This document shows, piece by piece, positions 1-56,154 of a DNA stretch of 56,154 bases. Positions within the stretch are counted from its first letter, which is position 1, and every line of letters starts with the position of its first letter. The notes below the pieces were generated by a model. It worked only from the letters and a program-made list of their open reading frames with translations, had not been told where the DNA came from and searched no databases. The stretch is from a virus. Its lineage: Duplodnaviria > Caudoviricetes. Location of the stretch: positions 1-56,154 of the IMG/VR virus record IMGVR_UViG_3300035322_000284; one strand, written 5' to 3'. A program made the translations under genes and the position numbers.

Positions 1-17
1 CATTGTCCCATAACATA

Positions 18-46
18 ATTGCTGGTGCCTCTTCAGGCACCGCAAT
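18..46 (-). terminator. Stem-loop downstream of the sigma gene (possible terminator or processing/stability hairpin)
   Basis: ATTGC-T-GGTGCCT-CTTC-AGGCACC-GCAAT: 7-bp GC-rich core stem extended by 5 bp, 10 nt after the TGA at 57-59; only a weak U-tract on the minus strand. Confidence 0.45.
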
Positions 47-56
47 AAGTATGATA

Positions 57-923
57 TCATCCAAGGTCTGATAAAGCCTCGTCCTGTTGAGCCTCTTCGC
101 GCATCTTCTTGACTTCTTCGTCGTGCTTCATCTGACGTGTATAACTGGGCATGTGTCCTTGCTCAATTAAAATGTCATCACGAATGGTCTGCATACGCTT
201 CTCTGAGTTGAGTACTCTAGTAAAACAGTTAGTAATTGTCTGTGTGTAATACGCAAAAGGATTGTCTGATCTGGCTTCGTTGAACTTGAGACCAACCAAA
301 CTAAGTTGTAGCAAAGCATCGCCACGCATTTCGTCAACATAACTATAACCACGCCAGTTAGCACGATGGCTATAACGCTCTACTAACTTTAGGAACATAG
401 TTCCCAACTTGTTAGTGAGGTTTCCGTGTTCACAGTTAAAGTTGCCTGTCTTGACACCACCTTCCCAGTGACTACGACTTACTTCGGTAATCTCACCTGA
501 GACATAGGCATAGTGCTTGAAAGGCGCAAAGTTTAACTTAGCCTTCTCTTCTGATACGTTCTTGGGATTCTTTTTGCGACCTGGCTCGTCTGGAATGTGC
601 TCGTATGTCATTACACGAAACACTGCCTCACCGTCGTCAATGCTATCGAGCTCCACGGCAAAGTCCTTCTGCTTGGGCTTGTTGCGATAGTCCTTGGTGT
701 CATGATGCTTCATGGCTTCAGCGTATGCTTCTGACTGAATACGATTAGCACGATTCTGTTTGGCTTCAGTGAGTGTGGTTTTGTTAATCTCTGAGATATC
801 ATTCAGAATAATGTCAAACTGATGATACTGTTTAGCCTTGAGCCAACAAAAGCTCATCTTGCTCTTGTGGATCTCTTTGAGGATATCCTTGTTGTTTAGA
901 TAGTTAACTTTCTTACCAGCCAT
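57..923 (-). CDS. gp55: T4 gp55-like sigma factor for late transcription (enlarged, 288 aa)
   Basis: N-terminal NYLNNKDILKEI and C-terminal ERYSHRANWRGYSYVDEM...KFNEARSDNPFAYYTQ...EK motifs typical of gp55-family sigmas; AGGAG RBS at 929-933 (minus). Confidence 0.85.
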   Translation of the reverse strand: MAGKKVNYLNNKDILKEIHKSKMSFCWLKAKQYHQFDIILNDISEINKTTLTEAKQNRANRIQSEAYAEAMKHHDTKDYRNKPKQKDFAVELDSIDDGEAVFRVMTYEHIPDEPGRKKNPKNVSEEKAKLNFAPFKHYAYVSGEITEVSRSHWEGGVKTGNFNCEHGNLTNKLGTMFLKLVERYSHRANWRGYSYVDEMRGDALLQLSLVGLKFNEARSDNPFAYYTQTITNCFTRVLNSEKRMQTIRDDILIEQGHMPSYTRQMKHDEEVKKMREEAQQDEALSDLG

Positions 924-955
924 GATAACTCCTGTGTTATTGTTGTTATGTGGTT

Positions 956-984
956 ATTATACTACAATATCGCATAGGTGTCAA
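956..984 (-). promoter_or_regulatory. Consensus sigma70-type promoter driving the late sigma gene
   Basis: Minus strand TTGACA (979-984), 17-nt spacer, TATAAT (956-961): perfect consensus. Confidence 0.85.
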
Positions 985-998
985 GTGTTTACCTATGC
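972..998. repeat. 8-bp inverted repeat bracketing the -35 box (operator or RNA hairpin)
   Basis: GCATAGGT (972-979), 11-nt spacer, ACCTATGC (991-998). Confidence 0.55.
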
Positions 999-1001
999 CA
1001 C

Positions 1002-1051
1002 TATTTATCTGAGTCTGTAATTAAAACTACACTTAATGATCCAGATAAATA
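1002..1051. promoter_or_regulatory. 50-bp bidirectional late-promoter module, copy 1
   Basis: TATTTATC (1002-1009, GATAAATA on minus)-N7-GTAATTAAAA-N6-TTAATGA-N3-AGATAAATA; colinear with 8696-8745. Confidence 0.75.
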
Positions 1052-1056
1052 TCGGT

Positions 1057-1950
1057 ATGGCATTCGACTTAACAAAAAGAACAGTAGGGGGTTGGTTATC
1101 CAACAAGGCTTCAGAAGCTCTGAACAAAATTGATAATCCAATTGTGCGCAGTGGTGTTGGTAGTATTGTAAATGCTATTGACCCCAGAATTCTAGGTGCT
1201 GGACAGATTGGCGATGGTAATATCTTTGCCGCTCAGTATGACCGCAGAGCAACTGATTTATTCAATGAACTCAACCAAGCGTCTGGACCTAGCACAAGGA
1301 TTAACCAATCCAGCGGGCCGTCATATGACTGGCGCGCCAGACTCAGACCCAAACGCGGCGGACAAGACAGATTTTATTCTCCTGGCGAAGGCTTACAGGA
1401 TTACCTGATGCGACCCATTAAAGAAAGCAATGGTTTGATATGGAAATATACGCCCACTGTGTTTACTGCGGCCAGCGCAAACTACTCAAGTCATACTGGA
1501 CAAGGTATGCAATATCCTGTACATAGCTATGAAAACTCTACCCCACCAGAGATTACTGTGACTGGAGATTTTACAGCGAACGATGTGTATGAAGCCAGAT
1601 ACATGTTAGCAGTAATGACATTTTTTAAAATAGCAACCAAGGGCGACTTTGGTGACATAGCAGTAGCAAAACAAACTGCTGGAGCGCCTCCGCCAGTGTT
1701 ACTATTTGAGTATCTGGGGGACCACGGTTACAACAAAGTTCCAGTGATTGTTAGTAACTATAGTATGAGCTTACCAAACGATGTAGATTATGTTCCTGTT
1801 GATACTGGTGATGGTACAGTATCATATGTACCCACAATACTTAACATAGTTTGTGCTCTGACGCCACAGTATACGCCAAGCAAAGTACGCAGAAGATACG
1901 ACATAAATGCCATAGCCAATGGCGCGGCATACAAAGATGGATTTATTTAA
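1057..1950 (+). CDS. Putative baseplate / tail-tube initiator-like virion protein
   Basis: DWRARL...YTP...ANY...ITVTGDFTA...GAPPPVLLF...VPVIV...LPNDVDY pattern; first gene of the baseplate operon, ahead of gp53-like and hub genes. Start placed at ATG 1057 (5 nt after GATAAATA) rather than 1036, which lies inside the promoter. Confidence 0.6.
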   Translation: MAFDLTKRTVGGWLSNKASEALNKIDNPIVRSGVGSIVNAIDPRILGAGQIGDGNIFAAQYDRRATDLFNELNQASGPSTRINQSSGPSYDWRARLRPKRGGQDRFYSPGEGLQDYLMRPIKESNGLIWKYTPTVFTAASANYSSHTGQGMQYPVHSYENSTPPEITVTGDFTANDVYEARYMLAVMTFFKIATKGDFGDIAVAKQTAGAPPPVLLFEYLGDHGYNKVPVIVSNYSMSLPNDVDYVPVDTGDGTVSYVPTILNIVCALTPQYTPSKVRRRYDINAIANGAAYKDGFI

Positions 1951-2285
1951 TGGCTAAAATTCGCAAAGATAGCTTTATTAAAAATAACCAGATACTGGAC
2001 GGTGTTTTTCTGGACATCAACAAATTGCCCAGTATCAAAGTTACTCTTAGTGATGAACAATATGCTATAGATCCAGTGTATGATCAAAGACCTGACTTAC
2101 TTGCCAGCGCATTGTACAATAACAGTCGTTTATGGTGGGTATTTGCTCTGAGGAATCCTGACATTATAAAAGACCCCATCAGAGACTTTACATCAGGCAC
2201 ATTAATCTTTTTGCCTAGCGCGGGTAGCATAAGTGCCTTAGGCGATCAGGTATCACTGATGAGTAACAGAAACGGAGGCTCGTAA
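1950..2285 (+). CDS. gp53: gp53-like baseplate wedge protein (LysM-like)
   Basis: YDQRPDLLASALYNNSRLWWVFALRNPDIIKDPIRDF motif; TAATG stop/start overlap at 1948-1952 gives the start (ORF track start 1851 is an upstream extension). Confidence 0.8.
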   Translation: MAKIRKDSFIKNNQILDGVFLDINKLPSIKVTLSDEQYAIDPVYDQRPDLLASALYNNSRLWWVFALRNPDIIKDPIRDFTSGTLIFLPSAGSISALGDQVSLMSNRNGGS

Positions 2286-4765
2286 TGCCTCAGGGTTCTA
2301 AAACAATACCAGAGCAATTTCATCCCTTCCTGGGCAAAAGCTATGGAAATATCTTGGACGAGTATGCCAGTAGCACATACACTGCTAAACTCTATCTGAT
2401 TGACAATACTAGTCAAACTGGCACTGCGGCTCAGACTAGTGCTACTGCCAGAGACAGTGTGGGAGCACCAGGCAATGCCAATAGTGTACTAACTGCGGCA
2501 CCTAACAGAACTGTGGTGTTGGCACAGACTGGGGTAACCGCAGGCAATACCATAGAAAGTATTACAATCCCCACAATGGGCGGCGAGGGGCTAGCAGGTA
2601 TAGAAATTGTTGTAAAGCAACCCAACCGCGCCGACTTTTTAGATCAAATAGTATTAGCCAGAAGTTTTTTAAATCTTGAAGGTTTAAAGGCTGTGACTAT
2701 GTACCTGGAAATTGCGTTTCTGGGATATGAAGCTGAGGATGACTTATATGCTAGCATGGGTGCTGGCACTGATACCGGCGGCGAACTGGCAGACATCATA
2801 GGGCCATATCGTTGGAAATTAAATGTAACAAATATTGATTGTTCCATGGATTCTTCGGGCGCAGTTTACAATATACAATTAGCACCGCAGGAACGCGAAG
2901 CCTTTGTAAACCGCAGATACCGACTCAATCAAAACCTCACAGTCAAAGGTAAAACTATTACTGAGATGATAAAGAGTCTGGAAGACGGTCTTAATAATTT
3001 TTATCAATCCAACAACGATAAACAAGTCAAGGATGAGATAGAGTTCGACCTCAGTGGTTTATTAAAATCTGCTAGTACTACCCCTGACGCCAACAAAGTA
3101 TTAATTGATGATGAAAACCTCATATTGCCTGATGTAAACACTGGTGATGTCAGTAAGGCCCCTCTTAATAAAGCTGACGCTGGCGCTGACACGTCTAGCG
3201 AAACCAGAATAGACCAAAGTCAGGATCCTACAGGAAGTGACGATGCGCTGACTGATGAAGACGTAACCAATATCATTAATTTTATGCCCGGGGAAAGCAT
3301 AGAAGATATATTACACAAAATACTAGCAATGAGCCCCGAAGCCAGATCCAGATTTAGCAGAAAAGAAAATCCCGATGATATAGATGATCAGGAGTGTAGA
3401 AAAGATCAGGCGTTTATACAAAGACTTAAAGTAAATGCTGGTGTGGAAGAAATGGGTTTTGACAAACGCACTAATATGGCGACTTACAAAATTATATATC
3501 GTCCTGTGCTTTATAGATCTGCGGATAGTACCCAGTTTATAGTGCAAGAAGAAAATGACGACCTCACACCCGATCAGGTACAATCCAGATTTGATCAGTT
3601 AGTTGGTAGTGGTAATTGTAGAAAAGGGTATCAGTATTTGTTTACTGGTATGAATGACCAGATCCTTAATCTTGACATCACTTATAATAACGCGCAGATT
3701 GTGTTACTAACGCCCAAGCGAGGATTAGTTGGTGGACCAGATGCCGCTAATGCCAAGGAAAAAACAGACAATGTGGAAAAGGACGTTGATTCAAGCGTAG
3801 GCGGTTTGCTAGATACCCTAAGCAAAGGGTTTGAGGCATTAGCAAAGGATACTATTAGTAATTTGTTTTCGGGAGATTTCTCAGGCATACAGGGTGGTTT
3901 GGATAGTTTAGTATCTACACTGGAACAGCAAGGTTTTTCCAACACTCAATTAGCACAGTTAGACCAAGCCATACAAAGTGGTGCGCAAGCAGAACTTAAT
4001 CAGTTTTTAAATACCATTGATGACGCGACACTCAGAAATATAGCAGTAAACTTAACTATCAATCCTGGTAACCCTACCTCAGGCGCGCCACAAGATTACT
4101 CACCTGAACAAAGCGGGTATCAGTATTCAGAAGATTTTTTTGCTTTAGACCAAGTCACTGGTATTGATGTGGGCGATCTTAACAGCCTAGGATTTATTTC
4201 TGATATTAATCGTCCTAACACACGCAGTCAGGTAGAAACACCACAAAAAGAAACTGACACTCCTGTTAAAAATCCAGTGGAAGGGGTCACAGTTGATCTT
4301 ACCAAGCCCCAATCAAACACTTTATTTGGTCAACTAGTTGGACAATCGAAAGCGGCGGCTTTTATGCAAAATGTGGAAATGACTATCAGAGGTGATCCCT
4401 GGTACCTGGGTTACGATACCAGCCAGGGACAAAATAATAATACCAACGCTGGACAAAGTAGTTCAGATAGTCAGGAAAGTAGCCAGCCTGCCTATGGATA
4501 TTTTGGCACAGATGATAACTATTTTTTCCTAGAAATAGCCGCACCCAGGCCTTGGGACTTTGATTACACCGATGAGGATAGTTTGTTGAATACAGGATAT
4601 TGGATGAACACTAACACAAGTTATACATTCACAGGCGTTTATATGATGAGACAAGTTAACCACAATTTTGCTGGTGGTGTATACACCATTGATATTCAGG
4701 GTGCCAAGGAACAAGCACTTCCAGCTGAGGCAATACAAAAGAAACAACCAGAGGATAATAACTGA
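2285..4765 (+). CDS. Putative baseplate hub protein (gp27/late-control-D-like)
   Basis: Lies between gp53-like and gp5-like genes; YQYLFTGMN, EMTIRGDPWYL and FTGVYMMRQVNHNFAGGVYT hub-type motifs; TAATG coupling. Confidence 0.6.
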   Translation: MPQGSKTIPEQFHPFLGKSYGNILDEYASSTYTAKLYLIDNTSQTGTAAQTSATARDSVGAPGNANSVLTAAPNRTVVLAQTGVTAGNTIESITIPTMGGEGLAGIEIVVKQPNRADFLDQIVLARSFLNLEGLKAVTMYLEIAFLGYEAEDDLYASMGAGTDTGGELADIIGPYRWKLNVTNIDCSMDSSGAVYNIQLAPQEREAFVNRRYRLNQNLTVKGKTITEMIKSLEDGLNNFYQSNNDKQVKDEIEFDLSGLLKSASTTPDANKVLIDDENLILPDVNTGDVSKAPLNKADAGADTSSETRIDQSQDPTGSDDALTDEDVTNIINFMPGESIEDILHKILAMSPEARSRFSRKENPDDIDDQECRKDQAFIQRLKVNAGVEEMGFDKRTNMATYKIIYRPVLYRSADSTQFIVQEENDDLTPDQVQSRFDQLVGSGNCRKGYQYLFTGMNDQILNLDITYNNAQIVLLTPKRGLVGGPDAANAKEKTDNVEKDVDSSVGGLLDTLSKGFEALAKDTISNLFSGDFSGIQGGLDSLVSTLEQQGFSNTQLAQLDQAIQSGAQAELNQFLNTIDDATLRNIAVNLTINPGNPTSGAPQDYSPEQSGYQYSEDFFALDQVTGIDVGDLNSLGFISDINRPNTRSQVETPQKETDTPVKNPVEGVTVDLTKPQSNTLFGQLVGQSKAAAFMQNVEMTIRGDPWYLGYDTSQGQNNNTNAGQSSSDSQESSQPAYGYFGTDDNYFFLEIAAPRPWDFDYTDEDSLLNTGYWMNTNTSYTFTGVYMMRQVNHNFAGGVYTIDIQGAKEQALPAEAIQKKQPEDNN

Positions 4766-4766
4766 G

Positions 4767-7631
4767 ATGGCAACACCCAATGGAATAAGTCTCAAGAATC
4801 CTTATATCAGGGATAACCTAATAGGTAGTAATAAACTATTGGGTACATACACTGGATTTACCAGAGATCACAAAGACGAGGCCCAGCTCAGAGGCAGAAT
4901 TGCTGTCTTTGTTCCTGCCTTTTTTGACAGTGGTGACCCTGGCACTATTAAGACTAACTGGTTTAACTGTGAGTGGTCGAGCCCTTTTTGGGGCCAGACA
5001 TTCAGAGGTAACAGAGGCAAAGACGAAAAGAACTATACAAATTCCCAGAGCACTTATGGCATGTGGATGATACCACCCGATCCTGGCACTGAAGTTTTAG
5101 TGGCATTCAGAGACGGCAATATTAAACTTCCAGTGATCATAGGTTGTCCAATTGTTAATCAGTACAACTATAGTGTGCCAGGTTATCCGGGTGGCGTAAG
5201 TTATGGTGATCCTTCTGTAAATGCCCCAGTGACAGAAAAAAACCTTAACGCAGATCCTGGTAAACATGGAGCCAATATTCCCAGGCCAATGCATGCTGAC
5301 ATTGCTGAACAAATTACGCAACAAGGACTCATAAACGATAATATCAGAGGCGCTGGTAAATCAGGTGCTCGCAGAGAGTCGCCCAGCCGCGTATTTGGTA
5401 TTCAGACACCCGGTGACTGGGATGACCGTGAACCAGCAGCCGGTGAGGGCAAAGTCAGAAAAGCTGGACACCAGTTTGTCATGGATGACATCAACGGATC
5501 CAGACTGATGCGATTACGCTCAGGCGCGGGTAATCAGATTCTCCTGAGCGACGACACAAATAGCATCTATTGTATAAACGCCAGGGGCGAAGTTTGGTGG
5601 GAAATGGATCACACAGGTAATTTTAGTCTGTATGCCAAACGTGGCATCAATATGAGAACTCAGGGAGATTTTAACCTCAGAGCAGATGGTAGTGTTAACA
5701 TTGAGGGCGGCGGTGATGTTAATATCAAAGCCGCAGGTGACATGAGAGCAGATCAGTATGTGGGCGGCGCTGTACAGGAAGCACTAGGAGCATTTGGTAT
5801 CCCCACATTAGGCAACGGTGGCAGAGTAAACATCACTGGCAAACAGAGCTTACAATTGTACGGTGACAGAAATGTCAGAATGACTGCTGGTGGTGGTGAC
5901 ATTGACATCAACGCTGGTAGTAGTGTAAACATCACAGGTAATGGTGCTAACCCACTTAACGGTGCCGCAGTTAACATCAACACGCTGGGACCTGGCATGG
6001 TTGCCATACACAGCAACAGTGTCATAACTATGACAAGTGGTGGTCTCATTGCGGCTACTGCTCCAGCAACTAATATTGCTGGAGGTATAATTAACCTGAA
6101 CACTGTGCCAGGACCTGTTGTGCCTCCAGTACCTGCCTTTACAGCATTTAAATTACCTGGCAAACCCATGGCAGATGTGGATGATAAACTAGTACCATTT
6201 AGTCGTGAAGCCGCCAAGCAAGGCGCAAGCGCCTTTCCTACTCAGGGCAAGAGGGAAGGTTTAGCATTGGATGTTTATACCATATGTACAAAATTAATCA
6301 CAGCCGAGCCGTACATTGGTCATTCTCAGGCAGACCCCATAAAGAAAGCAAGCGATCCAGACTTCCTTCAAAGCATAGCTGACAGCCTGCCACCCGGTAG
6401 TTCAGGGGATCCAGCTAACCCAGCGCCAGGTGATGTTGTGGTAACTGATCCTAGCACAGGTGAAAGCGTGGTTAAAAAAGGCATAGGCTATGTTAACGAA
6501 GCTGGTGAAGCAGTTAAAAGCGCACAAGATCAAATACAGGGCGCTTACGATGAAGTGAGTGGTCAAATTGAAGGTGAGATAGATGCTGTAAAGTCAGAAC
6601 TCAAAGAACAATTTCCTGAATATGATGTATACGCTGATGCGTTTAATAATTTAGGATCGTTGCTGGACGGTGACCTCACCGCCATACAACGACTTGATAT
6701 AATAATTGGTATGTTGGGCGCCACAATTCCTCCCATACGTTTCCCAACCAGTAATCAGTTGGAAGAAGAAATTGTAGGACTTAATAGTAAACTATCCGAA
6801 CTGGAAGCAAAGTTGTCTGAATATGGCATCGATGCTGACCAGCTCATGGCCGATCTACTTACTGGTAACATAGCTGGACTTAAATCTCAAGCCATGGGAT
6901 TAATAAATGATGGCATATCTGAGGGACTCAATAACTCTGAGCTTACTGCTAAACTTTCCGAAAACGGTTTAGACATTGCTGGACTTGATCCCACGGATCC
7001 TATGTTTCCCAGCATTGCCGTTACTGACAAAGACGGAAACACCTTTGTGGACTTTAGCAAAGGCATGAGTGATCCTGCGGCGGCATTATTAGCAGGATCT
7101 AAACTTAACACTGAGTTTAGTAAAATTGAAGCTGATATAGGTAACGTAACAGGTCAACTAGGCGACACACAAAAATCAGGACTATTAAGTTTTGCGGATG
7201 GCATAGGTGGCAATGAGAAATTTATAGAAAGCAATGTAGGACAAACTCTCAAGAAAGCTGACGCCTTGTTTGCCCAAGCCGGAGACCAGGGTTCCAGAAC
7301 ACCCGAACAGCAAGCCGCGTTCACACAAGGAACAGCTATTATGGCAAATGCCCCTAGACTAATGGCTGGATGGGTGCTTGCTAGTGAAACACCGGGTGGT
7401 AAAATGGTTTACAATAAAGATTTAGCTGATAAGCGACAAGTAGAAATAGAATTGTTTACTGCTACTGATGATATGAATTTAAGGCAGATATTAGATGTAA
7501 GTAAGCCTGCCGGCGAAAACTACGGAACTTTGTTACAGAAGATTAGAGCTGTTAAAAAAGATTATTTCGATCAACGCACAGCGCAATACAAAGATCCAGA
7601 ATTAGGAAAAGCTGTTAAGGCCAATACCTGA
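4767..7631 (+). CDS. gp5: gp5/VgrG-like baseplate central spike (OB-fold, beta-helix, degenerate lysozyme-like C-terminus)
   Basis: GRIAVFVP...YGMWMIPPDPGTEVLVAF OB-fold; SGARRESPSRVFGIQTPG; GHQFVMDD...RLRSGAGNQILLSD; GDFNLRADGSVNIEGGGDVNIKA beta-repeats. ATG 4767 follows GAGGA (4751-4755) and the hub stop. Confidence 0.85.
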   Translation: MATPNGISLKNPYIRDNLIGSNKLLGTYTGFTRDHKDEAQLRGRIAVFVPAFFDSGDPGTIKTNWFNCEWSSPFWGQTFRGNRGKDEKNYTNSQSTYGMWMIPPDPGTEVLVAFRDGNIKLPVIIGCPIVNQYNYSVPGYPGGVSYGDPSVNAPVTEKNLNADPGKHGANIPRPMHADIAEQITQQGLINDNIRGAGKSGARRESPSRVFGIQTPGDWDDREPAAGEGKVRKAGHQFVMDDINGSRLMRLRSGAGNQILLSDDTNSIYCINARGEVWWEMDHTGNFSLYAKRGINMRTQGDFNLRADGSVNIEGGGDVNIKAAGDMRADQYVGGAVQEALGAFGIPTLGNGGRVNITGKQSLQLYGDRNVRMTAGGGDIDINAGSSVNITGNGANPLNGAAVNINTLGPGMVAIHSNSVITMTSGGLIAATAPATNIAGGIINLNTVPGPVVPPVPAFTAFKLPGKPMADVDDKLVPFSREAAKQGASAFPTQGKREGLALDVYTICTKLITAEPYIGHSQADPIKKASDPDFLQSIADSLPPGSSGDPANPAPGDVVVTDPSTGESVVKKGIGYVNEAGEAVKSAQDQIQGAYDEVSGQIEGEIDAVKSELKEQFPEYDVYADAFNNLGSLLDGDLTAIQRLDIIIGMLGATIPPIRFPTSNQLEEEIVGLNSKLSELEAKLSEYGIDADQLMADLLTGNIAGLKSQAMGLINDGISEGLNNSELTAKLSENGLDIAGLDPTDPMFPSIAVTDKDGNTFVDFSKGMSDPAAALLAGSKLNTEFSKIEADIGNVTGQLGDTQKSGLLSFADGIGGNEKFIESNVGQTLKKADALFAQAGDQGSRTPEQQAAFTQGTAIMANAPRLMAGWVLASETPGGKMVYNKDLADKRQVEIELFTATDDMNLRQILDVSKPAGENYGTLLQKIRAVKKDYFDQRTAQYKDPELGKAVKANT

Positions 7632-7778
7632 TTGCCGTAACTGATCACACAATTGGCTAATGCGCTTCATGAGTTCATAGTTTTGTCTGGTAAGATCTCT
7701 GAGATCAGTCTCCATGCTCTTGATAAGCATTCTTTGTTCTTCTAACTCAATAATCATTTGTTCAGCTGATTTATTCAT
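7602..7778 (-). CDS. Small coiled-coil hypothetical protein (58 aa; below the ORF-track cut-off)
   Basis: Read by hand: MNKSAEQMIIELEEQRMLIKSMETDLRDLTRQNYELMKRISQLCDQLRQSGIGLNSFS*; ATG overlaps the hydrolase stop (ATGAATAA); heptad pattern; overlaps the gp5 3' end convergently by 30 nt. Confidence 0.65.
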   Translation of the reverse strand: MNKSAEQMIIELEEQRMLIKSMETDLRDLTRQNYELMKRISQLCDQLRQSGIGLNSFS

Positions 7779-8379
7779 GAATAATCCTGGATAGTATATC
7801 TCTGACTTTATCGCTTTGTAAAATTTCTGTGTGACTTAAATTTATATACTCGTGTTCAGTTTTGATAAATCCTTGTGGAGCGTTTGCCTGTGACTCCACA
7901 GTAACAGTACCGTCGTTATCACTGTTACCCCACGCGGCTACCTTGTTACCACCTCCCACTGTTATGATGTTTGTGTGAGGTCTGAGAAATGTCTTTTCAT
8001 GTAAAAACTCTAAAAACTCACTGCCAGGGTTCATGTGCTCAAACAGGTTGTTTCTAAATACTAATTTTAGCCAGCGAGCAAATGGTGACCCATTCCAGGG
8101 CGCACTAATAGTCATGAGGTGATCTACATTTATCAAACCATTGCTGGCAATCCATCCTCCTAGTACTCCACCTAAACTGTGACCCACATAGGTTACATTG
8201 TCATCACCAAAACGATCTGTGATTTGTTCACAGATGGTGTTTATGATCACATAGGGATCAGTAGCCATGATATCATATTCAGGTCTTAAAATGTTTAATC
8301 CACCTGGCAGGTTCTGGCTGATATAATTCCAGCCAGCTTGTGAACCACCTGCCCCGTGAACTAAAACTAGATTAGGCAT
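7771..8379 (-). CDS. Alpha/beta-hydrolase (lipase/esterase-like)
   Basis: VLVHGAGG oxyanion motif, GHSLGG nucleophile elbow, ISAPWNGS, NDGTV acid and LSHTEIL His: complete Ser-Asp-His triad. Confidence 0.88.
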   Translation of the reverse strand: MPNLVLVHGAGGSQAGWNYISQNLPGGLNILRPEYDIMATDPYVIINTICEQITDRFGDDNVTYVGHSLGGVLGGWIASNGLINVDHLMTISAPWNGSPFARWLKLVFRNNLFEHMNPGSEFLEFLHEKTFLRPHTNIITVGGGNKVAAWGNSDNDGTVTVESQANAPQGFIKTEHEYINLSHTEILQSDKVRDILSRIIHE

Positions 8380-8620
8380 TGCTAATCATTTTTTCCATTT
8401 GTACAAGTTCTGGAATAACATCAGAGGCATTGTAACGGAAGTTGCCAGTGAGATTGATGGTATCAAACAAGGCGTACTTCTTAGTCACCGTGTCGTAGAT
8501 ACCAAAGCTCAGGTACTTTCCGCGACTGTCAAAGCATCTAACAAAACGATTGGAATTTCGCTTGTTGAATACTTCGGCCTTAGCCCAGACTGTATCAAAA
8601 GATTTTACGATCTTACGCAT
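8372..8620 (-). CDS. Hypothetical protein (82 aa)
   Basis: AGGAG RBS at 8629-8633 (minus); stop overlaps the hydrolase start; directly downstream of a sigma70-type promoter. Confidence 0.75.
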   Translation of the reverse strand: MRKIVKSFDTVWAKAEVFNKRNSNRFVRCFDSRGKYLSFGIYDTVTKKYALFDTINLTGNFRYNASDVIPELVQMEKMISNA

Positions 8621-8651
8621 AATTACTACTCCTATGCGCGGTTAATGTAAC

Positions 8652-8670
8652 GCAATAGATTATCTATTGC
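8652..8670. repeat. 19-bp palindrome just downstream of the cassette promoter (operator-like)
   Basis: GCAATAGAT-T-ATCTATTGC. Confidence 0.6.
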
Positions 8671-8680
8671 CCCAAGTGCT

Positions 8681-8710
8681 ATTGTAGCACACAGATATTT
8701 ATTTTGTCAA
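8681..8710 (-). promoter_or_regulatory. Sigma70-type promoter of the leftward hydrolase cassette
   Basis: Minus strand TTGACA (8705-8710), 18 nt, extended TGc-TACAAT (8681-8686); palindrome GTGCTA-TTG-TAGCAC (8676-8690) overlaps the -10 box. Confidence 0.7.
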
Positions 8711-8745
8711 GTAATTAAAATCCCAGTTAATGAATCAGATAAATA
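8696..8745. promoter_or_regulatory. 50-bp bidirectional late-promoter module, copy 2
   Basis: TATTTATT-N7-GTAATTAAAA-N6-TTAATGA-N3-AGATAAATA; 37/50 identical to 1002-1051 with no gaps. Confidence 0.75.
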
Positions 8746-8751
8746 TTGACC

Positions 8752-9123
8752 ATGGTAGCAAAGTTTAGAGGATTTAGTACAGTTGACCAAGTCAGGGCTC
8801 CGTATACCCTGGATGGGCGCGACCTTGTGAAACGCGACCTGCTTAACACGTTCTATACCAAGAAGGGTGAGCGTGTGATGCGACCAGAGTACGGTAGTTT
8901 GATTTGGGATCTGTTAATGAATCCTGACGATGAGTCCACTGAAAAAGAAATTCGTGACGATGTATTAAGAATTATTGATGCTGAGCCCAGAGTGGAACAT
9001 TTGAGAACAACAATCATCTACATGGATCATACCATAAGAATAGAAATAGATTTGAAGTATGTGTTGCTAAATGACTCAGACATATTATACTTGGAATATA
9101 CCAGAGAGATTGAGGGCGAATAA
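8752..9123 (+). CDS. gp25: gp25-like baseplate wedge / sheath initiator
   Basis: LVKRDLLNTFYTKKGERVMRPEYGSLIWDLL...IIDAEPRV GPW_gp25 motif; ATG 8752 preferred over TTG 8746. Confidence 0.92.
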   Translation: MVAKFRGFSTVDQVRAPYTLDGRDLVKRDLLNTFYTKKGERVMRPEYGSLIWDLLMNPDDESTEKEIRDDVLRIIDAEPRVEHLRTTIIYMDHTIRIEIDLKYVLLNDSDILYLEYTREIEGE

Positions 9124-12100
9124 TGAGTAGCGTAACCAGACAGGAAAACTTGTTTGCGGCTGAGAGTTGGAAGGTAGCTTATAAAGCCTACCAGAACATC
9201 AGCTATCAGGCATATGACTATGACACCATTCGTGCTGCACTGGTGGAATATGTCAAGATTAATTTTCCAGAGAACTTCAACGATTACATTGAAAGTTCAG
9301 AATTTATAGCAATCATAGAATTGCTTGCGTACCTATCACAGTCACTGGCGTTCAGAATGGACATTAACACTCGTGAAAACTTTTTGGAAACGGCTGAGCG
9401 CAGAGACTCAGTATTTAAACTTGCTCGTATGTTGGGATACACTCCCAACAGAAACTACACAGCAAGTGGTCTAGTAAAAGTAGTAAGTGTTAAGACATCA
9501 GAGCCGCTTACAGACAGCCAGGGCACTGACCTCAACAACTTAGAAATCTTTTGGGACGATGCCAACAACCCACAGAGCTATGAGCAGTTTATTAGTATCC
9601 TGAATAGCGCAATGAGTAACGTAAACAGATTTACTTCGCCCATTAAAACAGGCCGCGTGGGGGATATCCTAACAGAATTATATCAGTTAAATACACCTGT
9701 CAGCGCACCCATAGCATATCAGTACAGCGCCACTATTGCTGGTGACACCAAGCCTTTTAATATTGTAAACCCAGACTTTGTGGATAACGGTGCTATTTTT
9801 GAACGCCAGCCTAACCCAGCAAGTCTGTTTAACATGATGTACAGAAATGATGGCAATGGCTTGGCTAGCAAGGACACTGGATTCTTCCTGGCATTCCATC
9901 AGGGTAACATGACCTACCAGGACTTTAATTTTACTACTGCGGTAGCAAGCCGTACACAGGATATACAGGTCATTAACATAAATGAAACTGATACCTATCT
10001 ACAAGAGATCACAGGTTCTGGATTAGTAAAAGCACAATGGGTCAGAGTACCCAATGTAGTGGGCCAGACACTCAATTACAACAGCATTAGCAAGGACACT
10101 AAAAATCTTTATAGCATTGATAACCTAGATAACTCTGGTATACAATTAAAATTTGCTGACGGCAACTTTGGTAATATACCCTATGGTATCTATAGATTAT
10201 GGTATCGTCCCAGCGATCCATCTAGATATGTCATACAGCCTCAACAGATGAGTAATCTTACTATTACTGTACCCTATGTTAGTAAAAATGGCAACTCTTA
10301 TAATCTTACACTGAAGTTTAGTTTACAACGTAGCGTAAACAATAGTTTGCCAGCTGAAACTCTTCAGGCTATCAAGGAAAGAGCACCACAGGTATACTAT
10401 ACTCAGGATCGTATGGTCAACGGTCAGGACTACAACGTATTTCCCATGACCCTAAACTCAAACATCAGAAAGATGAAGGCCATCAACCGTACTCACGCTG
10501 GACACAGTCGTTACATCGACATCAACGACCCCACGGGTACATATCATGACGTAGATACATTTGCTCGTGACGGTTTTGTGTATGTGGAACAACGAAATAT
10601 ATCAGACAGAGTAATTTTGAATGACAATACTAGTGCGCTAGATGTTGTTACTGCTACTCTGCCTACCCTCTTAAAGGATCAACGTCTTAATAACTTTGTG
10701 TATTACGGAATGCGCAACACAACTGGCGAGCTAAAACCTGACACATATGACCTCACACAGGTTGGTGGCGTACCAGCAAACTATATGTGGAATTGCTTGC
10801 CATTCGAAGGACGTTCACAAACAGGATTTATAACTGAAACATTTAGCACAGGTGATCCTGTGATAATGAGTTTAAACCCTACTGACCCTAGTCAGATCGG
10901 CAAAAATCGTATGTTTCAGGAAAATAATTTTATTAGGTGGGATAACCCAAATGACCCCACAGAAAATATCTGGACTCGTGTAGTAGAAATACAAAATAAC
11001 GGCGAGTTGGTGAGTGGTCTTAATACTAGCACTGGGCCATTTACACTTGCAGCTGAAGTACCACAGGGATGGAAAGCCACAGATAGTGTAGTTACTATTC
11101 GTAAGACATTTACTGCCAATGAAGCCACTGCTATCAGAAACGCCATAGACAACCGCACAACATTTGGCATAGGCTATGACTCTAATCCACCCAATCAGGA
11201 TGGACAGATTAGTGATCAGTGGTATGTTATCGAGCAGCCTTGTAAAACTTGTGCCTGGCAACCCAGAAGTGTGGATCAGTCGGCAAGTTGGTTAATTTAC
11301 ATGGAGTATGTGCCAGTTGATAGATTTAGTTACAGTTATGTTATTACTGCCAGAGGGCAGGATTATGTAGTCCAGTCTCAGCAGGAATTAAAATTTTACA
11401 ACATCAAGAATGTAAAAGTTGTAGATAGTTATAACAAAGAGGGTGAGGATGAAATTATCTTTACTACAGTTAACACCAAAGCTGGCATAACTGAAACTAA
11501 TCAATGGCAGATTTTTGGTGCTACTAGTTCTAGCGGTTACTGGATAAACCAGACAACCGGTTACCTGGCCAATCCCGGTGGATTTAATCCACAGATACCA
11601 TTGCTTACTCGTAGCGTTAAGTGGTATGATCTTAGTGTGTTTTGGAAATCAAACTTTGGACTTTATTATAGTGATCCGGCAAATAGCGTAGCAGGTCAGA
11701 GTAACTTAAATGTTATTAGCAACATTTTACATTATACTGGACCGGCCACAGGCGAAGCACTCAACTATGTTGCTGATGCTACTGTACAATTGGCTACCTA
11801 CTTTGATAATGGCACAAACCGTACAACTAATCAAAATGTAGTTATTACACCAAACTCTGGCATGATTACTAGCTTACCAGCATTTATTGATATTCCGTTT
11901 GATGGCACAACATTTGGCGGCAATATTATTAGTTTAAGTTCAGGCAACCAGCCCACTATAACTTACAAACAGTTTAACGACGAGGGTACTGAACTATTTG
12001 TCTATCACGGTGGCTCAGACGGCGCATACAGTTTTGGTACAGCAGGAATCACAGATAATCCTCAGGGCTCAGGTATTGACGGCAGACTGTCTCTCAGAGA

Positions 12101-13472
12101 AGGCAATTTTGAAACACAGACTGGTGTAATACGCTACAGCAGACTGAGTGAAAACATCTATCATGCTAGTACTGACGCCACGAGCTTTCACAGTGACAAG
12201 ATTGTAGTAAACTATGACATGAACAAAGATCATTTAGATGTGCCCATAGAGTGGACTGTGACAGACGTATTTAAGTATCCTGACGGCTACACTGATCCCT
12301 CAAAGGTAAGCGTGGCACCCAAAGACTCAGACGGTGATGGCGTGCCAGACAGACCTCTACAGTTCCATGAGTATGTGGACGATAGCAGTTTAGTATTATT
12401 TGAGTACTACAAAGATTTTGACGGCTATACCTACGAGCGTCCTTATTCGGGTGTTGTGTGGGATTTGCGTAATGAAACCAATGGTGTAAGATTTAATCCC
12501 AGCACTGTGAGCATTTCTCCAGCAAGTTATAGCAACTATCGTAAAGCTGAAGATTTAAACTGGTTGTTACTAAAAGACTTTAGTATGGTTAAGTTACAGG
12601 CCAATCCTCCAGTAGCAGGCATCAGAACCTGGCCTGGCGATGGCTTAGAAAATGACTATGGTATCTTTGGTACAATAGTTGTGTCGGTACAAGACGAATG
12701 GACTGACACCGATGCTAACATAACTTATCCTGCGGATTCCACATATGTGCTTACGCCCCTGAGTTCAAACTTAAATAAGGTCAGAGCTATCGAAACTTCA
12801 GAATATTTTGTACGCACAGGCAGAGGCAAGACCCAAGACACGAGCTCGCCCGATCCTGAAGATAGTGTGATGCGTTGGAACCATGTAGCACCCAATGATG
12901 TCAGAATCGATCCAAGTATTTCAAATGTTGTGGAGATGTGTATCCTTACAGAAAATTATTATAATAATGTGGTTAGTTGGTCAAACAACCCCACTGGGGA
13001 TTTCCCAGCTGAACCCACAAGCGCACAACTCAGCGTAAACTTTGCTAGCCTTAATCAATACAAAGCGGCATCAGATACTATTACATATCGCAGTGCGAAA
13101 TTTATTAAACTGTTTGGACCCAGCGCATCAAAAGAGTTACAGGCTGTGTTCAGAATTGTAAAACTCAGTAACCAGTATTCGGACAACGAACTCAGAAGTA
13201 GGGTACTTACTGCTATAAAACAATATTTTGATCCACAAAACTGGGAGTTTGGTGAAACATTCTTCTTTACAGAATTATCAACATATATCCACCAACAATT
13301 GGGAAGCGCAATCGGTAGTATTGTAATTTTACCTAAAAACACATCAGGAACATTTGGTGAGCTGTTTGAAGTCAAAGCAATGTCTAATGAACTTTTTATT
13401 AGTACCGCTACTGTAAACGATATTGAGATTATCAACCAGATTGATAGTCAAACATTAAGGGCTGACAGATAA
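9123..13472 (+). CDS. gp6: gp6-like baseplate wedge protein (enlarged, 1449 aa)
   Basis: YDYDTIRAAL...FNDYIESSEF...RENFLETAERRDSVFKLARMLGY; FADGNFG; ETLQAIKERAPQVYYTQDRMVNGQDY; NWEFGETFFFTEL; follows gp25 via TAATG. Confidence 0.88.
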   Translation: MSSVTRQENLFAAESWKVAYKAYQNISYQAYDYDTIRAALVEYVKINFPENFNDYIESSEFIAIIELLAYLSQSLAFRMDINTRENFLETAERRDSVFKLARMLGYTPNRNYTASGLVKVVSVKTSEPLTDSQGTDLNNLEIFWDDANNPQSYEQFISILNSAMSNVNRFTSPIKTGRVGDILTELYQLNTPVSAPIAYQYSATIAGDTKPFNIVNPDFVDNGAIFERQPNPASLFNMMYRNDGNGLASKDTGFFLAFHQGNMTYQDFNFTTAVASRTQDIQVININETDTYLQEITGSGLVKAQWVRVPNVVGQTLNYNSISKDTKNLYSIDNLDNSGIQLKFADGNFGNIPYGIYRLWYRPSDPSRYVIQPQQMSNLTITVPYVSKNGNSYNLTLKFSLQRSVNNSLPAETLQAIKERAPQVYYTQDRMVNGQDYNVFPMTLNSNIRKMKAINRTHAGHSRYIDINDPTGTYHDVDTFARDGFVYVEQRNISDRVILNDNTSALDVVTATLPTLLKDQRLNNFVYYGMRNTTGELKPDTYDLTQVGGVPANYMWNCLPFEGRSQTGFITETFSTGDPVIMSLNPTDPSQIGKNRMFQENNFIRWDNPNDPTENIWTRVVEIQNNGELVSGLNTSTGPFTLAAEVPQGWKATDSVVTIRKTFTANEATAIRNAIDNRTTFGIGYDSNPPNQDGQISDQWYVIEQPCKTCAWQPRSVDQSASWLIYMEYVPVDRFSYSYVITARGQDYVVQSQQELKFYNIKNVKVVDSYNKEGEDEIIFTTVNTKAGITETNQWQIFGATSSSGYWINQTTGYLANPGGFNPQIPLLTRSVKWYDLSVFWKSNFGLYYSDPANSVAGQSNLNVISNILHYTGPATGEALNYVADATVQLATYFDNGTNRTTNQNVVITPNSGMITSLPAFIDIPFDGTTFGGNIISLSSGNQPTITYKQFNDEGTELFVYHGGSDGAYSFGTAGITDNPQGSGIDGRLSLREGNFETQTGVIRYSRLSENIYHASTDATSFHSDKIVVNYDMNKDHLDVPIEWTVTDVFKYPDGYTDPSKVSVAPKDSDGDGVPDRPLQFHEYVDDSSLVLFEYYKDFDGYTYERPYSGVVWDLRNETNGVRFNPSTVSISPASYSNYRKAEDLNWLLLKDFSMVKLQANPPVAGIRTWPGDGLENDYGIFGTIVVSVQDEWTDTDANITYPADSTYVLTPLSSNLNKVRAIETSEYFVRTGRGKTQDTSSPDPEDSVMRWNHVAPNDVRIDPSISNVVEMCILTENYYNNVVSWSNNPTGDFPAEPTSAQLSVNFASLNQYKAASDTITYRSAKFIKLFGPSASKELQAVFRIVKLSNQYSDNELRSRVLTAIKQYFDPQNWEFGETFFFTELSTYIHQQLGSAIGSIVILPKNTSGTFGELFEVKAMSNELFISTATVNDIEIINQIDSQTLRADR

Positions 13473-16400
13473 TGGCACATTCAGGCGACGACAACCAGTA
13501 CAAACGCCTTCCCGCGGTCTTACAAACAACTGCGGTTAAAAACTTCTTTGAATATACTGTGGACCAGCTATACTCTGAAGCTAACGTTGAGACACTAAAC
13601 GGCTTTGTGGGTACACCAAATTGGGACGGTGTTCGTGCTGAAGGCGCATATATCGAAGAGCCCACCGCAACTAAGCAGGCGTATAGTTTATCACCAACTG
13701 TAAACACTATATCGCCAGAGACTGGTGAACCAGAGACTCTGATCTATTACGACGAAGTAGTAGACATATTAAAAACATATGGGGTTGATGTTCGCAATCA
13801 AAACAAATTATTTGATGCTCCATATTTTACTTTTAGTCCGCCCATTAACGAAGACAAACTTGTAAACTATTCAGAGTACTATTGGGCTCCCCCTGGCGCC
13901 AATGTTTCGCCCGCACCTATTACTATCTCAGGAACACTGGATTCCCCAGTTGACGTCGAAGATGATATTCTGGGCAAGCAATACTATGTACACTATGGTG
14001 AGACTGCTAACACAACTTTCCGTAATGGTATGGTAGTAACATTTCAGGGCGAGTACATCAACCCAGATGATTATTCAAATGTAACATTTGTTGTGGAAGG
14101 GGTTGGACATGAAATAGACTTGGTGCCATTTGAAAGAAACAGTACAGCTCCATACGATGCCAATGCTGAGCCTAACTATGTTGTCATAGAACGCGGAGCA
14201 GTAAATAACAATGGCTGGAGTCGAAATAATTATTGGTACCATGTAAACAACTGGTACGATGCTGGTGAAGTCCCGCCAGGCAGAGAATATCGCGCACAGC
14301 GACCCATCATAGAATTCAATCACAGGTTGGAGACCTTTAACCAAGGCACAAATTATCTTCAGTCCGTTGACATTGCTGTGACCACATACAACTACAATCA
14401 AGTAAATGGATTGCCAGCTAACGTTGACATCGATGGAGTTAACCCAGCAAATAAAACTATGATTTTTCCAGCCGAAGGTCCAGAACGCGCTCCTTACGTT
14501 TACCTTGGCGTTCCCTATGACACAGAAACTATTGCTGTAGCTTATGGCAATGAAGCATATCCAGGCAATGTGAGTGCTGTGTTACAAGTGGAAATTGCTG
14601 GCGAACCTGGTCAGGGCTATGTAGATAAAATTGTTGTGATTGACGAGGGCAAAGGTTATGTGCCCATGGACACTGAGATTGTAATACTCACTGACGCGCC
14701 AGTTGAACAGGACGCGCTTGCTGTGGGTACAGTTTACAAAGGTGTGGAAACTGGCACAACTAGTGTTACTATAACTAACGCTGGTTCAGGATATCAGTCT
14801 AATACTATTATTTTAAACTTTACCACTGATAAACCCACTGGTACAGAGGAACAGCCAGTAGCTATCCCTACCCTAAATGCCAACGGAGAACTCACGCAAA
14901 TTAACATTGTGACCCGTGGTGATGATTATGATTATGATGCTAACATTGGCATAGAAATTCTGGGTCCTAATAGTTCACCTGCTATTGCTACAGTAGCAGT
15001 AACAGAGAGTTATTTAAATAATGTTACTGTGGTAAATCAGGGCAAAGGTTATACACAATTTGGAAGTATTGTGTTAGAGCCAGTAGCAAACGTTAGCGTG
15101 GGCGATAGTGTACTTATTACCGAAGGCAACACTCAGACTGGTAATGAATACTATTATGCTCCCGAAGGTTGGGTTCTGGCTGACACAAAACGGTCTAGCA
15201 ATGACACACCATTGTTTGTGATGTACGATGACACTGGTACCAGACTGGACGATGATGCTAAGTATCCGCAGTCAGACTTTGCTGGCAACAAAATTTTTAG
15301 TTATGCTACTCCTGACGATATCGATGACGAACCAGCCGCAACATTAACAACAACACTGACAAAAGACCCCGTACTGGGTTTTCCATTGGTATTTAGACCA
15401 TTTAAAGCCGCATCAGAAATTGTATTCACAAACAACCTAGAGCACGACAAGTATACATATACTCCTCTGGGGTCCGAAGAGTCAGAAGATATCCTAGGCT
15501 ACAATTTTTATCACTTGCTTCCCGAAGTAGGTGAAGCCAAGGAAGATTTTTTCCCATACTGGAAACCTTCAGACAAACCATTTAACCAGGCTATTGTAAG
15601 CAGATATCCATTAAGCCAGATTGAAATAGACAGAAACATTCGTGACTTTTTTATAGGATGTGTACCTAATCCTGCTTCATATAACTTTAGTGGTGTTGAT
15701 GTCAAAATGTACCTTAACGGTAAACCGGTCAAAGGTTTCACTTTAAATACTGATGTCGAAGGATTTATTATAGTAGATGACAATGTAGTATTTGTGGCTG
15801 GCGATTATGTTGAGATAGTGGCCTACTCTGATACTGGTTTGTTAAGTTTAGAAAGCGCAAGTAAATACGAACTGCCCATTGGTTGGGATAGAAATATTTT
15901 CAAGGAAGACATACGCTTCACGTCTGAACCAGAATATCTGGAACATTTTAAAACACAGATTGAATCACAGATTGGATTTGTGGGCGAGCCCTTGGGACAG
16001 AACAACTATCAGAGCACCGCACAAGACACAAGTTACGCAACTGAAATAGTACAATCAGATTCAGATGTTATACTTGCTGGTTACCTGCTAGACGATCAAC
16101 CACACAACTTAGTTGACGCTTTAAGATTTAATGCTGGCGAATATGGCAAGTATAAAGCTCGCCTCAAAAAGACTATCAATGATTACTTTGCCTCAAATGG
16201 CATCGATGAAAATAATATTGATCGTACTTTAGAACTTATACTTCGTGAAGTTATTGCGTTCAGAGTAGGCAAGAACGTATTCAACCGAACATATGTAGTG
16301 CCATTTGGTGATAACTATTTTGAAGAGCAACAGATTGTAGGCACAAATCAGGATGAGATAATTTTAGATAGTTATCTGGATCTAAGTTTGATAGAACATA

Positions 16401-19400
16401 GTTTGTTAGTATTTGCTACAGGACAGGGTAGTTTGTTTACTGACATGTTAGTAGTAGACAGAGATTATGTCATCTCAAACTATAACCCCATAACAATTAC
16501 TCTGATAGGTGATTATTTGGGTTCTACCATTACAACAAAACTTTACACCGCAGAGCGTGACAGTGCTCAGTGCCCGCCCACACCCAGCGTGTTGGGCATC
16601 TATCCCTTGTTCCAACCAGAGATAATTTTAGACACTACCTTTGAGACGCCACAGTCTGTGTTGGTAGGACACGATGGTAGCAGGACAGCCACATACGGTG
16701 ATGCTCGTGATCAATTACTGTTAGATTTTGAACAGCGCATATATAATGCCGCTAAAAAGGAATTTCGTGAAGCCAACAGTTTACCAGAGCTTAACTTCTT
16801 TGACATCAGACCAGGTGAGTTTAGAAACACTGGATTTAGTTATGTGGAATGGTACAATCTCATGCGCTATCACTTTAGTACCTGGGCTGGTATTAATAAT
16901 GTAGACCCAATCACAAACGAATTTTATGATGCCACAGATCCCTGGACCTGGAACTACAGAGGTTATTCAGATACCTATCCAGGTAACTGGAGAGGATTGT
17001 ATGAGTACTATTACGACACAGTCAGACCACATACCCATCCCTGGGAGATGCTAGGCTTTACTGAAAAGCCATTGTGGTGGGCATCAGAGTACGGCACTGA
17101 CTATGGCAGTGGTAACGATGCCATGTGGAATGATCTGGAGTCAGGTATTATTCGTCAAGGCCCCAGAGAAAACCTAACACAAGATTTGTGGAAGTTAGAA
17201 ACTAATCCCTATGCCAGACCCTATCTGTTTGAATATTTGCCAGTCGATGCCCTGGGTGATCTAATAGAACCCAATACATTGCCCAGCGGAATCACAACAA
17301 CAAGTGTTGAGTATGAATCAGATTTTGTTAACCCATCGTTGTATCCAGTGTTTAGTGCGTCATTTATTAATACACAGATACAACCCAATGAAATTTTTCC
17401 TGGCATAGAACTTAGTGCAAGTGGTGCCAACGTCTATATAGAGAGTGCTGGTATATTAAATTATGAAGCACCTCCAGGCAGATTTGAACCACAGCCCTTT
17501 AGTGTAAATTTACCCAATGAGGTTACATTTGGTCCAAGTACTATGCCACAGGGTAACAGTTTACTCACAGGCGGTCTTGTGGGTATATCAGTAAATGGCA
17601 TAGCACTTATTAATAGCAAGTCAGGCAGAACACCAGATGCTAATAGTAATTGGAATTACAACGAAGTATTTGATGGTAAGTATGATTATATTAATCCTGG
17701 CAAGTACGATAGCAGTGGCGGTTACCAATACTATATCATACCACCCAAATTATTTGGCTGGGAGGAATTCCCTGAAAACAAACACTCGCCTATCATAGGA
17801 TGGGCTCTGGATGGTTTGCCAATCTATGGTCCCATAGGTTATGCACATTATAATGACGACGGTACAATTGCTAACAATGTTATTGTAAATATTAAATCTC
17901 CATTTAGACTTAGATCAACTAGAAATTATCCTGGCTCTCCGGGCGGCGCGCCCACAGGGCTATTTGTGGAAGATTATGAGATAGATCCAGTATTAGTAGG
18001 AACCTTGGGCTATGCGGGATCCAGACACGAATTGTATAAAATTTTACCTGGAGATGAAACTCCACCCCCAGATTATCCCAGCAACATGGGAACTCAGTTT
18101 GCTATCAGATATGGTGTAACACCAGAATCTCCAACCACTCCACAATGGTTTTATGTACAGTGTCAGGACGATGATGGTAATCCAATGTTCCCATATGCCT
18201 GTGGCGGTGGTATTCAAACTCACCCAGAACCCTTCCCAGTGGGCAACAAAAATATCTATGATAATCAATTCTTTGGTACTCCCAACGACCAAGGCGGTGT
18301 ATTCCAAGTAACTGTAACTGATTGTGGTTACGGGTATACTGGTGTAGCAGGTATTAGATTTGAGGGCGATGGGGAAAATGCGCAGGGCTACAGCACAATT
18401 AAGTCTGGCGCAATCAGAAATATTGTGGTGGTTAGCCAGGGTAAAAATTATGATTGGCAAAATACTACCATTAACATCCTGGGAGACGGCACTGGCGCGT
18501 CCTGCGAGCCCATAGTAATTGACGGCAGAATTACTGGCGTTAAAATGACAAACTTTGGTGAGGGATACACATTTGCTACTCCTATTATTAGTCAGATAGC
18601 AGGACAAGATGGCACATTCCCAGGACAGTTTGCCGAACTTACCATACCCACAGTGGCTGAAGATCCTGCCAATGGTATTGTTAACAACGCGGTTACTGAT
18701 GTCACTGTTACAAGTAGCGGCTATGGATATACATTTGTTAATGTAATTATAGAGCCCGTGGTTGGTCCACAGCCACCTGTATTAAACCCTGTGTTAGGAT
18801 TTTCAGCTCAGGCTGTGGCAACTTTAGAAACAGCTTTTGATAACAGTGTGGGTAATGGTTATGTTGACCCCAATGCTACTCCTATATTAATATCTGAAAT
18901 CATAGAAGTTATTAATGTTGACCAAGATTTAAAAAGCTCTAGCTGGAGATATTCAGACGGAGCACCAGTAGAGAATGCTTGGAAGTATTCAGAAAATTAT
19001 CCTTTTGCTGTGGCAGAAGGTTTGTTGCTGGGACAACCAGCACAGTTTGCTACACAGTTTGCTGACCCCACAAAACTGTATCGTACTGAGATCGACAGCC
19101 GTCAGCAATTGTGTACAGTTACCCGTGAGCGTTGGCAGTTTACTGATCCAGCACAATTTAGAATACACGGTGAGCGCGATACCGAAGGTAACTTCCTGAC
19201 TAACATTGGCTATACACAGTTTACAAATAGTTGGTTAGCATTCCAGGGCTTAGACACCAATATTGAGTTTGCTCCACAGATCAGAACCATTAACATGAGA
19301 TTGAGTCACCGTATGAGTGGCTATGTTGACAAAGACACCATGACGGTTAGAACTGACCAGTACAGTGCCACAGGTACTACGCCTAGTTTGATTATCCCAC

Positions 19401-22400
19401 AAGATAACATCAACATACAAATACATAGCAGTCCCTATAAGAGCAGAAACTTCTACACTGGTGTTGTGATTGAGAAGGCTGTGGGCGGTTACAAAGTCAG
19501 AGGCTATGATCGCAGTGTGGGCACATTCCCAACATTAAAGATCAATAAATTCTCAGATAGCAGAGCACTTAACGTGGGTGGCGAGCCAGCACCTTATAGT
19601 ATCTGGGAGAGAAACAACTTTTATAAAAAACTTTCTATAGTAGAGTATCGGGGAGCATATTATCAGGCCCCCAAGAACTTAACCACAGGCGCAGATTTTG
19701 ATTCCAGAATCTGGACCAGAATTCCTAGCTTACCACAAATTAATGCCGCGAGCGCAGAAGTTTGGAGTAAGTATTTAAATCAGGTTGATTTTGTGCCTTA
19801 TGAGACTTTGCTTAAAACTCCACAGGAAGTAGTAGACTTACTCATGAGCCTGGGAGCATGGCAGAAAAATGCTGGCTATGATTTTGAGGGCTTTGATTAC
19901 AACACTGGCGATACCATAGACTGGACACATGCGAGCAAACAGTTCCTGTTCTGGACTACTGGCAAATGGGAAATAGGAAACACTCTGGAGCTAAGTCCCA
20001 TGGCAGGAGGTGCTACATTTAAGGCACCCCGTGGATTTATTGCTAAACTCAACCGCATCGACAGAAATCAGTTTACAATATTGGATGCTGATGGTAGTGC
20101 TATTACCCCTGAAAGTTGTGAGATTATCAGACTTGATGATTACATACAAATTAAGCCACCAGCCGGCACACAAATATATGGCGTATTGGTGTTTGTGAAA
20201 GAAATCGAACACGCAATGACCTTAGAGAATCGCACAGACTTTAATGACATCATATATGATCCTGTGTTACACCAGTACCAGACTCGTGTTAAGATCAAGG
20301 GTAAACGTACAGCTAACTGGTCAGGTAAATTTACGTCCGAAGGATTTATCATACTGGACGACGAACTCAAGCCTAACCTAGACAACCTAGCACAGAGCAT
20401 GGGCAGATACCATGAGCTAGGATTTATCCCAGTAGAGAAGCAGGTATACGAAAGTGCCAGAGCATTGTTTGGATATCAAAGCCGTGACTACATGAGAGAC
20501 TTGGATATCCTGGATGATCAGCAGTTCGACTTCTACAAGGGCTTCCTGCAGAGCAAAGGCACCCAGACTTCCATGACGCGTATTGGTGAGTCCAATAGTA
20601 TTATTATTGACGGGCAGATCACAGTATATGACGAGTGGGCAGTAAAAGTAGGCGACTTTGGTGATGTAGAATCACAACAGGCTATTGAGTTTAAATTAGA
20701 CCGCAGTAATGTAACATCTGACCCACAGTTGGTCACAATGGTATTCCCTGAAGATGTTACTGGCGTAGTTGACCGCATTGATATCATAAACAGAAATAAT
20801 ACTTATCAGGCAACACCAGCAGTGTTTATTTCTCCTCCACTTGTAGCAAATGGATTACCTGCGCCAGGTGGCAGACAGGCTACTGCTAAAGCATACCTCA
20901 AAACTGATGGCAAGATAGATTATATTGAGGTCACTGACAAAGGCAGAGGATACGAATTCGCTACAGCAAACATTATTACCCAGGGCGATAATTCCAATGG
21001 TTCAGGCACTGATATAGAATTTACTCAGGCTGTGGCGCAGGGAGGATTATCAGATCAAGCTTGGGCAGAACAACCCATTAATGGAAACTGTTATATCAAA
21101 ACAAGCGGTTCAAGTATTACATTCAATCAAATGAAGTTGACCGATGACGGCTTTTTGTACTCCACAAGCAATGTTTCACTGTTTACTTCTAGCACTGAGC
21201 AATCCTTTGTGGTAGGCGAAACTATTACCTTTAGTGGACTATCCGGAACAGTATGTAGAGACGATAATTTAATATGTGCTAACATGGGTAACCTCAACGG
21301 TACCTGGACTATTACTGGCACAGAACAAACTTTGGCAGGTACTACTGTTGAATTTGATACTAACAATAAGGTAGGCTATGCCGCAACATATGGTGTAAAC
21401 ATTACATATACATTGGACACCCTGACAAAATTTGTGTTCGATGACGTTTACTATCATGAAGCTAATATACTAGTAACACCATTTGAGTTTGGTGGTTCAG
21501 CCATAGAAGATATCATAAACGCTGAAACTTCCAACACTGGTGTTACTGCTAGTATGTATGCTAGTCATGTACCCAATGATCGACAGCCTGGGCAAACAGG
21601 CAGTGATGTAATAGATTGGTATACTCTAATATTACGAAGCGATACTGAATTTGAACTGCTGGAAGAGACACCTAGCAATGTTTGGTCTGAACAATTCCAT
21701 ATTAACACTGGCACATATACCAATCAACAACGTTGGGCTATAGATGTTGCTTCAGGTACCCAAGCCGAAGACATAACCGTTTATGTAAACGGGCAAATTA
21801 TCGACCAGTGTAAGTATTTTGAAGTCAACTCCGAAGGTGCTGTAACAGGTAACTGTGAAGTGTACAATTGGAATTATTTGCCTGGCGGTGATTATACTGG
21901 CACAGCAAATGTGGCTCTGGTAGATCAGACACTGGTATACACTCAGGGCAACGCAAACATTGTGTTCTTAAGCACCTACGATGCCATGCCCTGGGCTCCA
22001 GCAGATTTTGACGATACTTCGTCAGGTGTGAGATTAAATAATGATTATCCATTCCTGGATTTAATGATTGGTAATATATTAATTGAACCTAGCATACTAG
22101 AATATGCCAATGTTTCAAATGTATTGACTCCAGTCTGGCGTACAGTATGGAGTGTGGACAGCACTAACCCTGGAATGATTTCAGTATACACCAAATACTT
22201 GCCTCAGAGTTTAGTAGATGCTAATACAAGTTATCTCAGGGCAGATTTGTCCATTGAGCTTTTAGAGCAATCAAGCATACAGTTTACTGAAGATTTTAAC
22301 GGTGACATCTATAACAGTAACATCAGTATTGACGTAAGTGCTGACGATGATTTGCTTGTTAAGATTGGACGTGAGCGCACATATGAAATTACCAAAGATA

Positions 22401-25400
22401 TTGCTAACGATGACATCATAGTTATTGATGTGGATGATCCCAGCCGCTTCCTTAAAAAGCCCGTGGGGGAGATGACTACCCAACTGTGGCCTGAATATAC
22501 TGATGTAAATTATCTGGGAGTAAAAGATAGCAAAGACTATGCCTCAATTCCTAACTCAGGATATGTTAACAGTGCCAATGTAAACTTCCAGGCATACGAT
22601 ATTGGTAGCCTGCCCTCGTTGTTTGATCCCAGTATCAAAATACAACCCACTGGTGGACATACTATTCATATCGCTAGCAGTGAGAATTCAGACTGGAATG
22701 TATACGAGCTAATACCCACAAATGCTGATGTACAATTCCTAGCTAGACAAGATGACCGTACGAGTCTGTTCACAAACTATAGTTTGTTTAATTACATTGA
22801 CGGCAACATGATTGGCGAGGACGACACTGGCAGATACTTAGATTATTATCTGACTCTGCGTAACGCCGATGTATCAGACAACGTCATAGTATGGACTAAC
22901 GAAACAATCATAGAGCAAGCACAAAGTACAATTAGTGATCTTACTGCTCCCAGAATGATTGAAGCAAGAATTGCCAGTCTGGGCCCCAGCGAAGATAGCA
23001 TGAGACCATTTACTGATTATACGCCTGCCGGTGATAGCTTTTACCCCAATGTGGAAATGTCAGCAAGCGGTCTTGACCAGGGCGAAAACAGAATAATTGT
23101 TACTACTGCTTCTAATATTTCAGTAATACCCACAGAAAGTATATTATCAAGTACTGATCCAAGCACTGAAGATGTTGTGGTGCTTCCAACCGTCACTGGC
23201 GGGTCAGGCGCAAATATAGCAGTCACATGGAATAGTGTACAGGTAAACTCCAATTGGGAAAGCGAAGCAACCGGTGTTCTTATAATTGATGGTGGCGAGG
23301 GTTATGAAGTTGGTGATATAATTACCTTTGTGCCTGGCAACGTAATCACAGGAACACAAATAGCCAGAGTTACTGAAGTTACTGGTGTTGATACAGGATC
23401 ACAAGCTAGTAATGTAATTACCATTGGTAGAATACAAAATAGCACAATACTAGAAGGTGACGCAATTAGATTAGTCAATGGTGGTGGATACAGCACCGCG
23501 AGTGTGTTACAAAGCAATATTGATATAGATTTTGATAACCGCACCATTACATTTAATAATGTAAGCAACGCAGATGAGTTTGTGATACAAAATACATTGT
23601 ATATAAAAACAAATCCAAACTCTAATAGTATTGTAACCAGATACCCCTATACAATTTTAGATAACTCTGGCAACAGTGTTAAAGTTACTAGCACAAGTAT
23701 TACTAGTGCCGAGAGCATGAGTCAAATTGACATCGGAGACTTTGGATCTGTAAATACCATCAGAACACTAAATGTTTATGATTTAGGTGATCCTAGCAGA
23801 CCCAACGATGAAGATACTTATTATATTGCGTTTAACGTCAATACTAATAGTACTGGAACAACTACCTTACAGATTGAAAGACCCAATACATTTTATAACT
23901 ATCAGGATGTAACAAGCGAGTTTATAAATCTCAAGGTTGCTTCGGCCATAGGTGTACAAGCAAACGTCACAGGAAATGTGTTTACCGCAAGTGCTGATAG
24001 TATAAAAATTTCAGGATACAACGGCACCCTAAGCGCAATGAACGGTGTTTGGCCAATTATTAGTGTGGTACAAAATCCTTTTAATACCACAGAAGATATA
24101 ATCACCTTTAATACAATCAGAACCTTACCAGTGGGTGAGTATGCGCCACCTACCTCGGTGTATAGAACTGATACTTCACTAAATGTAAATCTAGTACATC
24201 TAAACAAAACTAGACTTGTAATGCCTGGCGTTAACGACGTCAACGTAGGCGATCAGATCAAAGTCATAGGCAATAATTTTAGTGGCACCTACAATGCTGA
24301 CAGTGTAATTATAGATCACAGTGATGACACAAATAACGATAGCTTTACTACCTATGTGGATATTCCTGCTCCGTACATATTTGATAATAATAGATCAGGT
24401 AATGTGTTGCTGGGCGGCTTAAAAATAACTACAACTAACCCACACGGTATTTCACCAGAGTACGCGGCACAAAACAAGCGTATTGGTGTACACTTTGCTT
24501 ACCCCAAAGCATATAACAGATTCTACAATGTTACTCGTGTAACCCCATATAATATCTATGTGAGCGAGGTGCTTACACAAAATGATGAAACTGTGGACTA
24601 CTACAGATACGAAACAGCAAGTGTAAGCAGAAATGATAATGTTTATGTTACTGCTAACAACCCTCTATTGACTAAAACCACAGCAACCTTTGCGAGTAAT
24701 TCCAGTGTTATTGCCCCCAACAATTTTACTGTGTCAGATGGAACCATAACATTTAATCAGGATATATTACCAGCGAGTAACGCATATATAACTGTTAATA
24801 TTATTCGTGAGATAAACAGAAGTTTTGACAGATATCCAGTTGTAACAACAATCGATCACAACAAGATTAGATTGAACGGTGTAAACTTTACAGTAAACAG
24901 TTACAACAATCCAGAGGCAATTGTAGAGAACATAAACCGCGCCGCTAGTTTAATGCGCGGCTGGTTAACACCTTCGGGATATGGCATGGAATTTAGTTTC
25001 CCCATGCTCAGGGATTATCGTACTCCAGTATTTGCTCCTGACGGCAGCCTGAGACCAGCACATACTATTAATAACTATGGTCCATACATTCGTGACAAGA
25101 ATACACTGGCTAGAATTGCTAGTGATCCTGACATTGAATCTGGTGTGCTAACACTTAGTAACCCCAGTGAACTAAGTCAAAATGAAAGTTTTAACCTGGG
25201 TGCTATTAAAATTGGTCCTACCCGTGGCGCCACATACTACGATACCGAACAAAAAGTATGGATGATATGGCTACAAGAAGGTCCCCTGGACACCCAAGGC
25301 GGGTATTATCCACTGGGAGTTTATTACGAAGATCAAAATCGTAAGGTACTGCCCAAGCGCAAAAAGATATTTAAAATTGTTCCCTCAGGGCATATAGAAA

Positions 25401-28400
25401 ATGGTCCTATACTGGATGTGATACCAGGCAGTTACCCCACAAGCCGAATCAACCCTCTGATACCAGGCCAAACACAATTTGAATATGATCTCAGAGCCGT
25501 TCAGCAATATGGTTTCCCAGCATTGTGGATTGACTCAAGTGGCACTGAAGTAATACCAGAAGATTTGGTCAGCATACAAGATGCTGACCGTGAAAGTGGT
25601 ACTGTTAACCTTTACCGCTATAGACTCAAGCCTAGCACACAGGGATATTACGAAGTCTATGAAATGGTGGAACTCACAAATGGTGAAGTAATTGGTATAA
25701 AGGTGGATAGCACACAGCCTCCGCTTACGCCACATAACTTTTATGGCACTCAAACAAACGCCGGAAACTTCTTTGGATTAGCTAGTAATAGCATTAACTT
25801 TGATACCAAAGTTAGCTTTAATTCAAGTGCTGTGGACTTGTACCCCAGTTACACCGGTGGTAGTATTGTGCTTGGTCCAGTAAGCCCTCCCACAGACATA
25901 GGCAAAACACTTATACCAGAACCCTACGCATTTAGACGCTCGGGTCGTACTCAGGGTAATGGAAGCGATAGTTTTCTTAATTGGGCTGGCTTGCCTGAAA
26001 TTAAGGTGGGATTCGATCTAGGTGTGAAGTTTGACGTCACTAGACCGGGTTTCGATCAATTTAACATCTGGCAACCAGGATTAATACCTGGTGAGAAAAA
26101 TCCTCCCACAGCAAATAACAATAGTGTGTCATTACCATTTGGCAAAGGCAGTGGTTATTATGCTACTGGTGATGGCAATGCCCCCGAAATGTTCCAGGTT
26201 ATTAGTTCATCAGAACAAATGACTGATGTCAATGATTACGCAAACATCACTATGGGGTGGGCAGACCCTAGACATTGTCCAGGAAATAATCCATTTGTTG
26301 TGTGTGATATACCTTCCGATACCACCGTGGAAAATGATTATCCCATAGTGGATACTACACTTGGCTGGGGTACACCACAGCAAAGATTTAAGTATAGCAA
26401 ACGATTTGTTATCGAAACAACCACAAGTAATAATCAAACACTGAACGACGAAGAAGATTTTGCGAACAGTAGTGTGTATTATGACACGCAAGAAACCAGA
26501 TATGCGTACAAGGTACCCAATGGTGACGGTGATGGCACAAACACAGTGTTTGTAAATGGAAATTATCCATCGCCCAGTGATAAGTCATTCAGGCCAGATG
26601 AAATATTTGTTGCTTGTTTCTGGACTGAGCGTTATCTATATAAAAATCAGATTGTGGGTTTTGGTCCTGATCCGCAGAATGCCGGTACCCGCAGACCCTT
26701 AATCAAAGATTACTATGGTACCATTACCAGATGTAAGTATATCAGAATGACTGAATTACCTCTGGATGCTGTATTAGTCAGACCTGAATGTGATACTGGT
26801 TGGGGCGGTGAAGATTATGTGTTTACACAGGGCGACGGAGAATATCAGGCAGATGATTCCACTGGAGAACAACTATTAGAGGAACCACCAGAGGAACGTG
26901 CTGGTTCAAGTGCTACACAAAATTACGAGGTTAACACTGGAGCTGAATATACTGGCGGTGTAAGTCCTGAAGACCCTAACGCTAATGAGGCCGGCGCATT
27001 TGATATTAATAATGTACAGGAACTACCGGGTGGCTATGAGTCACGCAATAATAACCTGGTTGAGCCCAGAGGTCAAAATGATGCCACACTACCTAATCCT
27101 GAAGCTGCCAGAGCTCCAGGTATAGGACTTGATGACATTAGTGCTGTAGCATTTAGACCCGCAGGTGAATTACCTGGTGATAATGGAGGTACCAATGTCA
27201 ATGAAAATCTTCAGCAGGGCACTGGGTTACAATATCCTACATTACAAAATACCAACGGAGGATCGAGTCCAGTATTTAATCCACCTCAGGTAATCCTGCC
27301 TGGCAAGTGTGATATTGTTTCCGGTCCAACATCATCTTCAACATTTACTGGAAATGGCAAATGTGATGGCGCACAAAGTACTGTGTTGGCATTTACTGCG
27401 TCAAATAATTATTATGGTATTACTACAACCGACGAGCAATGGCTAAGTATAAGCCCAGATACATCTTTACAGAAATTTGAATGGCATAACTTTGGCAAAG
27501 TTGCTAACAAATATGCTGGTAGTACCAGAGCGTGGGTAGAAATGGTATGTGATTTCCGTGATGACACACTGACTGCTGGTGGTGTAACACTAGTACAAAG
27601 TCCATACCCCTTTGGCAAATTGTCTGGAGGCCAATCATTTGATGCTAGAAATCCAGCACAGCAGGGTTTAATTAATAGATGGTGGCAGACAGCAACAGTG
27701 ATACCAAATCTAAATACTATATCTGGCGCGACACCCGAGGCCGCTATGCTACAATATGGCAAAGACAATTTTGTAGGTGGCCCACCAGGCAGAGCTACCG
27801 GAACTAATATCTCTAGTGTGAGAAGAATAGGTCTCAGCGCCGCTGATGGTGCAAATTTTACTATGAAACGACCTAGTGATTGGGGCACAGATAATTCTGT
27901 AGATTGGTTGACCAATGATGATATCATTGGTGGCACATCCAGTGGATCATTTGCTTCACATAACAGTGTTAAGGGTGCCCTGGCACTGAACGGTGAACTA
28001 GATTGTAGACAAGGTGATTACCTAATAGCATTTATACACATCGGCCATGGTAGCGGAAACGGCGGTACAGTAATACCCAGATACGACATGTACATCAGAT
28101 ATAATCACAACGTTAACGGTTATGGCGGTAGTGACGGCTCAGGTGTTGAAGCATGTGAAGGTGGATTTGCTCCAGAGTCTCAGAGCTATGTCAATGGCGC
28201 CACTGCCAAGGCATATAAATCACAAACAACTAGCTCCACAGATACGGCATATAAAACATCAACTGCTATGCGAGCAGGCACAACCTCATCTATATTGTTT
28301 AATAACTCCAGCGGTAAGGATCAAACAGGATTATTGGCCGAGGGCAGTAATCCCAGCTGGTTGTTTGATAACATATATTTCCCATACAATGGTCCAACCA

Positions 28401-28636
28401 GACAGGGTACAGCAGAATCTACAGCAACTAATCCTAATCTCAATGCTCTTTGTTGTGAACCTAGTCTGACACAAGGAACAACAGGGGTAGACGTATATAA
28501 TTCACCATATTGTAGAGCCTATAGAGCTGAAGGATTATGTGGCGACCGTAACGGTGGTGGTGGTTTTGGTGGCGGCAATGGCGGAGTCAGAGGTGCTGGC
28601 TCGCAAGGTGACGCATATGACTTCAATATTAGGTAA
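13472..28636 (+). CDS. Giant virion structural protein (5054 aa; gp7-like baseplate wedge N-part, with YHYH-like domain and beta-sandwich repeats)
   Basis: Coupled to gp6 by TAATG; core motifs EDKLVNYSEYYW, RAQRPIIEF, DTVRPHTHPWEMLGF, YDEWAVKVGDFG, IPNSGYV; repeated V-x-V-x3-G-x-G-Y modules; HSPIIGWALDGLPIYGP. Confidence 0.75.
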   Translation: MAHSGDDNQYKRLPAVLQTTAVKNFFEYTVDQLYSEANVETLNGFVGTPNWDGVRAEGAYIEEPTATKQAYSLSPTVNTISPETGEPETLIYYDEVVDILKTYGVDVRNQNKLFDAPYFTFSPPINEDKLVNYSEYYWAPPGANVSPAPITISGTLDSPVDVEDDILGKQYYVHYGETANTTFRNGMVVTFQGEYINPDDYSNVTFVVEGVGHEIDLVPFERNSTAPYDANAEPNYVVIERGAVNNNGWSRNNYWYHVNNWYDAGEVPPGREYRAQRPIIEFNHRLETFNQGTNYLQSVDIAVTTYNYNQVNGLPANVDIDGVNPANKTMIFPAEGPERAPYVYLGVPYDTETIAVAYGNEAYPGNVSAVLQVEIAGEPGQGYVDKIVVIDEGKGYVPMDTEIVILTDAPVEQDALAVGTVYKGVETGTTSVTITNAGSGYQSNTIILNFTTDKPTGTEEQPVAIPTLNANGELTQINIVTRGDDYDYDANIGIEILGPNSSPAIATVAVTESYLNNVTVVNQGKGYTQFGSIVLEPVANVSVGDSVLITEGNTQTGNEYYYAPEGWVLADTKRSSNDTPLFVMYDDTGTRLDDDAKYPQSDFAGNKIFSYATPDDIDDEPAATLTTTLTKDPVLGFPLVFRPFKAASEIVFTNNLEHDKYTYTPLGSEESEDILGYNFYHLLPEVGEAKEDFFPYWKPSDKPFNQAIVSRYPLSQIEIDRNIRDFFIGCVPNPASYNFSGVDVKMYLNGKPVKGFTLNTDVEGFIIVDDNVVFVAGDYVEIVAYSDTGLLSLESASKYELPIGWDRNIFKEDIRFTSEPEYLEHFKTQIESQIGFVGEPLGQNNYQSTAQDTSYATEIVQSDSDVILAGYLLDDQPHNLVDALRFNAGEYGKYKARLKKTINDYFASNGIDENNIDRTLELILREVIAFRVGKNVFNRTYVVPFGDNYFEEQQIVGTNQDEIILDSYLDLSLIEHSLLVFATGQGSLFTDMLVVDRDYVISNYNPITITLIGDYLGSTITTKLYTAERDSAQCPPTPSVLGIYPLFQPEIILDTTFETPQSVLVGHDGSRTATYGDARDQLLLDFEQRIYNAAKKEFREANSLPELNFFDIRPGEFRNTGFSYVEWYNLMRYHFSTWAGINNVDPITNEFYDATDPWTWNYRGYSDTYPGNWRGLYEYYYDTVRPHTHPWEMLGFTEKPLWWASEYGTDYGSGNDAMWNDLESGIIRQGPRENLTQDLWKLETNPYARPYLFEYLPVDALGDLIEPNTLPSGITTTSVEYESDFVNPSLYPVFSASFINTQIQPNEIFPGIELSASGANVYIESAGILNYEAPPGRFEPQPFSVNLPNEVTFGPSTMPQGNSLLTGGLVGISVNGIALINSKSGRTPDANSNWNYNEVFDGKYDYINPGKYDSSGGYQYYIIPPKLFGWEEFPENKHSPIIGWALDGLPIYGPIGYAHYNDDGTIANNVIVNIKSPFRLRSTRNYPGSPGGAPTGLFVEDYEIDPVLVGTLGYAGSRHELYKILPGDETPPPDYPSNMGTQFAIRYGVTPESPTTPQWFYVQCQDDDGNPMFPYACGGGIQTHPEPFPVGNKNIYDNQFFGTPNDQGGVFQVTVTDCGYGYTGVAGIRFEGDGENAQGYSTIKSGAIRNIVVVSQGKNYDWQNTTINILGDGTGASCEPIVIDGRITGVKMTNFGEGYTFATPIISQIAGQDGTFPGQFAELTIPTVAEDPANGIVNNAVTDVTVTSSGYGYTFVNVIIEPVVGPQPPVLNPVLGFSAQAVATLETAFDNSVGNGYVDPNATPILISEIIEVINVDQDLKSSSWRYSDGAPVENAWKYSENYPFAVAEGLLLGQPAQFATQFADPTKLYRTEIDSRQQLCTVTRERWQFTDPAQFRIHGERDTEGNFLTNIGYTQFTNSWLAFQGLDTNIEFAPQIRTINMRLSHRMSGYVDKDTMTVRTDQYSATGTTPSLIIPQDNINIQIHSSPYKSRNFYTGVVIEKAVGGYKVRGYDRSVGTFPTLKINKFSDSRALNVGGEPAPYSIWERNNFYKKLSIVEYRGAYYQAPKNLTTGADFDSRIWTRIPSLPQINAASAEVWSKYLNQVDFVPYETLLKTPQEVVDLLMSLGAWQKNAGYDFEGFDYNTGDTIDWTHASKQFLFWTTGKWEIGNTLELSPMAGGATFKAPRGFIAKLNRIDRNQFTILDADGSAITPESCEIIRLDDYIQIKPPAGTQIYGVLVFVKEIEHAMTLENRTDFNDIIYDPVLHQYQTRVKIKGKRTANWSGKFTSEGFIILDDELKPNLDNLAQSMGRYHELGFIPVEKQVYESARALFGYQSRDYMRDLDILDDQQFDFYKGFLQSKGTQTSMTRIGESNSIIIDGQITVYDEWAVKVGDFGDVESQQAIEFKLDRSNVTSDPQLVTMVFPEDVTGVVDRIDIINRNNTYQATPAVFISPPLVANGLPAPGGRQATAKAYLKTDGKIDYIEVTDKGRGYEFATANIITQGDNSNGSGTDIEFTQAVAQGGLSDQAWAEQPINGNCYIKTSGSSITFNQMKLTDDGFLYSTSNVSLFTSSTEQSFVVGETITFSGLSGTVCRDDNLICANMGNLNGTWTITGTEQTLAGTTVEFDTNNKVGYAATYGVNITYTLDTLTKFVFDDVYYHEANILVTPFEFGGSAIEDIINAETSNTGVTASMYASHVPNDRQPGQTGSDVIDWYTLILRSDTEFELLEETPSNVWSEQFHINTGTYTNQQRWAIDVASGTQAEDITVYVNGQIIDQCKYFEVNSEGAVTGNCEVYNWNYLPGGDYTGTANVALVDQTLVYTQGNANIVFLSTYDAMPWAPADFDDTSSGVRLNNDYPFLDLMIGNILIEPSILEYANVSNVLTPVWRTVWSVDSTNPGMISVYTKYLPQSLVDANTSYLRADLSIELLEQSSIQFTEDFNGDIYNSNISIDVSADDDLLVKIGRERTYEITKDIANDDIIVIDVDDPSRFLKKPVGEMTTQLWPEYTDVNYLGVKDSKDYASIPNSGYVNSANVNFQAYDIGSLPSLFDPSIKIQPTGGHTIHIASSENSDWNVYELIPTNADVQFLARQDDRTSLFTNYSLFNYIDGNMIGEDDTGRYLDYYLTLRNADVSDNVIVWTNETIIEQAQSTISDLTAPRMIEARIASLGPSEDSMRPFTDYTPAGDSFYPNVEMSASGLDQGENRIIVTTASNISVIPTESILSSTDPSTEDVVVLPTVTGGSGANIAVTWNSVQVNSNWESEATGVLIIDGGEGYEVGDIITFVPGNVITGTQIARVTEVTGVDTGSQASNVITIGRIQNSTILEGDAIRLVNGGGYSTASVLQSNIDIDFDNRTITFNNVSNADEFVIQNTLYIKTNPNSNSIVTRYPYTILDNSGNSVKVTSTSITSAESMSQIDIGDFGSVNTIRTLNVYDLGDPSRPNDEDTYYIAFNVNTNSTGTTTLQIERPNTFYNYQDVTSEFINLKVASAIGVQANVTGNVFTASADSIKISGYNGTLSAMNGVWPIISVVQNPFNTTEDIITFNTIRTLPVGEYAPPTSVYRTDTSLNVNLVHLNKTRLVMPGVNDVNVGDQIKVIGNNFSGTYNADSVIIDHSDDTNNDSFTTYVDIPAPYIFDNNRSGNVLLGGLKITTTNPHGISPEYAAQNKRIGVHFAYPKAYNRFYNVTRVTPYNIYVSEVLTQNDETVDYYRYETASVSRNDNVYVTANNPLLTKTTATFASNSSVIAPNNFTVSDGTITFNQDILPASNAYITVNIIREINRSFDRYPVVTTIDHNKIRLNGVNFTVNSYNNPEAIVENINRAASLMRGWLTPSGYGMEFSFPMLRDYRTPVFAPDGSLRPAHTINNYGPYIRDKNTLARIASDPDIESGVLTLSNPSELSQNESFNLGAIKIGPTRGATYYDTEQKVWMIWLQEGPLDTQGGYYPLGVYYEDQNRKVLPKRKKIFKIVPSGHIENGPILDVIPGSYPTSRINPLIPGQTQFEYDLRAVQQYGFPALWIDSSGTEVIPEDLVSIQDADRESGTVNLYRYRLKPSTQGYYEVYEMVELTNGEVIGIKVDSTQPPLTPHNFYGTQTNAGNFFGLASNSINFDTKVSFNSSAVDLYPSYTGGSIVLGPVSPPTDIGKTLIPEPYAFRRSGRTQGNGSDSFLNWAGLPEIKVGFDLGVKFDVTRPGFDQFNIWQPGLIPGEKNPPTANNNSVSLPFGKGSGYYATGDGNAPEMFQVISSSEQMTDVNDYANITMGWADPRHCPGNNPFVVCDIPSDTTVENDYPIVDTTLGWGTPQQRFKYSKRFVIETTTSNNQTLNDEEDFANSSVYYDTQETRYAYKVPNGDGDGTNTVFVNGNYPSPSDKSFRPDEIFVACFWTERYLYKNQIVGFGPDPQNAGTRRPLIKDYYGTITRCKYIRMTELPLDAVLVRPECDTGWGGEDYVFTQGDGEYQADDSTGEQLLEEPPEERAGSSATQNYEVNTGAEYTGGVSPEDPNANEAGAFDINNVQELPGGYESRNNNLVEPRGQNDATLPNPEAARAPGIGLDDISAVAFRPAGELPGDNGGTNVNENLQQGTGLQYPTLQNTNGGSSPVFNPPQVILPGKCDIVSGPTSSSTFTGNGKCDGAQSTVLAFTASNNYYGITTTDEQWLSISPDTSLQKFEWHNFGKVANKYAGSTRAWVEMVCDFRDDTLTAGGVTLVQSPYPFGKLSGGQSFDARNPAQQGLINRWWQTATVIPNLNTISGATPEAAMLQYGKDNFVGGPPGRATGTNISSVRRIGLSAADGANFTMKRPSDWGTDNSVDWLTNDDIIGGTSSGSFASHNSVKGALALNGELDCRQGDYLIAFIHIGHGSGNGGTVIPRYDMYIRYNHNVNGYGGSDGSGVEACEGGFAPESQSYVNGATAKAYKSQTTSSTDTAYKTSTAMRAGTTSSILFNNSSGKDQTGLLAEGSNPSWLFDNIYFPYNGPTRQGTAESTATNPNLNALCCEPSLTQGTTGVDVYNSPYCRAYRAEGLCGDRNGGGGFGGGNGGVRGAGSQGDAYDFNIR

Positions 28637-28656
28637 GTATAACAAAGGAATATATA

Positions 28657-31600
28657 ATGGCATTAACACCTCCCAACAATAACAAAGGTGATTTTAACAC
28701 CACAAACACCGCGCCCGTGCCCTGGGAGGAAGTTGCGAGTACCAATCATGAAGTCATTGACAGAAATGATATGCCGTTTGCCAGCACTGTGGAATACAAA
28801 GGATACTACAAAGCCACAGCCACAGGTAACCACACCTTTGCCCTGTCAGGTCCATCCAACGTCACAGGATATAGTTGGTTAAGTAGCGCACCCCGCAATA
28901 GCGATCATATTCAGACAAGTCAGTCTGACGTTGTGTCACTGGCGTTTTCAAAATCTTATGGCATTATTATACCTAACTCACGAGGTAGCTATTGGCCATT
29001 CGAGGACAGAAACGTCATAGGCACAAGTTTTATAGGTTACGGATATTGGCCTCAGAGTGGTTACGGTAATTCTTCTGGATTTAATGGAATATATTCAGGC
29101 AGTGACGCGCCCAGTACTGCCTGTGGTTATACTGGTAACCAAGCGCCATCGCATCAGTACTTGATACCAGGCGATATCAGAACATATGGTCCAAATTATC
29201 CAACATTTGAGAACAAACAAGCTGGCCCAGGTTGGCAGGGTCCTGAAGATCCTAACTTTACAAATCCATGCTGGACTGGCTCGCCCAGTGCCAGCACACC
29301 CAGACCCCTAGTGAGATTAAGGAACACCGATAATCCCGACTTTGATACTAACGCAACACCAAGGACAATGGGCAAAACTTCACAGATATTTTTAGATAAC
29401 AGTTTTAAAGCTGAAGGTATATCTAATGAAAGCTGGGCTACATTTGAAAGAACTGACACACAGGGTGACCATGTGTTTGTTTGGCCTTCTGAAGTTAATG
29501 TATATAGAACTGGCCAGGGCAAATCCAGACCCGAGCGTGTAAACATACGTTTTGGATTAAGATTCTCTAAAACCGACGCTTATACATTTGAATTTAAAAC
29601 TCGTGACAGTTTAAAAATCTGGTCGGGTGTTAACGTCAGCGATGCTAGAAATTTTGATAAGTTTGAACCCACTAGTGGTATAAATCCCTGTAACCGAAAC
29701 AGTGGTAATACGTCTGGTACTGGATGGAGACCCGGTGGATGGAATCCAAGTTCACAGGATTATGGTGAATTTTCGGGATCAGTACAAGTTTCTAAAAACC
29801 AAAGTATACAAATTTTGGGACACGCAAGCGGAGTTCCTGGTAATTCAACCCATGGCTTTAGTTTAGTTGTTAAAGATTCCGAAGGCAACACAGTATGGAC
29901 AACTGAGAAATTGCTTACTGGATCCAATCAGGGATTGGTGGGAATCGACGAGTGTGGCTATCATGCCTTGTTGTCCAACCAGGACCGCATACCCGAAGTA
30001 AACAGAAGAGAATTTTACAAAGATGACGGCTGGTTGGGCTATACTAACACAGACGTATTCCGTGCTGATGACATAGCTGGCGATTCCATAGCCAGGGACC
30101 CTTCAACCACTAGACAATATCTCTGGAGTAACGCCATTGCTAAAACCCGTGGAAGTGAAAGTATACCTGGTTCGGTGTACCTCAGACAAGGCGATTACTA
30201 TTTTATCAGAACTATTATTAGTAATCATGAAAATAAAAGTGCGAATTACAGATTTACCGTAACATCGCCCACAGGGGGCATTGCCCAGAGTGTAAAATTT
30301 AGTGGCAATGGAGATCCTAACAGTGATACTGGTGTGGGCGGCAACAACGGGGGCAACGGTGTTCCCATTAGTCCTGACGCACTTTGTGACAGTGTACTAG
30401 CTCCGGGCGGCGTAGCCATAGGCAACAACGATGTAAACTTTGCTGTGATTAATCGCTTTAATATAGTGCTTAATTTAAATGATTTGAATGTTAGTGATTA
30501 TGAAATAGGCAGAGAAGGACAGGCAGAAAGTTTACCAGGCGGTCAGGGCACTGCTGACCCAGGCTCTAAAAATGTTAAATTTGATGATGGTCCAGGCAAC
30601 GCTTTAAACATCACTATTTCCAGACTTGTCAGAGGCGGTCAGGATGGTCTAGCTGAATTAACTCAGGCTGAAAGCCAAGCTGTAGACGCTACCTATACCA
30701 GACAACTGGCAGAAAATAAAGTTCTGAATTTTAATACGTTTAGAAGCGCCATTAGTAGCCAGGCAGTTATACAATGGGGCTTTGGCGGTAACTATCCCTA
30801 CATATATCACGCAGTGAGTGAGGTTATTGCTAGTATTTGTACAGGTGTAGAGCTTGAATCTTCCCAGGCAGACGGCTCACCCGCACCTCAGAGCCAATCG
30901 CCGCTACCGGCTCAAAATGTTATTACTGAACCTGATACTGGTCTGAATGCTGGAGGAAATAACAATCAAACTTGCGTAGAACTTAACCTATCACAAATTA
31001 ATTCTAGTGCCGCACAAATAACAAATGAGTGTTTTGATGAATGTAAAACACCACAAGAATATGAACCGCTTTTGTCTCAATACAAGAAAAATGCGGGTGA
31101 TTATAGTGGAACAGCACCAGGGTACTATGATATGATCCAAGTACAATCTGCTTGGGGTATGAGAAACCGATTTGAAGATTTTACTCCGTCGGTTGCAGGT
31201 TATGGCAGAGCTTCAAACATAGCAATCACTGAGAATATAAAATTTCCACCAGGTGTTATTACTAGTGTACCATTCACAGTACCAGATGTATTTTTTCCAG
31301 ATAACTTCCTAGATCAAACACTGGATGCTAGTTTTGGAACAGAAGTAAGCACTAATACGTCTGTGTACAATCCAAACAATGCTTCGGGTGAAACAGGTTC
31401 TCTCAGACCATATCTGGCATGTTGGATAAGTAATTATGCTGGTGGCCCACCTTTGGGATTAATTCAGCTGCAACAAATGCCAAGCGGCAGAACATTTGTG
31501 ACCAGATTTACCGCAAATTATGACCAATTTATAGAACAGCCAGAAAAATACATAGGATATACTGGTAACATATATGGTGTTAAATTTATTAACTTTGCCA

Positions 31601-31821
31601 CATTGGACATTGCTAAAATTCAAGCCACAAATTTTGCTATACCAAACATAGGTTCTCAAGGGTTTATAGACAATTTCAGTGCCATAGGATACTCTAGTGA
31701 AAAGCTTGTGTTGGTGGGTTATTTGCCAGTGCCTGACTGTAGTAATCAGTCCAAGGGATCACAGAATAATAGTAACAGAAGCGCACCCGACATGCGCAAC
31801 ATTAATGGAGGGTCCGTATAA
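28657..31821 (+). CDS. PA14-like domain-containing virion-associated protein (1054 aa)
   Basis: YKGYYKATATGNHTFAL and GSVYLRQGDYYFIR PA14-type strands; AAGGA RBS 28645-28649; C-terminal WISNYAGGPP...FINFA module. Confidence 0.6.
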   Translation: MALTPPNNNKGDFNTTNTAPVPWEEVASTNHEVIDRNDMPFASTVEYKGYYKATATGNHTFALSGPSNVTGYSWLSSAPRNSDHIQTSQSDVVSLAFSKSYGIIIPNSRGSYWPFEDRNVIGTSFIGYGYWPQSGYGNSSGFNGIYSGSDAPSTACGYTGNQAPSHQYLIPGDIRTYGPNYPTFENKQAGPGWQGPEDPNFTNPCWTGSPSASTPRPLVRLRNTDNPDFDTNATPRTMGKTSQIFLDNSFKAEGISNESWATFERTDTQGDHVFVWPSEVNVYRTGQGKSRPERVNIRFGLRFSKTDAYTFEFKTRDSLKIWSGVNVSDARNFDKFEPTSGINPCNRNSGNTSGTGWRPGGWNPSSQDYGEFSGSVQVSKNQSIQILGHASGVPGNSTHGFSLVVKDSEGNTVWTTEKLLTGSNQGLVGIDECGYHALLSNQDRIPEVNRREFYKDDGWLGYTNTDVFRADDIAGDSIARDPSTTRQYLWSNAIAKTRGSESIPGSVYLRQGDYYFIRTIISNHENKSANYRFTVTSPTGGIAQSVKFSGNGDPNSDTGVGGNNGGNGVPISPDALCDSVLAPGGVAIGNNDVNFAVINRFNIVLNLNDLNVSDYEIGREGQAESLPGGQGTADPGSKNVKFDDGPGNALNITISRLVRGGQDGLAELTQAESQAVDATYTRQLAENKVLNFNTFRSAISSQAVIQWGFGGNYPYIYHAVSEVIASICTGVELESSQADGSPAPQSQSPLPAQNVITEPDTGLNAGGNNNQTCVELNLSQINSSAAQITNECFDECKTPQEYEPLLSQYKKNAGDYSGTAPGYYDMIQVQSAWGMRNRFEDFTPSVAGYGRASNIAITENIKFPPGVITSVPFTVPDVFFPDNFLDQTLDASFGTEVSTNTSVYNPNNASGETGSLRPYLACWISNYAGGPPLGLIQLQQMPSGRTFVTRFTANYDQFIEQPEKYIGYTGNIYGVKFINFATLDIAKIQATNFAIPNIGSQGFIDNFSAIGYSSEKLVLVGYLPVPDCSNQSKGSQNNSNRSAPDMRNINGGSV

Positions 31822-32471
31822 TGTCTGACTATGTCAGAATTAATAACACAACCTACTCAACTGGACAATATGATGGTCTGGGTACTCCTAGTGTGCGCCC
31901 GGACTTTTTTGGAAAAGGAGCTGGTCTTAAGCAAAAAATTCCATGGCCTCATCAGGGCTACATCGAATCCTGGCCCATTACTGTGAACAACACAGAAGTA
32001 GTGTCAGGTTTCAGATACGCATTTTCAGCCGCTGGTGATAGTGCAAATGCTATTGTGAGCCAAACAAGTTCAGTTATCCTGATATGGTACAGTAATACAC
32101 CAGGTGGAGATCCACTGATACAAATAGATGGCACTAAACTGGTCTATAATTTTCAGTCAACTGAATTTTATCATGTCATAGGACAGCGATATTCAGTCAA
32201 TGATCCAAATACAAACCCAAGCAGTCTGTGTGTGCCAATCATTAATAAGACATACTATATTAATTTTGCTGGCGTGAGCACAGCCACAGCACAACAATGT
32301 AGCACTAAATGGGGCAACACAATTAACCCCACACCCAGAGCACCTACATCAAGTGAATTGGTGAATTTTCCAGCTTCAGACATAGGTGGACGTTCCACGC
32401 TGGCTCTGATTGTGAGTACAGATGTATATGGTGTTTTACCCTATGATGATTATGTTAAGGAGGTCACATGA
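31821..32471 (+). CDS. Hypothetical protein (216 aa) with one WxSxxPGGxP...YYIN module
   Basis: TAATG coupling; IWYSNTPGGDP...TYYINFA shared with flanking ORFs. Confidence 0.75.
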   Translation: MSDYVRINNTTYSTGQYDGLGTPSVRPDFFGKGAGLKQKIPWPHQGYIESWPITVNNTEVVSGFRYAFSAAGDSANAIVSQTSSVILIWYSNTPGGDPLIQIDGTKLVYNFQSTEFYHVIGQRYSVNDPNTNPSSLCVPIINKTYYINFAGVSTATAQQCSTKWGNTINPTPRAPTSSELVNFPASDIGGRSTLALIVSTDVYGVLPYDDYVKEVT

Positions 32472-32674
32472 CAGATGTTTTAAAGCAAATTACCAGACCC
32501 AGCAGGATTAATAATAGTATCACTACTAGGGGCAAGATTGTGGATGCTCAGTATGAAATTAGTATCTGTAAAACAGTGATTGATGGGCCAGATCCAGCCA
32601 GTGCTGTGGATAACGTTGACGGGCTTATGATACGCCCTGGCTTTACTAAATCACAGTGGCTTAATTGTCAGTGA
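32468..32674 (+). CDS. Hypothetical protein (68 aa)
   Basis: ATGA overlap with the upstream stop, preceded by AAGGAGG. Confidence 0.6.
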   Translation: MTDVLKQITRPSRINNSITTRGKIVDAQYEISICKTVIDGPDPASAVDNVDGLMIRPGFTKSQWLNCQ

Positions 32675-32676
32675 CC

Positions 32677-32711
32677 GTAATAACATAGCACTTAATAAAA
32701 ACCGATAAATA
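32677..32711 (+). promoter_or_regulatory. Extended late promoter
   Basis: GTAAT (32677)...CACTTAAT-N7-GATAAATA (32704-32711), then 5 nt and ATG 32717; no SD. Confidence 0.75.
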
Positions 32712-32716
32712 CAGGT

Positions 32717-35700
32717 ATGTCAAATATACCGTACAATGATCTGGGCAGTCTCTTTAATAGCGGACAGGGTCAGATAGCACTCTCAAATAACGGCTTAAAT
32801 GTACTGGAAATAATTCCAGAAGAGTTTGCCGATATTACTGACGTAGATCTTAACTTAGATACGTTTACTACTAACCTTGTGGGTAACCCCACGCCAGAGC
32901 TATGTACGGGTATTGTGTCTTGGATTAGCACTGAGCCTGGTGGCGCACCACTGACCACGGGATTGCTGGCTGGCAATATCAATGTTAGCACATCAGGAAA
33001 AATAGATCTTAATTGGGCACTGAGTTTAGACCCAGCCAACGTTGAGACTACCAATGGATTTGGTAATGTCATATATGATGTAGATTATGTACTGGGTTAC
33101 CCAGAGGGAGATTTAGCGCCTGGCTCGCCCAGTGTATCATACTATCTTAACATAGCATATGTAAATGCTGATTGCTTGGATGATTATGCTAACTGTGATT
33201 TAATTGACCCCACACAAAACATCTATCAGGGTACTTGTATTGATACCAAAACATCATGGGCTGGTATACAGACAAAAGGCAGTAAACATTGTGGTAGTTA
33301 CCAGGGTGCTATTAATTTTAATTCTATATTAGTTACAAAGCCCGCCTTGGTATGGAACTCCAGCACAACCAGTTACTATCCCTATGGGTCAAGTAGCACA
33401 GAACTTGAGGTAGAAGCAAATGCTACCTATAGCACACAATTTGATTTTAGCGCAATAGGTACGTCAATCGTTGAAGGAGTGATATACAGTAAAAATGCCC
33501 TGGGTGTGTCTAGTAGTATGGTATGGATATCATCTACACCAGGTGGCGAACCCATAGCAACCACAAACGGATGCGAAGCTAAAAAAATTATCACAAAAAC
33601 TGGTGGACAGTTTACTATAAAGAGGGCTGGTAACACCGCTAACCGTGATATAGATTTACAAGTTCTGGGCGGAGAGATTTTGTATGTCAATGTCCAGGCA
33701 CTTACTACTGAAAGTAATCCTGTTACAGCAGATATTGGTGTTGTAAATAGTCAATCCACACGTTCAGAAACAATCAGAATTGATCTACAAGAAGTCCAAG
33801 AGGATAACGCAAATGTAAATTATAGTGCTCCCTTGGGCGCTCGTAGAGAAGTTACCCCCATAGGTGTAGCAAGCGGTAAAAATACTGTGTTTGATTTCCC
33901 TGAAGCGGGAGAGTATTTAATCAGTGCCATGTACACTGATGACACTGGAGCAATATACAACCAGTCTAAAACAATAACAATTGAACCCGATGATGTCGAG
34001 GGCGTACTTAATTTAGTACCCAGAGATCCTAATTATTCGGTATCGTCTACCCTAACCAGAGGTTTCCTGGGTTATGGTCCAGCTTATCAGTGTAAGCCTG
34101 GTAGGTATCAAAATGATGAGAGATTTTCAAGCATAGGTTCCAACTTCACTTATAACGGACAAACCTATAACATGACGCCCAACATGGCTGGGTGCTTGGC
34201 ATTTAATTGCTTGGATAACTGTCTGGGCACAAACGTCACTGGCAATGGTCCCAACGGAATTTTAAGTCGCGGCACTGTTGATAGCTGTGTTGCTAACTAT
34301 TATGGTACTTCAGAAAAAAGCGCAGAAATTTTAAACTGGACAAATCCTGGTTTTACTGATGTTGTTGCTGAAGTAAGTAGTGATATTTTATATTACCCCT
34401 TGGTTATACCAACCACTGATCTAAGCGACACCAAAACTGTTCACGCCACAGTAGAAGCCACAGGCAACAATGTATTGATGTGGATTAGCACTGAGCCCGG
34501 CGGTGGCCCAGATGGATGTTATGGTTTCCTGGATAGCTACGCAAATTATTATAGTTTTAACGGACAGATGAAATTTTATGCCACTCATAGCAATGGTGTG
34601 GTACAAAAGTTTAGTAAAAGTCACGCTCAGTTGGAAATGGGCCACACCTATTATGTAAACGTTGCCAGAATTTCAGGTAACATCAAGAGTTTCATAAATG
34701 GCGAGACTCCTACGTTTGTGCCAAACAAGAATATTACTGTGACATTCAATGGCATGAGCTCTTGGAATTACGCAGACACTGGCAAAGGCACAAATCCTGC
34801 TGGAGGCATAAATGTCAGTCCCATTATTGACGGAACGTCAAGTGCCAATGTAGCAGTGGGATCAGAAGTATTGCCGCAGAGTTATGCTGTGAGTGAAAAC
34901 TATGGCATTTGTGCTGAAACCTGGGACTCAGGTAATACAGATGATGTGGGTGTCATGGTAACGGCACAAAGCCGTGTCGCAATGCCGTTCACTACAACAA
35001 CCAGAATGTACAAGGGTGAAATAAATTTAAGCTCTGGTAACCAATCATTCAGTAACCCAGAACAAATCATAGCATATATTGTTGACGCACCTGAAAAAAC
35101 AAGTCAGTCAGCCTATGGCAAGGTTGTAGCTGCCACTAATAATACAACCGGTGGAGTCGAATTAGCTTTTAATGTTGATGTTAAGGTCCAGGGTTACGAT
35201 GGTGTACCTAGTAGTGACGCTGTGTTAGAACCCTTTACGACATATTATATGATTGTGGAAAACAATGCGCTGAAAACATTTACAGGGCAAAGATTGCTTA
35301 CTATGGTATATGACAGTGCCTATGGGTTACCCAACACAAATTACGATTTATATCCACCATGGTGTTTGAATTCTAGCAAACAAAACGTTGGGGCAACAGC
35401 AATTAATAGTGTGCCGTTTACTACCCCACAAACGTCCCGCCCCAAATTGGGATCAGGTATCAATTGCCAATTCACTGATAATGCTACATTTAATTACTAT
35501 AGTCTGGGGCAGAGATTCACAATTAAAGGCAAAGATATAATTTGTAACTCACTAATAGCAAACTGTCTGAGTGAACAGAGTAATCCCACTACACAGGATG
35601 TATTGAGATGCGCTGGAATTTATCATGACAGTTTAAATCCCGATACCCCATTCAGAGATCCTAGTTATCCTGGAGGCTTGCCCAAGGATAGTGACAACGC

Positions 35701-38700
35701 ACTGAATACACAATCTCCTGACCCAGAGATATTAACATATACCACTGGCGCTGGAATGAATGTTTACTCAAGCGGCAGACCCATACAAAATCCTCTGAGT
35801 GGCGGTGCTAGCGCAGTGGACGCCACAGTCAGACAAGCCATTGACTCCGGAGACTTTTCAGATTTTAATCTTAATGGATTAAAAAATACTGCGTTTACGG
35901 GCAATAGCGCAGGAGTAAATTGGCAGGATTATCTTAGCCAATTTGAAAAGTATGGTAACTACACAAGTTTTTCAAACTACCCACTGACTGGCGATGCTGA
36001 CCTTATACCGTCCAGCTTTAAAATTCGCAAGCGCAAAGTAAAAAACCCCAGTGTATATGGATTTGAACTACCGCTCAAGGACGGCAGATTTATTAATGCC
36101 ACAAGTCAGAGAGTAACTGGTGGTGCGGTTAAACCTTTGTCTAAACCACTGAATATTATTGCCAGAACTCCCAGAGCTATTAAAACATATAATGTCAGAG
36201 ACGAGGCTTATGGCAAAGTTGTGCCCACTAACCTCAACCAAACATATCGCAACACTTATTACAATCCCAGAAGCGTGGGCGCCTACTTTAGTACCAAAGG
36301 CAGACAAATACAAAACATTGGCAATACTGGATTTATTAGTAATCCTGGCTCACAGGGACCACCAGGTGGTGGTTATGTAGTAAGCTCAGGAGCAAATCAA
36401 AGTATACCTAGCACTACGCCCAGAATAGGCAGAGATCCTATCGACCAGGGTGACGGTGAAGATTACATTTTACCTGATCCCTGGCAGCCAGCAGACAGGG
36501 ACGGTAACATAACCTATGATAAGAATGGCGAGATGTCTGTAACGCCACTCAAAGTAGATGACAATGGAAATTATGTTCCTGCTGGTGAAGAGGCAAAAAT
36601 TGACCTCAGGCAGGCAACACCTGAAGCAGAATTCACAGCCTTAAAAGCGGCTAGTGTAGCAGATGGATCAGAACTTTATATCAATGACAGAAAGATTGTG
36701 TTTAAATATGGTGGTTCACTTGAAAGCATTAAGACCCAAATTAATTGTGGAAAACTTGGTGTTACAAGTGTCATAGGCGAGGATGAGGCCACAGGACAAC
36801 AAAAACTCATCATTAGTAGTTGTGATAGTTCCCCCTGGACAGTAGCAAATGGCTGTGGTGGTGGAGTATTTCAACAGGTTGGTGATTTCCATATTAACCG
36901 TGGATTTGATCAGAGTAAGTCAGTAACTAGTGTGTTTGTACCACAGAGCCAGTTGGTTGGTGAGTCGGGGCCCGATGCCAATACAGTAATTATTAATATC
37001 CCATACACTGACCAAAATTTTCCTAACACAGGCAGATTGGTAGACGTAAATTTTGATAGAAATTTGTATATTGATCCCACATATCCATCTGATGCTCCCA
37101 ACAAAACATCAGCTAAAAACTTTACAGATTTTAATGTACCAAACGGGTCAGGATTATTTTTGCCCCAGGAAACTGTTACACAGTCAACATCAGGCAAAGG
37201 TTATCAGGTAGGCGATAGACTTCGTCTAGTTGGCGGCACACCTGTAAATACTAACAAAGGTCCACTGACTGTTATCTGTATTGAGAACGCTGGCGCTGGC
37301 TATGTTGATCCTGGTAAGTTAACTGTACAAATAGGTGATGGCACAACACCAGGATTTGGTGCTGTGGCTGAAGTCTTTAGCTTGGACATGAACGGTGGTA
37401 TATCAGAAATACGTTTATTAAATTATGGCGTAGGTTATGACCCAGCTAGACCACCCGCTGTGACCATTGTTGATAAGCATAGTGATCAGGCATACCAAAA
37501 TCAAAAGATTACAAATGGTTTAAATCAGTTCGATGAAGTTATCCTGGTAGCTAATAATGTAATACGATTTGATTATCCAGAAATTGTTGAATCTAATGAC
37601 AGCACAGTGGAAGAATCCTACATACAAGTTACGCAGACTTACTATCGCGTTAGTAGCACCGTGGGAGAATCAGAACTGTTTATAGGTGGCGCTAATGAAA
37701 CAAACGATTGCCAGATGTATTACGGCGGCAGAACAGCGGACGGAAATTACCCAAGCATTAATATTAACGCTGGACAAGTTTTTGGCAATGTTACGCATAC
37801 CAGATATAAGGCAGTGGTAGGATTACCCAAGTCATTCTCAGTAAATCGCGGCCAGTACATAAGGTTTAGAAGCACAGGCTCAGGACAAAATGCTAGCATA
37901 GTGAATTCACTGCCAGAGCTTCTTTGTAGTGATCACATGATTGGTAAAGATGACAGCGGCGGCGATATCATAGCCACAAATATGCCAATAGTCAGACATC
38001 GCGCGTTACTGAATGCTAGTACAATCGATGCCATTGCGGCAGAGATGGCGACTGGGTCGGTTACAGTTAGTGTAGCAAAACCATTCTTACCAAATACAAA
38101 CGTTGGTGTATTCATACCAGTGGCTCCCTATGGTATACCCAAAGTAGAATCGGAACTCAGCGCACTCATAGGTGTGGACCCCAATAAAGTAGACGCCGAA
38201 GGTATTAATCCAGTTGACCCCTTTGTGGGAGGTTATGCTCCACTGGGCGGCCCATTGCGTGTTGCTAAGTTTCTGGTCACACAGGTTGATGCTGAGGGCG
38301 GAATTGCTGGACTTAAACTACTAGACAGAGGTTTATACAGGGTATTCCCTTCAGATCTGACATTTGGTATTCCCTTGGAGTATGACGCAGAATTATTGGG
38401 TGCGCCCACTACAGCGCAAAGAGAAGCCTCAGGACAATATGTGAGCTCAGATATCTTGGGCGGTGTTGACCCAACTCAGGATAATATACTGTATGGATTT
38501 ACTCACCCAGAATATTGGGATTCTGCTAATGAGGAACCTATTGTTCCATTCAAAGGAGCAACATTTGACGGTAAAACAGGAAGTAAACATCCTCAGTGGA
38601 TAAAGGCAAACGAATACAAACAAATCAATAAAGATGGTGAATCTGAACTTATTACTTACTGGGGTACGCCTGGCGCATACGACCCTACTACGTTGATTGT

Positions 38701-41700
38701 ACTCACAGAGGTATTACCTGACGGATCCACAGTGGAAAGGCAGATACCAAAGAATTTAGAATTAGAACTAAGCGAAGCTGGCGTACCCATTAAAGTAAAA
38801 ACTCCTGAAACTATTGCTGGTGGACAAGGTGCTAGAGTATTCCTTACCGCTACTGACGTACCAGACTGCTCAGAAGAAGGCACCGCTAAACAAGATTTGG
38901 GTCTACCAGATGTTGTGAGAGAATTGGATGGTCCCAGATCTTTTGTTAATGCGGCAAATGCTGGTCTCATAGACGTTGGTTACCAGCCTGAAGATATCAG
39001 ATGGGAAGTTGATGGCGGCAATGTTATTGCTAACGTCACACTTAATTCAGTGTTCCCTGGTGTAAGATTTAATGGTTTGGATTGGTTTGGTTTGCCCAGC
39101 GACGATTATGCGGTGGGTGCTCTGTGTATACAAGCAACACTTAGCTCGCCCAACCTTACTATAACGCAACAACAAAACGAACTAGAACGAATTTATCAGA
39201 GTTCTGACGCATTTGGAGTAAACCAAGATACATTTACTCTGCCAGACACAAATTTTCAGACACCAGTTAATAATAGTACTAGCGAAGTTAATGCCGCAGT
39301 TTTGAGTTTACTATGTATCGATGATATACAAACAGATCCTAATAGTGTGTTTGGTGATGGACCAGTGTTTGCTACTATCAAAGAACTCTATAAGTACGAT
39401 ATCAGTAATATTTTTGGTCAGGAAGTAAAATTATCTGGTAGTAAGCAAGAAGTAGATGCCTATATTTTCCAGAGCAAGAGATTTAATAATCTAGATCAGA
39501 TAGACTTGTTCAGTTATCAGGCCGATATAAATGGAAAAAGACCCTCATACATAGATATACCTGACAAACTTTGGGTGGACAGCGTTACATTAGATGACAG
39601 TCTAGCAAATATAGCAGTCAGATTCCCTGGCTTTACTCAGGGCGGCTGGGGATATTTTGAAGACGATTTTATGACTCGTTATCAGACACCCTTGGTAGAC
39701 ACCAGATATGTCCATAACAGCATCATATATGATCCAGAGTCAGGCGCTAGAACCACCGACCTATATCCCTGGGATCCATTCAAAGGCGTGTTGCCTGGCT
39801 TTATTGACAAAGAGATTGATTACATATCAGAAAATGATCCAGTAGTTTATAAAGCACAACGACATCAGTTTGGAGTAAAGCAGATTGGAGCAGTTTGGTG
39901 GGACACATCAACAATCAGATACCAGTGGTATGAGCAAGGCACTAATGTAGATCGTTGGAAAAATTGGGGCAAAGCATTTCCAGGTTCAACTGTTATAGTG
40001 TGTGAATGGGTAGAGAGCCGCGCTAAACCAGAAAACTGGTCAGGCGATGGCACCCCTAGATGGGTAAACAGATATATCACAGAAAGACGATGGGACGCAG
40101 TTAAGCAAGAGTATTCATTCTTCTACTATTACTGGGTAATGAATCGCACAACAGTTGATGCCAGACTTCGTGAGACACGAAACAGACAGTACGATACTCG
40201 CACCATAGCCAGATATCTCAGTGACCCTGTGGGCTTTGGTATCCACATGATCAGTTTCCTGAGTAACAATGCTGTGATGTTCAGCAACCTGAGTGACGTA
40301 CTCAGAGATTCAGGTAACCACGTACAGATTAATTTAAGCAGAGACCTTGACCCAGATGGTATCAAGCACACTGCCTGGAAACTTATTCGTGAGGACGATG
40401 ACAATAGCACGATACCTGACAACATCACACTCAAACTAACTGACAGTTTAGCGGCAGAAAACCAAGTAGGTGAGGTTGTACCTGATCCAGGCTTGAGTAG
40501 TGTAATGAGTTATGGTGCTGGTTTTAGACCACGCCAGAGTATGTTTGTAAACATCAAAGAGTCCAGGCGTACCATGGCATTTGTTCTTAATGAAATTTTT
40601 GCCAATCTCAAATTGTACACTGACTTCCCAACATGGGATAATAATTTCCCAAGCACTGATACCTGGCAGTATATTGAGCGCGTAAATTATTATAGTGTTA
40701 TCTATGTGGACGAGAATACCAACGAGCCAGTCAGATACGATGATAGTTACAAGCCTATCTTTAACGTAGCAACTATATCAGATCTCAATGCGCTGACTGA
40801 CTTGCCTGACGGAACTGTGGTACAAGTAGCAGGCACAGAGCTAGCTGAGCCACAGCTATGGATTTATAACGCCGAAAGCAATGACTTTAGTCAGATAGCT
40901 ATTCTTAACGACACCATAAGATTTAAGGATTCTGTATTCACTGACGACACAAACTCACAAATGAGTTTGGAGATTCGCAATGTACTCAACTTGTTTAACG
41001 ATGATCTGTTTCAGCGTTTTAACTTCTGGAACATCTTGTTCTTTGAAATGCTCAAGTATGCCTACATGGAACAACGCCAGTTGGATTGGGCATTCAAGAC
41101 AACATACTTGTATGTAGAGAAAGAAGAAGAAGATCTCATACAAATCTCAGGCTTCAAGCCAGACAACTATCAGGCTATCCTGGATTACATGGACGAAGCA
41201 AAGCCATACTCAAGTAAGGTTCGTGAGTACCGTGATGGTAAGTCTCCACCCATAGAAATCATTGGTACCATACAGCCTGGCGATGGTATACCTGGCGATG
41301 GTGACTACGACGATATCAGTAGTGGTGTGCCAGGCATACCTGGATTGCCCGGACCTGGTGAAGGTCCTGGAGATGGACCTCCGGGAGATACAAACCCCAA
41401 TGCTGGATTGCGTAGTGTGAGTGATTATGACAAGCCGCCCTACCCCGATCCAGCCACAGGAACTATCACAATATTGGATGACTTTAATCAGGCAGACCGT
41501 GAGATCATGGCAACTGATCCTGATTATGTCAATTATTTCAGTGTTACTAACAAGGCTGACGATCCCATAAGACATATTAATTTAAATCTTACATATGACA
41601 GAACAAACTGGCGGTTTACTGAGTATCTGTGGAACGCAAATACTACTTCCCTGGAACAAAGTATTAGTAATAACATTGTAAGTTTGACAACGCAGTCAGC

Positions 41701-44170
41701 CAAGCAAGTTGGGGCCAATGGTAATGTTCGTGCCATAGACAGAATATTTAAGTTTGATCCAGTTATAATTACCCAGTTTAATTTAGATGTGGAAAATAAC
41801 TATCCAGTGTTTAACGGCGCAAGCGATTACCCTTCAAATGTATATGTCAGAAGAGCAAATGATGTTTTGAGTGCTACATTTGATTTGTATAAATCCAACA
41901 AGTATGTAACATCAGGTACTGGTTGGAAAACTACTGACTGGGATCTACAGGAAGCACCATACACAGACATTGTCACAAACGTAGACGTAGTATATGACAT
42001 AGTAGAGTCAGGCAACCTTAACTTTACACTTGCTCTGCTTAAAAACAAAGTAGGTGGTGACTGGCAGGGCGAGACCCTGGACGCCAATGTGTTTACCAAG
42101 GTAGTACCTGGCGCTGATCCCACATATGACTATCAAACAATATTTGGTTATGGCACAGAAGACTATGAACAGTTTTACTGGGATGTGGTACAGGAAGTCA
42201 ACAACTATGTTGGCATCTTTAAGCCGCCACCAGAGGTCAACCTCAGGAGAAATGACAGAGACTACGACGGTTTCGACGGTATTAGTTTCCTCAGAGTATT
42301 GTATGGCGAAGAACGCCCCGAAGAATTAGTGCAGGTTGATCCATACGATCCTAACATTCTAAATGTATATACCAATACAGAAACAACACCCATACCCATA
42401 GGTGCGGCTGATGTGTGGACTAATCCACGTACTGGTATAACAGAAGTTGGATTAAACGGTAACGTTGTGGTTAACGCTGGTGGTGCGATCACACAAGTAA
42501 ATCTCAGTGATGACCTCATTGACAGAAGTTATGGCACATGTAGAGTGGTTGATATTCATGCCGTGGATACTGATGGCACTGGTAGTGGTGCTGAGTTTAG
42601 AGTAAACTTACAAACACCACCAGCTGGCTGGCCAGGTGGCGCATCATGGCCACAACTTAGCAACGTTGAAGTTGTTAGTGGGGGCACAGGATATTTTACT
42701 AGCACCACAACTGTTTATCTCACGGTGGCGCTAGCTAAGAATGCTCAACCAGTACAGTTCCAGATATTCCAGAGCTTGTTTGGACAGACAGACTATAGCA
42801 GAGTCAGAGAGCGTACATACCTCAAGGAAGACTTGTACACCTGGACTGAAGAAATTGTACTAGTTGATCCTAGCTTAGTGCCCGATCCACTGCCAGGAAA
42901 GCCTGGACTAATGTGGGTAGATGGATCAGAGCTTATTGAATATTCGCGCAAAGATCCAAACACCGGAGTTATTACGCAATTCAGACGCGGAGCCGAAGGC
43001 ACTACCATACAGGATTGGAGTGCTAATGTAGCAGTTTGGGACGGCAGTGAAGAAAGTAAATTTAATGACATTGATCCCTGGAGAAATATTTGGTTGGATC
43101 AGGGATTCAGATACGGAGCAATTTATAACTGGGACGACAACAACTACGAAGATAATGATGATTCAGGAAACATATTCATAATGAATGATGAATCAAACGT
43201 TAGTAGTATGATCAACGAAGCAAATCTTGACATACTTATAAGTGAAGTTTTGGGCGCCAATGTTGGTACTGGCTGGCAACCAGGCTGGGACTATGGTAAT
43301 ATTACTAGTATAACATGTAACGTATCAAGTATTTCCTACATAGAACAGGGCAAGGCTAGATTTACCATGGATTGTGAAATACCCAGAAATGTGGGCTTCT
43401 GTCAGATTACTACTGATTTTGCCCAGGGCGAAATAGACTTTGTAATCGACGATTCACCGTTTGGTAATGTAATTGTGTTGGAGAGCCCATTAACAAATAT
43501 TAGCATTATTGCTGAACAACTTAGTGGTGGTGGTAACGGCAATGTGATATCTAATGTACTCTTAGTACCACAAGGCAATGAGCAGTACGATGCCTATGCT
43601 ACTGTTAGAAGTAATTCATGGGTAAATGCCACAGCCACAGGTAATATTAGTATCACAGAAAACTTTACACCTGTATTGGAACCCAATGCTAATATAACCG
43701 GTTTTGCTGACATTACTGGACTAGATGTATACGGTGTAGCCAACACTATTAACAATTTTGGATTACCCACAGTATCAGCCAGAGTAGATGATGTTTGGAT
43801 GGGAGCACCAGCTCAGAGAAGAAAGTATCTCAGATTATCTGGTAGATTCTTTACTGTAAATGAAATAGATACACCAGTGTTACACATTGATACTGGTACA
43901 TACAACGCAGAATGGTTTCAGTACAACAAGGTACAAAATAACACAATTATTGTAACAGATGATTTGTGGACAAGTGAAAACCTTGTGGAGGGCATGACCA
44001 ACACCAAAGTAACATTTAATATTGATTTAAACAATATACCCTGGGATTATGCTAATGCCACAGGATTCCCAGCACTTAGCTTGGCTGACCTTGCCAACAC
44101 AGACAGCACAGACAATAACAGTATCATGAAGTTCCTACATGGTATCGATCAAGACCCAACCGAATTGTAA
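32717..44170 (+). CDS. Giant virion structural protein (3817 aa; baseplate wedge C-part-like core with long novel N-terminal region)
   Basis: C-terminal motifs WDPFKGVLPGFIDKEIDYI...WWDTSTIRYQWYEQG...FPGS...EWVES, LDWAFKT, KPYSSKVREY, ERPEELV, ELIEY...RRGAEGT; N-terminal WISxxPGG repeats and a PKD-like segment. Confidence 0.75.
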   Translation: MSNIPYNDLGSLFNSGQGQIALSNNGLNVLEIIPEEFADITDVDLNLDTFTTNLVGNPTPELCTGIVSWISTEPGGAPLTTGLLAGNINVSTSGKIDLNWALSLDPANVETTNGFGNVIYDVDYVLGYPEGDLAPGSPSVSYYLNIAYVNADCLDDYANCDLIDPTQNIYQGTCIDTKTSWAGIQTKGSKHCGSYQGAINFNSILVTKPALVWNSSTTSYYPYGSSSTELEVEANATYSTQFDFSAIGTSIVEGVIYSKNALGVSSSMVWISSTPGGEPIATTNGCEAKKIITKTGGQFTIKRAGNTANRDIDLQVLGGEILYVNVQALTTESNPVTADIGVVNSQSTRSETIRIDLQEVQEDNANVNYSAPLGARREVTPIGVASGKNTVFDFPEAGEYLISAMYTDDTGAIYNQSKTITIEPDDVEGVLNLVPRDPNYSVSSTLTRGFLGYGPAYQCKPGRYQNDERFSSIGSNFTYNGQTYNMTPNMAGCLAFNCLDNCLGTNVTGNGPNGILSRGTVDSCVANYYGTSEKSAEILNWTNPGFTDVVAEVSSDILYYPLVIPTTDLSDTKTVHATVEATGNNVLMWISTEPGGGPDGCYGFLDSYANYYSFNGQMKFYATHSNGVVQKFSKSHAQLEMGHTYYVNVARISGNIKSFINGETPTFVPNKNITVTFNGMSSWNYADTGKGTNPAGGINVSPIIDGTSSANVAVGSEVLPQSYAVSENYGICAETWDSGNTDDVGVMVTAQSRVAMPFTTTTRMYKGEINLSSGNQSFSNPEQIIAYIVDAPEKTSQSAYGKVVAATNNTTGGVELAFNVDVKVQGYDGVPSSDAVLEPFTTYYMIVENNALKTFTGQRLLTMVYDSAYGLPNTNYDLYPPWCLNSSKQNVGATAINSVPFTTPQTSRPKLGSGINCQFTDNATFNYYSLGQRFTIKGKDIICNSLIANCLSEQSNPTTQDVLRCAGIYHDSLNPDTPFRDPSYPGGLPKDSDNALNTQSPDPEILTYTTGAGMNVYSSGRPIQNPLSGGASAVDATVRQAIDSGDFSDFNLNGLKNTAFTGNSAGVNWQDYLSQFEKYGNYTSFSNYPLTGDADLIPSSFKIRKRKVKNPSVYGFELPLKDGRFINATSQRVTGGAVKPLSKPLNIIARTPRAIKTYNVRDEAYGKVVPTNLNQTYRNTYYNPRSVGAYFSTKGRQIQNIGNTGFISNPGSQGPPGGGYVVSSGANQSIPSTTPRIGRDPIDQGDGEDYILPDPWQPADRDGNITYDKNGEMSVTPLKVDDNGNYVPAGEEAKIDLRQATPEAEFTALKAASVADGSELYINDRKIVFKYGGSLESIKTQINCGKLGVTSVIGEDEATGQQKLIISSCDSSPWTVANGCGGGVFQQVGDFHINRGFDQSKSVTSVFVPQSQLVGESGPDANTVIINIPYTDQNFPNTGRLVDVNFDRNLYIDPTYPSDAPNKTSAKNFTDFNVPNGSGLFLPQETVTQSTSGKGYQVGDRLRLVGGTPVNTNKGPLTVICIENAGAGYVDPGKLTVQIGDGTTPGFGAVAEVFSLDMNGGISEIRLLNYGVGYDPARPPAVTIVDKHSDQAYQNQKITNGLNQFDEVILVANNVIRFDYPEIVESNDSTVEESYIQVTQTYYRVSSTVGESELFIGGANETNDCQMYYGGRTADGNYPSININAGQVFGNVTHTRYKAVVGLPKSFSVNRGQYIRFRSTGSGQNASIVNSLPELLCSDHMIGKDDSGGDIIATNMPIVRHRALLNASTIDAIAAEMATGSVTVSVAKPFLPNTNVGVFIPVAPYGIPKVESELSALIGVDPNKVDAEGINPVDPFVGGYAPLGGPLRVAKFLVTQVDAEGGIAGLKLLDRGLYRVFPSDLTFGIPLEYDAELLGAPTTAQREASGQYVSSDILGGVDPTQDNILYGFTHPEYWDSANEEPIVPFKGATFDGKTGSKHPQWIKANEYKQINKDGESELITYWGTPGAYDPTTLIVLTEVLPDGSTVERQIPKNLELELSEAGVPIKVKTPETIAGGQGARVFLTATDVPDCSEEGTAKQDLGLPDVVRELDGPRSFVNAANAGLIDVGYQPEDIRWEVDGGNVIANVTLNSVFPGVRFNGLDWFGLPSDDYAVGALCIQATLSSPNLTITQQQNELERIYQSSDAFGVNQDTFTLPDTNFQTPVNNSTSEVNAAVLSLLCIDDIQTDPNSVFGDGPVFATIKELYKYDISNIFGQEVKLSGSKQEVDAYIFQSKRFNNLDQIDLFSYQADINGKRPSYIDIPDKLWVDSVTLDDSLANIAVRFPGFTQGGWGYFEDDFMTRYQTPLVDTRYVHNSIIYDPESGARTTDLYPWDPFKGVLPGFIDKEIDYISENDPVVYKAQRHQFGVKQIGAVWWDTSTIRYQWYEQGTNVDRWKNWGKAFPGSTVIVCEWVESRAKPENWSGDGTPRWVNRYITERRWDAVKQEYSFFYYYWVMNRTTVDARLRETRNRQYDTRTIARYLSDPVGFGIHMISFLSNNAVMFSNLSDVLRDSGNHVQINLSRDLDPDGIKHTAWKLIREDDDNSTIPDNITLKLTDSLAAENQVGEVVPDPGLSSVMSYGAGFRPRQSMFVNIKESRRTMAFVLNEIFANLKLYTDFPTWDNNFPSTDTWQYIERVNYYSVIYVDENTNEPVRYDDSYKPIFNVATISDLNALTDLPDGTVVQVAGTELAEPQLWIYNAESNDFSQIAILNDTIRFKDSVFTDDTNSQMSLEIRNVLNLFNDDLFQRFNFWNILFFEMLKYAYMEQRQLDWAFKTTYLYVEKEEEDLIQISGFKPDNYQAILDYMDEAKPYSSKVREYRDGKSPPIEIIGTIQPGDGIPGDGDYDDISSGVPGIPGLPGPGEGPGDGPPGDTNPNAGLRSVSDYDKPPYPDPATGTITILDDFNQADREIMATDPDYVNYFSVTNKADDPIRHINLNLTYDRTNWRFTEYLWNANTTSLEQSISNNIVSLTTQSAKQVGANGNVRAIDRIFKFDPVIITQFNLDVENNYPVFNGASDYPSNVYVRRANDVLSATFDLYKSNKYVTSGTGWKTTDWDLQEAPYTDIVTNVDVVYDIVESGNLNFTLALLKNKVGGDWQGETLDANVFTKVVPGADPTYDYQTIFGYGTEDYEQFYWDVVQEVNNYVGIFKPPPEVNLRRNDRDYDGFDGISFLRVLYGEERPEELVQVDPYDPNILNVYTNTETTPIPIGAADVWTNPRTGITEVGLNGNVVVNAGGAITQVNLSDDLIDRSYGTCRVVDIHAVDTDGTGSGAEFRVNLQTPPAGWPGGASWPQLSNVEVVSGGTGYFTSTTTVYLTVALAKNAQPVQFQIFQSLFGQTDYSRVRERTYLKEDLYTWTEEIVLVDPSLVPDPLPGKPGLMWVDGSELIEYSRKDPNTGVITQFRRGAEGTTIQDWSANVAVWDGSEESKFNDIDPWRNIWLDQGFRYGAIYNWDDNNYEDNDDSGNIFIMNDESNVSSMINEANLDILISEVLGANVGTGWQPGWDYGNITSITCNVSSISYIEQGKARFTMDCEIPRNVGFCQITTDFAQGEIDFVIDDSPFGNVIVLESPLTNISIIAEQLSGGGNGNVISNVLLVPQGNEQYDAYATVRSNSWVNATATGNISITENFTPVLEPNANITGFADITGLDVYGVANTINNFGLPTVSARVDDVWMGAPAQRRKYLRLSGRFFTVNEIDTPVLHIDTGTYNAEWFQYNKVQNNTIIVTDDLWTSENLVEGMTNTKVTFNIDLNNIPWDYANATGFPALSLADLANTDSTDNNSIMKFLHGIDQDPTEL

Positions 44171-44199
44171 TGTGGGCACTTAATGAAGAAGGATAAATA
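44167..44199 (+). promoter_or_regulatory. Extended late promoter
   Basis: GTAAT...GCACTTAAT-N7-GATAAATA (44192-44199), then 5 nt and ATG 44205. Confidence 0.75.
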
Positions 44200-44204
44200 C
44201 AACA

Positions 44205-44855
44205 ATGTCAGAAGATAATAAAAACAAGGAGAAGTCAGTGCCAGAACAGCCCAAAAGCATTCCCAATGAAACGGCTGGCATAAACGTTGAAGGTCATGTG
44301 TTCATACGTGACAAAGAAACTGGCGAGACGCTCTTAAATCAACGCAACGCTATCCACTATGGTAACATGGCTAACTTAATTGCTAACGCACTGAACAATG
44401 GTTCAGGTGCTTATATTCAGTACATGGCATTTGGCAACGGTGGTACTAGCGTAGACACCACTGGTAAAGTATTGTATAAGACTCCCAGAGTAAGTGAAGC
44501 ATTTGAGTCAGGCGCTAACCTTTACAGCAGAACATATTATAAAACTATCAATACTGTTAACAATGAGCTTGACAAGATTGATATCATTGCTGGACCCAGT
44601 TATACAGATATCAAGATGACCTGTACCCTGGGATATGATGAGCCAGCAGATCAGGACTTGTTCGACTCCAGTACCACAAACCAGGGCGATTACATATTTG
44701 ATGAGATGAGTATTTTTAGTTACCCATCAGACCCTAGTAATACAGTACCCATTAATACAAGTACCATGCTTACTCATGTAATCTTTCACCCAGTACAGAA
44801 GTCACAAAACAGAATTATTGAGATCATTTATACTATTAGGATCCAGTTAAGTTAA
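44205..44855 (+). CDS. Conserved virion structural protein (putative baseplate-fibre connector)
   Basis: EGHVFIRD...RNAIHYGNM...MAFGNGGT...YIFDE...LTHVIFHPVQKSQNR pattern; lies between giant wedge and fibre genes. Confidence 0.6.
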   Translation: MSEDNKNKEKSVPEQPKSIPNETAGINVEGHVFIRDKETGETLLNQRNAIHYGNMANLIANALNNGSGAYIQYMAFGNGGTSVDTTGKVLYKTPRVSEAFESGANLYSRTYYKTINTVNNELDKIDIIAGPSYTDIKMTCTLGYDEPADQDLFDSSTTNQGDYIFDEMSIFSYPSDPSNTVPINTSTMLTHVIFHPVQKSQNRIIEIIYTIRIQLS

Positions 44856-44865
44856 GGGATAACGA

Positions 44866-47358
44866 ATGCCATACGTCATAAACAATACAAGCGGCACAAA
44901 AATATTTTATGTGGGCGACCAGAGTTTCAATACCGAGACCGCGCTTACATTGCCAGGCAGAAATGTTCCTGACTATGGCGAGCCTGTAGACACAAACTTT
45001 ATACACCTCCTGGAAAATTTTGCTAACGGCACACCACCGCAATCTACTGTAACGCTACAGGGTCAGTTATGGTACGATACATCCGATGGTATTTTTAAAG
45101 TATACGATGGCGCAAACTGGGTTCAAACAGGTAAGGTACCAGTAAATGATTTACCACCTCCCGGTAATCAATCTGATGGTAACTTCTATTTCGATACCAG
45201 TGTCAGAAAGTTAAAACTTTATTACGACAACACCTGGTATGATAGTTCTTATGCTGGTGAAGTAAGCACAAGTTACAATACTATTGGACAAGGTTCTCCC
45301 AATTTATATGGTAGCAGAATTAGAAATATCTTCCTGAGAAGAGCTTCAGACAATCGTGATGTTCCATGTTTAGCCATTACACAAAGTTATGATGGTCTTG
45401 ATACCATTGATATTGTAAATGGCACTGTGCCTACTTTATATGGATCAGAAACACTGATTGGATTGTTTAGTCGTAACACAGAATTTGTAGCCTTAGATGT
45501 TACTACTAACTCAGAAGAGGAATCACTAAACTTTTGGGACGAACTTAATCAGGTTGGCGGCATAGGCACAACTATTAAACCCGGCCTCAATGTACGCAAA
45601 GACGCTACTGCTGAGTATCCCATTGCTAGTTTAGCACAACGAGCTCAGACAAGTTATAATCTCAACCTGGGTAGTTATGGTGCTGACGGCGCAAACATTG
45701 CCGCCGCCAACGTGTTCAGACACGACTCTGACAGTTTACCTGTAGCCAATCTCACATACGACCTGGGCGGACCAGACAATGTATTTGCTGAAGCTTGGAT
45801 CGATAAAATATATCTAAGCAATGCCTTGTTGGGTAACGGTAGCAATGTAACCATTGGTACTGACGACAATCCCATAGAAAATATCTATGTCACTGACATA
45901 GAGATAGATGGTAATCTACTGATCGAAGGTGATGTAACCATAGGTAGTAATACATCGCCAGTGGCAGGCATATATGTTGAAGAACTTTTTGTTGATCAAA
46001 CACTTAGCATAGGCAACGTAATTAACGAGACCAACTATGTATTCCCAGAGAGCAGAGCTGGAAACTCCCGTTTGGTATGCGACGATGATGGGCAATTGTA
46101 CTGGTTAGATAACGGAGCATTGTATACTAACATAGTAGCAAGTAATGGAATGGAGATCACAGTAACAATTGATCCATTGCCTGGCGCAATTAATATTAGC
46201 AATCGTCAAGCAGATATTTCAGCTAAACTAGGTTTAGGACTATACTTTGATCAGGATAATGCCATTGCTGTAAACTTTAATGATATTTCAACATGTGACA
46301 TCAAGGAAGGTGTGGGTTGTGACAGACTTTACTATTCAGATGCTCGTGTGTTTGCTATGATAGAAGCAAGTGTTGACCCCTCTAATGAGTCTGGGTTGGA
46401 AGCTCTAAACAATGGACCAGATGATTATCAATTAAGAATTCACGGCGGTGCCCCACGGGTTGTTGGAGTAATTGAGTCTCCAGTGGAAAGCCCTATTACA
46501 ATAGACCAAAACAGATTAAACATCGACGATTTTGGTTTTAATAAAGTTGGCATTGACCTTATACTTAACCCCTTATATGCTGGTGACCAACTCAACGGTA
46601 TACCAGCTGGCACGGGATTAGATGACGAAGATAGTGGCTTAAGCCTAAACTGGCCGGCAGTGGCTGACAATCTGTTTGATGTAGACACCACAACTTTGTC
46701 GCCAGCTGACCAAGGCACAGTGGTAGGTACATTAGCAATTAAGCGCAAGCTCAATGATCCCACTGAGCCAGCATCACATGTAATTTTTATCGATAAAATT
46801 ACTAAATTAGGCAGTGGTGGTGAATCTGTAGAAGATATTGTATATAAAAACAAAGAAAATCAAATGGGAGTCAATTCTGGCTCCATAATATTTGGTCCCA
46901 CAACTACCAGTAGCCAGTATTACTGGCAAGCTGGCTATAATAATTTAGAAAGCACAAATTATAATAGTTTAGGAACCATACAACACAAGGGCGATATCAG
47001 AGTCATAGGCGGGTCGACTTCAGCTCCTGGAAATCTTATTGCTGATGGCGATGTAACTGCCCGCAGAGTAACACAGACCTCCGATGAAAGATTAAAGAAA
47101 AATATATCACCCATACAACATGGCCTAGACAAGGTTCTTAAATTACAGGGTGTAGAATATCAGTACATCGCTGACGCAGACAATACAGAAGTTGGTCTCA
47201 TAGCACAACAAGTAGAAGAAGTTGTGCCCGAAGTTGTCAGAGAAAGTGATGATGGTATTAAGACCGTCAACTATGGCGCTCTGGTTGGTGTACTTATTGA
47301 AGCCGTGAAAGAACTTACTCAGGAAGTAGAAACTCTCAAAGCCAAGTTAGGAGACTAA
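44866..47358 (+). CDS. Tail fibre with C-terminal intramolecular chaperone (peptidase S74)
   Basis: N-terminal LPGRNVPDYGE...LLENFA...GQLWYDT anchor; C-terminal TSDERLKKNI...GLIAQQVEEVVPEVV...VNYGALVGVLIEAVKEL plus coiled coil. Confidence 0.88.
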   Translation: MPYVINNTSGTKIFYVGDQSFNTETALTLPGRNVPDYGEPVDTNFIHLLENFANGTPPQSTVTLQGQLWYDTSDGIFKVYDGANWVQTGKVPVNDLPPPGNQSDGNFYFDTSVRKLKLYYDNTWYDSSYAGEVSTSYNTIGQGSPNLYGSRIRNIFLRRASDNRDVPCLAITQSYDGLDTIDIVNGTVPTLYGSETLIGLFSRNTEFVALDVTTNSEEESLNFWDELNQVGGIGTTIKPGLNVRKDATAEYPIASLAQRAQTSYNLNLGSYGADGANIAAANVFRHDSDSLPVANLTYDLGGPDNVFAEAWIDKIYLSNALLGNGSNVTIGTDDNPIENIYVTDIEIDGNLLIEGDVTIGSNTSPVAGIYVEELFVDQTLSIGNVINETNYVFPESRAGNSRLVCDDDGQLYWLDNGALYTNIVASNGMEITVTIDPLPGAINISNRQADISAKLGLGLYFDQDNAIAVNFNDISTCDIKEGVGCDRLYYSDARVFAMIEASVDPSNESGLEALNNGPDDYQLRIHGGAPRVVGVIESPVESPITIDQNRLNIDDFGFNKVGIDLILNPLYAGDQLNGIPAGTGLDDEDSGLSLNWPAVADNLFDVDTTTLSPADQGTVVGTLAIKRKLNDPTEPASHVIFIDKITKLGSGGESVEDIVYKNKENQMGVNSGSIIFGPTTTSSQYYWQAGYNNLESTNYNSLGTIQHKGDIRVIGGSTSAPGNLIADGDVTARRVTQTSDERLKKNISPIQHGLDKVLKLQGVEYQYIADADNTEVGLIAQQVEEVVPEVVRESDDGIKTVNYGALVGVLIEAVKELTQEVETLKAKLGD

Positions 47359-47359
47359 C

Positions 47360-50300
47360 GTGGCTAGAGCTCCCAGCCGTCCATATGATGAACGATTAAC
47401 TAATCTGGGTACATGGACTGGTCCCTGTTACGATACTAGCTGTGCTGGCGATGCCGCACTAGCAGGCAAAACATATGTAAAAGATTGCGCTGGCAGAAAA
47501 GGCACTAACGGTCCTGTACCACAAAGCTCTATGAGCGTGGGTAATTTTCCTAACAATGTTGAAGTTAAACCTGATGGTACTGTATACAGATATTTTATAT
47601 ACGGCAATGAAACTCAGGTTGATAGTTATTGTAATAATAATGGAATAACCCCAGAGCAATACAACGCTAGATCTGCTTCTGTAAAAGCACGATATTGTGA
47701 CACAACCAAGGGCGGCATACATTATCTTAAAAGCCCTAGCTGTGGTTATGTAAGAACAGTTAGCAGGCCCATAGGAGCTGATGTTTGGTATCCACAGCCT
47801 GTGGCTGAAGCACCAGCACAACCAGATTGTCAGCCCACTGGAGCATTGCTTGAAGGCATAACAGTTGTTGGTAGCAAGGGCGGCACAGTATTTGGTTCAG
47901 GGCCATATACACTTAATTCAGATGCGGCCACTGCCGCGGTACATGCTGGTCTTATCCAGGAAGGTGATAGAGCCACACTCAATAAAAGATCAAGTGGCCC
48001 TAATAAGATAACAAACTTTCCTGGAAGTACTCGTAACGGTGTAACAAGCTTGCCAAACAGTGGATCAGTTACAGGCGTAATATCAGAAGTCGCAATTATA
48101 GATTCTGGTCCCATGGGAAGTACTACTACTTCAATTGAACCCATATTGGTCAATGGTGAGAATGCGGATCTTGATGTAGAGCTAAATGCCAGTCGGAATA
48201 TTATTAAAGTAAACATACTGGGTGGTGGTAGTGGATACAGAATAGGCGATACATTTAAAGTTACAAGTTTAACTTTTGGTAGCGGCGCTTCAGACGGATT
48301 ACTACAAGTTACTGGCATTAAGACAGTTGAAGCCGGCGGTGGTTGTGGAATCGATCTGGAATTAGTAAAAATCTTTACACCAGACCCACAACCACAGTGT
48401 GACCCACTCGTAAATCAAAGAACAGAAAATCTCACTGTGGGAACTGCTACTACCCGAGGAGGTTTAGGCAGAGTAAAACTGCTAAATCGATTCCCACCTC
48501 GGAAATACATCACAACTCTACCATCTGAAATGGGCGGCGGGGCGAACAACGCGCCCGATTCTGAAACAAACTGGTACTATACTTGCCCAATGTTTGATAT
48601 CAAGAATGACAATGAGGCTGCCAGCGGCGGTCCCATAACCGGAATAAGACTTACAAGTAGCGGTATAGGTATTAGTGGTCAAAGCGTTTACTTTAACTAT
48701 TTAGATTCTACTGGCTCCGGCGCAGACTTTAATCAAACTATTGTCGGAGGCAAACTCACAAACGTTACAATAGCTAGCGCCGGAGATGGATATCAAGTTG
48801 GGGATAGATTTCAAACTTCTTTTTTAAGTTTTGGTGGTGGATCAACGGGCGGCACCTGGGAAGTAACGTCTATCGCTGACAATGGCGGCGCAGGACAAAA
48901 GTGTGACGACGTAGACGGTATAACATATACATGGAAACATATTTCCGGACCATCAAAGGGTGAATCACACAATGGCTTTAGCATGGGCCATAATGTTAGA
49001 TCGTATAATAATCAAACTGACAACAAAGGATGTCTGGGCGGCAAAAACTGTTCACCTTTTCCTAATGAATCTGCTGACCCACAGAGACATATTAACTTTT
49101 TTGTGTTTGACATTCCCGGTGGGGGAAGTGATAATGGTTTCCCAACCCCGGGCAAAGAAGGATCCGGATATGCCATAGGAGATGTATTTGAACTTCGTCC
49201 CCTAAGCAATAACACTGAATTTTTAGATATGAATATTCCTCTAAAAATTGAAGTTGAAACATTGTTTGAACCCGAGTCAAGTGGCCAAGGCACAGTAGAT
49301 TATGTAGTGGAAGATGATGTAGGCGTAATATACAACGATCCTAGCGTACTTGATGTAGTTATTAGCGCAGTTATATCTATAGATACTAGTAACACAACAG
49401 ATAAGGCATTGTTTGATGCAGCCACAAATACATTCAATCTTTTCCAACAACAATTAAACAGAGTTCCATCTGCTATTGAGTTTCAGCAATATACCAGATT
49501 AATTTATGCCGATAATGGCATAGTTACCCTGGCTACTAGTAATAAATTCAGAGAAGATTTTGAAGCCTTCATAGGCCTTACTCCCGAATTAAAAAGTTGT
49601 GCTACTGGCCAGGGTGAGACCACTAAGGTATGCTCCGATGGCACAGTTGTACCCATAGATGCCACATGTCCGGATGATGGTGGTCCCATAGGCGGTAATA
49701 ATGGAATTTGTGACGTTGATAGAAATAGTTTCTATAGAGGCACAGGTTCCACAACAAACGGTCAAGTAGATCTCAATGAAATTTGGAATTTTCTGGGCAG
49801 TCCCAGAAACAATGGCGATGGCATATGCCCCAGGCCCGTGAATGATGCTGGCCTAGGTCAGGACAATGAACCAGATCTGTCAGATTTTGCTGGCATGAAG
49901 ATTCAAAAATGGATACCTTGCGGCAATAATACAAATAATGGAAATCCAGATCTAGGCACATATGTTGATATCATAGTGCCGTGTAAAGTGTGCGAAGATA
50001 TTACAGTTGAAGATGATCTTGCCGTTTACGACTTTGATAGCAAAGTAACCTGGAACAACGGATCATTTAACACTGTTAATCTTGTCGCAGAAACTAAAAA
50101 TTCTACAGCAGAGGCGATTAATCAAAAGTATGTGGAAGTACTGGGCAGACCAGCTGACCAGCCTGGATTTCTTCACTGGTATAATGATATACTCGAGGGA
50201 GATACCCTAGATCAAGTTTTTTCTAATATCCAGAGGGCATATGACGGTGGTGAGAAAAACCGTGGTGGTGTTAAAAAGATAGAATCCTTTTGTGAGTGGA

Positions 50301-53107
50301 CAAACGCTGGCGGAGCTGGAAACACCGGTGCTCTAAACTTAGGATTCTTTCTTGATACCAGACTTCCACCATGGTGGGGTACGCTGGAACTTGCTACTCC
50401 TGATTTGACGTTTACCAACAGGCAGGGCAGTATATACATGGTCAATATTCCGCCCACACAGGATCAGGAATATTTCTTTAAGGCGTCACCAAGCATTTCA
50501 GCTACCGGTAAAAAATTCTTTAGCGTCACAGGAAGCGTAGATTTTAAATCCATAGTTGGAGCACCTGAACCGGGCGAGCCCACAGTTGAGCCCAATAACA
50601 ATGCCAAAGTTTACTGGTACAGAGCCACAGGCTCAACCGGTGGACTTATTAATCAGGGAACTTTTGAAAGATTAGACGGTGGTATAGCAAATGTACTGGG
50701 CAATGACATCACTGTTACTGGAAGCCTAGCTACGGGAGAATCGGGTAACTTTGTAACAACACTGACAATTAATGATGCCAAAGACGGTAAAACAACTAAA
50801 TCTGGATCACAGAATTTAGATTACTCTACATCAAAAGATCAATTCTTTTGTAGAGTAGCAATCGACAACAGACCAGAAAATCCTAAAAATCCTGGAACAT
50901 TTATGCCAGGCATGGGAGGCTTGGTTGATACATCAGGGAGCTTCAGGGACTACCCAAGTAGATTCCTACTTAACAATATCGATTGTCAGGATACTAGTGT
51001 ATCATGCGGAGGCAACTCACGCATAGAGGTTGCTACTGGTCAGGACACATCAGTTAATTTTAGTTTTACGATTAATACAAATTGCTTACAATACAGGGAA
51101 GGATCAGCTAAAATAAGTATCAAAAGATACTGGCCCTGTCCAATTTTTGGACCCCCTGATCCTAAGGCAAACCAGTGGCTTGTACAGAAACAAACAGTGC
51201 CAATCCCCCAGTCAAGTTCAGACACAGCACAAATATCTTACAGCCTTAAGGTAAACACTGATAAGACTGATTATTTGCCAGGCGAAGATGGCTTTGGTGA
51301 AGCTGCCGGAGATTGTCATTGGATATATGTAGCATATTGGGAAATCGATTACCCAGGGGTAGATTGCCGACCTAGCGCATGGACAAATCCAGGATGTAAC
51401 CGTGGCGGGCCCAGAGGGCAGTTGGATGAAATCTTCTGTATACAGAAACAAAATTGTGGTCCTAACCCTGGCTCATTAAACGACTGTGAGTGCCCACTGT
51501 GTGAGCAATCAGTAAAAGTAATAATACTGGAAACTAGCGAATGTGGAATATTAGGCAAACCCAATCAGCAAGAAGGTGGACCCAGTACTGGACCCAATGG
51601 TGTTAATCTATATATTGATAGCCACACGAATGAAGGCCTGGTTACTATCACTGGACCATCTAGTAGTCCCAGAGTTTTGCCCAAAGAAACTTTGCTGGAG
51701 TGTGATCCTGACTATGTGCCTGGCAGTAATGCCAGTGATAAATGTCTTGAAATAGCGATTGACGCAGAAATATTACTTCCCAGAAAAACATTTGACGCGT
51801 TTGTTACCCTGGGCAATGATGCGGCAATAGACATTATATCACCCACTGAAGTAAATTGTGAAGAGCAGGTATTTTCTCAGATAGAATTCTATGTGAAATA
51901 CATTTACAAAAACGGTACGGAGTCAGCGTTACAGCCAGCTCCATGTTTTGCTTGCGGTCCAGACTGGGATTCCACACTTAGAAAATATAACCCCTCTGCG
52001 GGCGACAATACCAGTAGAATGGACTATCAGGGGGAACAGGGTATTAGTAGTATTAAAGGAGTGGTAAACTGGGTAGACATGATATACGATTTAGACACAT
52101 TTAAATCAGTTAAACTGTATGCCCAGGTTACAAGCACAAACGATTATTTTGGTGCCAGTAGGTATCATCCACCACCCGCAGGATTCAAAGAGGCTGATTT
52201 CGGTACGATAGACTATGTATTGTCATTCAGAGGCGCCGCTGGCGCAACAGACAACGTTCCAGCAAGAAAAACTGTGTTTGAGATTGGACACTTTTCCGTG
52301 GGTGAAGCCATCGATCTGCCAGTGTTTACGGGATCAACTGGTATAACGTGCCCTCCGAGTACAGTACAATATGACGGTGTAAGAGTGACACCAGAAATCT
52401 TTGAGTTTTGCTGTGGCGGAGAGATAGGGGGATGCCAAAATCAAGCCGTGAGCTTTGCATGCCAGAGTGCTTGTAGAGGCGGCGGTTGTAACAAACCACC
52501 ACTACCTGGACCCAAACAAGAGATTAGTGCTTGCGCCACAAATACAGATGGTAACCAATTTAGTATTGACTGGAAAGGTATCCCACCATCAGAAAGAAAA
52601 CAATTAAACATACTCTGGTACTTTAGCGAAGCGCGGTTTGGTGGAAGTGTCATTCGTGTGAGTAATTTAAGTCAGGGAGAAAGATGTTCGCCTGATATCA
52701 ATAACTCACAAAAATTAAAAAGGCCTGAGACATCATATAAACTTAAATATGTCATAGTAGCAAGTTCGGATGGACGAGTATCTTACAGAGATATTCAATA
52801 TAGTGAACAGGGACAAAATGGTTATGATGATTCCAATACATGGCGAATTGATACCAATGTTAATAGCCAAAGACAGCCTTTCCAAACCTCAGAAGATGTA
52901 AGGGAGGGTGAGCGCTGGCAGACAATCATGGGCAGTGGTGAGTGTATATTCCAGACTGGACCAGATTCAGACGCCTTGGCCATTGAAAATCCTCAGGGCA
53001 CCATTGGTATTACAAATATTACAAATCCCGACGGATCCAATCCAAATCCTTCGGGTCCTGGCGGGCCTGGTGGTCCAGGGGGCCCAGGTAGTGGGCCACG
53101 CAGGTAA
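47360..53107 (+). CDS. Cys-rich multidomain putative adhesin / fibre-associated protein (LCCL, DUF4214-like, Ig-like; 1915 aa)
   Basis: GTG start after AGGAG (47349-47353); LCCL motif VFGSGPYTLNSDAATAAVHAGLI...GSTRNGVTS; YVEVLGRPADQPGFLHW; YWYR...TLTI...FFCRV. Confidence 0.7.
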   Translation: MARAPSRPYDERLTNLGTWTGPCYDTSCAGDAALAGKTYVKDCAGRKGTNGPVPQSSMSVGNFPNNVEVKPDGTVYRYFIYGNETQVDSYCNNNGITPEQYNARSASVKARYCDTTKGGIHYLKSPSCGYVRTVSRPIGADVWYPQPVAEAPAQPDCQPTGALLEGITVVGSKGGTVFGSGPYTLNSDAATAAVHAGLIQEGDRATLNKRSSGPNKITNFPGSTRNGVTSLPNSGSVTGVISEVAIIDSGPMGSTTTSIEPILVNGENADLDVELNASRNIIKVNILGGGSGYRIGDTFKVTSLTFGSGASDGLLQVTGIKTVEAGGGCGIDLELVKIFTPDPQPQCDPLVNQRTENLTVGTATTRGGLGRVKLLNRFPPRKYITTLPSEMGGGANNAPDSETNWYYTCPMFDIKNDNEAASGGPITGIRLTSSGIGISGQSVYFNYLDSTGSGADFNQTIVGGKLTNVTIASAGDGYQVGDRFQTSFLSFGGGSTGGTWEVTSIADNGGAGQKCDDVDGITYTWKHISGPSKGESHNGFSMGHNVRSYNNQTDNKGCLGGKNCSPFPNESADPQRHINFFVFDIPGGGSDNGFPTPGKEGSGYAIGDVFELRPLSNNTEFLDMNIPLKIEVETLFEPESSGQGTVDYVVEDDVGVIYNDPSVLDVVISAVISIDTSNTTDKALFDAATNTFNLFQQQLNRVPSAIEFQQYTRLIYADNGIVTLATSNKFREDFEAFIGLTPELKSCATGQGETTKVCSDGTVVPIDATCPDDGGPIGGNNGICDVDRNSFYRGTGSTTNGQVDLNEIWNFLGSPRNNGDGICPRPVNDAGLGQDNEPDLSDFAGMKIQKWIPCGNNTNNGNPDLGTYVDIIVPCKVCEDITVEDDLAVYDFDSKVTWNNGSFNTVNLVAETKNSTAEAINQKYVEVLGRPADQPGFLHWYNDILEGDTLDQVFSNIQRAYDGGEKNRGGVKKIESFCEWTNAGGAGNTGALNLGFFLDTRLPPWWGTLELATPDLTFTNRQGSIYMVNIPPTQDQEYFFKASPSISATGKKFFSVTGSVDFKSIVGAPEPGEPTVEPNNNAKVYWYRATGSTGGLINQGTFERLDGGIANVLGNDITVTGSLATGESGNFVTTLTINDAKDGKTTKSGSQNLDYSTSKDQFFCRVAIDNRPENPKNPGTFMPGMGGLVDTSGSFRDYPSRFLLNNIDCQDTSVSCGGNSRIEVATGQDTSVNFSFTINTNCLQYREGSAKISIKRYWPCPIFGPPDPKANQWLVQKQTVPIPQSSSDTAQISYSLKVNTDKTDYLPGEDGFGEAAGDCHWIYVAYWEIDYPGVDCRPSAWTNPGCNRGGPRGQLDEIFCIQKQNCGPNPGSLNDCECPLCEQSVKVIILETSECGILGKPNQQEGGPSTGPNGVNLYIDSHTNEGLVTITGPSSSPRVLPKETLLECDPDYVPGSNASDKCLEIAIDAEILLPRKTFDAFVTLGNDAAIDIISPTEVNCEEQVFSQIEFYVKYIYKNGTESALQPAPCFACGPDWDSTLRKYNPSAGDNTSRMDYQGEQGISSIKGVVNWVDMIYDLDTFKSVKLYAQVTSTNDYFGASRYHPPPAGFKEADFGTIDYVLSFRGAAGATDNVPARKTVFEIGHFSVGEAIDLPVFTGSTGITCPPSTVQYDGVRVTPEIFEFCCGGEIGGCQNQAVSFACQSACRGGGCNKPPLPGPKQEISACATNTDGNQFSIDWKGIPPSERKQLNILWYFSEARFGGSVIRVSNLSQGERCSPDINNSQKLKRPETSYKLKYVIVASSDGRVSYRDIQYSEQGQNGYDDSNTWRIDTNVNSQRQPFQTSEDVREGERWQTIMGSGECIFQTGPDSDALAIENPQGTIGITNITNPDGSNPNPSGPGGPGGPGGPGSGPRR

Positions 53108-53109
53108 GG

Positions 53110-53117
53110 AGTAAATA
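53110..53117 (+). promoter_or_regulatory. Possible late promoter (variant AGTAAATA)
   Basis: TAAATA core followed by 5 nt and ATG 53123, the same geometry as the other late promoters; AAGGAG also present at 53106-53111. Confidence 0.45.
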
Positions 53118-53122
53118 GTATA

Positions 53123-55675
53123 ATGGCAGAGTCTAGAAAAGGTACGCTCAGTGTAAATCTCACTAACGAGAATTCAGCGTATCCCAGTGATCCCGGATCC
53201 GGTAAACAAATCACTGGTAGGACTCTGTATCAGTGGTTTAAAGTCAATGGTGATGGATCACTTGCTGGATTTCCCAATGTTACTGGTCCTACGCTGGGCA
53301 ACAGAGACCTGGATGGCACAACTTATGAATGTCACGTTAGCTATGAAGCTGACGGTGCTAGTATACCCCAGGGTATAGCAGTAAGTAATAATCCAGCTAA
53401 AACTGTGTTTTCCGTTGTAGCCGAAGCAGGGCAAGTTACTGAATGTCCTGACGGCACATATGTGCCTGTGGGCGACGAATGTAACAAAGAGGACCAGTGC
53501 GGTGTCCCTATATATGTCAAGGGAGATGTCAGGCCCGCCGGCCAGCTAGCCGCCGCCAACGGATCTAAATTGGGTCTTAACATGGGAGTAACATTCAGGG
53601 GTTTCCTTGACAAGGATATCACAGTTAAAAGTGCTACTGTACAAATATGGGGCGCCCAGAGACCAGCTGAAACATTTGCTCCACAAAGTTATACCACAGA
53701 TATAATATCTAGTTCAATCACCGGTACCATAAGCGGAGATACATGTACATTTAATAAAAGTTTTACTGTACCCTTTGACAATGCTAACAACAACATAATT
53801 AAATCTTATTTTGCTAAATTAAACGTGTTATTCGAGTGTGGCGGCGAAACTATCGTACAACAAGTAACAGTGGGTGGTTCAAGCGTTAAGTGGGGCGATG
53901 CGGCTGGTGAAATCACTGACCCTGAATGTAGGTACGGTGGTTACTTCTCTAATTCCAATGGATGTGGTAGTTATATCTCACAGGTCACTGACCCAGGAAC
54001 TGGTGTAGTAAAATATTATGCCATGAAGGTCAGAAATAGCACCAGACCTGAGGACAGAGAAGGCGAATGGACAACTACTAATCCCATATTTAATTGTAGT
54101 ATTTGCCCCAGCACATCATGCCCAACAGTGGCAATCACAAATGTATCAGTATCACCCAGTTCGCCCAAGATAGGTGAAGTGGTAAATGTAACAATATCTT
54201 ATAATCTTGACAAAAAAGGTTATGAGACTAAGAGTGATAGCACTGCGCTGAGATTAGAAGGCGATGGCATTCCTTGTATACCATTGCCATTTGGTGGCCA
54301 AAATTGTACAAGATTTTCGTCAAGCGCCACATTCCAAGTTGGTCCATACACTTCAACAGGTGTTAAAAACCTCGTAGCAGGTTACGCAAATAGTTATACG
54401 CCAGGTTGCGGACCTAGCAGTGGCAGTTTAGGCTTACTGGCAGCAGAAAAAAATGTTAGCTTTACCGTGGGGGCGGCAACTCCAGACCCAGATCCTGAAC
54501 CAGGTTCACCACCCAGAATTACTGCATCCATAAGTAGTCCCACTTCCACTATTGCTCTGGGAGCAGATGGATCTGCTACAGCCCTCTTCACTGCTAGTTC
54601 CACAGTAGCTAACAATGGATGGATATCATCCACTCGCGGTGTGACATACAAATTTGAAAACAATACAGAAAGTTTTAATAATACATATAGCAGAAGATTT
54701 ACTGAGGCTGGTACATATAATATTTCAGTTAAAGCCGCTAAATTTTGGTGTTATCCCTCGGTGAATGGAGCATGTTCCACTGCTAATACTTCAGGCTCCG
54801 GCGCCCCCAATGGCAGAGTATGGGCAACTGATACTGATACATTCCGAATAACTGTCACAGGCTCAGACCCAGGTCCGGGTCCAGGTCCAGGTCCAGGCCC
54901 AGGTCCAGGCCCAGGTCCAGATCCTGGTGGATGTGCTGATCTTGCTAGTAATCCCTGTTGTGATCCAAGTAACCCAATATACAATGTTTGTAACTTTGTA
55001 TTTTGTTGTGCTACTACCAGACAAAATTTAGCTACTGCTGGTACCCCATGTTGTGATGCGCCCGCACCTCCGCCCCCACCGAATCCATGTCCTGAGGGTT
55101 ATAAAACTTGCCCAGATGGATCAAGAATTTGCGGTAGTGAAAACTGTCCACAACCACCACCGCCACCACCACCTCCAGCTGAGCCCACAGGCCAAAAGCC
55201 AACAGCATCAGGTATAACTGTGAGTCAGTCGCCGAGCTGTGATAGCGGCTCTGGAGTACAGATTACTGCTTCGTTTACTGTTAGTTTTGGTACTGGAGAT
55301 TATCAATCAACTGGTACTTCGACTACAAGCGGTAATTGGGTGCGAAGCGGAAATAAGTTTACACAAACATTCAGGAGATCGGCACCACTAGACTCAGGAT
55401 TTGGTACATGTGTAAACTTTACTGGTAGCAATGCTGGTACACAACAAGCATGTACTGGTGGAACGTCATATAGTGTTAAAGCCTGTGTTGCTCCACCACC
55501 GCCAGGTCCAGGTCCAGGTCCCGGCCCACAACCTGAACCGCCCAGTGGCTGTACAGCGGCTACGGACAATATTTGTTGTGATCCCACAAACGTACTATAC
55601 AATGTGGTTATGCCCTACTTTAATTGTCCAAATGTCAGAAAACAACTTGCTGACGCAGGTAAGCCTTGTTGCTAA
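53123..55675 (+). CDS. Cys/Pro-rich multidomain putative adhesin (Ig/PKD/CARDB-like domains, Pro linkers, two 41-aa Cys modules; 850 aa)
   Basis: YQWFK...YECHV Ig-like; ITNVSVSPSSPKIGEVVNVT; YSRRFTEAGTYNISV PKD-like; (PG)n and poly-Pro linkers. Confidence 0.7.
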   Translation: MAESRKGTLSVNLTNENSAYPSDPGSGKQITGRTLYQWFKVNGDGSLAGFPNVTGPTLGNRDLDGTTYECHVSYEADGASIPQGIAVSNNPAKTVFSVVAEAGQVTECPDGTYVPVGDECNKEDQCGVPIYVKGDVRPAGQLAAANGSKLGLNMGVTFRGFLDKDITVKSATVQIWGAQRPAETFAPQSYTTDIISSSITGTISGDTCTFNKSFTVPFDNANNNIIKSYFAKLNVLFECGGETIVQQVTVGGSSVKWGDAAGEITDPECRYGGYFSNSNGCGSYISQVTDPGTGVVKYYAMKVRNSTRPEDREGEWTTTNPIFNCSICPSTSCPTVAITNVSVSPSSPKIGEVVNVTISYNLDKKGYETKSDSTALRLEGDGIPCIPLPFGGQNCTRFSSSATFQVGPYTSTGVKNLVAGYANSYTPGCGPSSGSLGLLAAEKNVSFTVGAATPDPDPEPGSPPRITASISSPTSTIALGADGSATALFTASSTVANNGWISSTRGVTYKFENNTESFNNTYSRRFTEAGTYNISVKAAKFWCYPSVNGACSTANTSGSGAPNGRVWATDTDTFRITVTGSDPGPGPGPGPGPGPGPGPDPGGCADLASNPCCDPSNPIYNVCNFVFCCATTRQNLATAGTPCCDAPAPPPPPNPCPEGYKTCPDGSRICGSENCPQPPPPPPPPAEPTGQKPTASGITVSQSPSCDSGSGVQITASFTVSFGTGDYQSTGTSTTSGNWVRSGNKFTQTFRRSAPLDSGFGTCVNFTGSNAGTQQACTGGTSYSVKACVAPPPPGPGPGPGPQPEPPSGCTAATDNICCDPTNVLYNVVMPYFNCPNVRKQLADAGKPCC
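54869..54919 (+). repeat. Hexanucleotide tandem repeat (CCAGGY-type) encoding (PG)8-P linker
   Basis: ccaggt ccgggt ccaggt ccaggt ccaggc ccaggt ccaggc ccaggt cca; shorter copy near 55499-55528. Confidence 0.85.
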
Positions 55676-55688
55676 AATACACAAATAG

Positions 55689-55696
55689 GATAAATA
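55689..55696 (+). promoter_or_regulatory. Late promoter core (leadered type)
   Basis: GATAAATA in the intergenic gap, followed by 19 nt containing AGGA before ATG 55716; no upstream TTAAT element. Confidence 0.65.
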
Positions 55697-55715
55697 GTGT
55701 AAAATAGGAACAGCT

Positions 55716-56154
55716 ATGCCATTTTACATTCATAACTCAGATTCCAGCGTGAACATTGTAATACCTGATGGTACAATTGACACCACCAGCTATAGCCTGA
55801 GTCTGATAGGACGCAACGTTGCTGACTATGGACAATACTTTGCTGAGAACACTATCCTTCAGTTGGAGAACTTCGCCAGCATCGCCGCTCCCAGCCCAGA
55901 GAACATCCTGATTGGTCAGCAATGGTTTGACAAGGGTGACAATATCATGCGCGTCTGGGACGGTACTCAGTGGAAAGCACAGACTGGCATTACTGTGGAA
56001 AATTCATTCCCCATTACGGGTGGCGGCAACGGAGACGGCGAAGGCGGTACAGTAACTCCACCCAGCACAGGATCGGGCTTTTTTAATCAGGAAGATCTCA
56101 AACTTTACATCTGGGATGGCGTACAATACTTGCCGGCAGCATACGGTGGTGAGT
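55716..56154 (+). CDS. Tail fibre paralogue, N-terminal part (runs off the window; absent from ORF track)
   Basis: Read by hand: MPFYIHNSDSS...LSLIGRNVADYGQYFAENTILQLENFA...GQQWFDKG...VWDGTQWK...LKLYIWDG...AYGGE, aligning with the N-terminus of 44866..47358; no stop before the end. Confidence 0.85.
   Translation, partial: MPFYIHNSDSSVNIVIPDGTIDTTSYSLSLIGRNVADYGQYFAENTILQLENFASIAAPSPENILIGQQWFDKGDNIMRVWDGTQWKAQTGITVENSFPITGGGNGDGEGGTVTPPSTGSGFFNQEDLKLYIWDGVQYLPAAYGGE

Follow-up and report, generated by a model that had tools for sequence, protein, structure and literature searches.

In phage T4, gp7 is a baseplate wedge protein that forms a core heterotrimer with two gp6 chains (the core bundle or trifurcation unit), and the genes are ordered 6-7-8. 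From the place that gene 7 takes in T4, the giant gene of the phrog_10938 family encodes one virion protein, 3,100 to 7,900 aa long. In Pseudomonas phage PA5oct this protein is gp355 (YP_010678859.1, 3857 aa), the record of which carries the note "ESI-MS/MS". It is encoded after gp25-like and gp6-like genes and before gp357, a d216-like gene. Judging from its neighbours, gp355 probably corresponds to gp128 in the numbering of a 2020 paper; gp128 is named among the largest PA5oct proteins in the sections consulted of PMC7318152. Agrobacterium phage Atu_ph07 gp180 (4449 aa), Escherichia phage Ecwhy_1/121Q-type gp196 (3323 aa) and Salicola phage SCTP-2 gp140 (3807 aa) belong to the same family and occupy the same position by the baseplate wedge gene. 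In all four of these cultured-phage records one gene, placed immediately behind the gp6-like gene, encodes the whole family member. Atu_ph07 gp180 has its own middle insert of about 1,400 aa between two conserved cores, and the middle is therefore a general site of expansion.

The DNA analyzed here (the window, all 56,154 nt of IMG/VR record IMGVR_UViG_3300035322_000284) is a fragment of the genome of an uncultured marine jumbo myophage, with an estimated completeness of about 15%, for a full genome of about 370 kb (CheckV). The source phage is a distant relative of PA5oct, Atu_ph07, SCTP-2 and Rak2-like phages. Its wedge module runs gp25-like, gp6-like and then the giant gene in the T4 gene 7 position. 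The gp6-like gene, the product of which is 36-39% identical to PA5oct gp354 (blastp), adjoins ORF1 with an ATGA-type overlap, and the in-frame ATG at 8752 may be the true start of the gp25-like gene. The placement directly downstream of a gp6 homologue (gp6-like end and ORF1 start both at 13472) is shared with T4 gene 7, although proteins of the window's family are 3-10 times longer than gp7. Kinship with the gp7 family is seen in gene position only, and a remote sequence relationship may exist. The gp7 family was absent from the Pfam and PHROG matches, phmmer against PDB chains gave 0 hits, and a poor model of ORF1 residues 1-360 (pLDDT 57) gave a best VIA Z of 3.5 and nothing in Foldseek at E <= 1e-3. 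By analogy with T4, the giant protein is presumably a wedge component that partners the gp6-like protein. Downstream lies d216, which is 40% identical to PA5oct gp357, 39% to Atu_ph07 gp177 and 57-94% to its counterparts in related loci. Unlike the four cultured phages, the window encodes the giant protein in two large ORFs with three plus-strand ORFs (m1054, m216 and m68) between them (Table 1); the two large ORFs lie at the positions given in the preliminary description.

Table 1 Features of the wedge module and the divided giant gene (positions in the window)
Feature	Position	Strand	Evidence or remark
Promoter-like box	8727-8745		Precedes gp25-like gene, 6 nt before in-frame ATG 8752
gp25-like baseplate wedge gene	8746..9123	+	Pfam GPW_gp25 E 2.8e-13; first gene of wedge module
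gp6-like baseplate wedge gene, 1449 aa	9123..13472	+	phrog_10646 E 0; phrog_219 E 2.8e-21
ORF1, 5054 aa, predicted N-half of giant gp7-position baseplate protein	13472..28636	+	
Family-wide N-core, ORF1 aa 10-2494	13499..20953	+	blastp to PA5oct gp355, Atu_ph07 gp180
ORF1 middle, aa ~2600-4450	21272..26821	+	Collinear in fused relatives of nearest clade
Last family-wide conserved ORF1 block, aa 2960-3078 (IPNSGYV...WNVY)	22349..22705	+	PA5oct gp355 2082-2199, E 4e-5; also in fused relatives
ORF1 tail, aa 4592-4983, first half of ancestral "spacer"	27245..28420	+	Spacer HMM positions 75-430, E 8e-21
New ORF1 C-terminal end, ~70 aa, Gly-rich with Cys, TAA stop	28421..28636	+	
m1054 (1054 aa), detached piece of ancestral middle	28657..31821	+	Spacer HMM full E 8e-20
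m216 (216 aa), free-standing beta-sandwich (jelly-roll) module	31821..32471	+	W-x-S-x-x-P-G-G motif (alignment A3)
m68, 68-aa conserved small protein	32468..32674	+	Always directly upstream of ORF2
Late-promoter-like box TTAATAAAAACCGATAAATA	32692-32711	+	5 nt before ORF2 ATG
ORF2, 3817 aa, predicted C-half of giant protein	32717..44170	+	
Clade-specific ORF2 head, aa 1-1075, Cys-rich (18 Cys)	32717..35941	+	
ORF2 middle, aa 1076-2239	35942..39433	+	Collinear in fused relatives
Family-wide C-core, ORF2 aa 2240-2848	39434..41260	+	phrog_10938 1772-2162; gp355 2272-2825
Promoter-like box	44180-44199		d216's own
d216	44205..44855	+	Conserved; next gene after giant gene in every relative

The preliminary description had proposed, from short motifs, that the two large ORFs are parts of one protein that relatives encode downstream of gp6. 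All of the motifs were located: HTHPWEMLGF, DEWAVKVGDFG, IPNSGYV and WNVY at ORF1 residues 1187, 2387, 3026 and 3075 (nt 22694), and SKRF at ORF2 residue 2253 (nt 39473) followed by KLWVD, WDPFKG, WWD, YEQG, DWAFKT and KPY.SK.REY up to residue 2829. The ORF1 blocks align to PA5oct gp355 residues 7-2199 and the ORF2 blocks to residues 2272-2825, collinearly and without overlap. By blastp the ORF1 matches fall at gp355 residues 7-2064 and 2082-2199 and those of ORF2 at 2272-2825 and 3703-3796; on Atu_ph07 gp180 they fall at 32-1773 and 3184-3905, respectively. The profile of phrog_10938 (3324 positions) is likewise hit by ORF1 at 1052-1591 (E 2.5e-228) and by ORF2 at 1772-2162 (E 9.8e-63). Thus, the two ORFs give non-overlapping N- and C-terminal matches on the same single subjects, as the proposed split predicted. 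The N-core and C-core are 30-32% identical to those of gp355 over ~2,000 and 560 aa, and the N-core differs from PA5oct by an insertion of about 530 aa (residues 1270-1803) with a YHYH domain (Pfam E 1.9e-15, residues 1359-1504). The C-core matched 1018 library proteins at E <= 1e-3 and is 84-90% identical inside the window's clade. Both cores lie in one protein in 115 of the 150 best cluster representatives. In gp355, only 73 aa (residues 2199-2272) separate the blocks that stand 16.7 kb apart in the window, and PA5oct has no m1054, m216 or m68 gene.

The window therefore has the marks of the family (an N-core, a C-core, and a position after gp25-like and gp6-like genes and before a gp357/d216-like gene) except that the cores are not in one polypeptide. 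The cores are separated by a TAA stop (28634-28636), three ORFs and a promoter-like box, an arrangement kept in 14 related loci, and the window is therefore a split form of the family. By sequence comparison, ORF1 and ORF2 are the N- and C-halves of a normally single polypeptide. We favor, with a probability of about 80%, a collinear cutting of the gene in the window's clade into ORF1 (N-core, shared middle and first spacer half), m1054 (an expanded second spacer half) and ORF2 (the remaining middle, the C-core and the C-terminal part), with about 1,360 aa (m216, m68 and the 1075-aa head) added between m1054 and the old ORF2 sequence. The pieces are proposed to assemble into one arm.

To place the change in order, a tree of the C-core was considered. 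The fused form is found in each of the five outgroup rows and on every deep branch; with the tree rooted on the fused outgroups fission is therefore the derived state, in agreement with the gene fission first put forward for this locus. Placing the split label on the tree takes at least six changes and the AU test rejects a single split clade (p = 0.004), for a tree that covers the C-core only and a split group defined once the tree was known; repeated fission could also be imitated by recombination. In 21 of 28 IMG/VR loci the giant gene reads through in one frame, and in 4 of the 28 (L017/L034, L020 and L031) it is cut at the hot spot used in the window, with differing junctions. Judged by these comparisons, the split layout arose more than once in the wider group. 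Of the C-only representatives, 25 start with M yet could be contig-end fragments, and the core of P0012 is identical to that of the fused L028.

The reverse history, in which the ancestor had two or more genes and fusion gave rise to the single giant genes of other phages, has some points in its favor. In the nearest clade C-only proteins are common, at roughly half of the first 30 representatives. Fusion and fission also both occur nearby, since m1054 and m216 form one frame in five loci (L039, L040, L042, L043 and L049) and are separate in the others. Against these stand the fused outgroups and deep branches, the fused state of the 115 representatives and of all four cultured lineages inspected, and the differing junction structures of the split clades, which separate cuts explain more easily. 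We consider an ancestral multi-gene state very unlikely.

Fission of a continuous gene is also readable in the region between the cores. Among uncultured relatives with fused giants (P0006, 7020 aa; P0007, 6111 aa; P0011, 7307 aa; P0015, 7914 aa; and L029, complete at 5281 aa), P0006, P0007, P0011, P0015 and others carry, at 35-58% identity and in one open frame, the order ORF1 residues 7 to ~4447, a spacer, and ORF2 residues ~1076-3466. Sequence aligning to ORF1 residues 2662-4449 shares one frame with ORF2-like sequence in P0006, P0011, P0015, L008-L014 and others. The region between the motif sets, about 16 kb, had been described as novel. This does not hold for about 10 of the 16.7 kb, which are collinear in fused relatives of 4,893-7,914 aa, whereas about 2,000 aa, comprising beta-sandwich modules, m68 and the Cys-rich head of ORF2, do look clade-specific. 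Nor are the three intervening genes mere additions. By homology, the ORF1 tail corresponds to the first half of the ancestral spacer and m1054 to the second, and the first cut therefore fell inside a formerly continuous protein. Residues 25-83 and 428-767 of m1054 align to spacer HMM positions 452-508 and 517-731, with an insertion of ~345 aa between them, and the HMM matches 11 of 11 m1054 orthologues. A profile built from the ORF1 tails of the clade finds the fused P0007 at 3731-3970 (E 1.2e-16). Note that m1054 and the ORF1 tail were tied to the spacer only by this later profile-to-profile comparison; local jackhmmer with m1054, m68, the ORF1 tail or ORF2 residues 660-1075 found nothing beyond P0003.

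The new material is distributed unevenly. The idea that both free termini display accessory arrays fits the N-terminus of ORF2, which bears a clade-specific head of 1075 aa, but does not fit the C-terminus of ORF1, which gained only ~70 residues. Calling the latter a low-complexity, Cys-containing tail is partly apt: there are 16 Gly in the last 54 residues, and 9 Cys in residues 4450-5054 (605 aa) versus 18 in the first 4449. The ORF2 head is found only in P0003 and L036-L049 and has no counterpart in fused relatives. It is built partly from m216-type modules, three of which were found by local jackhmmer (residues 55-103, weak; 233-330; and 572-655). An m216-type module also forms the C-terminus of m1054. 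These repeats appear only with permissive searches plus jackhmmer: blastp of the window ORFs against each other at E 1e-3 gave self matches only, Tandem Repeats Finder returned 0 rows, and a Pfam search with ten sub-pieces taken from the middle, head and cores found no family, with one sub-threshold Flagellin_IN match. The AF2 model of m216 (pLDDT 85, pTM 0.85) matches generic beta-sandwich folds only (Foldseek best E 8.6e-4, TM <= 0.33; VIA best Z 7.0); its best BFVD match (E 4e-5) is to an uncharacterised protein, and the ESM Atlas gave no usable match. In m1054 the Pfam GLEYA signal is weak (31.1 bits for the whole protein versus a cut-off of 26.2, with no single stretch passing), PA14 scores 20.7 versus a gathering score of 24, a weak PA14/GLEYA signal falls at residues 44-78, and ESM Atlas PA14 clusters scored 0.87-0.88, under 0.9, and serve as a lead only. 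Going by the weak GLEYA/PA14 signal and the generic beta-sandwich fold, m1054 and m216 may bind carbohydrate. The small protein m68 is 61-97% identical in 14 of 14 related loci, with 20 invariant columns; complex prediction of m68 with ORF2 residues 1-300 scored 0.18 versus a mark of 0.32.

These clade-specific parts raise the possibility that an intact gene was broken by a cassette of foreign origin, made up of m1054, m216, m68 and the head of ORF2, and that the intervening genes are unrelated passengers. Fused relatives lack the ORF2 head, m216 and m68, and m216, m68 and ORF2 residues 660-1075 are without counterpart in the fused spacers. Moreover, m216-type modules occupy differing positions in P0005, P0027 and P0030, as expected of shuffled modules. 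However, m1054 and the ORF1 tail are homologous to the spacer halves, in order, no integrase, transposase or homing-endonuclease family matched these ORFs in Pfam or PHROG, base composition is uniform across the region (GC 0.39-0.44), and other clades are split without any cassette. The exception among fused relatives, P0030, carries m216-type and m1054-type modules in frame, and P0005 has m216-type modules in its head (at the N-terminus) plus a BLAST match to m1054; both are domain-fusion ("Rosetta stone") links. We therefore regard insertion of a cassette as very unlikely and retain collinear cutting with later additions.

The pieces appear to be separately expressed. The late promoter noted earlier is real as a motif: TTAAT-N6-7-GATAAATA has four copies in the window versus 0.02 expected (0 of 100 shuffles reach four), and every copy sits 5-6 nt before an ATG. 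The T4 late promoter is TATAAATA, and a promoter role of the box is a reading by analogy. Before ORF2, GATAAATAC is invariant in 15 of 15 contigs, while the ORF2 protein diverged to 54% identity. A sigma-70 and terminator scan of 28000-33200 gave chance-level results, and the listed holders of the junction stretch included no RNA runs. Behind the ORF1 stop come an SD-like AGGA and the ATG of m1054 in 8 of 8 relatives that extend this far.

Joining of the pieces into a single polypeptide during expression, by stop-codon readthrough, frameshift, bypass or protein splicing, would suit the tight packing of the ORFs on one strand (gaps of 20, -1, -4 and 42 nt from ORF1 through m1054, m216 and m68 to ORF2). 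In contrast, the ORF1-m1054 spacers of relatives vary from 15 to 60 nt, each with the SD-like AGGA before the ATG, the conserved promoter-like box lies within the m68-ORF2 gap, and no intein or recoding signal was seen. Such joining is highly improbable, and translation as separate pieces of a cut gene is preferred.

The arrangement is not peculiar to this contig. It is conserved in the clade, and cuts at the same hot spot occur in other clades too. ORF2 begins at residue 1-6 behind an m68 homologue in 14 of 14 related metagenome contigs (54-96% ORF2 identity), and in all eight that reach ORF1 its stop is the same, with m1054 next. Both junctions are also spanned by Logan contigs of three further studies, with length differences of only 3 and 18 nt, and the junction stretch is present in 20 runs from 6 studies. 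The relatives in IMG/VR came from a 10-sequence alignment (A2); an alignment of ORF2 and P0003 had given only two weak loci (L006 and L007), and exact ORF2-core peptide patterns found no close relatives there. Single in-frame stops or frameshifts occur in some relatives (L018 1025-1027, L043 15611-15613 and L040 near 7013-7037). An assembly or sequencing artefact, or a pseudogene, could be suspected in a metagenome-assembled contig with such lesions in three relatives, but can be dismissed given the same architecture in 14 independent contigs, the 20 runs, bridging contigs with in-frame length differences only, and the conservation of every piece as an open frame.

The roles of the pieces are deduced from these comparisons. 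All would still assemble into one wedge arm, with ORF1 anchored beside the gp6-like protein and ORF2 held by what were formerly intramolecular contacts. The PA14-like and beta-sandwich modules may be exposed, surface-binding decorations. Cutting the gene could ease synthesis of a very long chain, and separate genes could allow each piece to be produced at its own level and swapped independently. Tentatively, and with doubt as to the whole, we suggest that the middle is a hot spot for cutting and regrowth: at least three fissions would have fallen at one domain boundary, the pieces would have gained their own start signals, with a late promoter in two clades, the wedge arm would thereby have outgrown any single chain, and m68 might be a new assembly adaptor tying the ORF2 head to the arm. 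The pieces sum to 10,209 aa versus at most 7,914 aa in the largest fused representative seen.

In many jumbo phages the largest genes encode giant proteins of this family, 3,000 to 8,000 aa in length, and the searches made here found no solved structure or described function for them. In the parts consulted of the literature on jumbo-phage baseplates, phage gene fission and the Rak2 baseplate cryo-EM (including PMC6102473, PMC7318152 and PMC9700779), we found no description of a split form. As a warning for annotation, a "hypothetical" gene flanked by two large structural ORFs may be a piece that came off a single baseplate protein. The natural series of fused, two-, three- and five-piece arms shows where autonomous units begin and end, and it sets the indispensable parts, namely the two cores and d216, apart from exchangeable decorations. 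The pieces are tractable fragments for structural biologists to express, and the series makes it possible to test concretely whether virion evolution is limited by protein length.

The window, which is the whole IMG/VR contig of 56,154 bases (by estimate ~15% of the genome), carries a split member of the phrog_10938 / PA5oct gp355 family that shows three of the family features but not the single chain. All of the motifs quoted in the preliminary description were found in place, the set in ORF1 (N-terminal half) ending at aa 3075 (nt 22694) and that in ORF2 (C-terminal half) beginning at aa 2253 (nt 39473). They are genuine family motifs, as phrog_10938 (3324 positions) matches ORF1 at 1052-1591 and ORF2 at 1772-2162. 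When 50,697 phage records were searched by tblastn, the best relatives were jumbo myophages (the PA5oct group, Atu_ph07, Phosso, SCTP-2 and Rak2/121Q-like), and in each phage record among the matches listed the ORF1 and ORF2 matches adjoin on one strand. The statement in the preliminary description that both motif sets usually lie in one polypeptide downstream of gp6 was borne out in the four phage records inspected, all having a single annotated gene directly after the gp6-like gene. By blastp ORF1 aa 10-302, 537-1270 and 1803-2494 align with PA5oct gp355 residues 7-297, 636-1359 and 1355-2064, whereas the alignment of aa 2960-3078 with residues 2082-2199 is weak; ORF2 aa 2284-2848 and 3337-3431 align with residues 2272-2825 and 3703-3796. 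Both ORFs thus map collinearly and without overlap onto one protein, which was the proposed homology check and favours a split. Searching 1.84 billion representatives with the ORF2 core (phmmer) gave 1018 matches at E <= 1e-3; 115 of the best 150 contain both cores (18 of them N-terminally truncated) and 35 only the C-core, 25 of these starting with M. The family is a virion protein in PA5oct. Gene position makes the giant protein the putative wedge counterpart of gp7; it could not be placed in the T4 gp7 family itself, the likeness being one of gene position.

Features of the window and of related loci
Feature	Position	Strand	Remarks
Hub/lysozyme-like protein		+	phrog_13211
gp25-like protein		+	Pfam GPW_gp25, E 2.8e-13
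gp6-like wedge protein		+	1449 aa; phrog_10646, E 0
ORF1	13472-28636	+	5054 aa
m1054	28657-31821	+	1054 aa
m216	31821-32471	+	216 aa
m68	32468-32674	+	68 aa
ORF2	32717-44170	+	3817 aa
d216	44205-44855	+	conserved 216-aa gene
Fibre-like genes		+	one, d830, with C-terminal Peptidase_S74 chaperone domain
Bipartite box TTAAT-N6-7-GATAAATA	1033-1051	+	before first structural gene
Bipartite box	8727-8745	+	before gp25-like gene
Bipartite box	32692-32711	+	before ORF2
Bipartite box	44180-44199	+	before d216
Further ATAAATA	55690-55696
Further ATAAATA	1002-1008; 8696-8702	-	face divergent genes
PA5oct gp355			3857 aa, single gene; record note 'ESI-MS/MS'
Atu_ph07 gp180			4449 aa, single gene
Ecwhy_1 gene 196			3323 aa, single gene
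SCTP-2 gp140			3807 aa, single gene
Split loci L017 and L034			halves adjacent; GATAAATA, SD, TTG start; spacer with N-half; C-half with own 585-aa head
Split locus L031			halves adjacent; only AAGGAG before ATG
Split locus L020			spacer is a separate 638-aa gene between halves
m1054/m216-like single frame, L039	5799-9734
m1054/m216-like single frame, L042	6003-9755
m1054/m216-like single frame, L043	5638-9756
m1054/m216-like single frame, L049	2351-6127
m1054/m216-like single frame, L040	1-3366

GC content is even over the region (0.39-0.44). The 987-aa hub/lysozyme-like ORF (DUF2345 and phrog_13211 matches) has a TTG start and a 98-nt overlap with the preceding ORF (2285-4765 versus 4668-7631); the gene probably begins downstream of that TTG. 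Compared with PA5oct gp355, the N-core has an insertion of ~530 aa (ORF1 aa 1270-1803, window 17280-18880), in which a YHYH domain lies at aa 1359-1504 (Pfam E 1.9e-15) and which also has G-x-G-Y repeat units common to many phage structural PHROGs. Such shared insertion units may be the source of the 153 Synechococcus-phage records among the tblastn matches.

Misassembly and a private pseudogene are excluded as explanations of the break, given 14 loci with the same layout and bridging Logan contigs that keep the frame. The 14 loci, JGI metagenome contigs scanned with an alignment of ORF2 and the cluster representative P0003, have ORF2 relatives at 54-96% identity. In 14/14 the ORF2 homologue immediately follows an m68 homologue (61-97% identity across the loci) and starts at query residue 1-6; an m1054 homologue was reached in 12, and all eight extending further upstream (L036, L039, L042, L043, L045, L046, L047 and L049) have an ORF1 tail (49-85% identical) that ends in a stop ahead of m1054. 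Logan contigs from three studies other than that of the best-matching run bridge the junctions. One contig from run X6 spans 24500-34492 in a single piece, contigs from X4 and X13 run across the stop of ORF1 and the start of ORF2, and the sole length differences from the window are 3 and 18 nt. A 7-kb junction stretch occurs nearly word for word in 20 runs from six studies (seawater, marine and sponge metagenomes), with no RNA run among those listed. Near-identical copies of the stretch 24500-36500 in these runs (X1-X20) indicate that the phage lineage is widespread in the sea. Otherwise conserved giant genes contain single in-frame stops in L018 (1025-1027, N-core) and L043 (15611-15613, ORF2 homologue) and one frameshift in L040 (about 7013-7037), which may be sequencing errors or young breaks that could seed fission.

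Much of the sequence between the cores is shared with fused relatives. Nearest-clade fused proteins (35-58% identity, 4,893-7,914 aa; for example P0006, P0007, P0011, P0015, P0023, P0025, P0026, P0028-P0030, P0033, P0034 and P0036) align to ORF1 aa 7-~4447, followed by ORF2 aa ~1076-3466. Because they align across both, ORF1 aa ~2600-4450 and ORF2 aa ~1076-2240, which account for ~10 kb of the supposed 16 kb of novel domains, are the usual middle region of fused proteins that are themselves giant. Between the two shared middle blocks fused proteins have a spacer of 430-1,120 aa, homologous among closer fused loci. A profile of 13 spacer segments aligns to ORF1 aa 4592-4983 (profile positions 75-430, E 8e-21) and then to m1054 aa 25-83 and 428-767 (positions 452-508 and 517-731, whole-protein E 8e-20), and matches 11/11 m1054 orthologues. 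The ORF1 stop therefore interrupts a segment that was once continuous, immediately ahead of a domain with a weak PA14/GLEYA likeness (a weak Pfam match and Atlas lead). Of the three genes described as extra, m1054 is thus a detached piece of the giant protein, enlarged by a ~345-aa insertion, and m216 and m68 appear clade-specific. The clade-specific total appears to be ~2,000 aa (~6 kb), comprising the m1054 insertion and C-terminal part, m216, m68 and the ORF2 head (aa 1-1075). The proposal that fission freed two termini for accessory arrays fits the ORF2 side, which is elaborated, but the ORF1 C-terminus has gained only about 70 residues. The pieces sum to 10,209 aa, versus at most 7,914 aa for any fused protein among the best 150 representatives.

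The split, although real in the window, is not unique to it. Scanning IMG/VR with alignment A2 gave 28 loci with 10 kb of upstream sequence, some being near-duplicates so that the counts are not independent. One frame runs through from ORF1-like to ORF2-like sequence in 21 (L029 being complete at 5281 aa and L018 having one in-frame stop elsewhere), three (L015, L016 and L024) end too early to classify, and four are split at the same hot spot, in the interval corresponding to ORF1 aa ~4450 to ORF2 aa ~1080, with differing junctions. A C-core tree of 66 rows, built by a quick IQ-TREE search under LG+G4 with five fused PA5oct-like rows as the root, places the window in an all-split clade with P0003, P0004 and P0005 (SH-aLRT 99); fused P0007 is its neighbour. 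On this tree the split label requires at least six changes, three forced by well-supported branches, and grouping the six context-verified split rows as one clade is rejected by the AU test (p = 0.004), the group having been defined after the tree was seen and the tree drawing on the C-core region only. Recombination may have influenced the tree and the repeated-split signal, and protein-only 'split' labels may be contig-end fragments, the P0012 core being the same as that of fused L028.

The m216 protein has a predicted jelly-roll type beta-sandwich fold (pLDDT 85, pTM 0.85) and gave no specific structural relative in Foldseek searches of the PDB (best E 8.6e-4, TM <= 0.33), in BFVD (best E 4e-5, an uncharacterised Caudovirales protein) or in VIA (best Z 7.0). 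Modules of this type, recognised by W-x-S-x-x-P-G-G, number three in the ORF2 head, four in P0005 and two in P0027; the C-terminal part of m1054 also has the module, and fused P0030 contains two internal copies along with m1054-type modules. Such natural fusions link m1054 and m216 to the giant protein. Five relatives encode m1054 and an m216-like part as one frame of 1,120-1,370 aa, and L041 lacks an m216 gene; fusion and fission are ongoing within the cassette. Identity within the clade is 51-69% for the ORF2 head, 63-72% for the shared middle and 84-90% for the C-core; the head is thus conserved rather than hypervariable. Several Cys residues are invariant in the head alignment, and the Cys content of the junction pieces is three to four times that of the remainder. 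Apart from the weak PA14/GLEYA-like signal in m1054, a Pfam search gave no family match to any added or junction piece. As a lead only, the PA14-like and beta-sandwich modules suggest surface-polysaccharide binding. The high conservation of m68 and its fixed place before ORF2 suggest a putative assembly partner.

The bipartite box occurs four times in the window versus 0.02 expected, each copy ending 5-6 nt before an ATG, and ATAAATA seven times versus 17 expected, always in intergenic sequence. Upstream of ORF2, GATAAATAC is invariant in 15/15 contigs, the encoded protein falling to 54% identity. This box resembles the T4 late promoter, TATAAATA. The corresponding region of PA5oct includes a gene for a late sigma factor, and the PA5oct paper reports AT-rich TATAATA motifs (PMC7318152). 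No such box precedes m1054, where relatives have only an SD-like AGGA 8-10 nt ahead of the ATG; hence ORF1, m1054, m216 and m68 look translationally chained on the wedge operon, and ORF2 would also be transcribable separately. Any late transcripts would be almost leaderless given the box-ATG spacing, which also suggests that the first structural gene starts at ATG 1057 rather than 1036 and the gp25-like gene at ATG 8752 rather than 8746.

Downstream, several fibre-like genes have an N-terminal domain in common, with aa 1-84 of d830 resembling the N-termini of PA5oct gp358 and gp359 (blastp), and look like a multi-fibre set docking on one platform. Relative loci have two or three d830-like N-termini downstream of d216; the fibre region of the window (44866-55675) also encodes d1915, which has an LCCL domain. 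The d216 protein resembles the 42-aa Atu_ph07 gp179 (L002 7816-7944) at aa 28-46 and gp177 (L002 6510-7106) at aa 30-213, and in PA5oct, too, gp357 is preceded by a 41-aa gene, gp356. In some phages a split may also affect the gene that follows the giant one.

We propose that ORF1 would be anchored beside the gp6-like protein via its N-core and that the conserved C-core, carried by ORF2, would lie beside d216 and the fibre genes. If the middle of the giant protein is a string of autonomous domains, cuts between domains could leave assembly intact, which would explain why they recur at one boundary; in the clade of the window the cut ends have been elaborated on the ORF2 side. We found no description of a split form of this giant protein in the accessible parts of the literature on jumbo-phage baseplates and gene fission. 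Gene fission in phage structural modules is an already known kind of event; what appears new is the particular case, in which repeated cuts fall at one hot spot of a giant wedge protein, present here as three to five conserved pieces with their own predicted promoter. With separate genes the longest translation product would be shorter, the pieces could be made in differing amounts and modules could be swapped one at a time.
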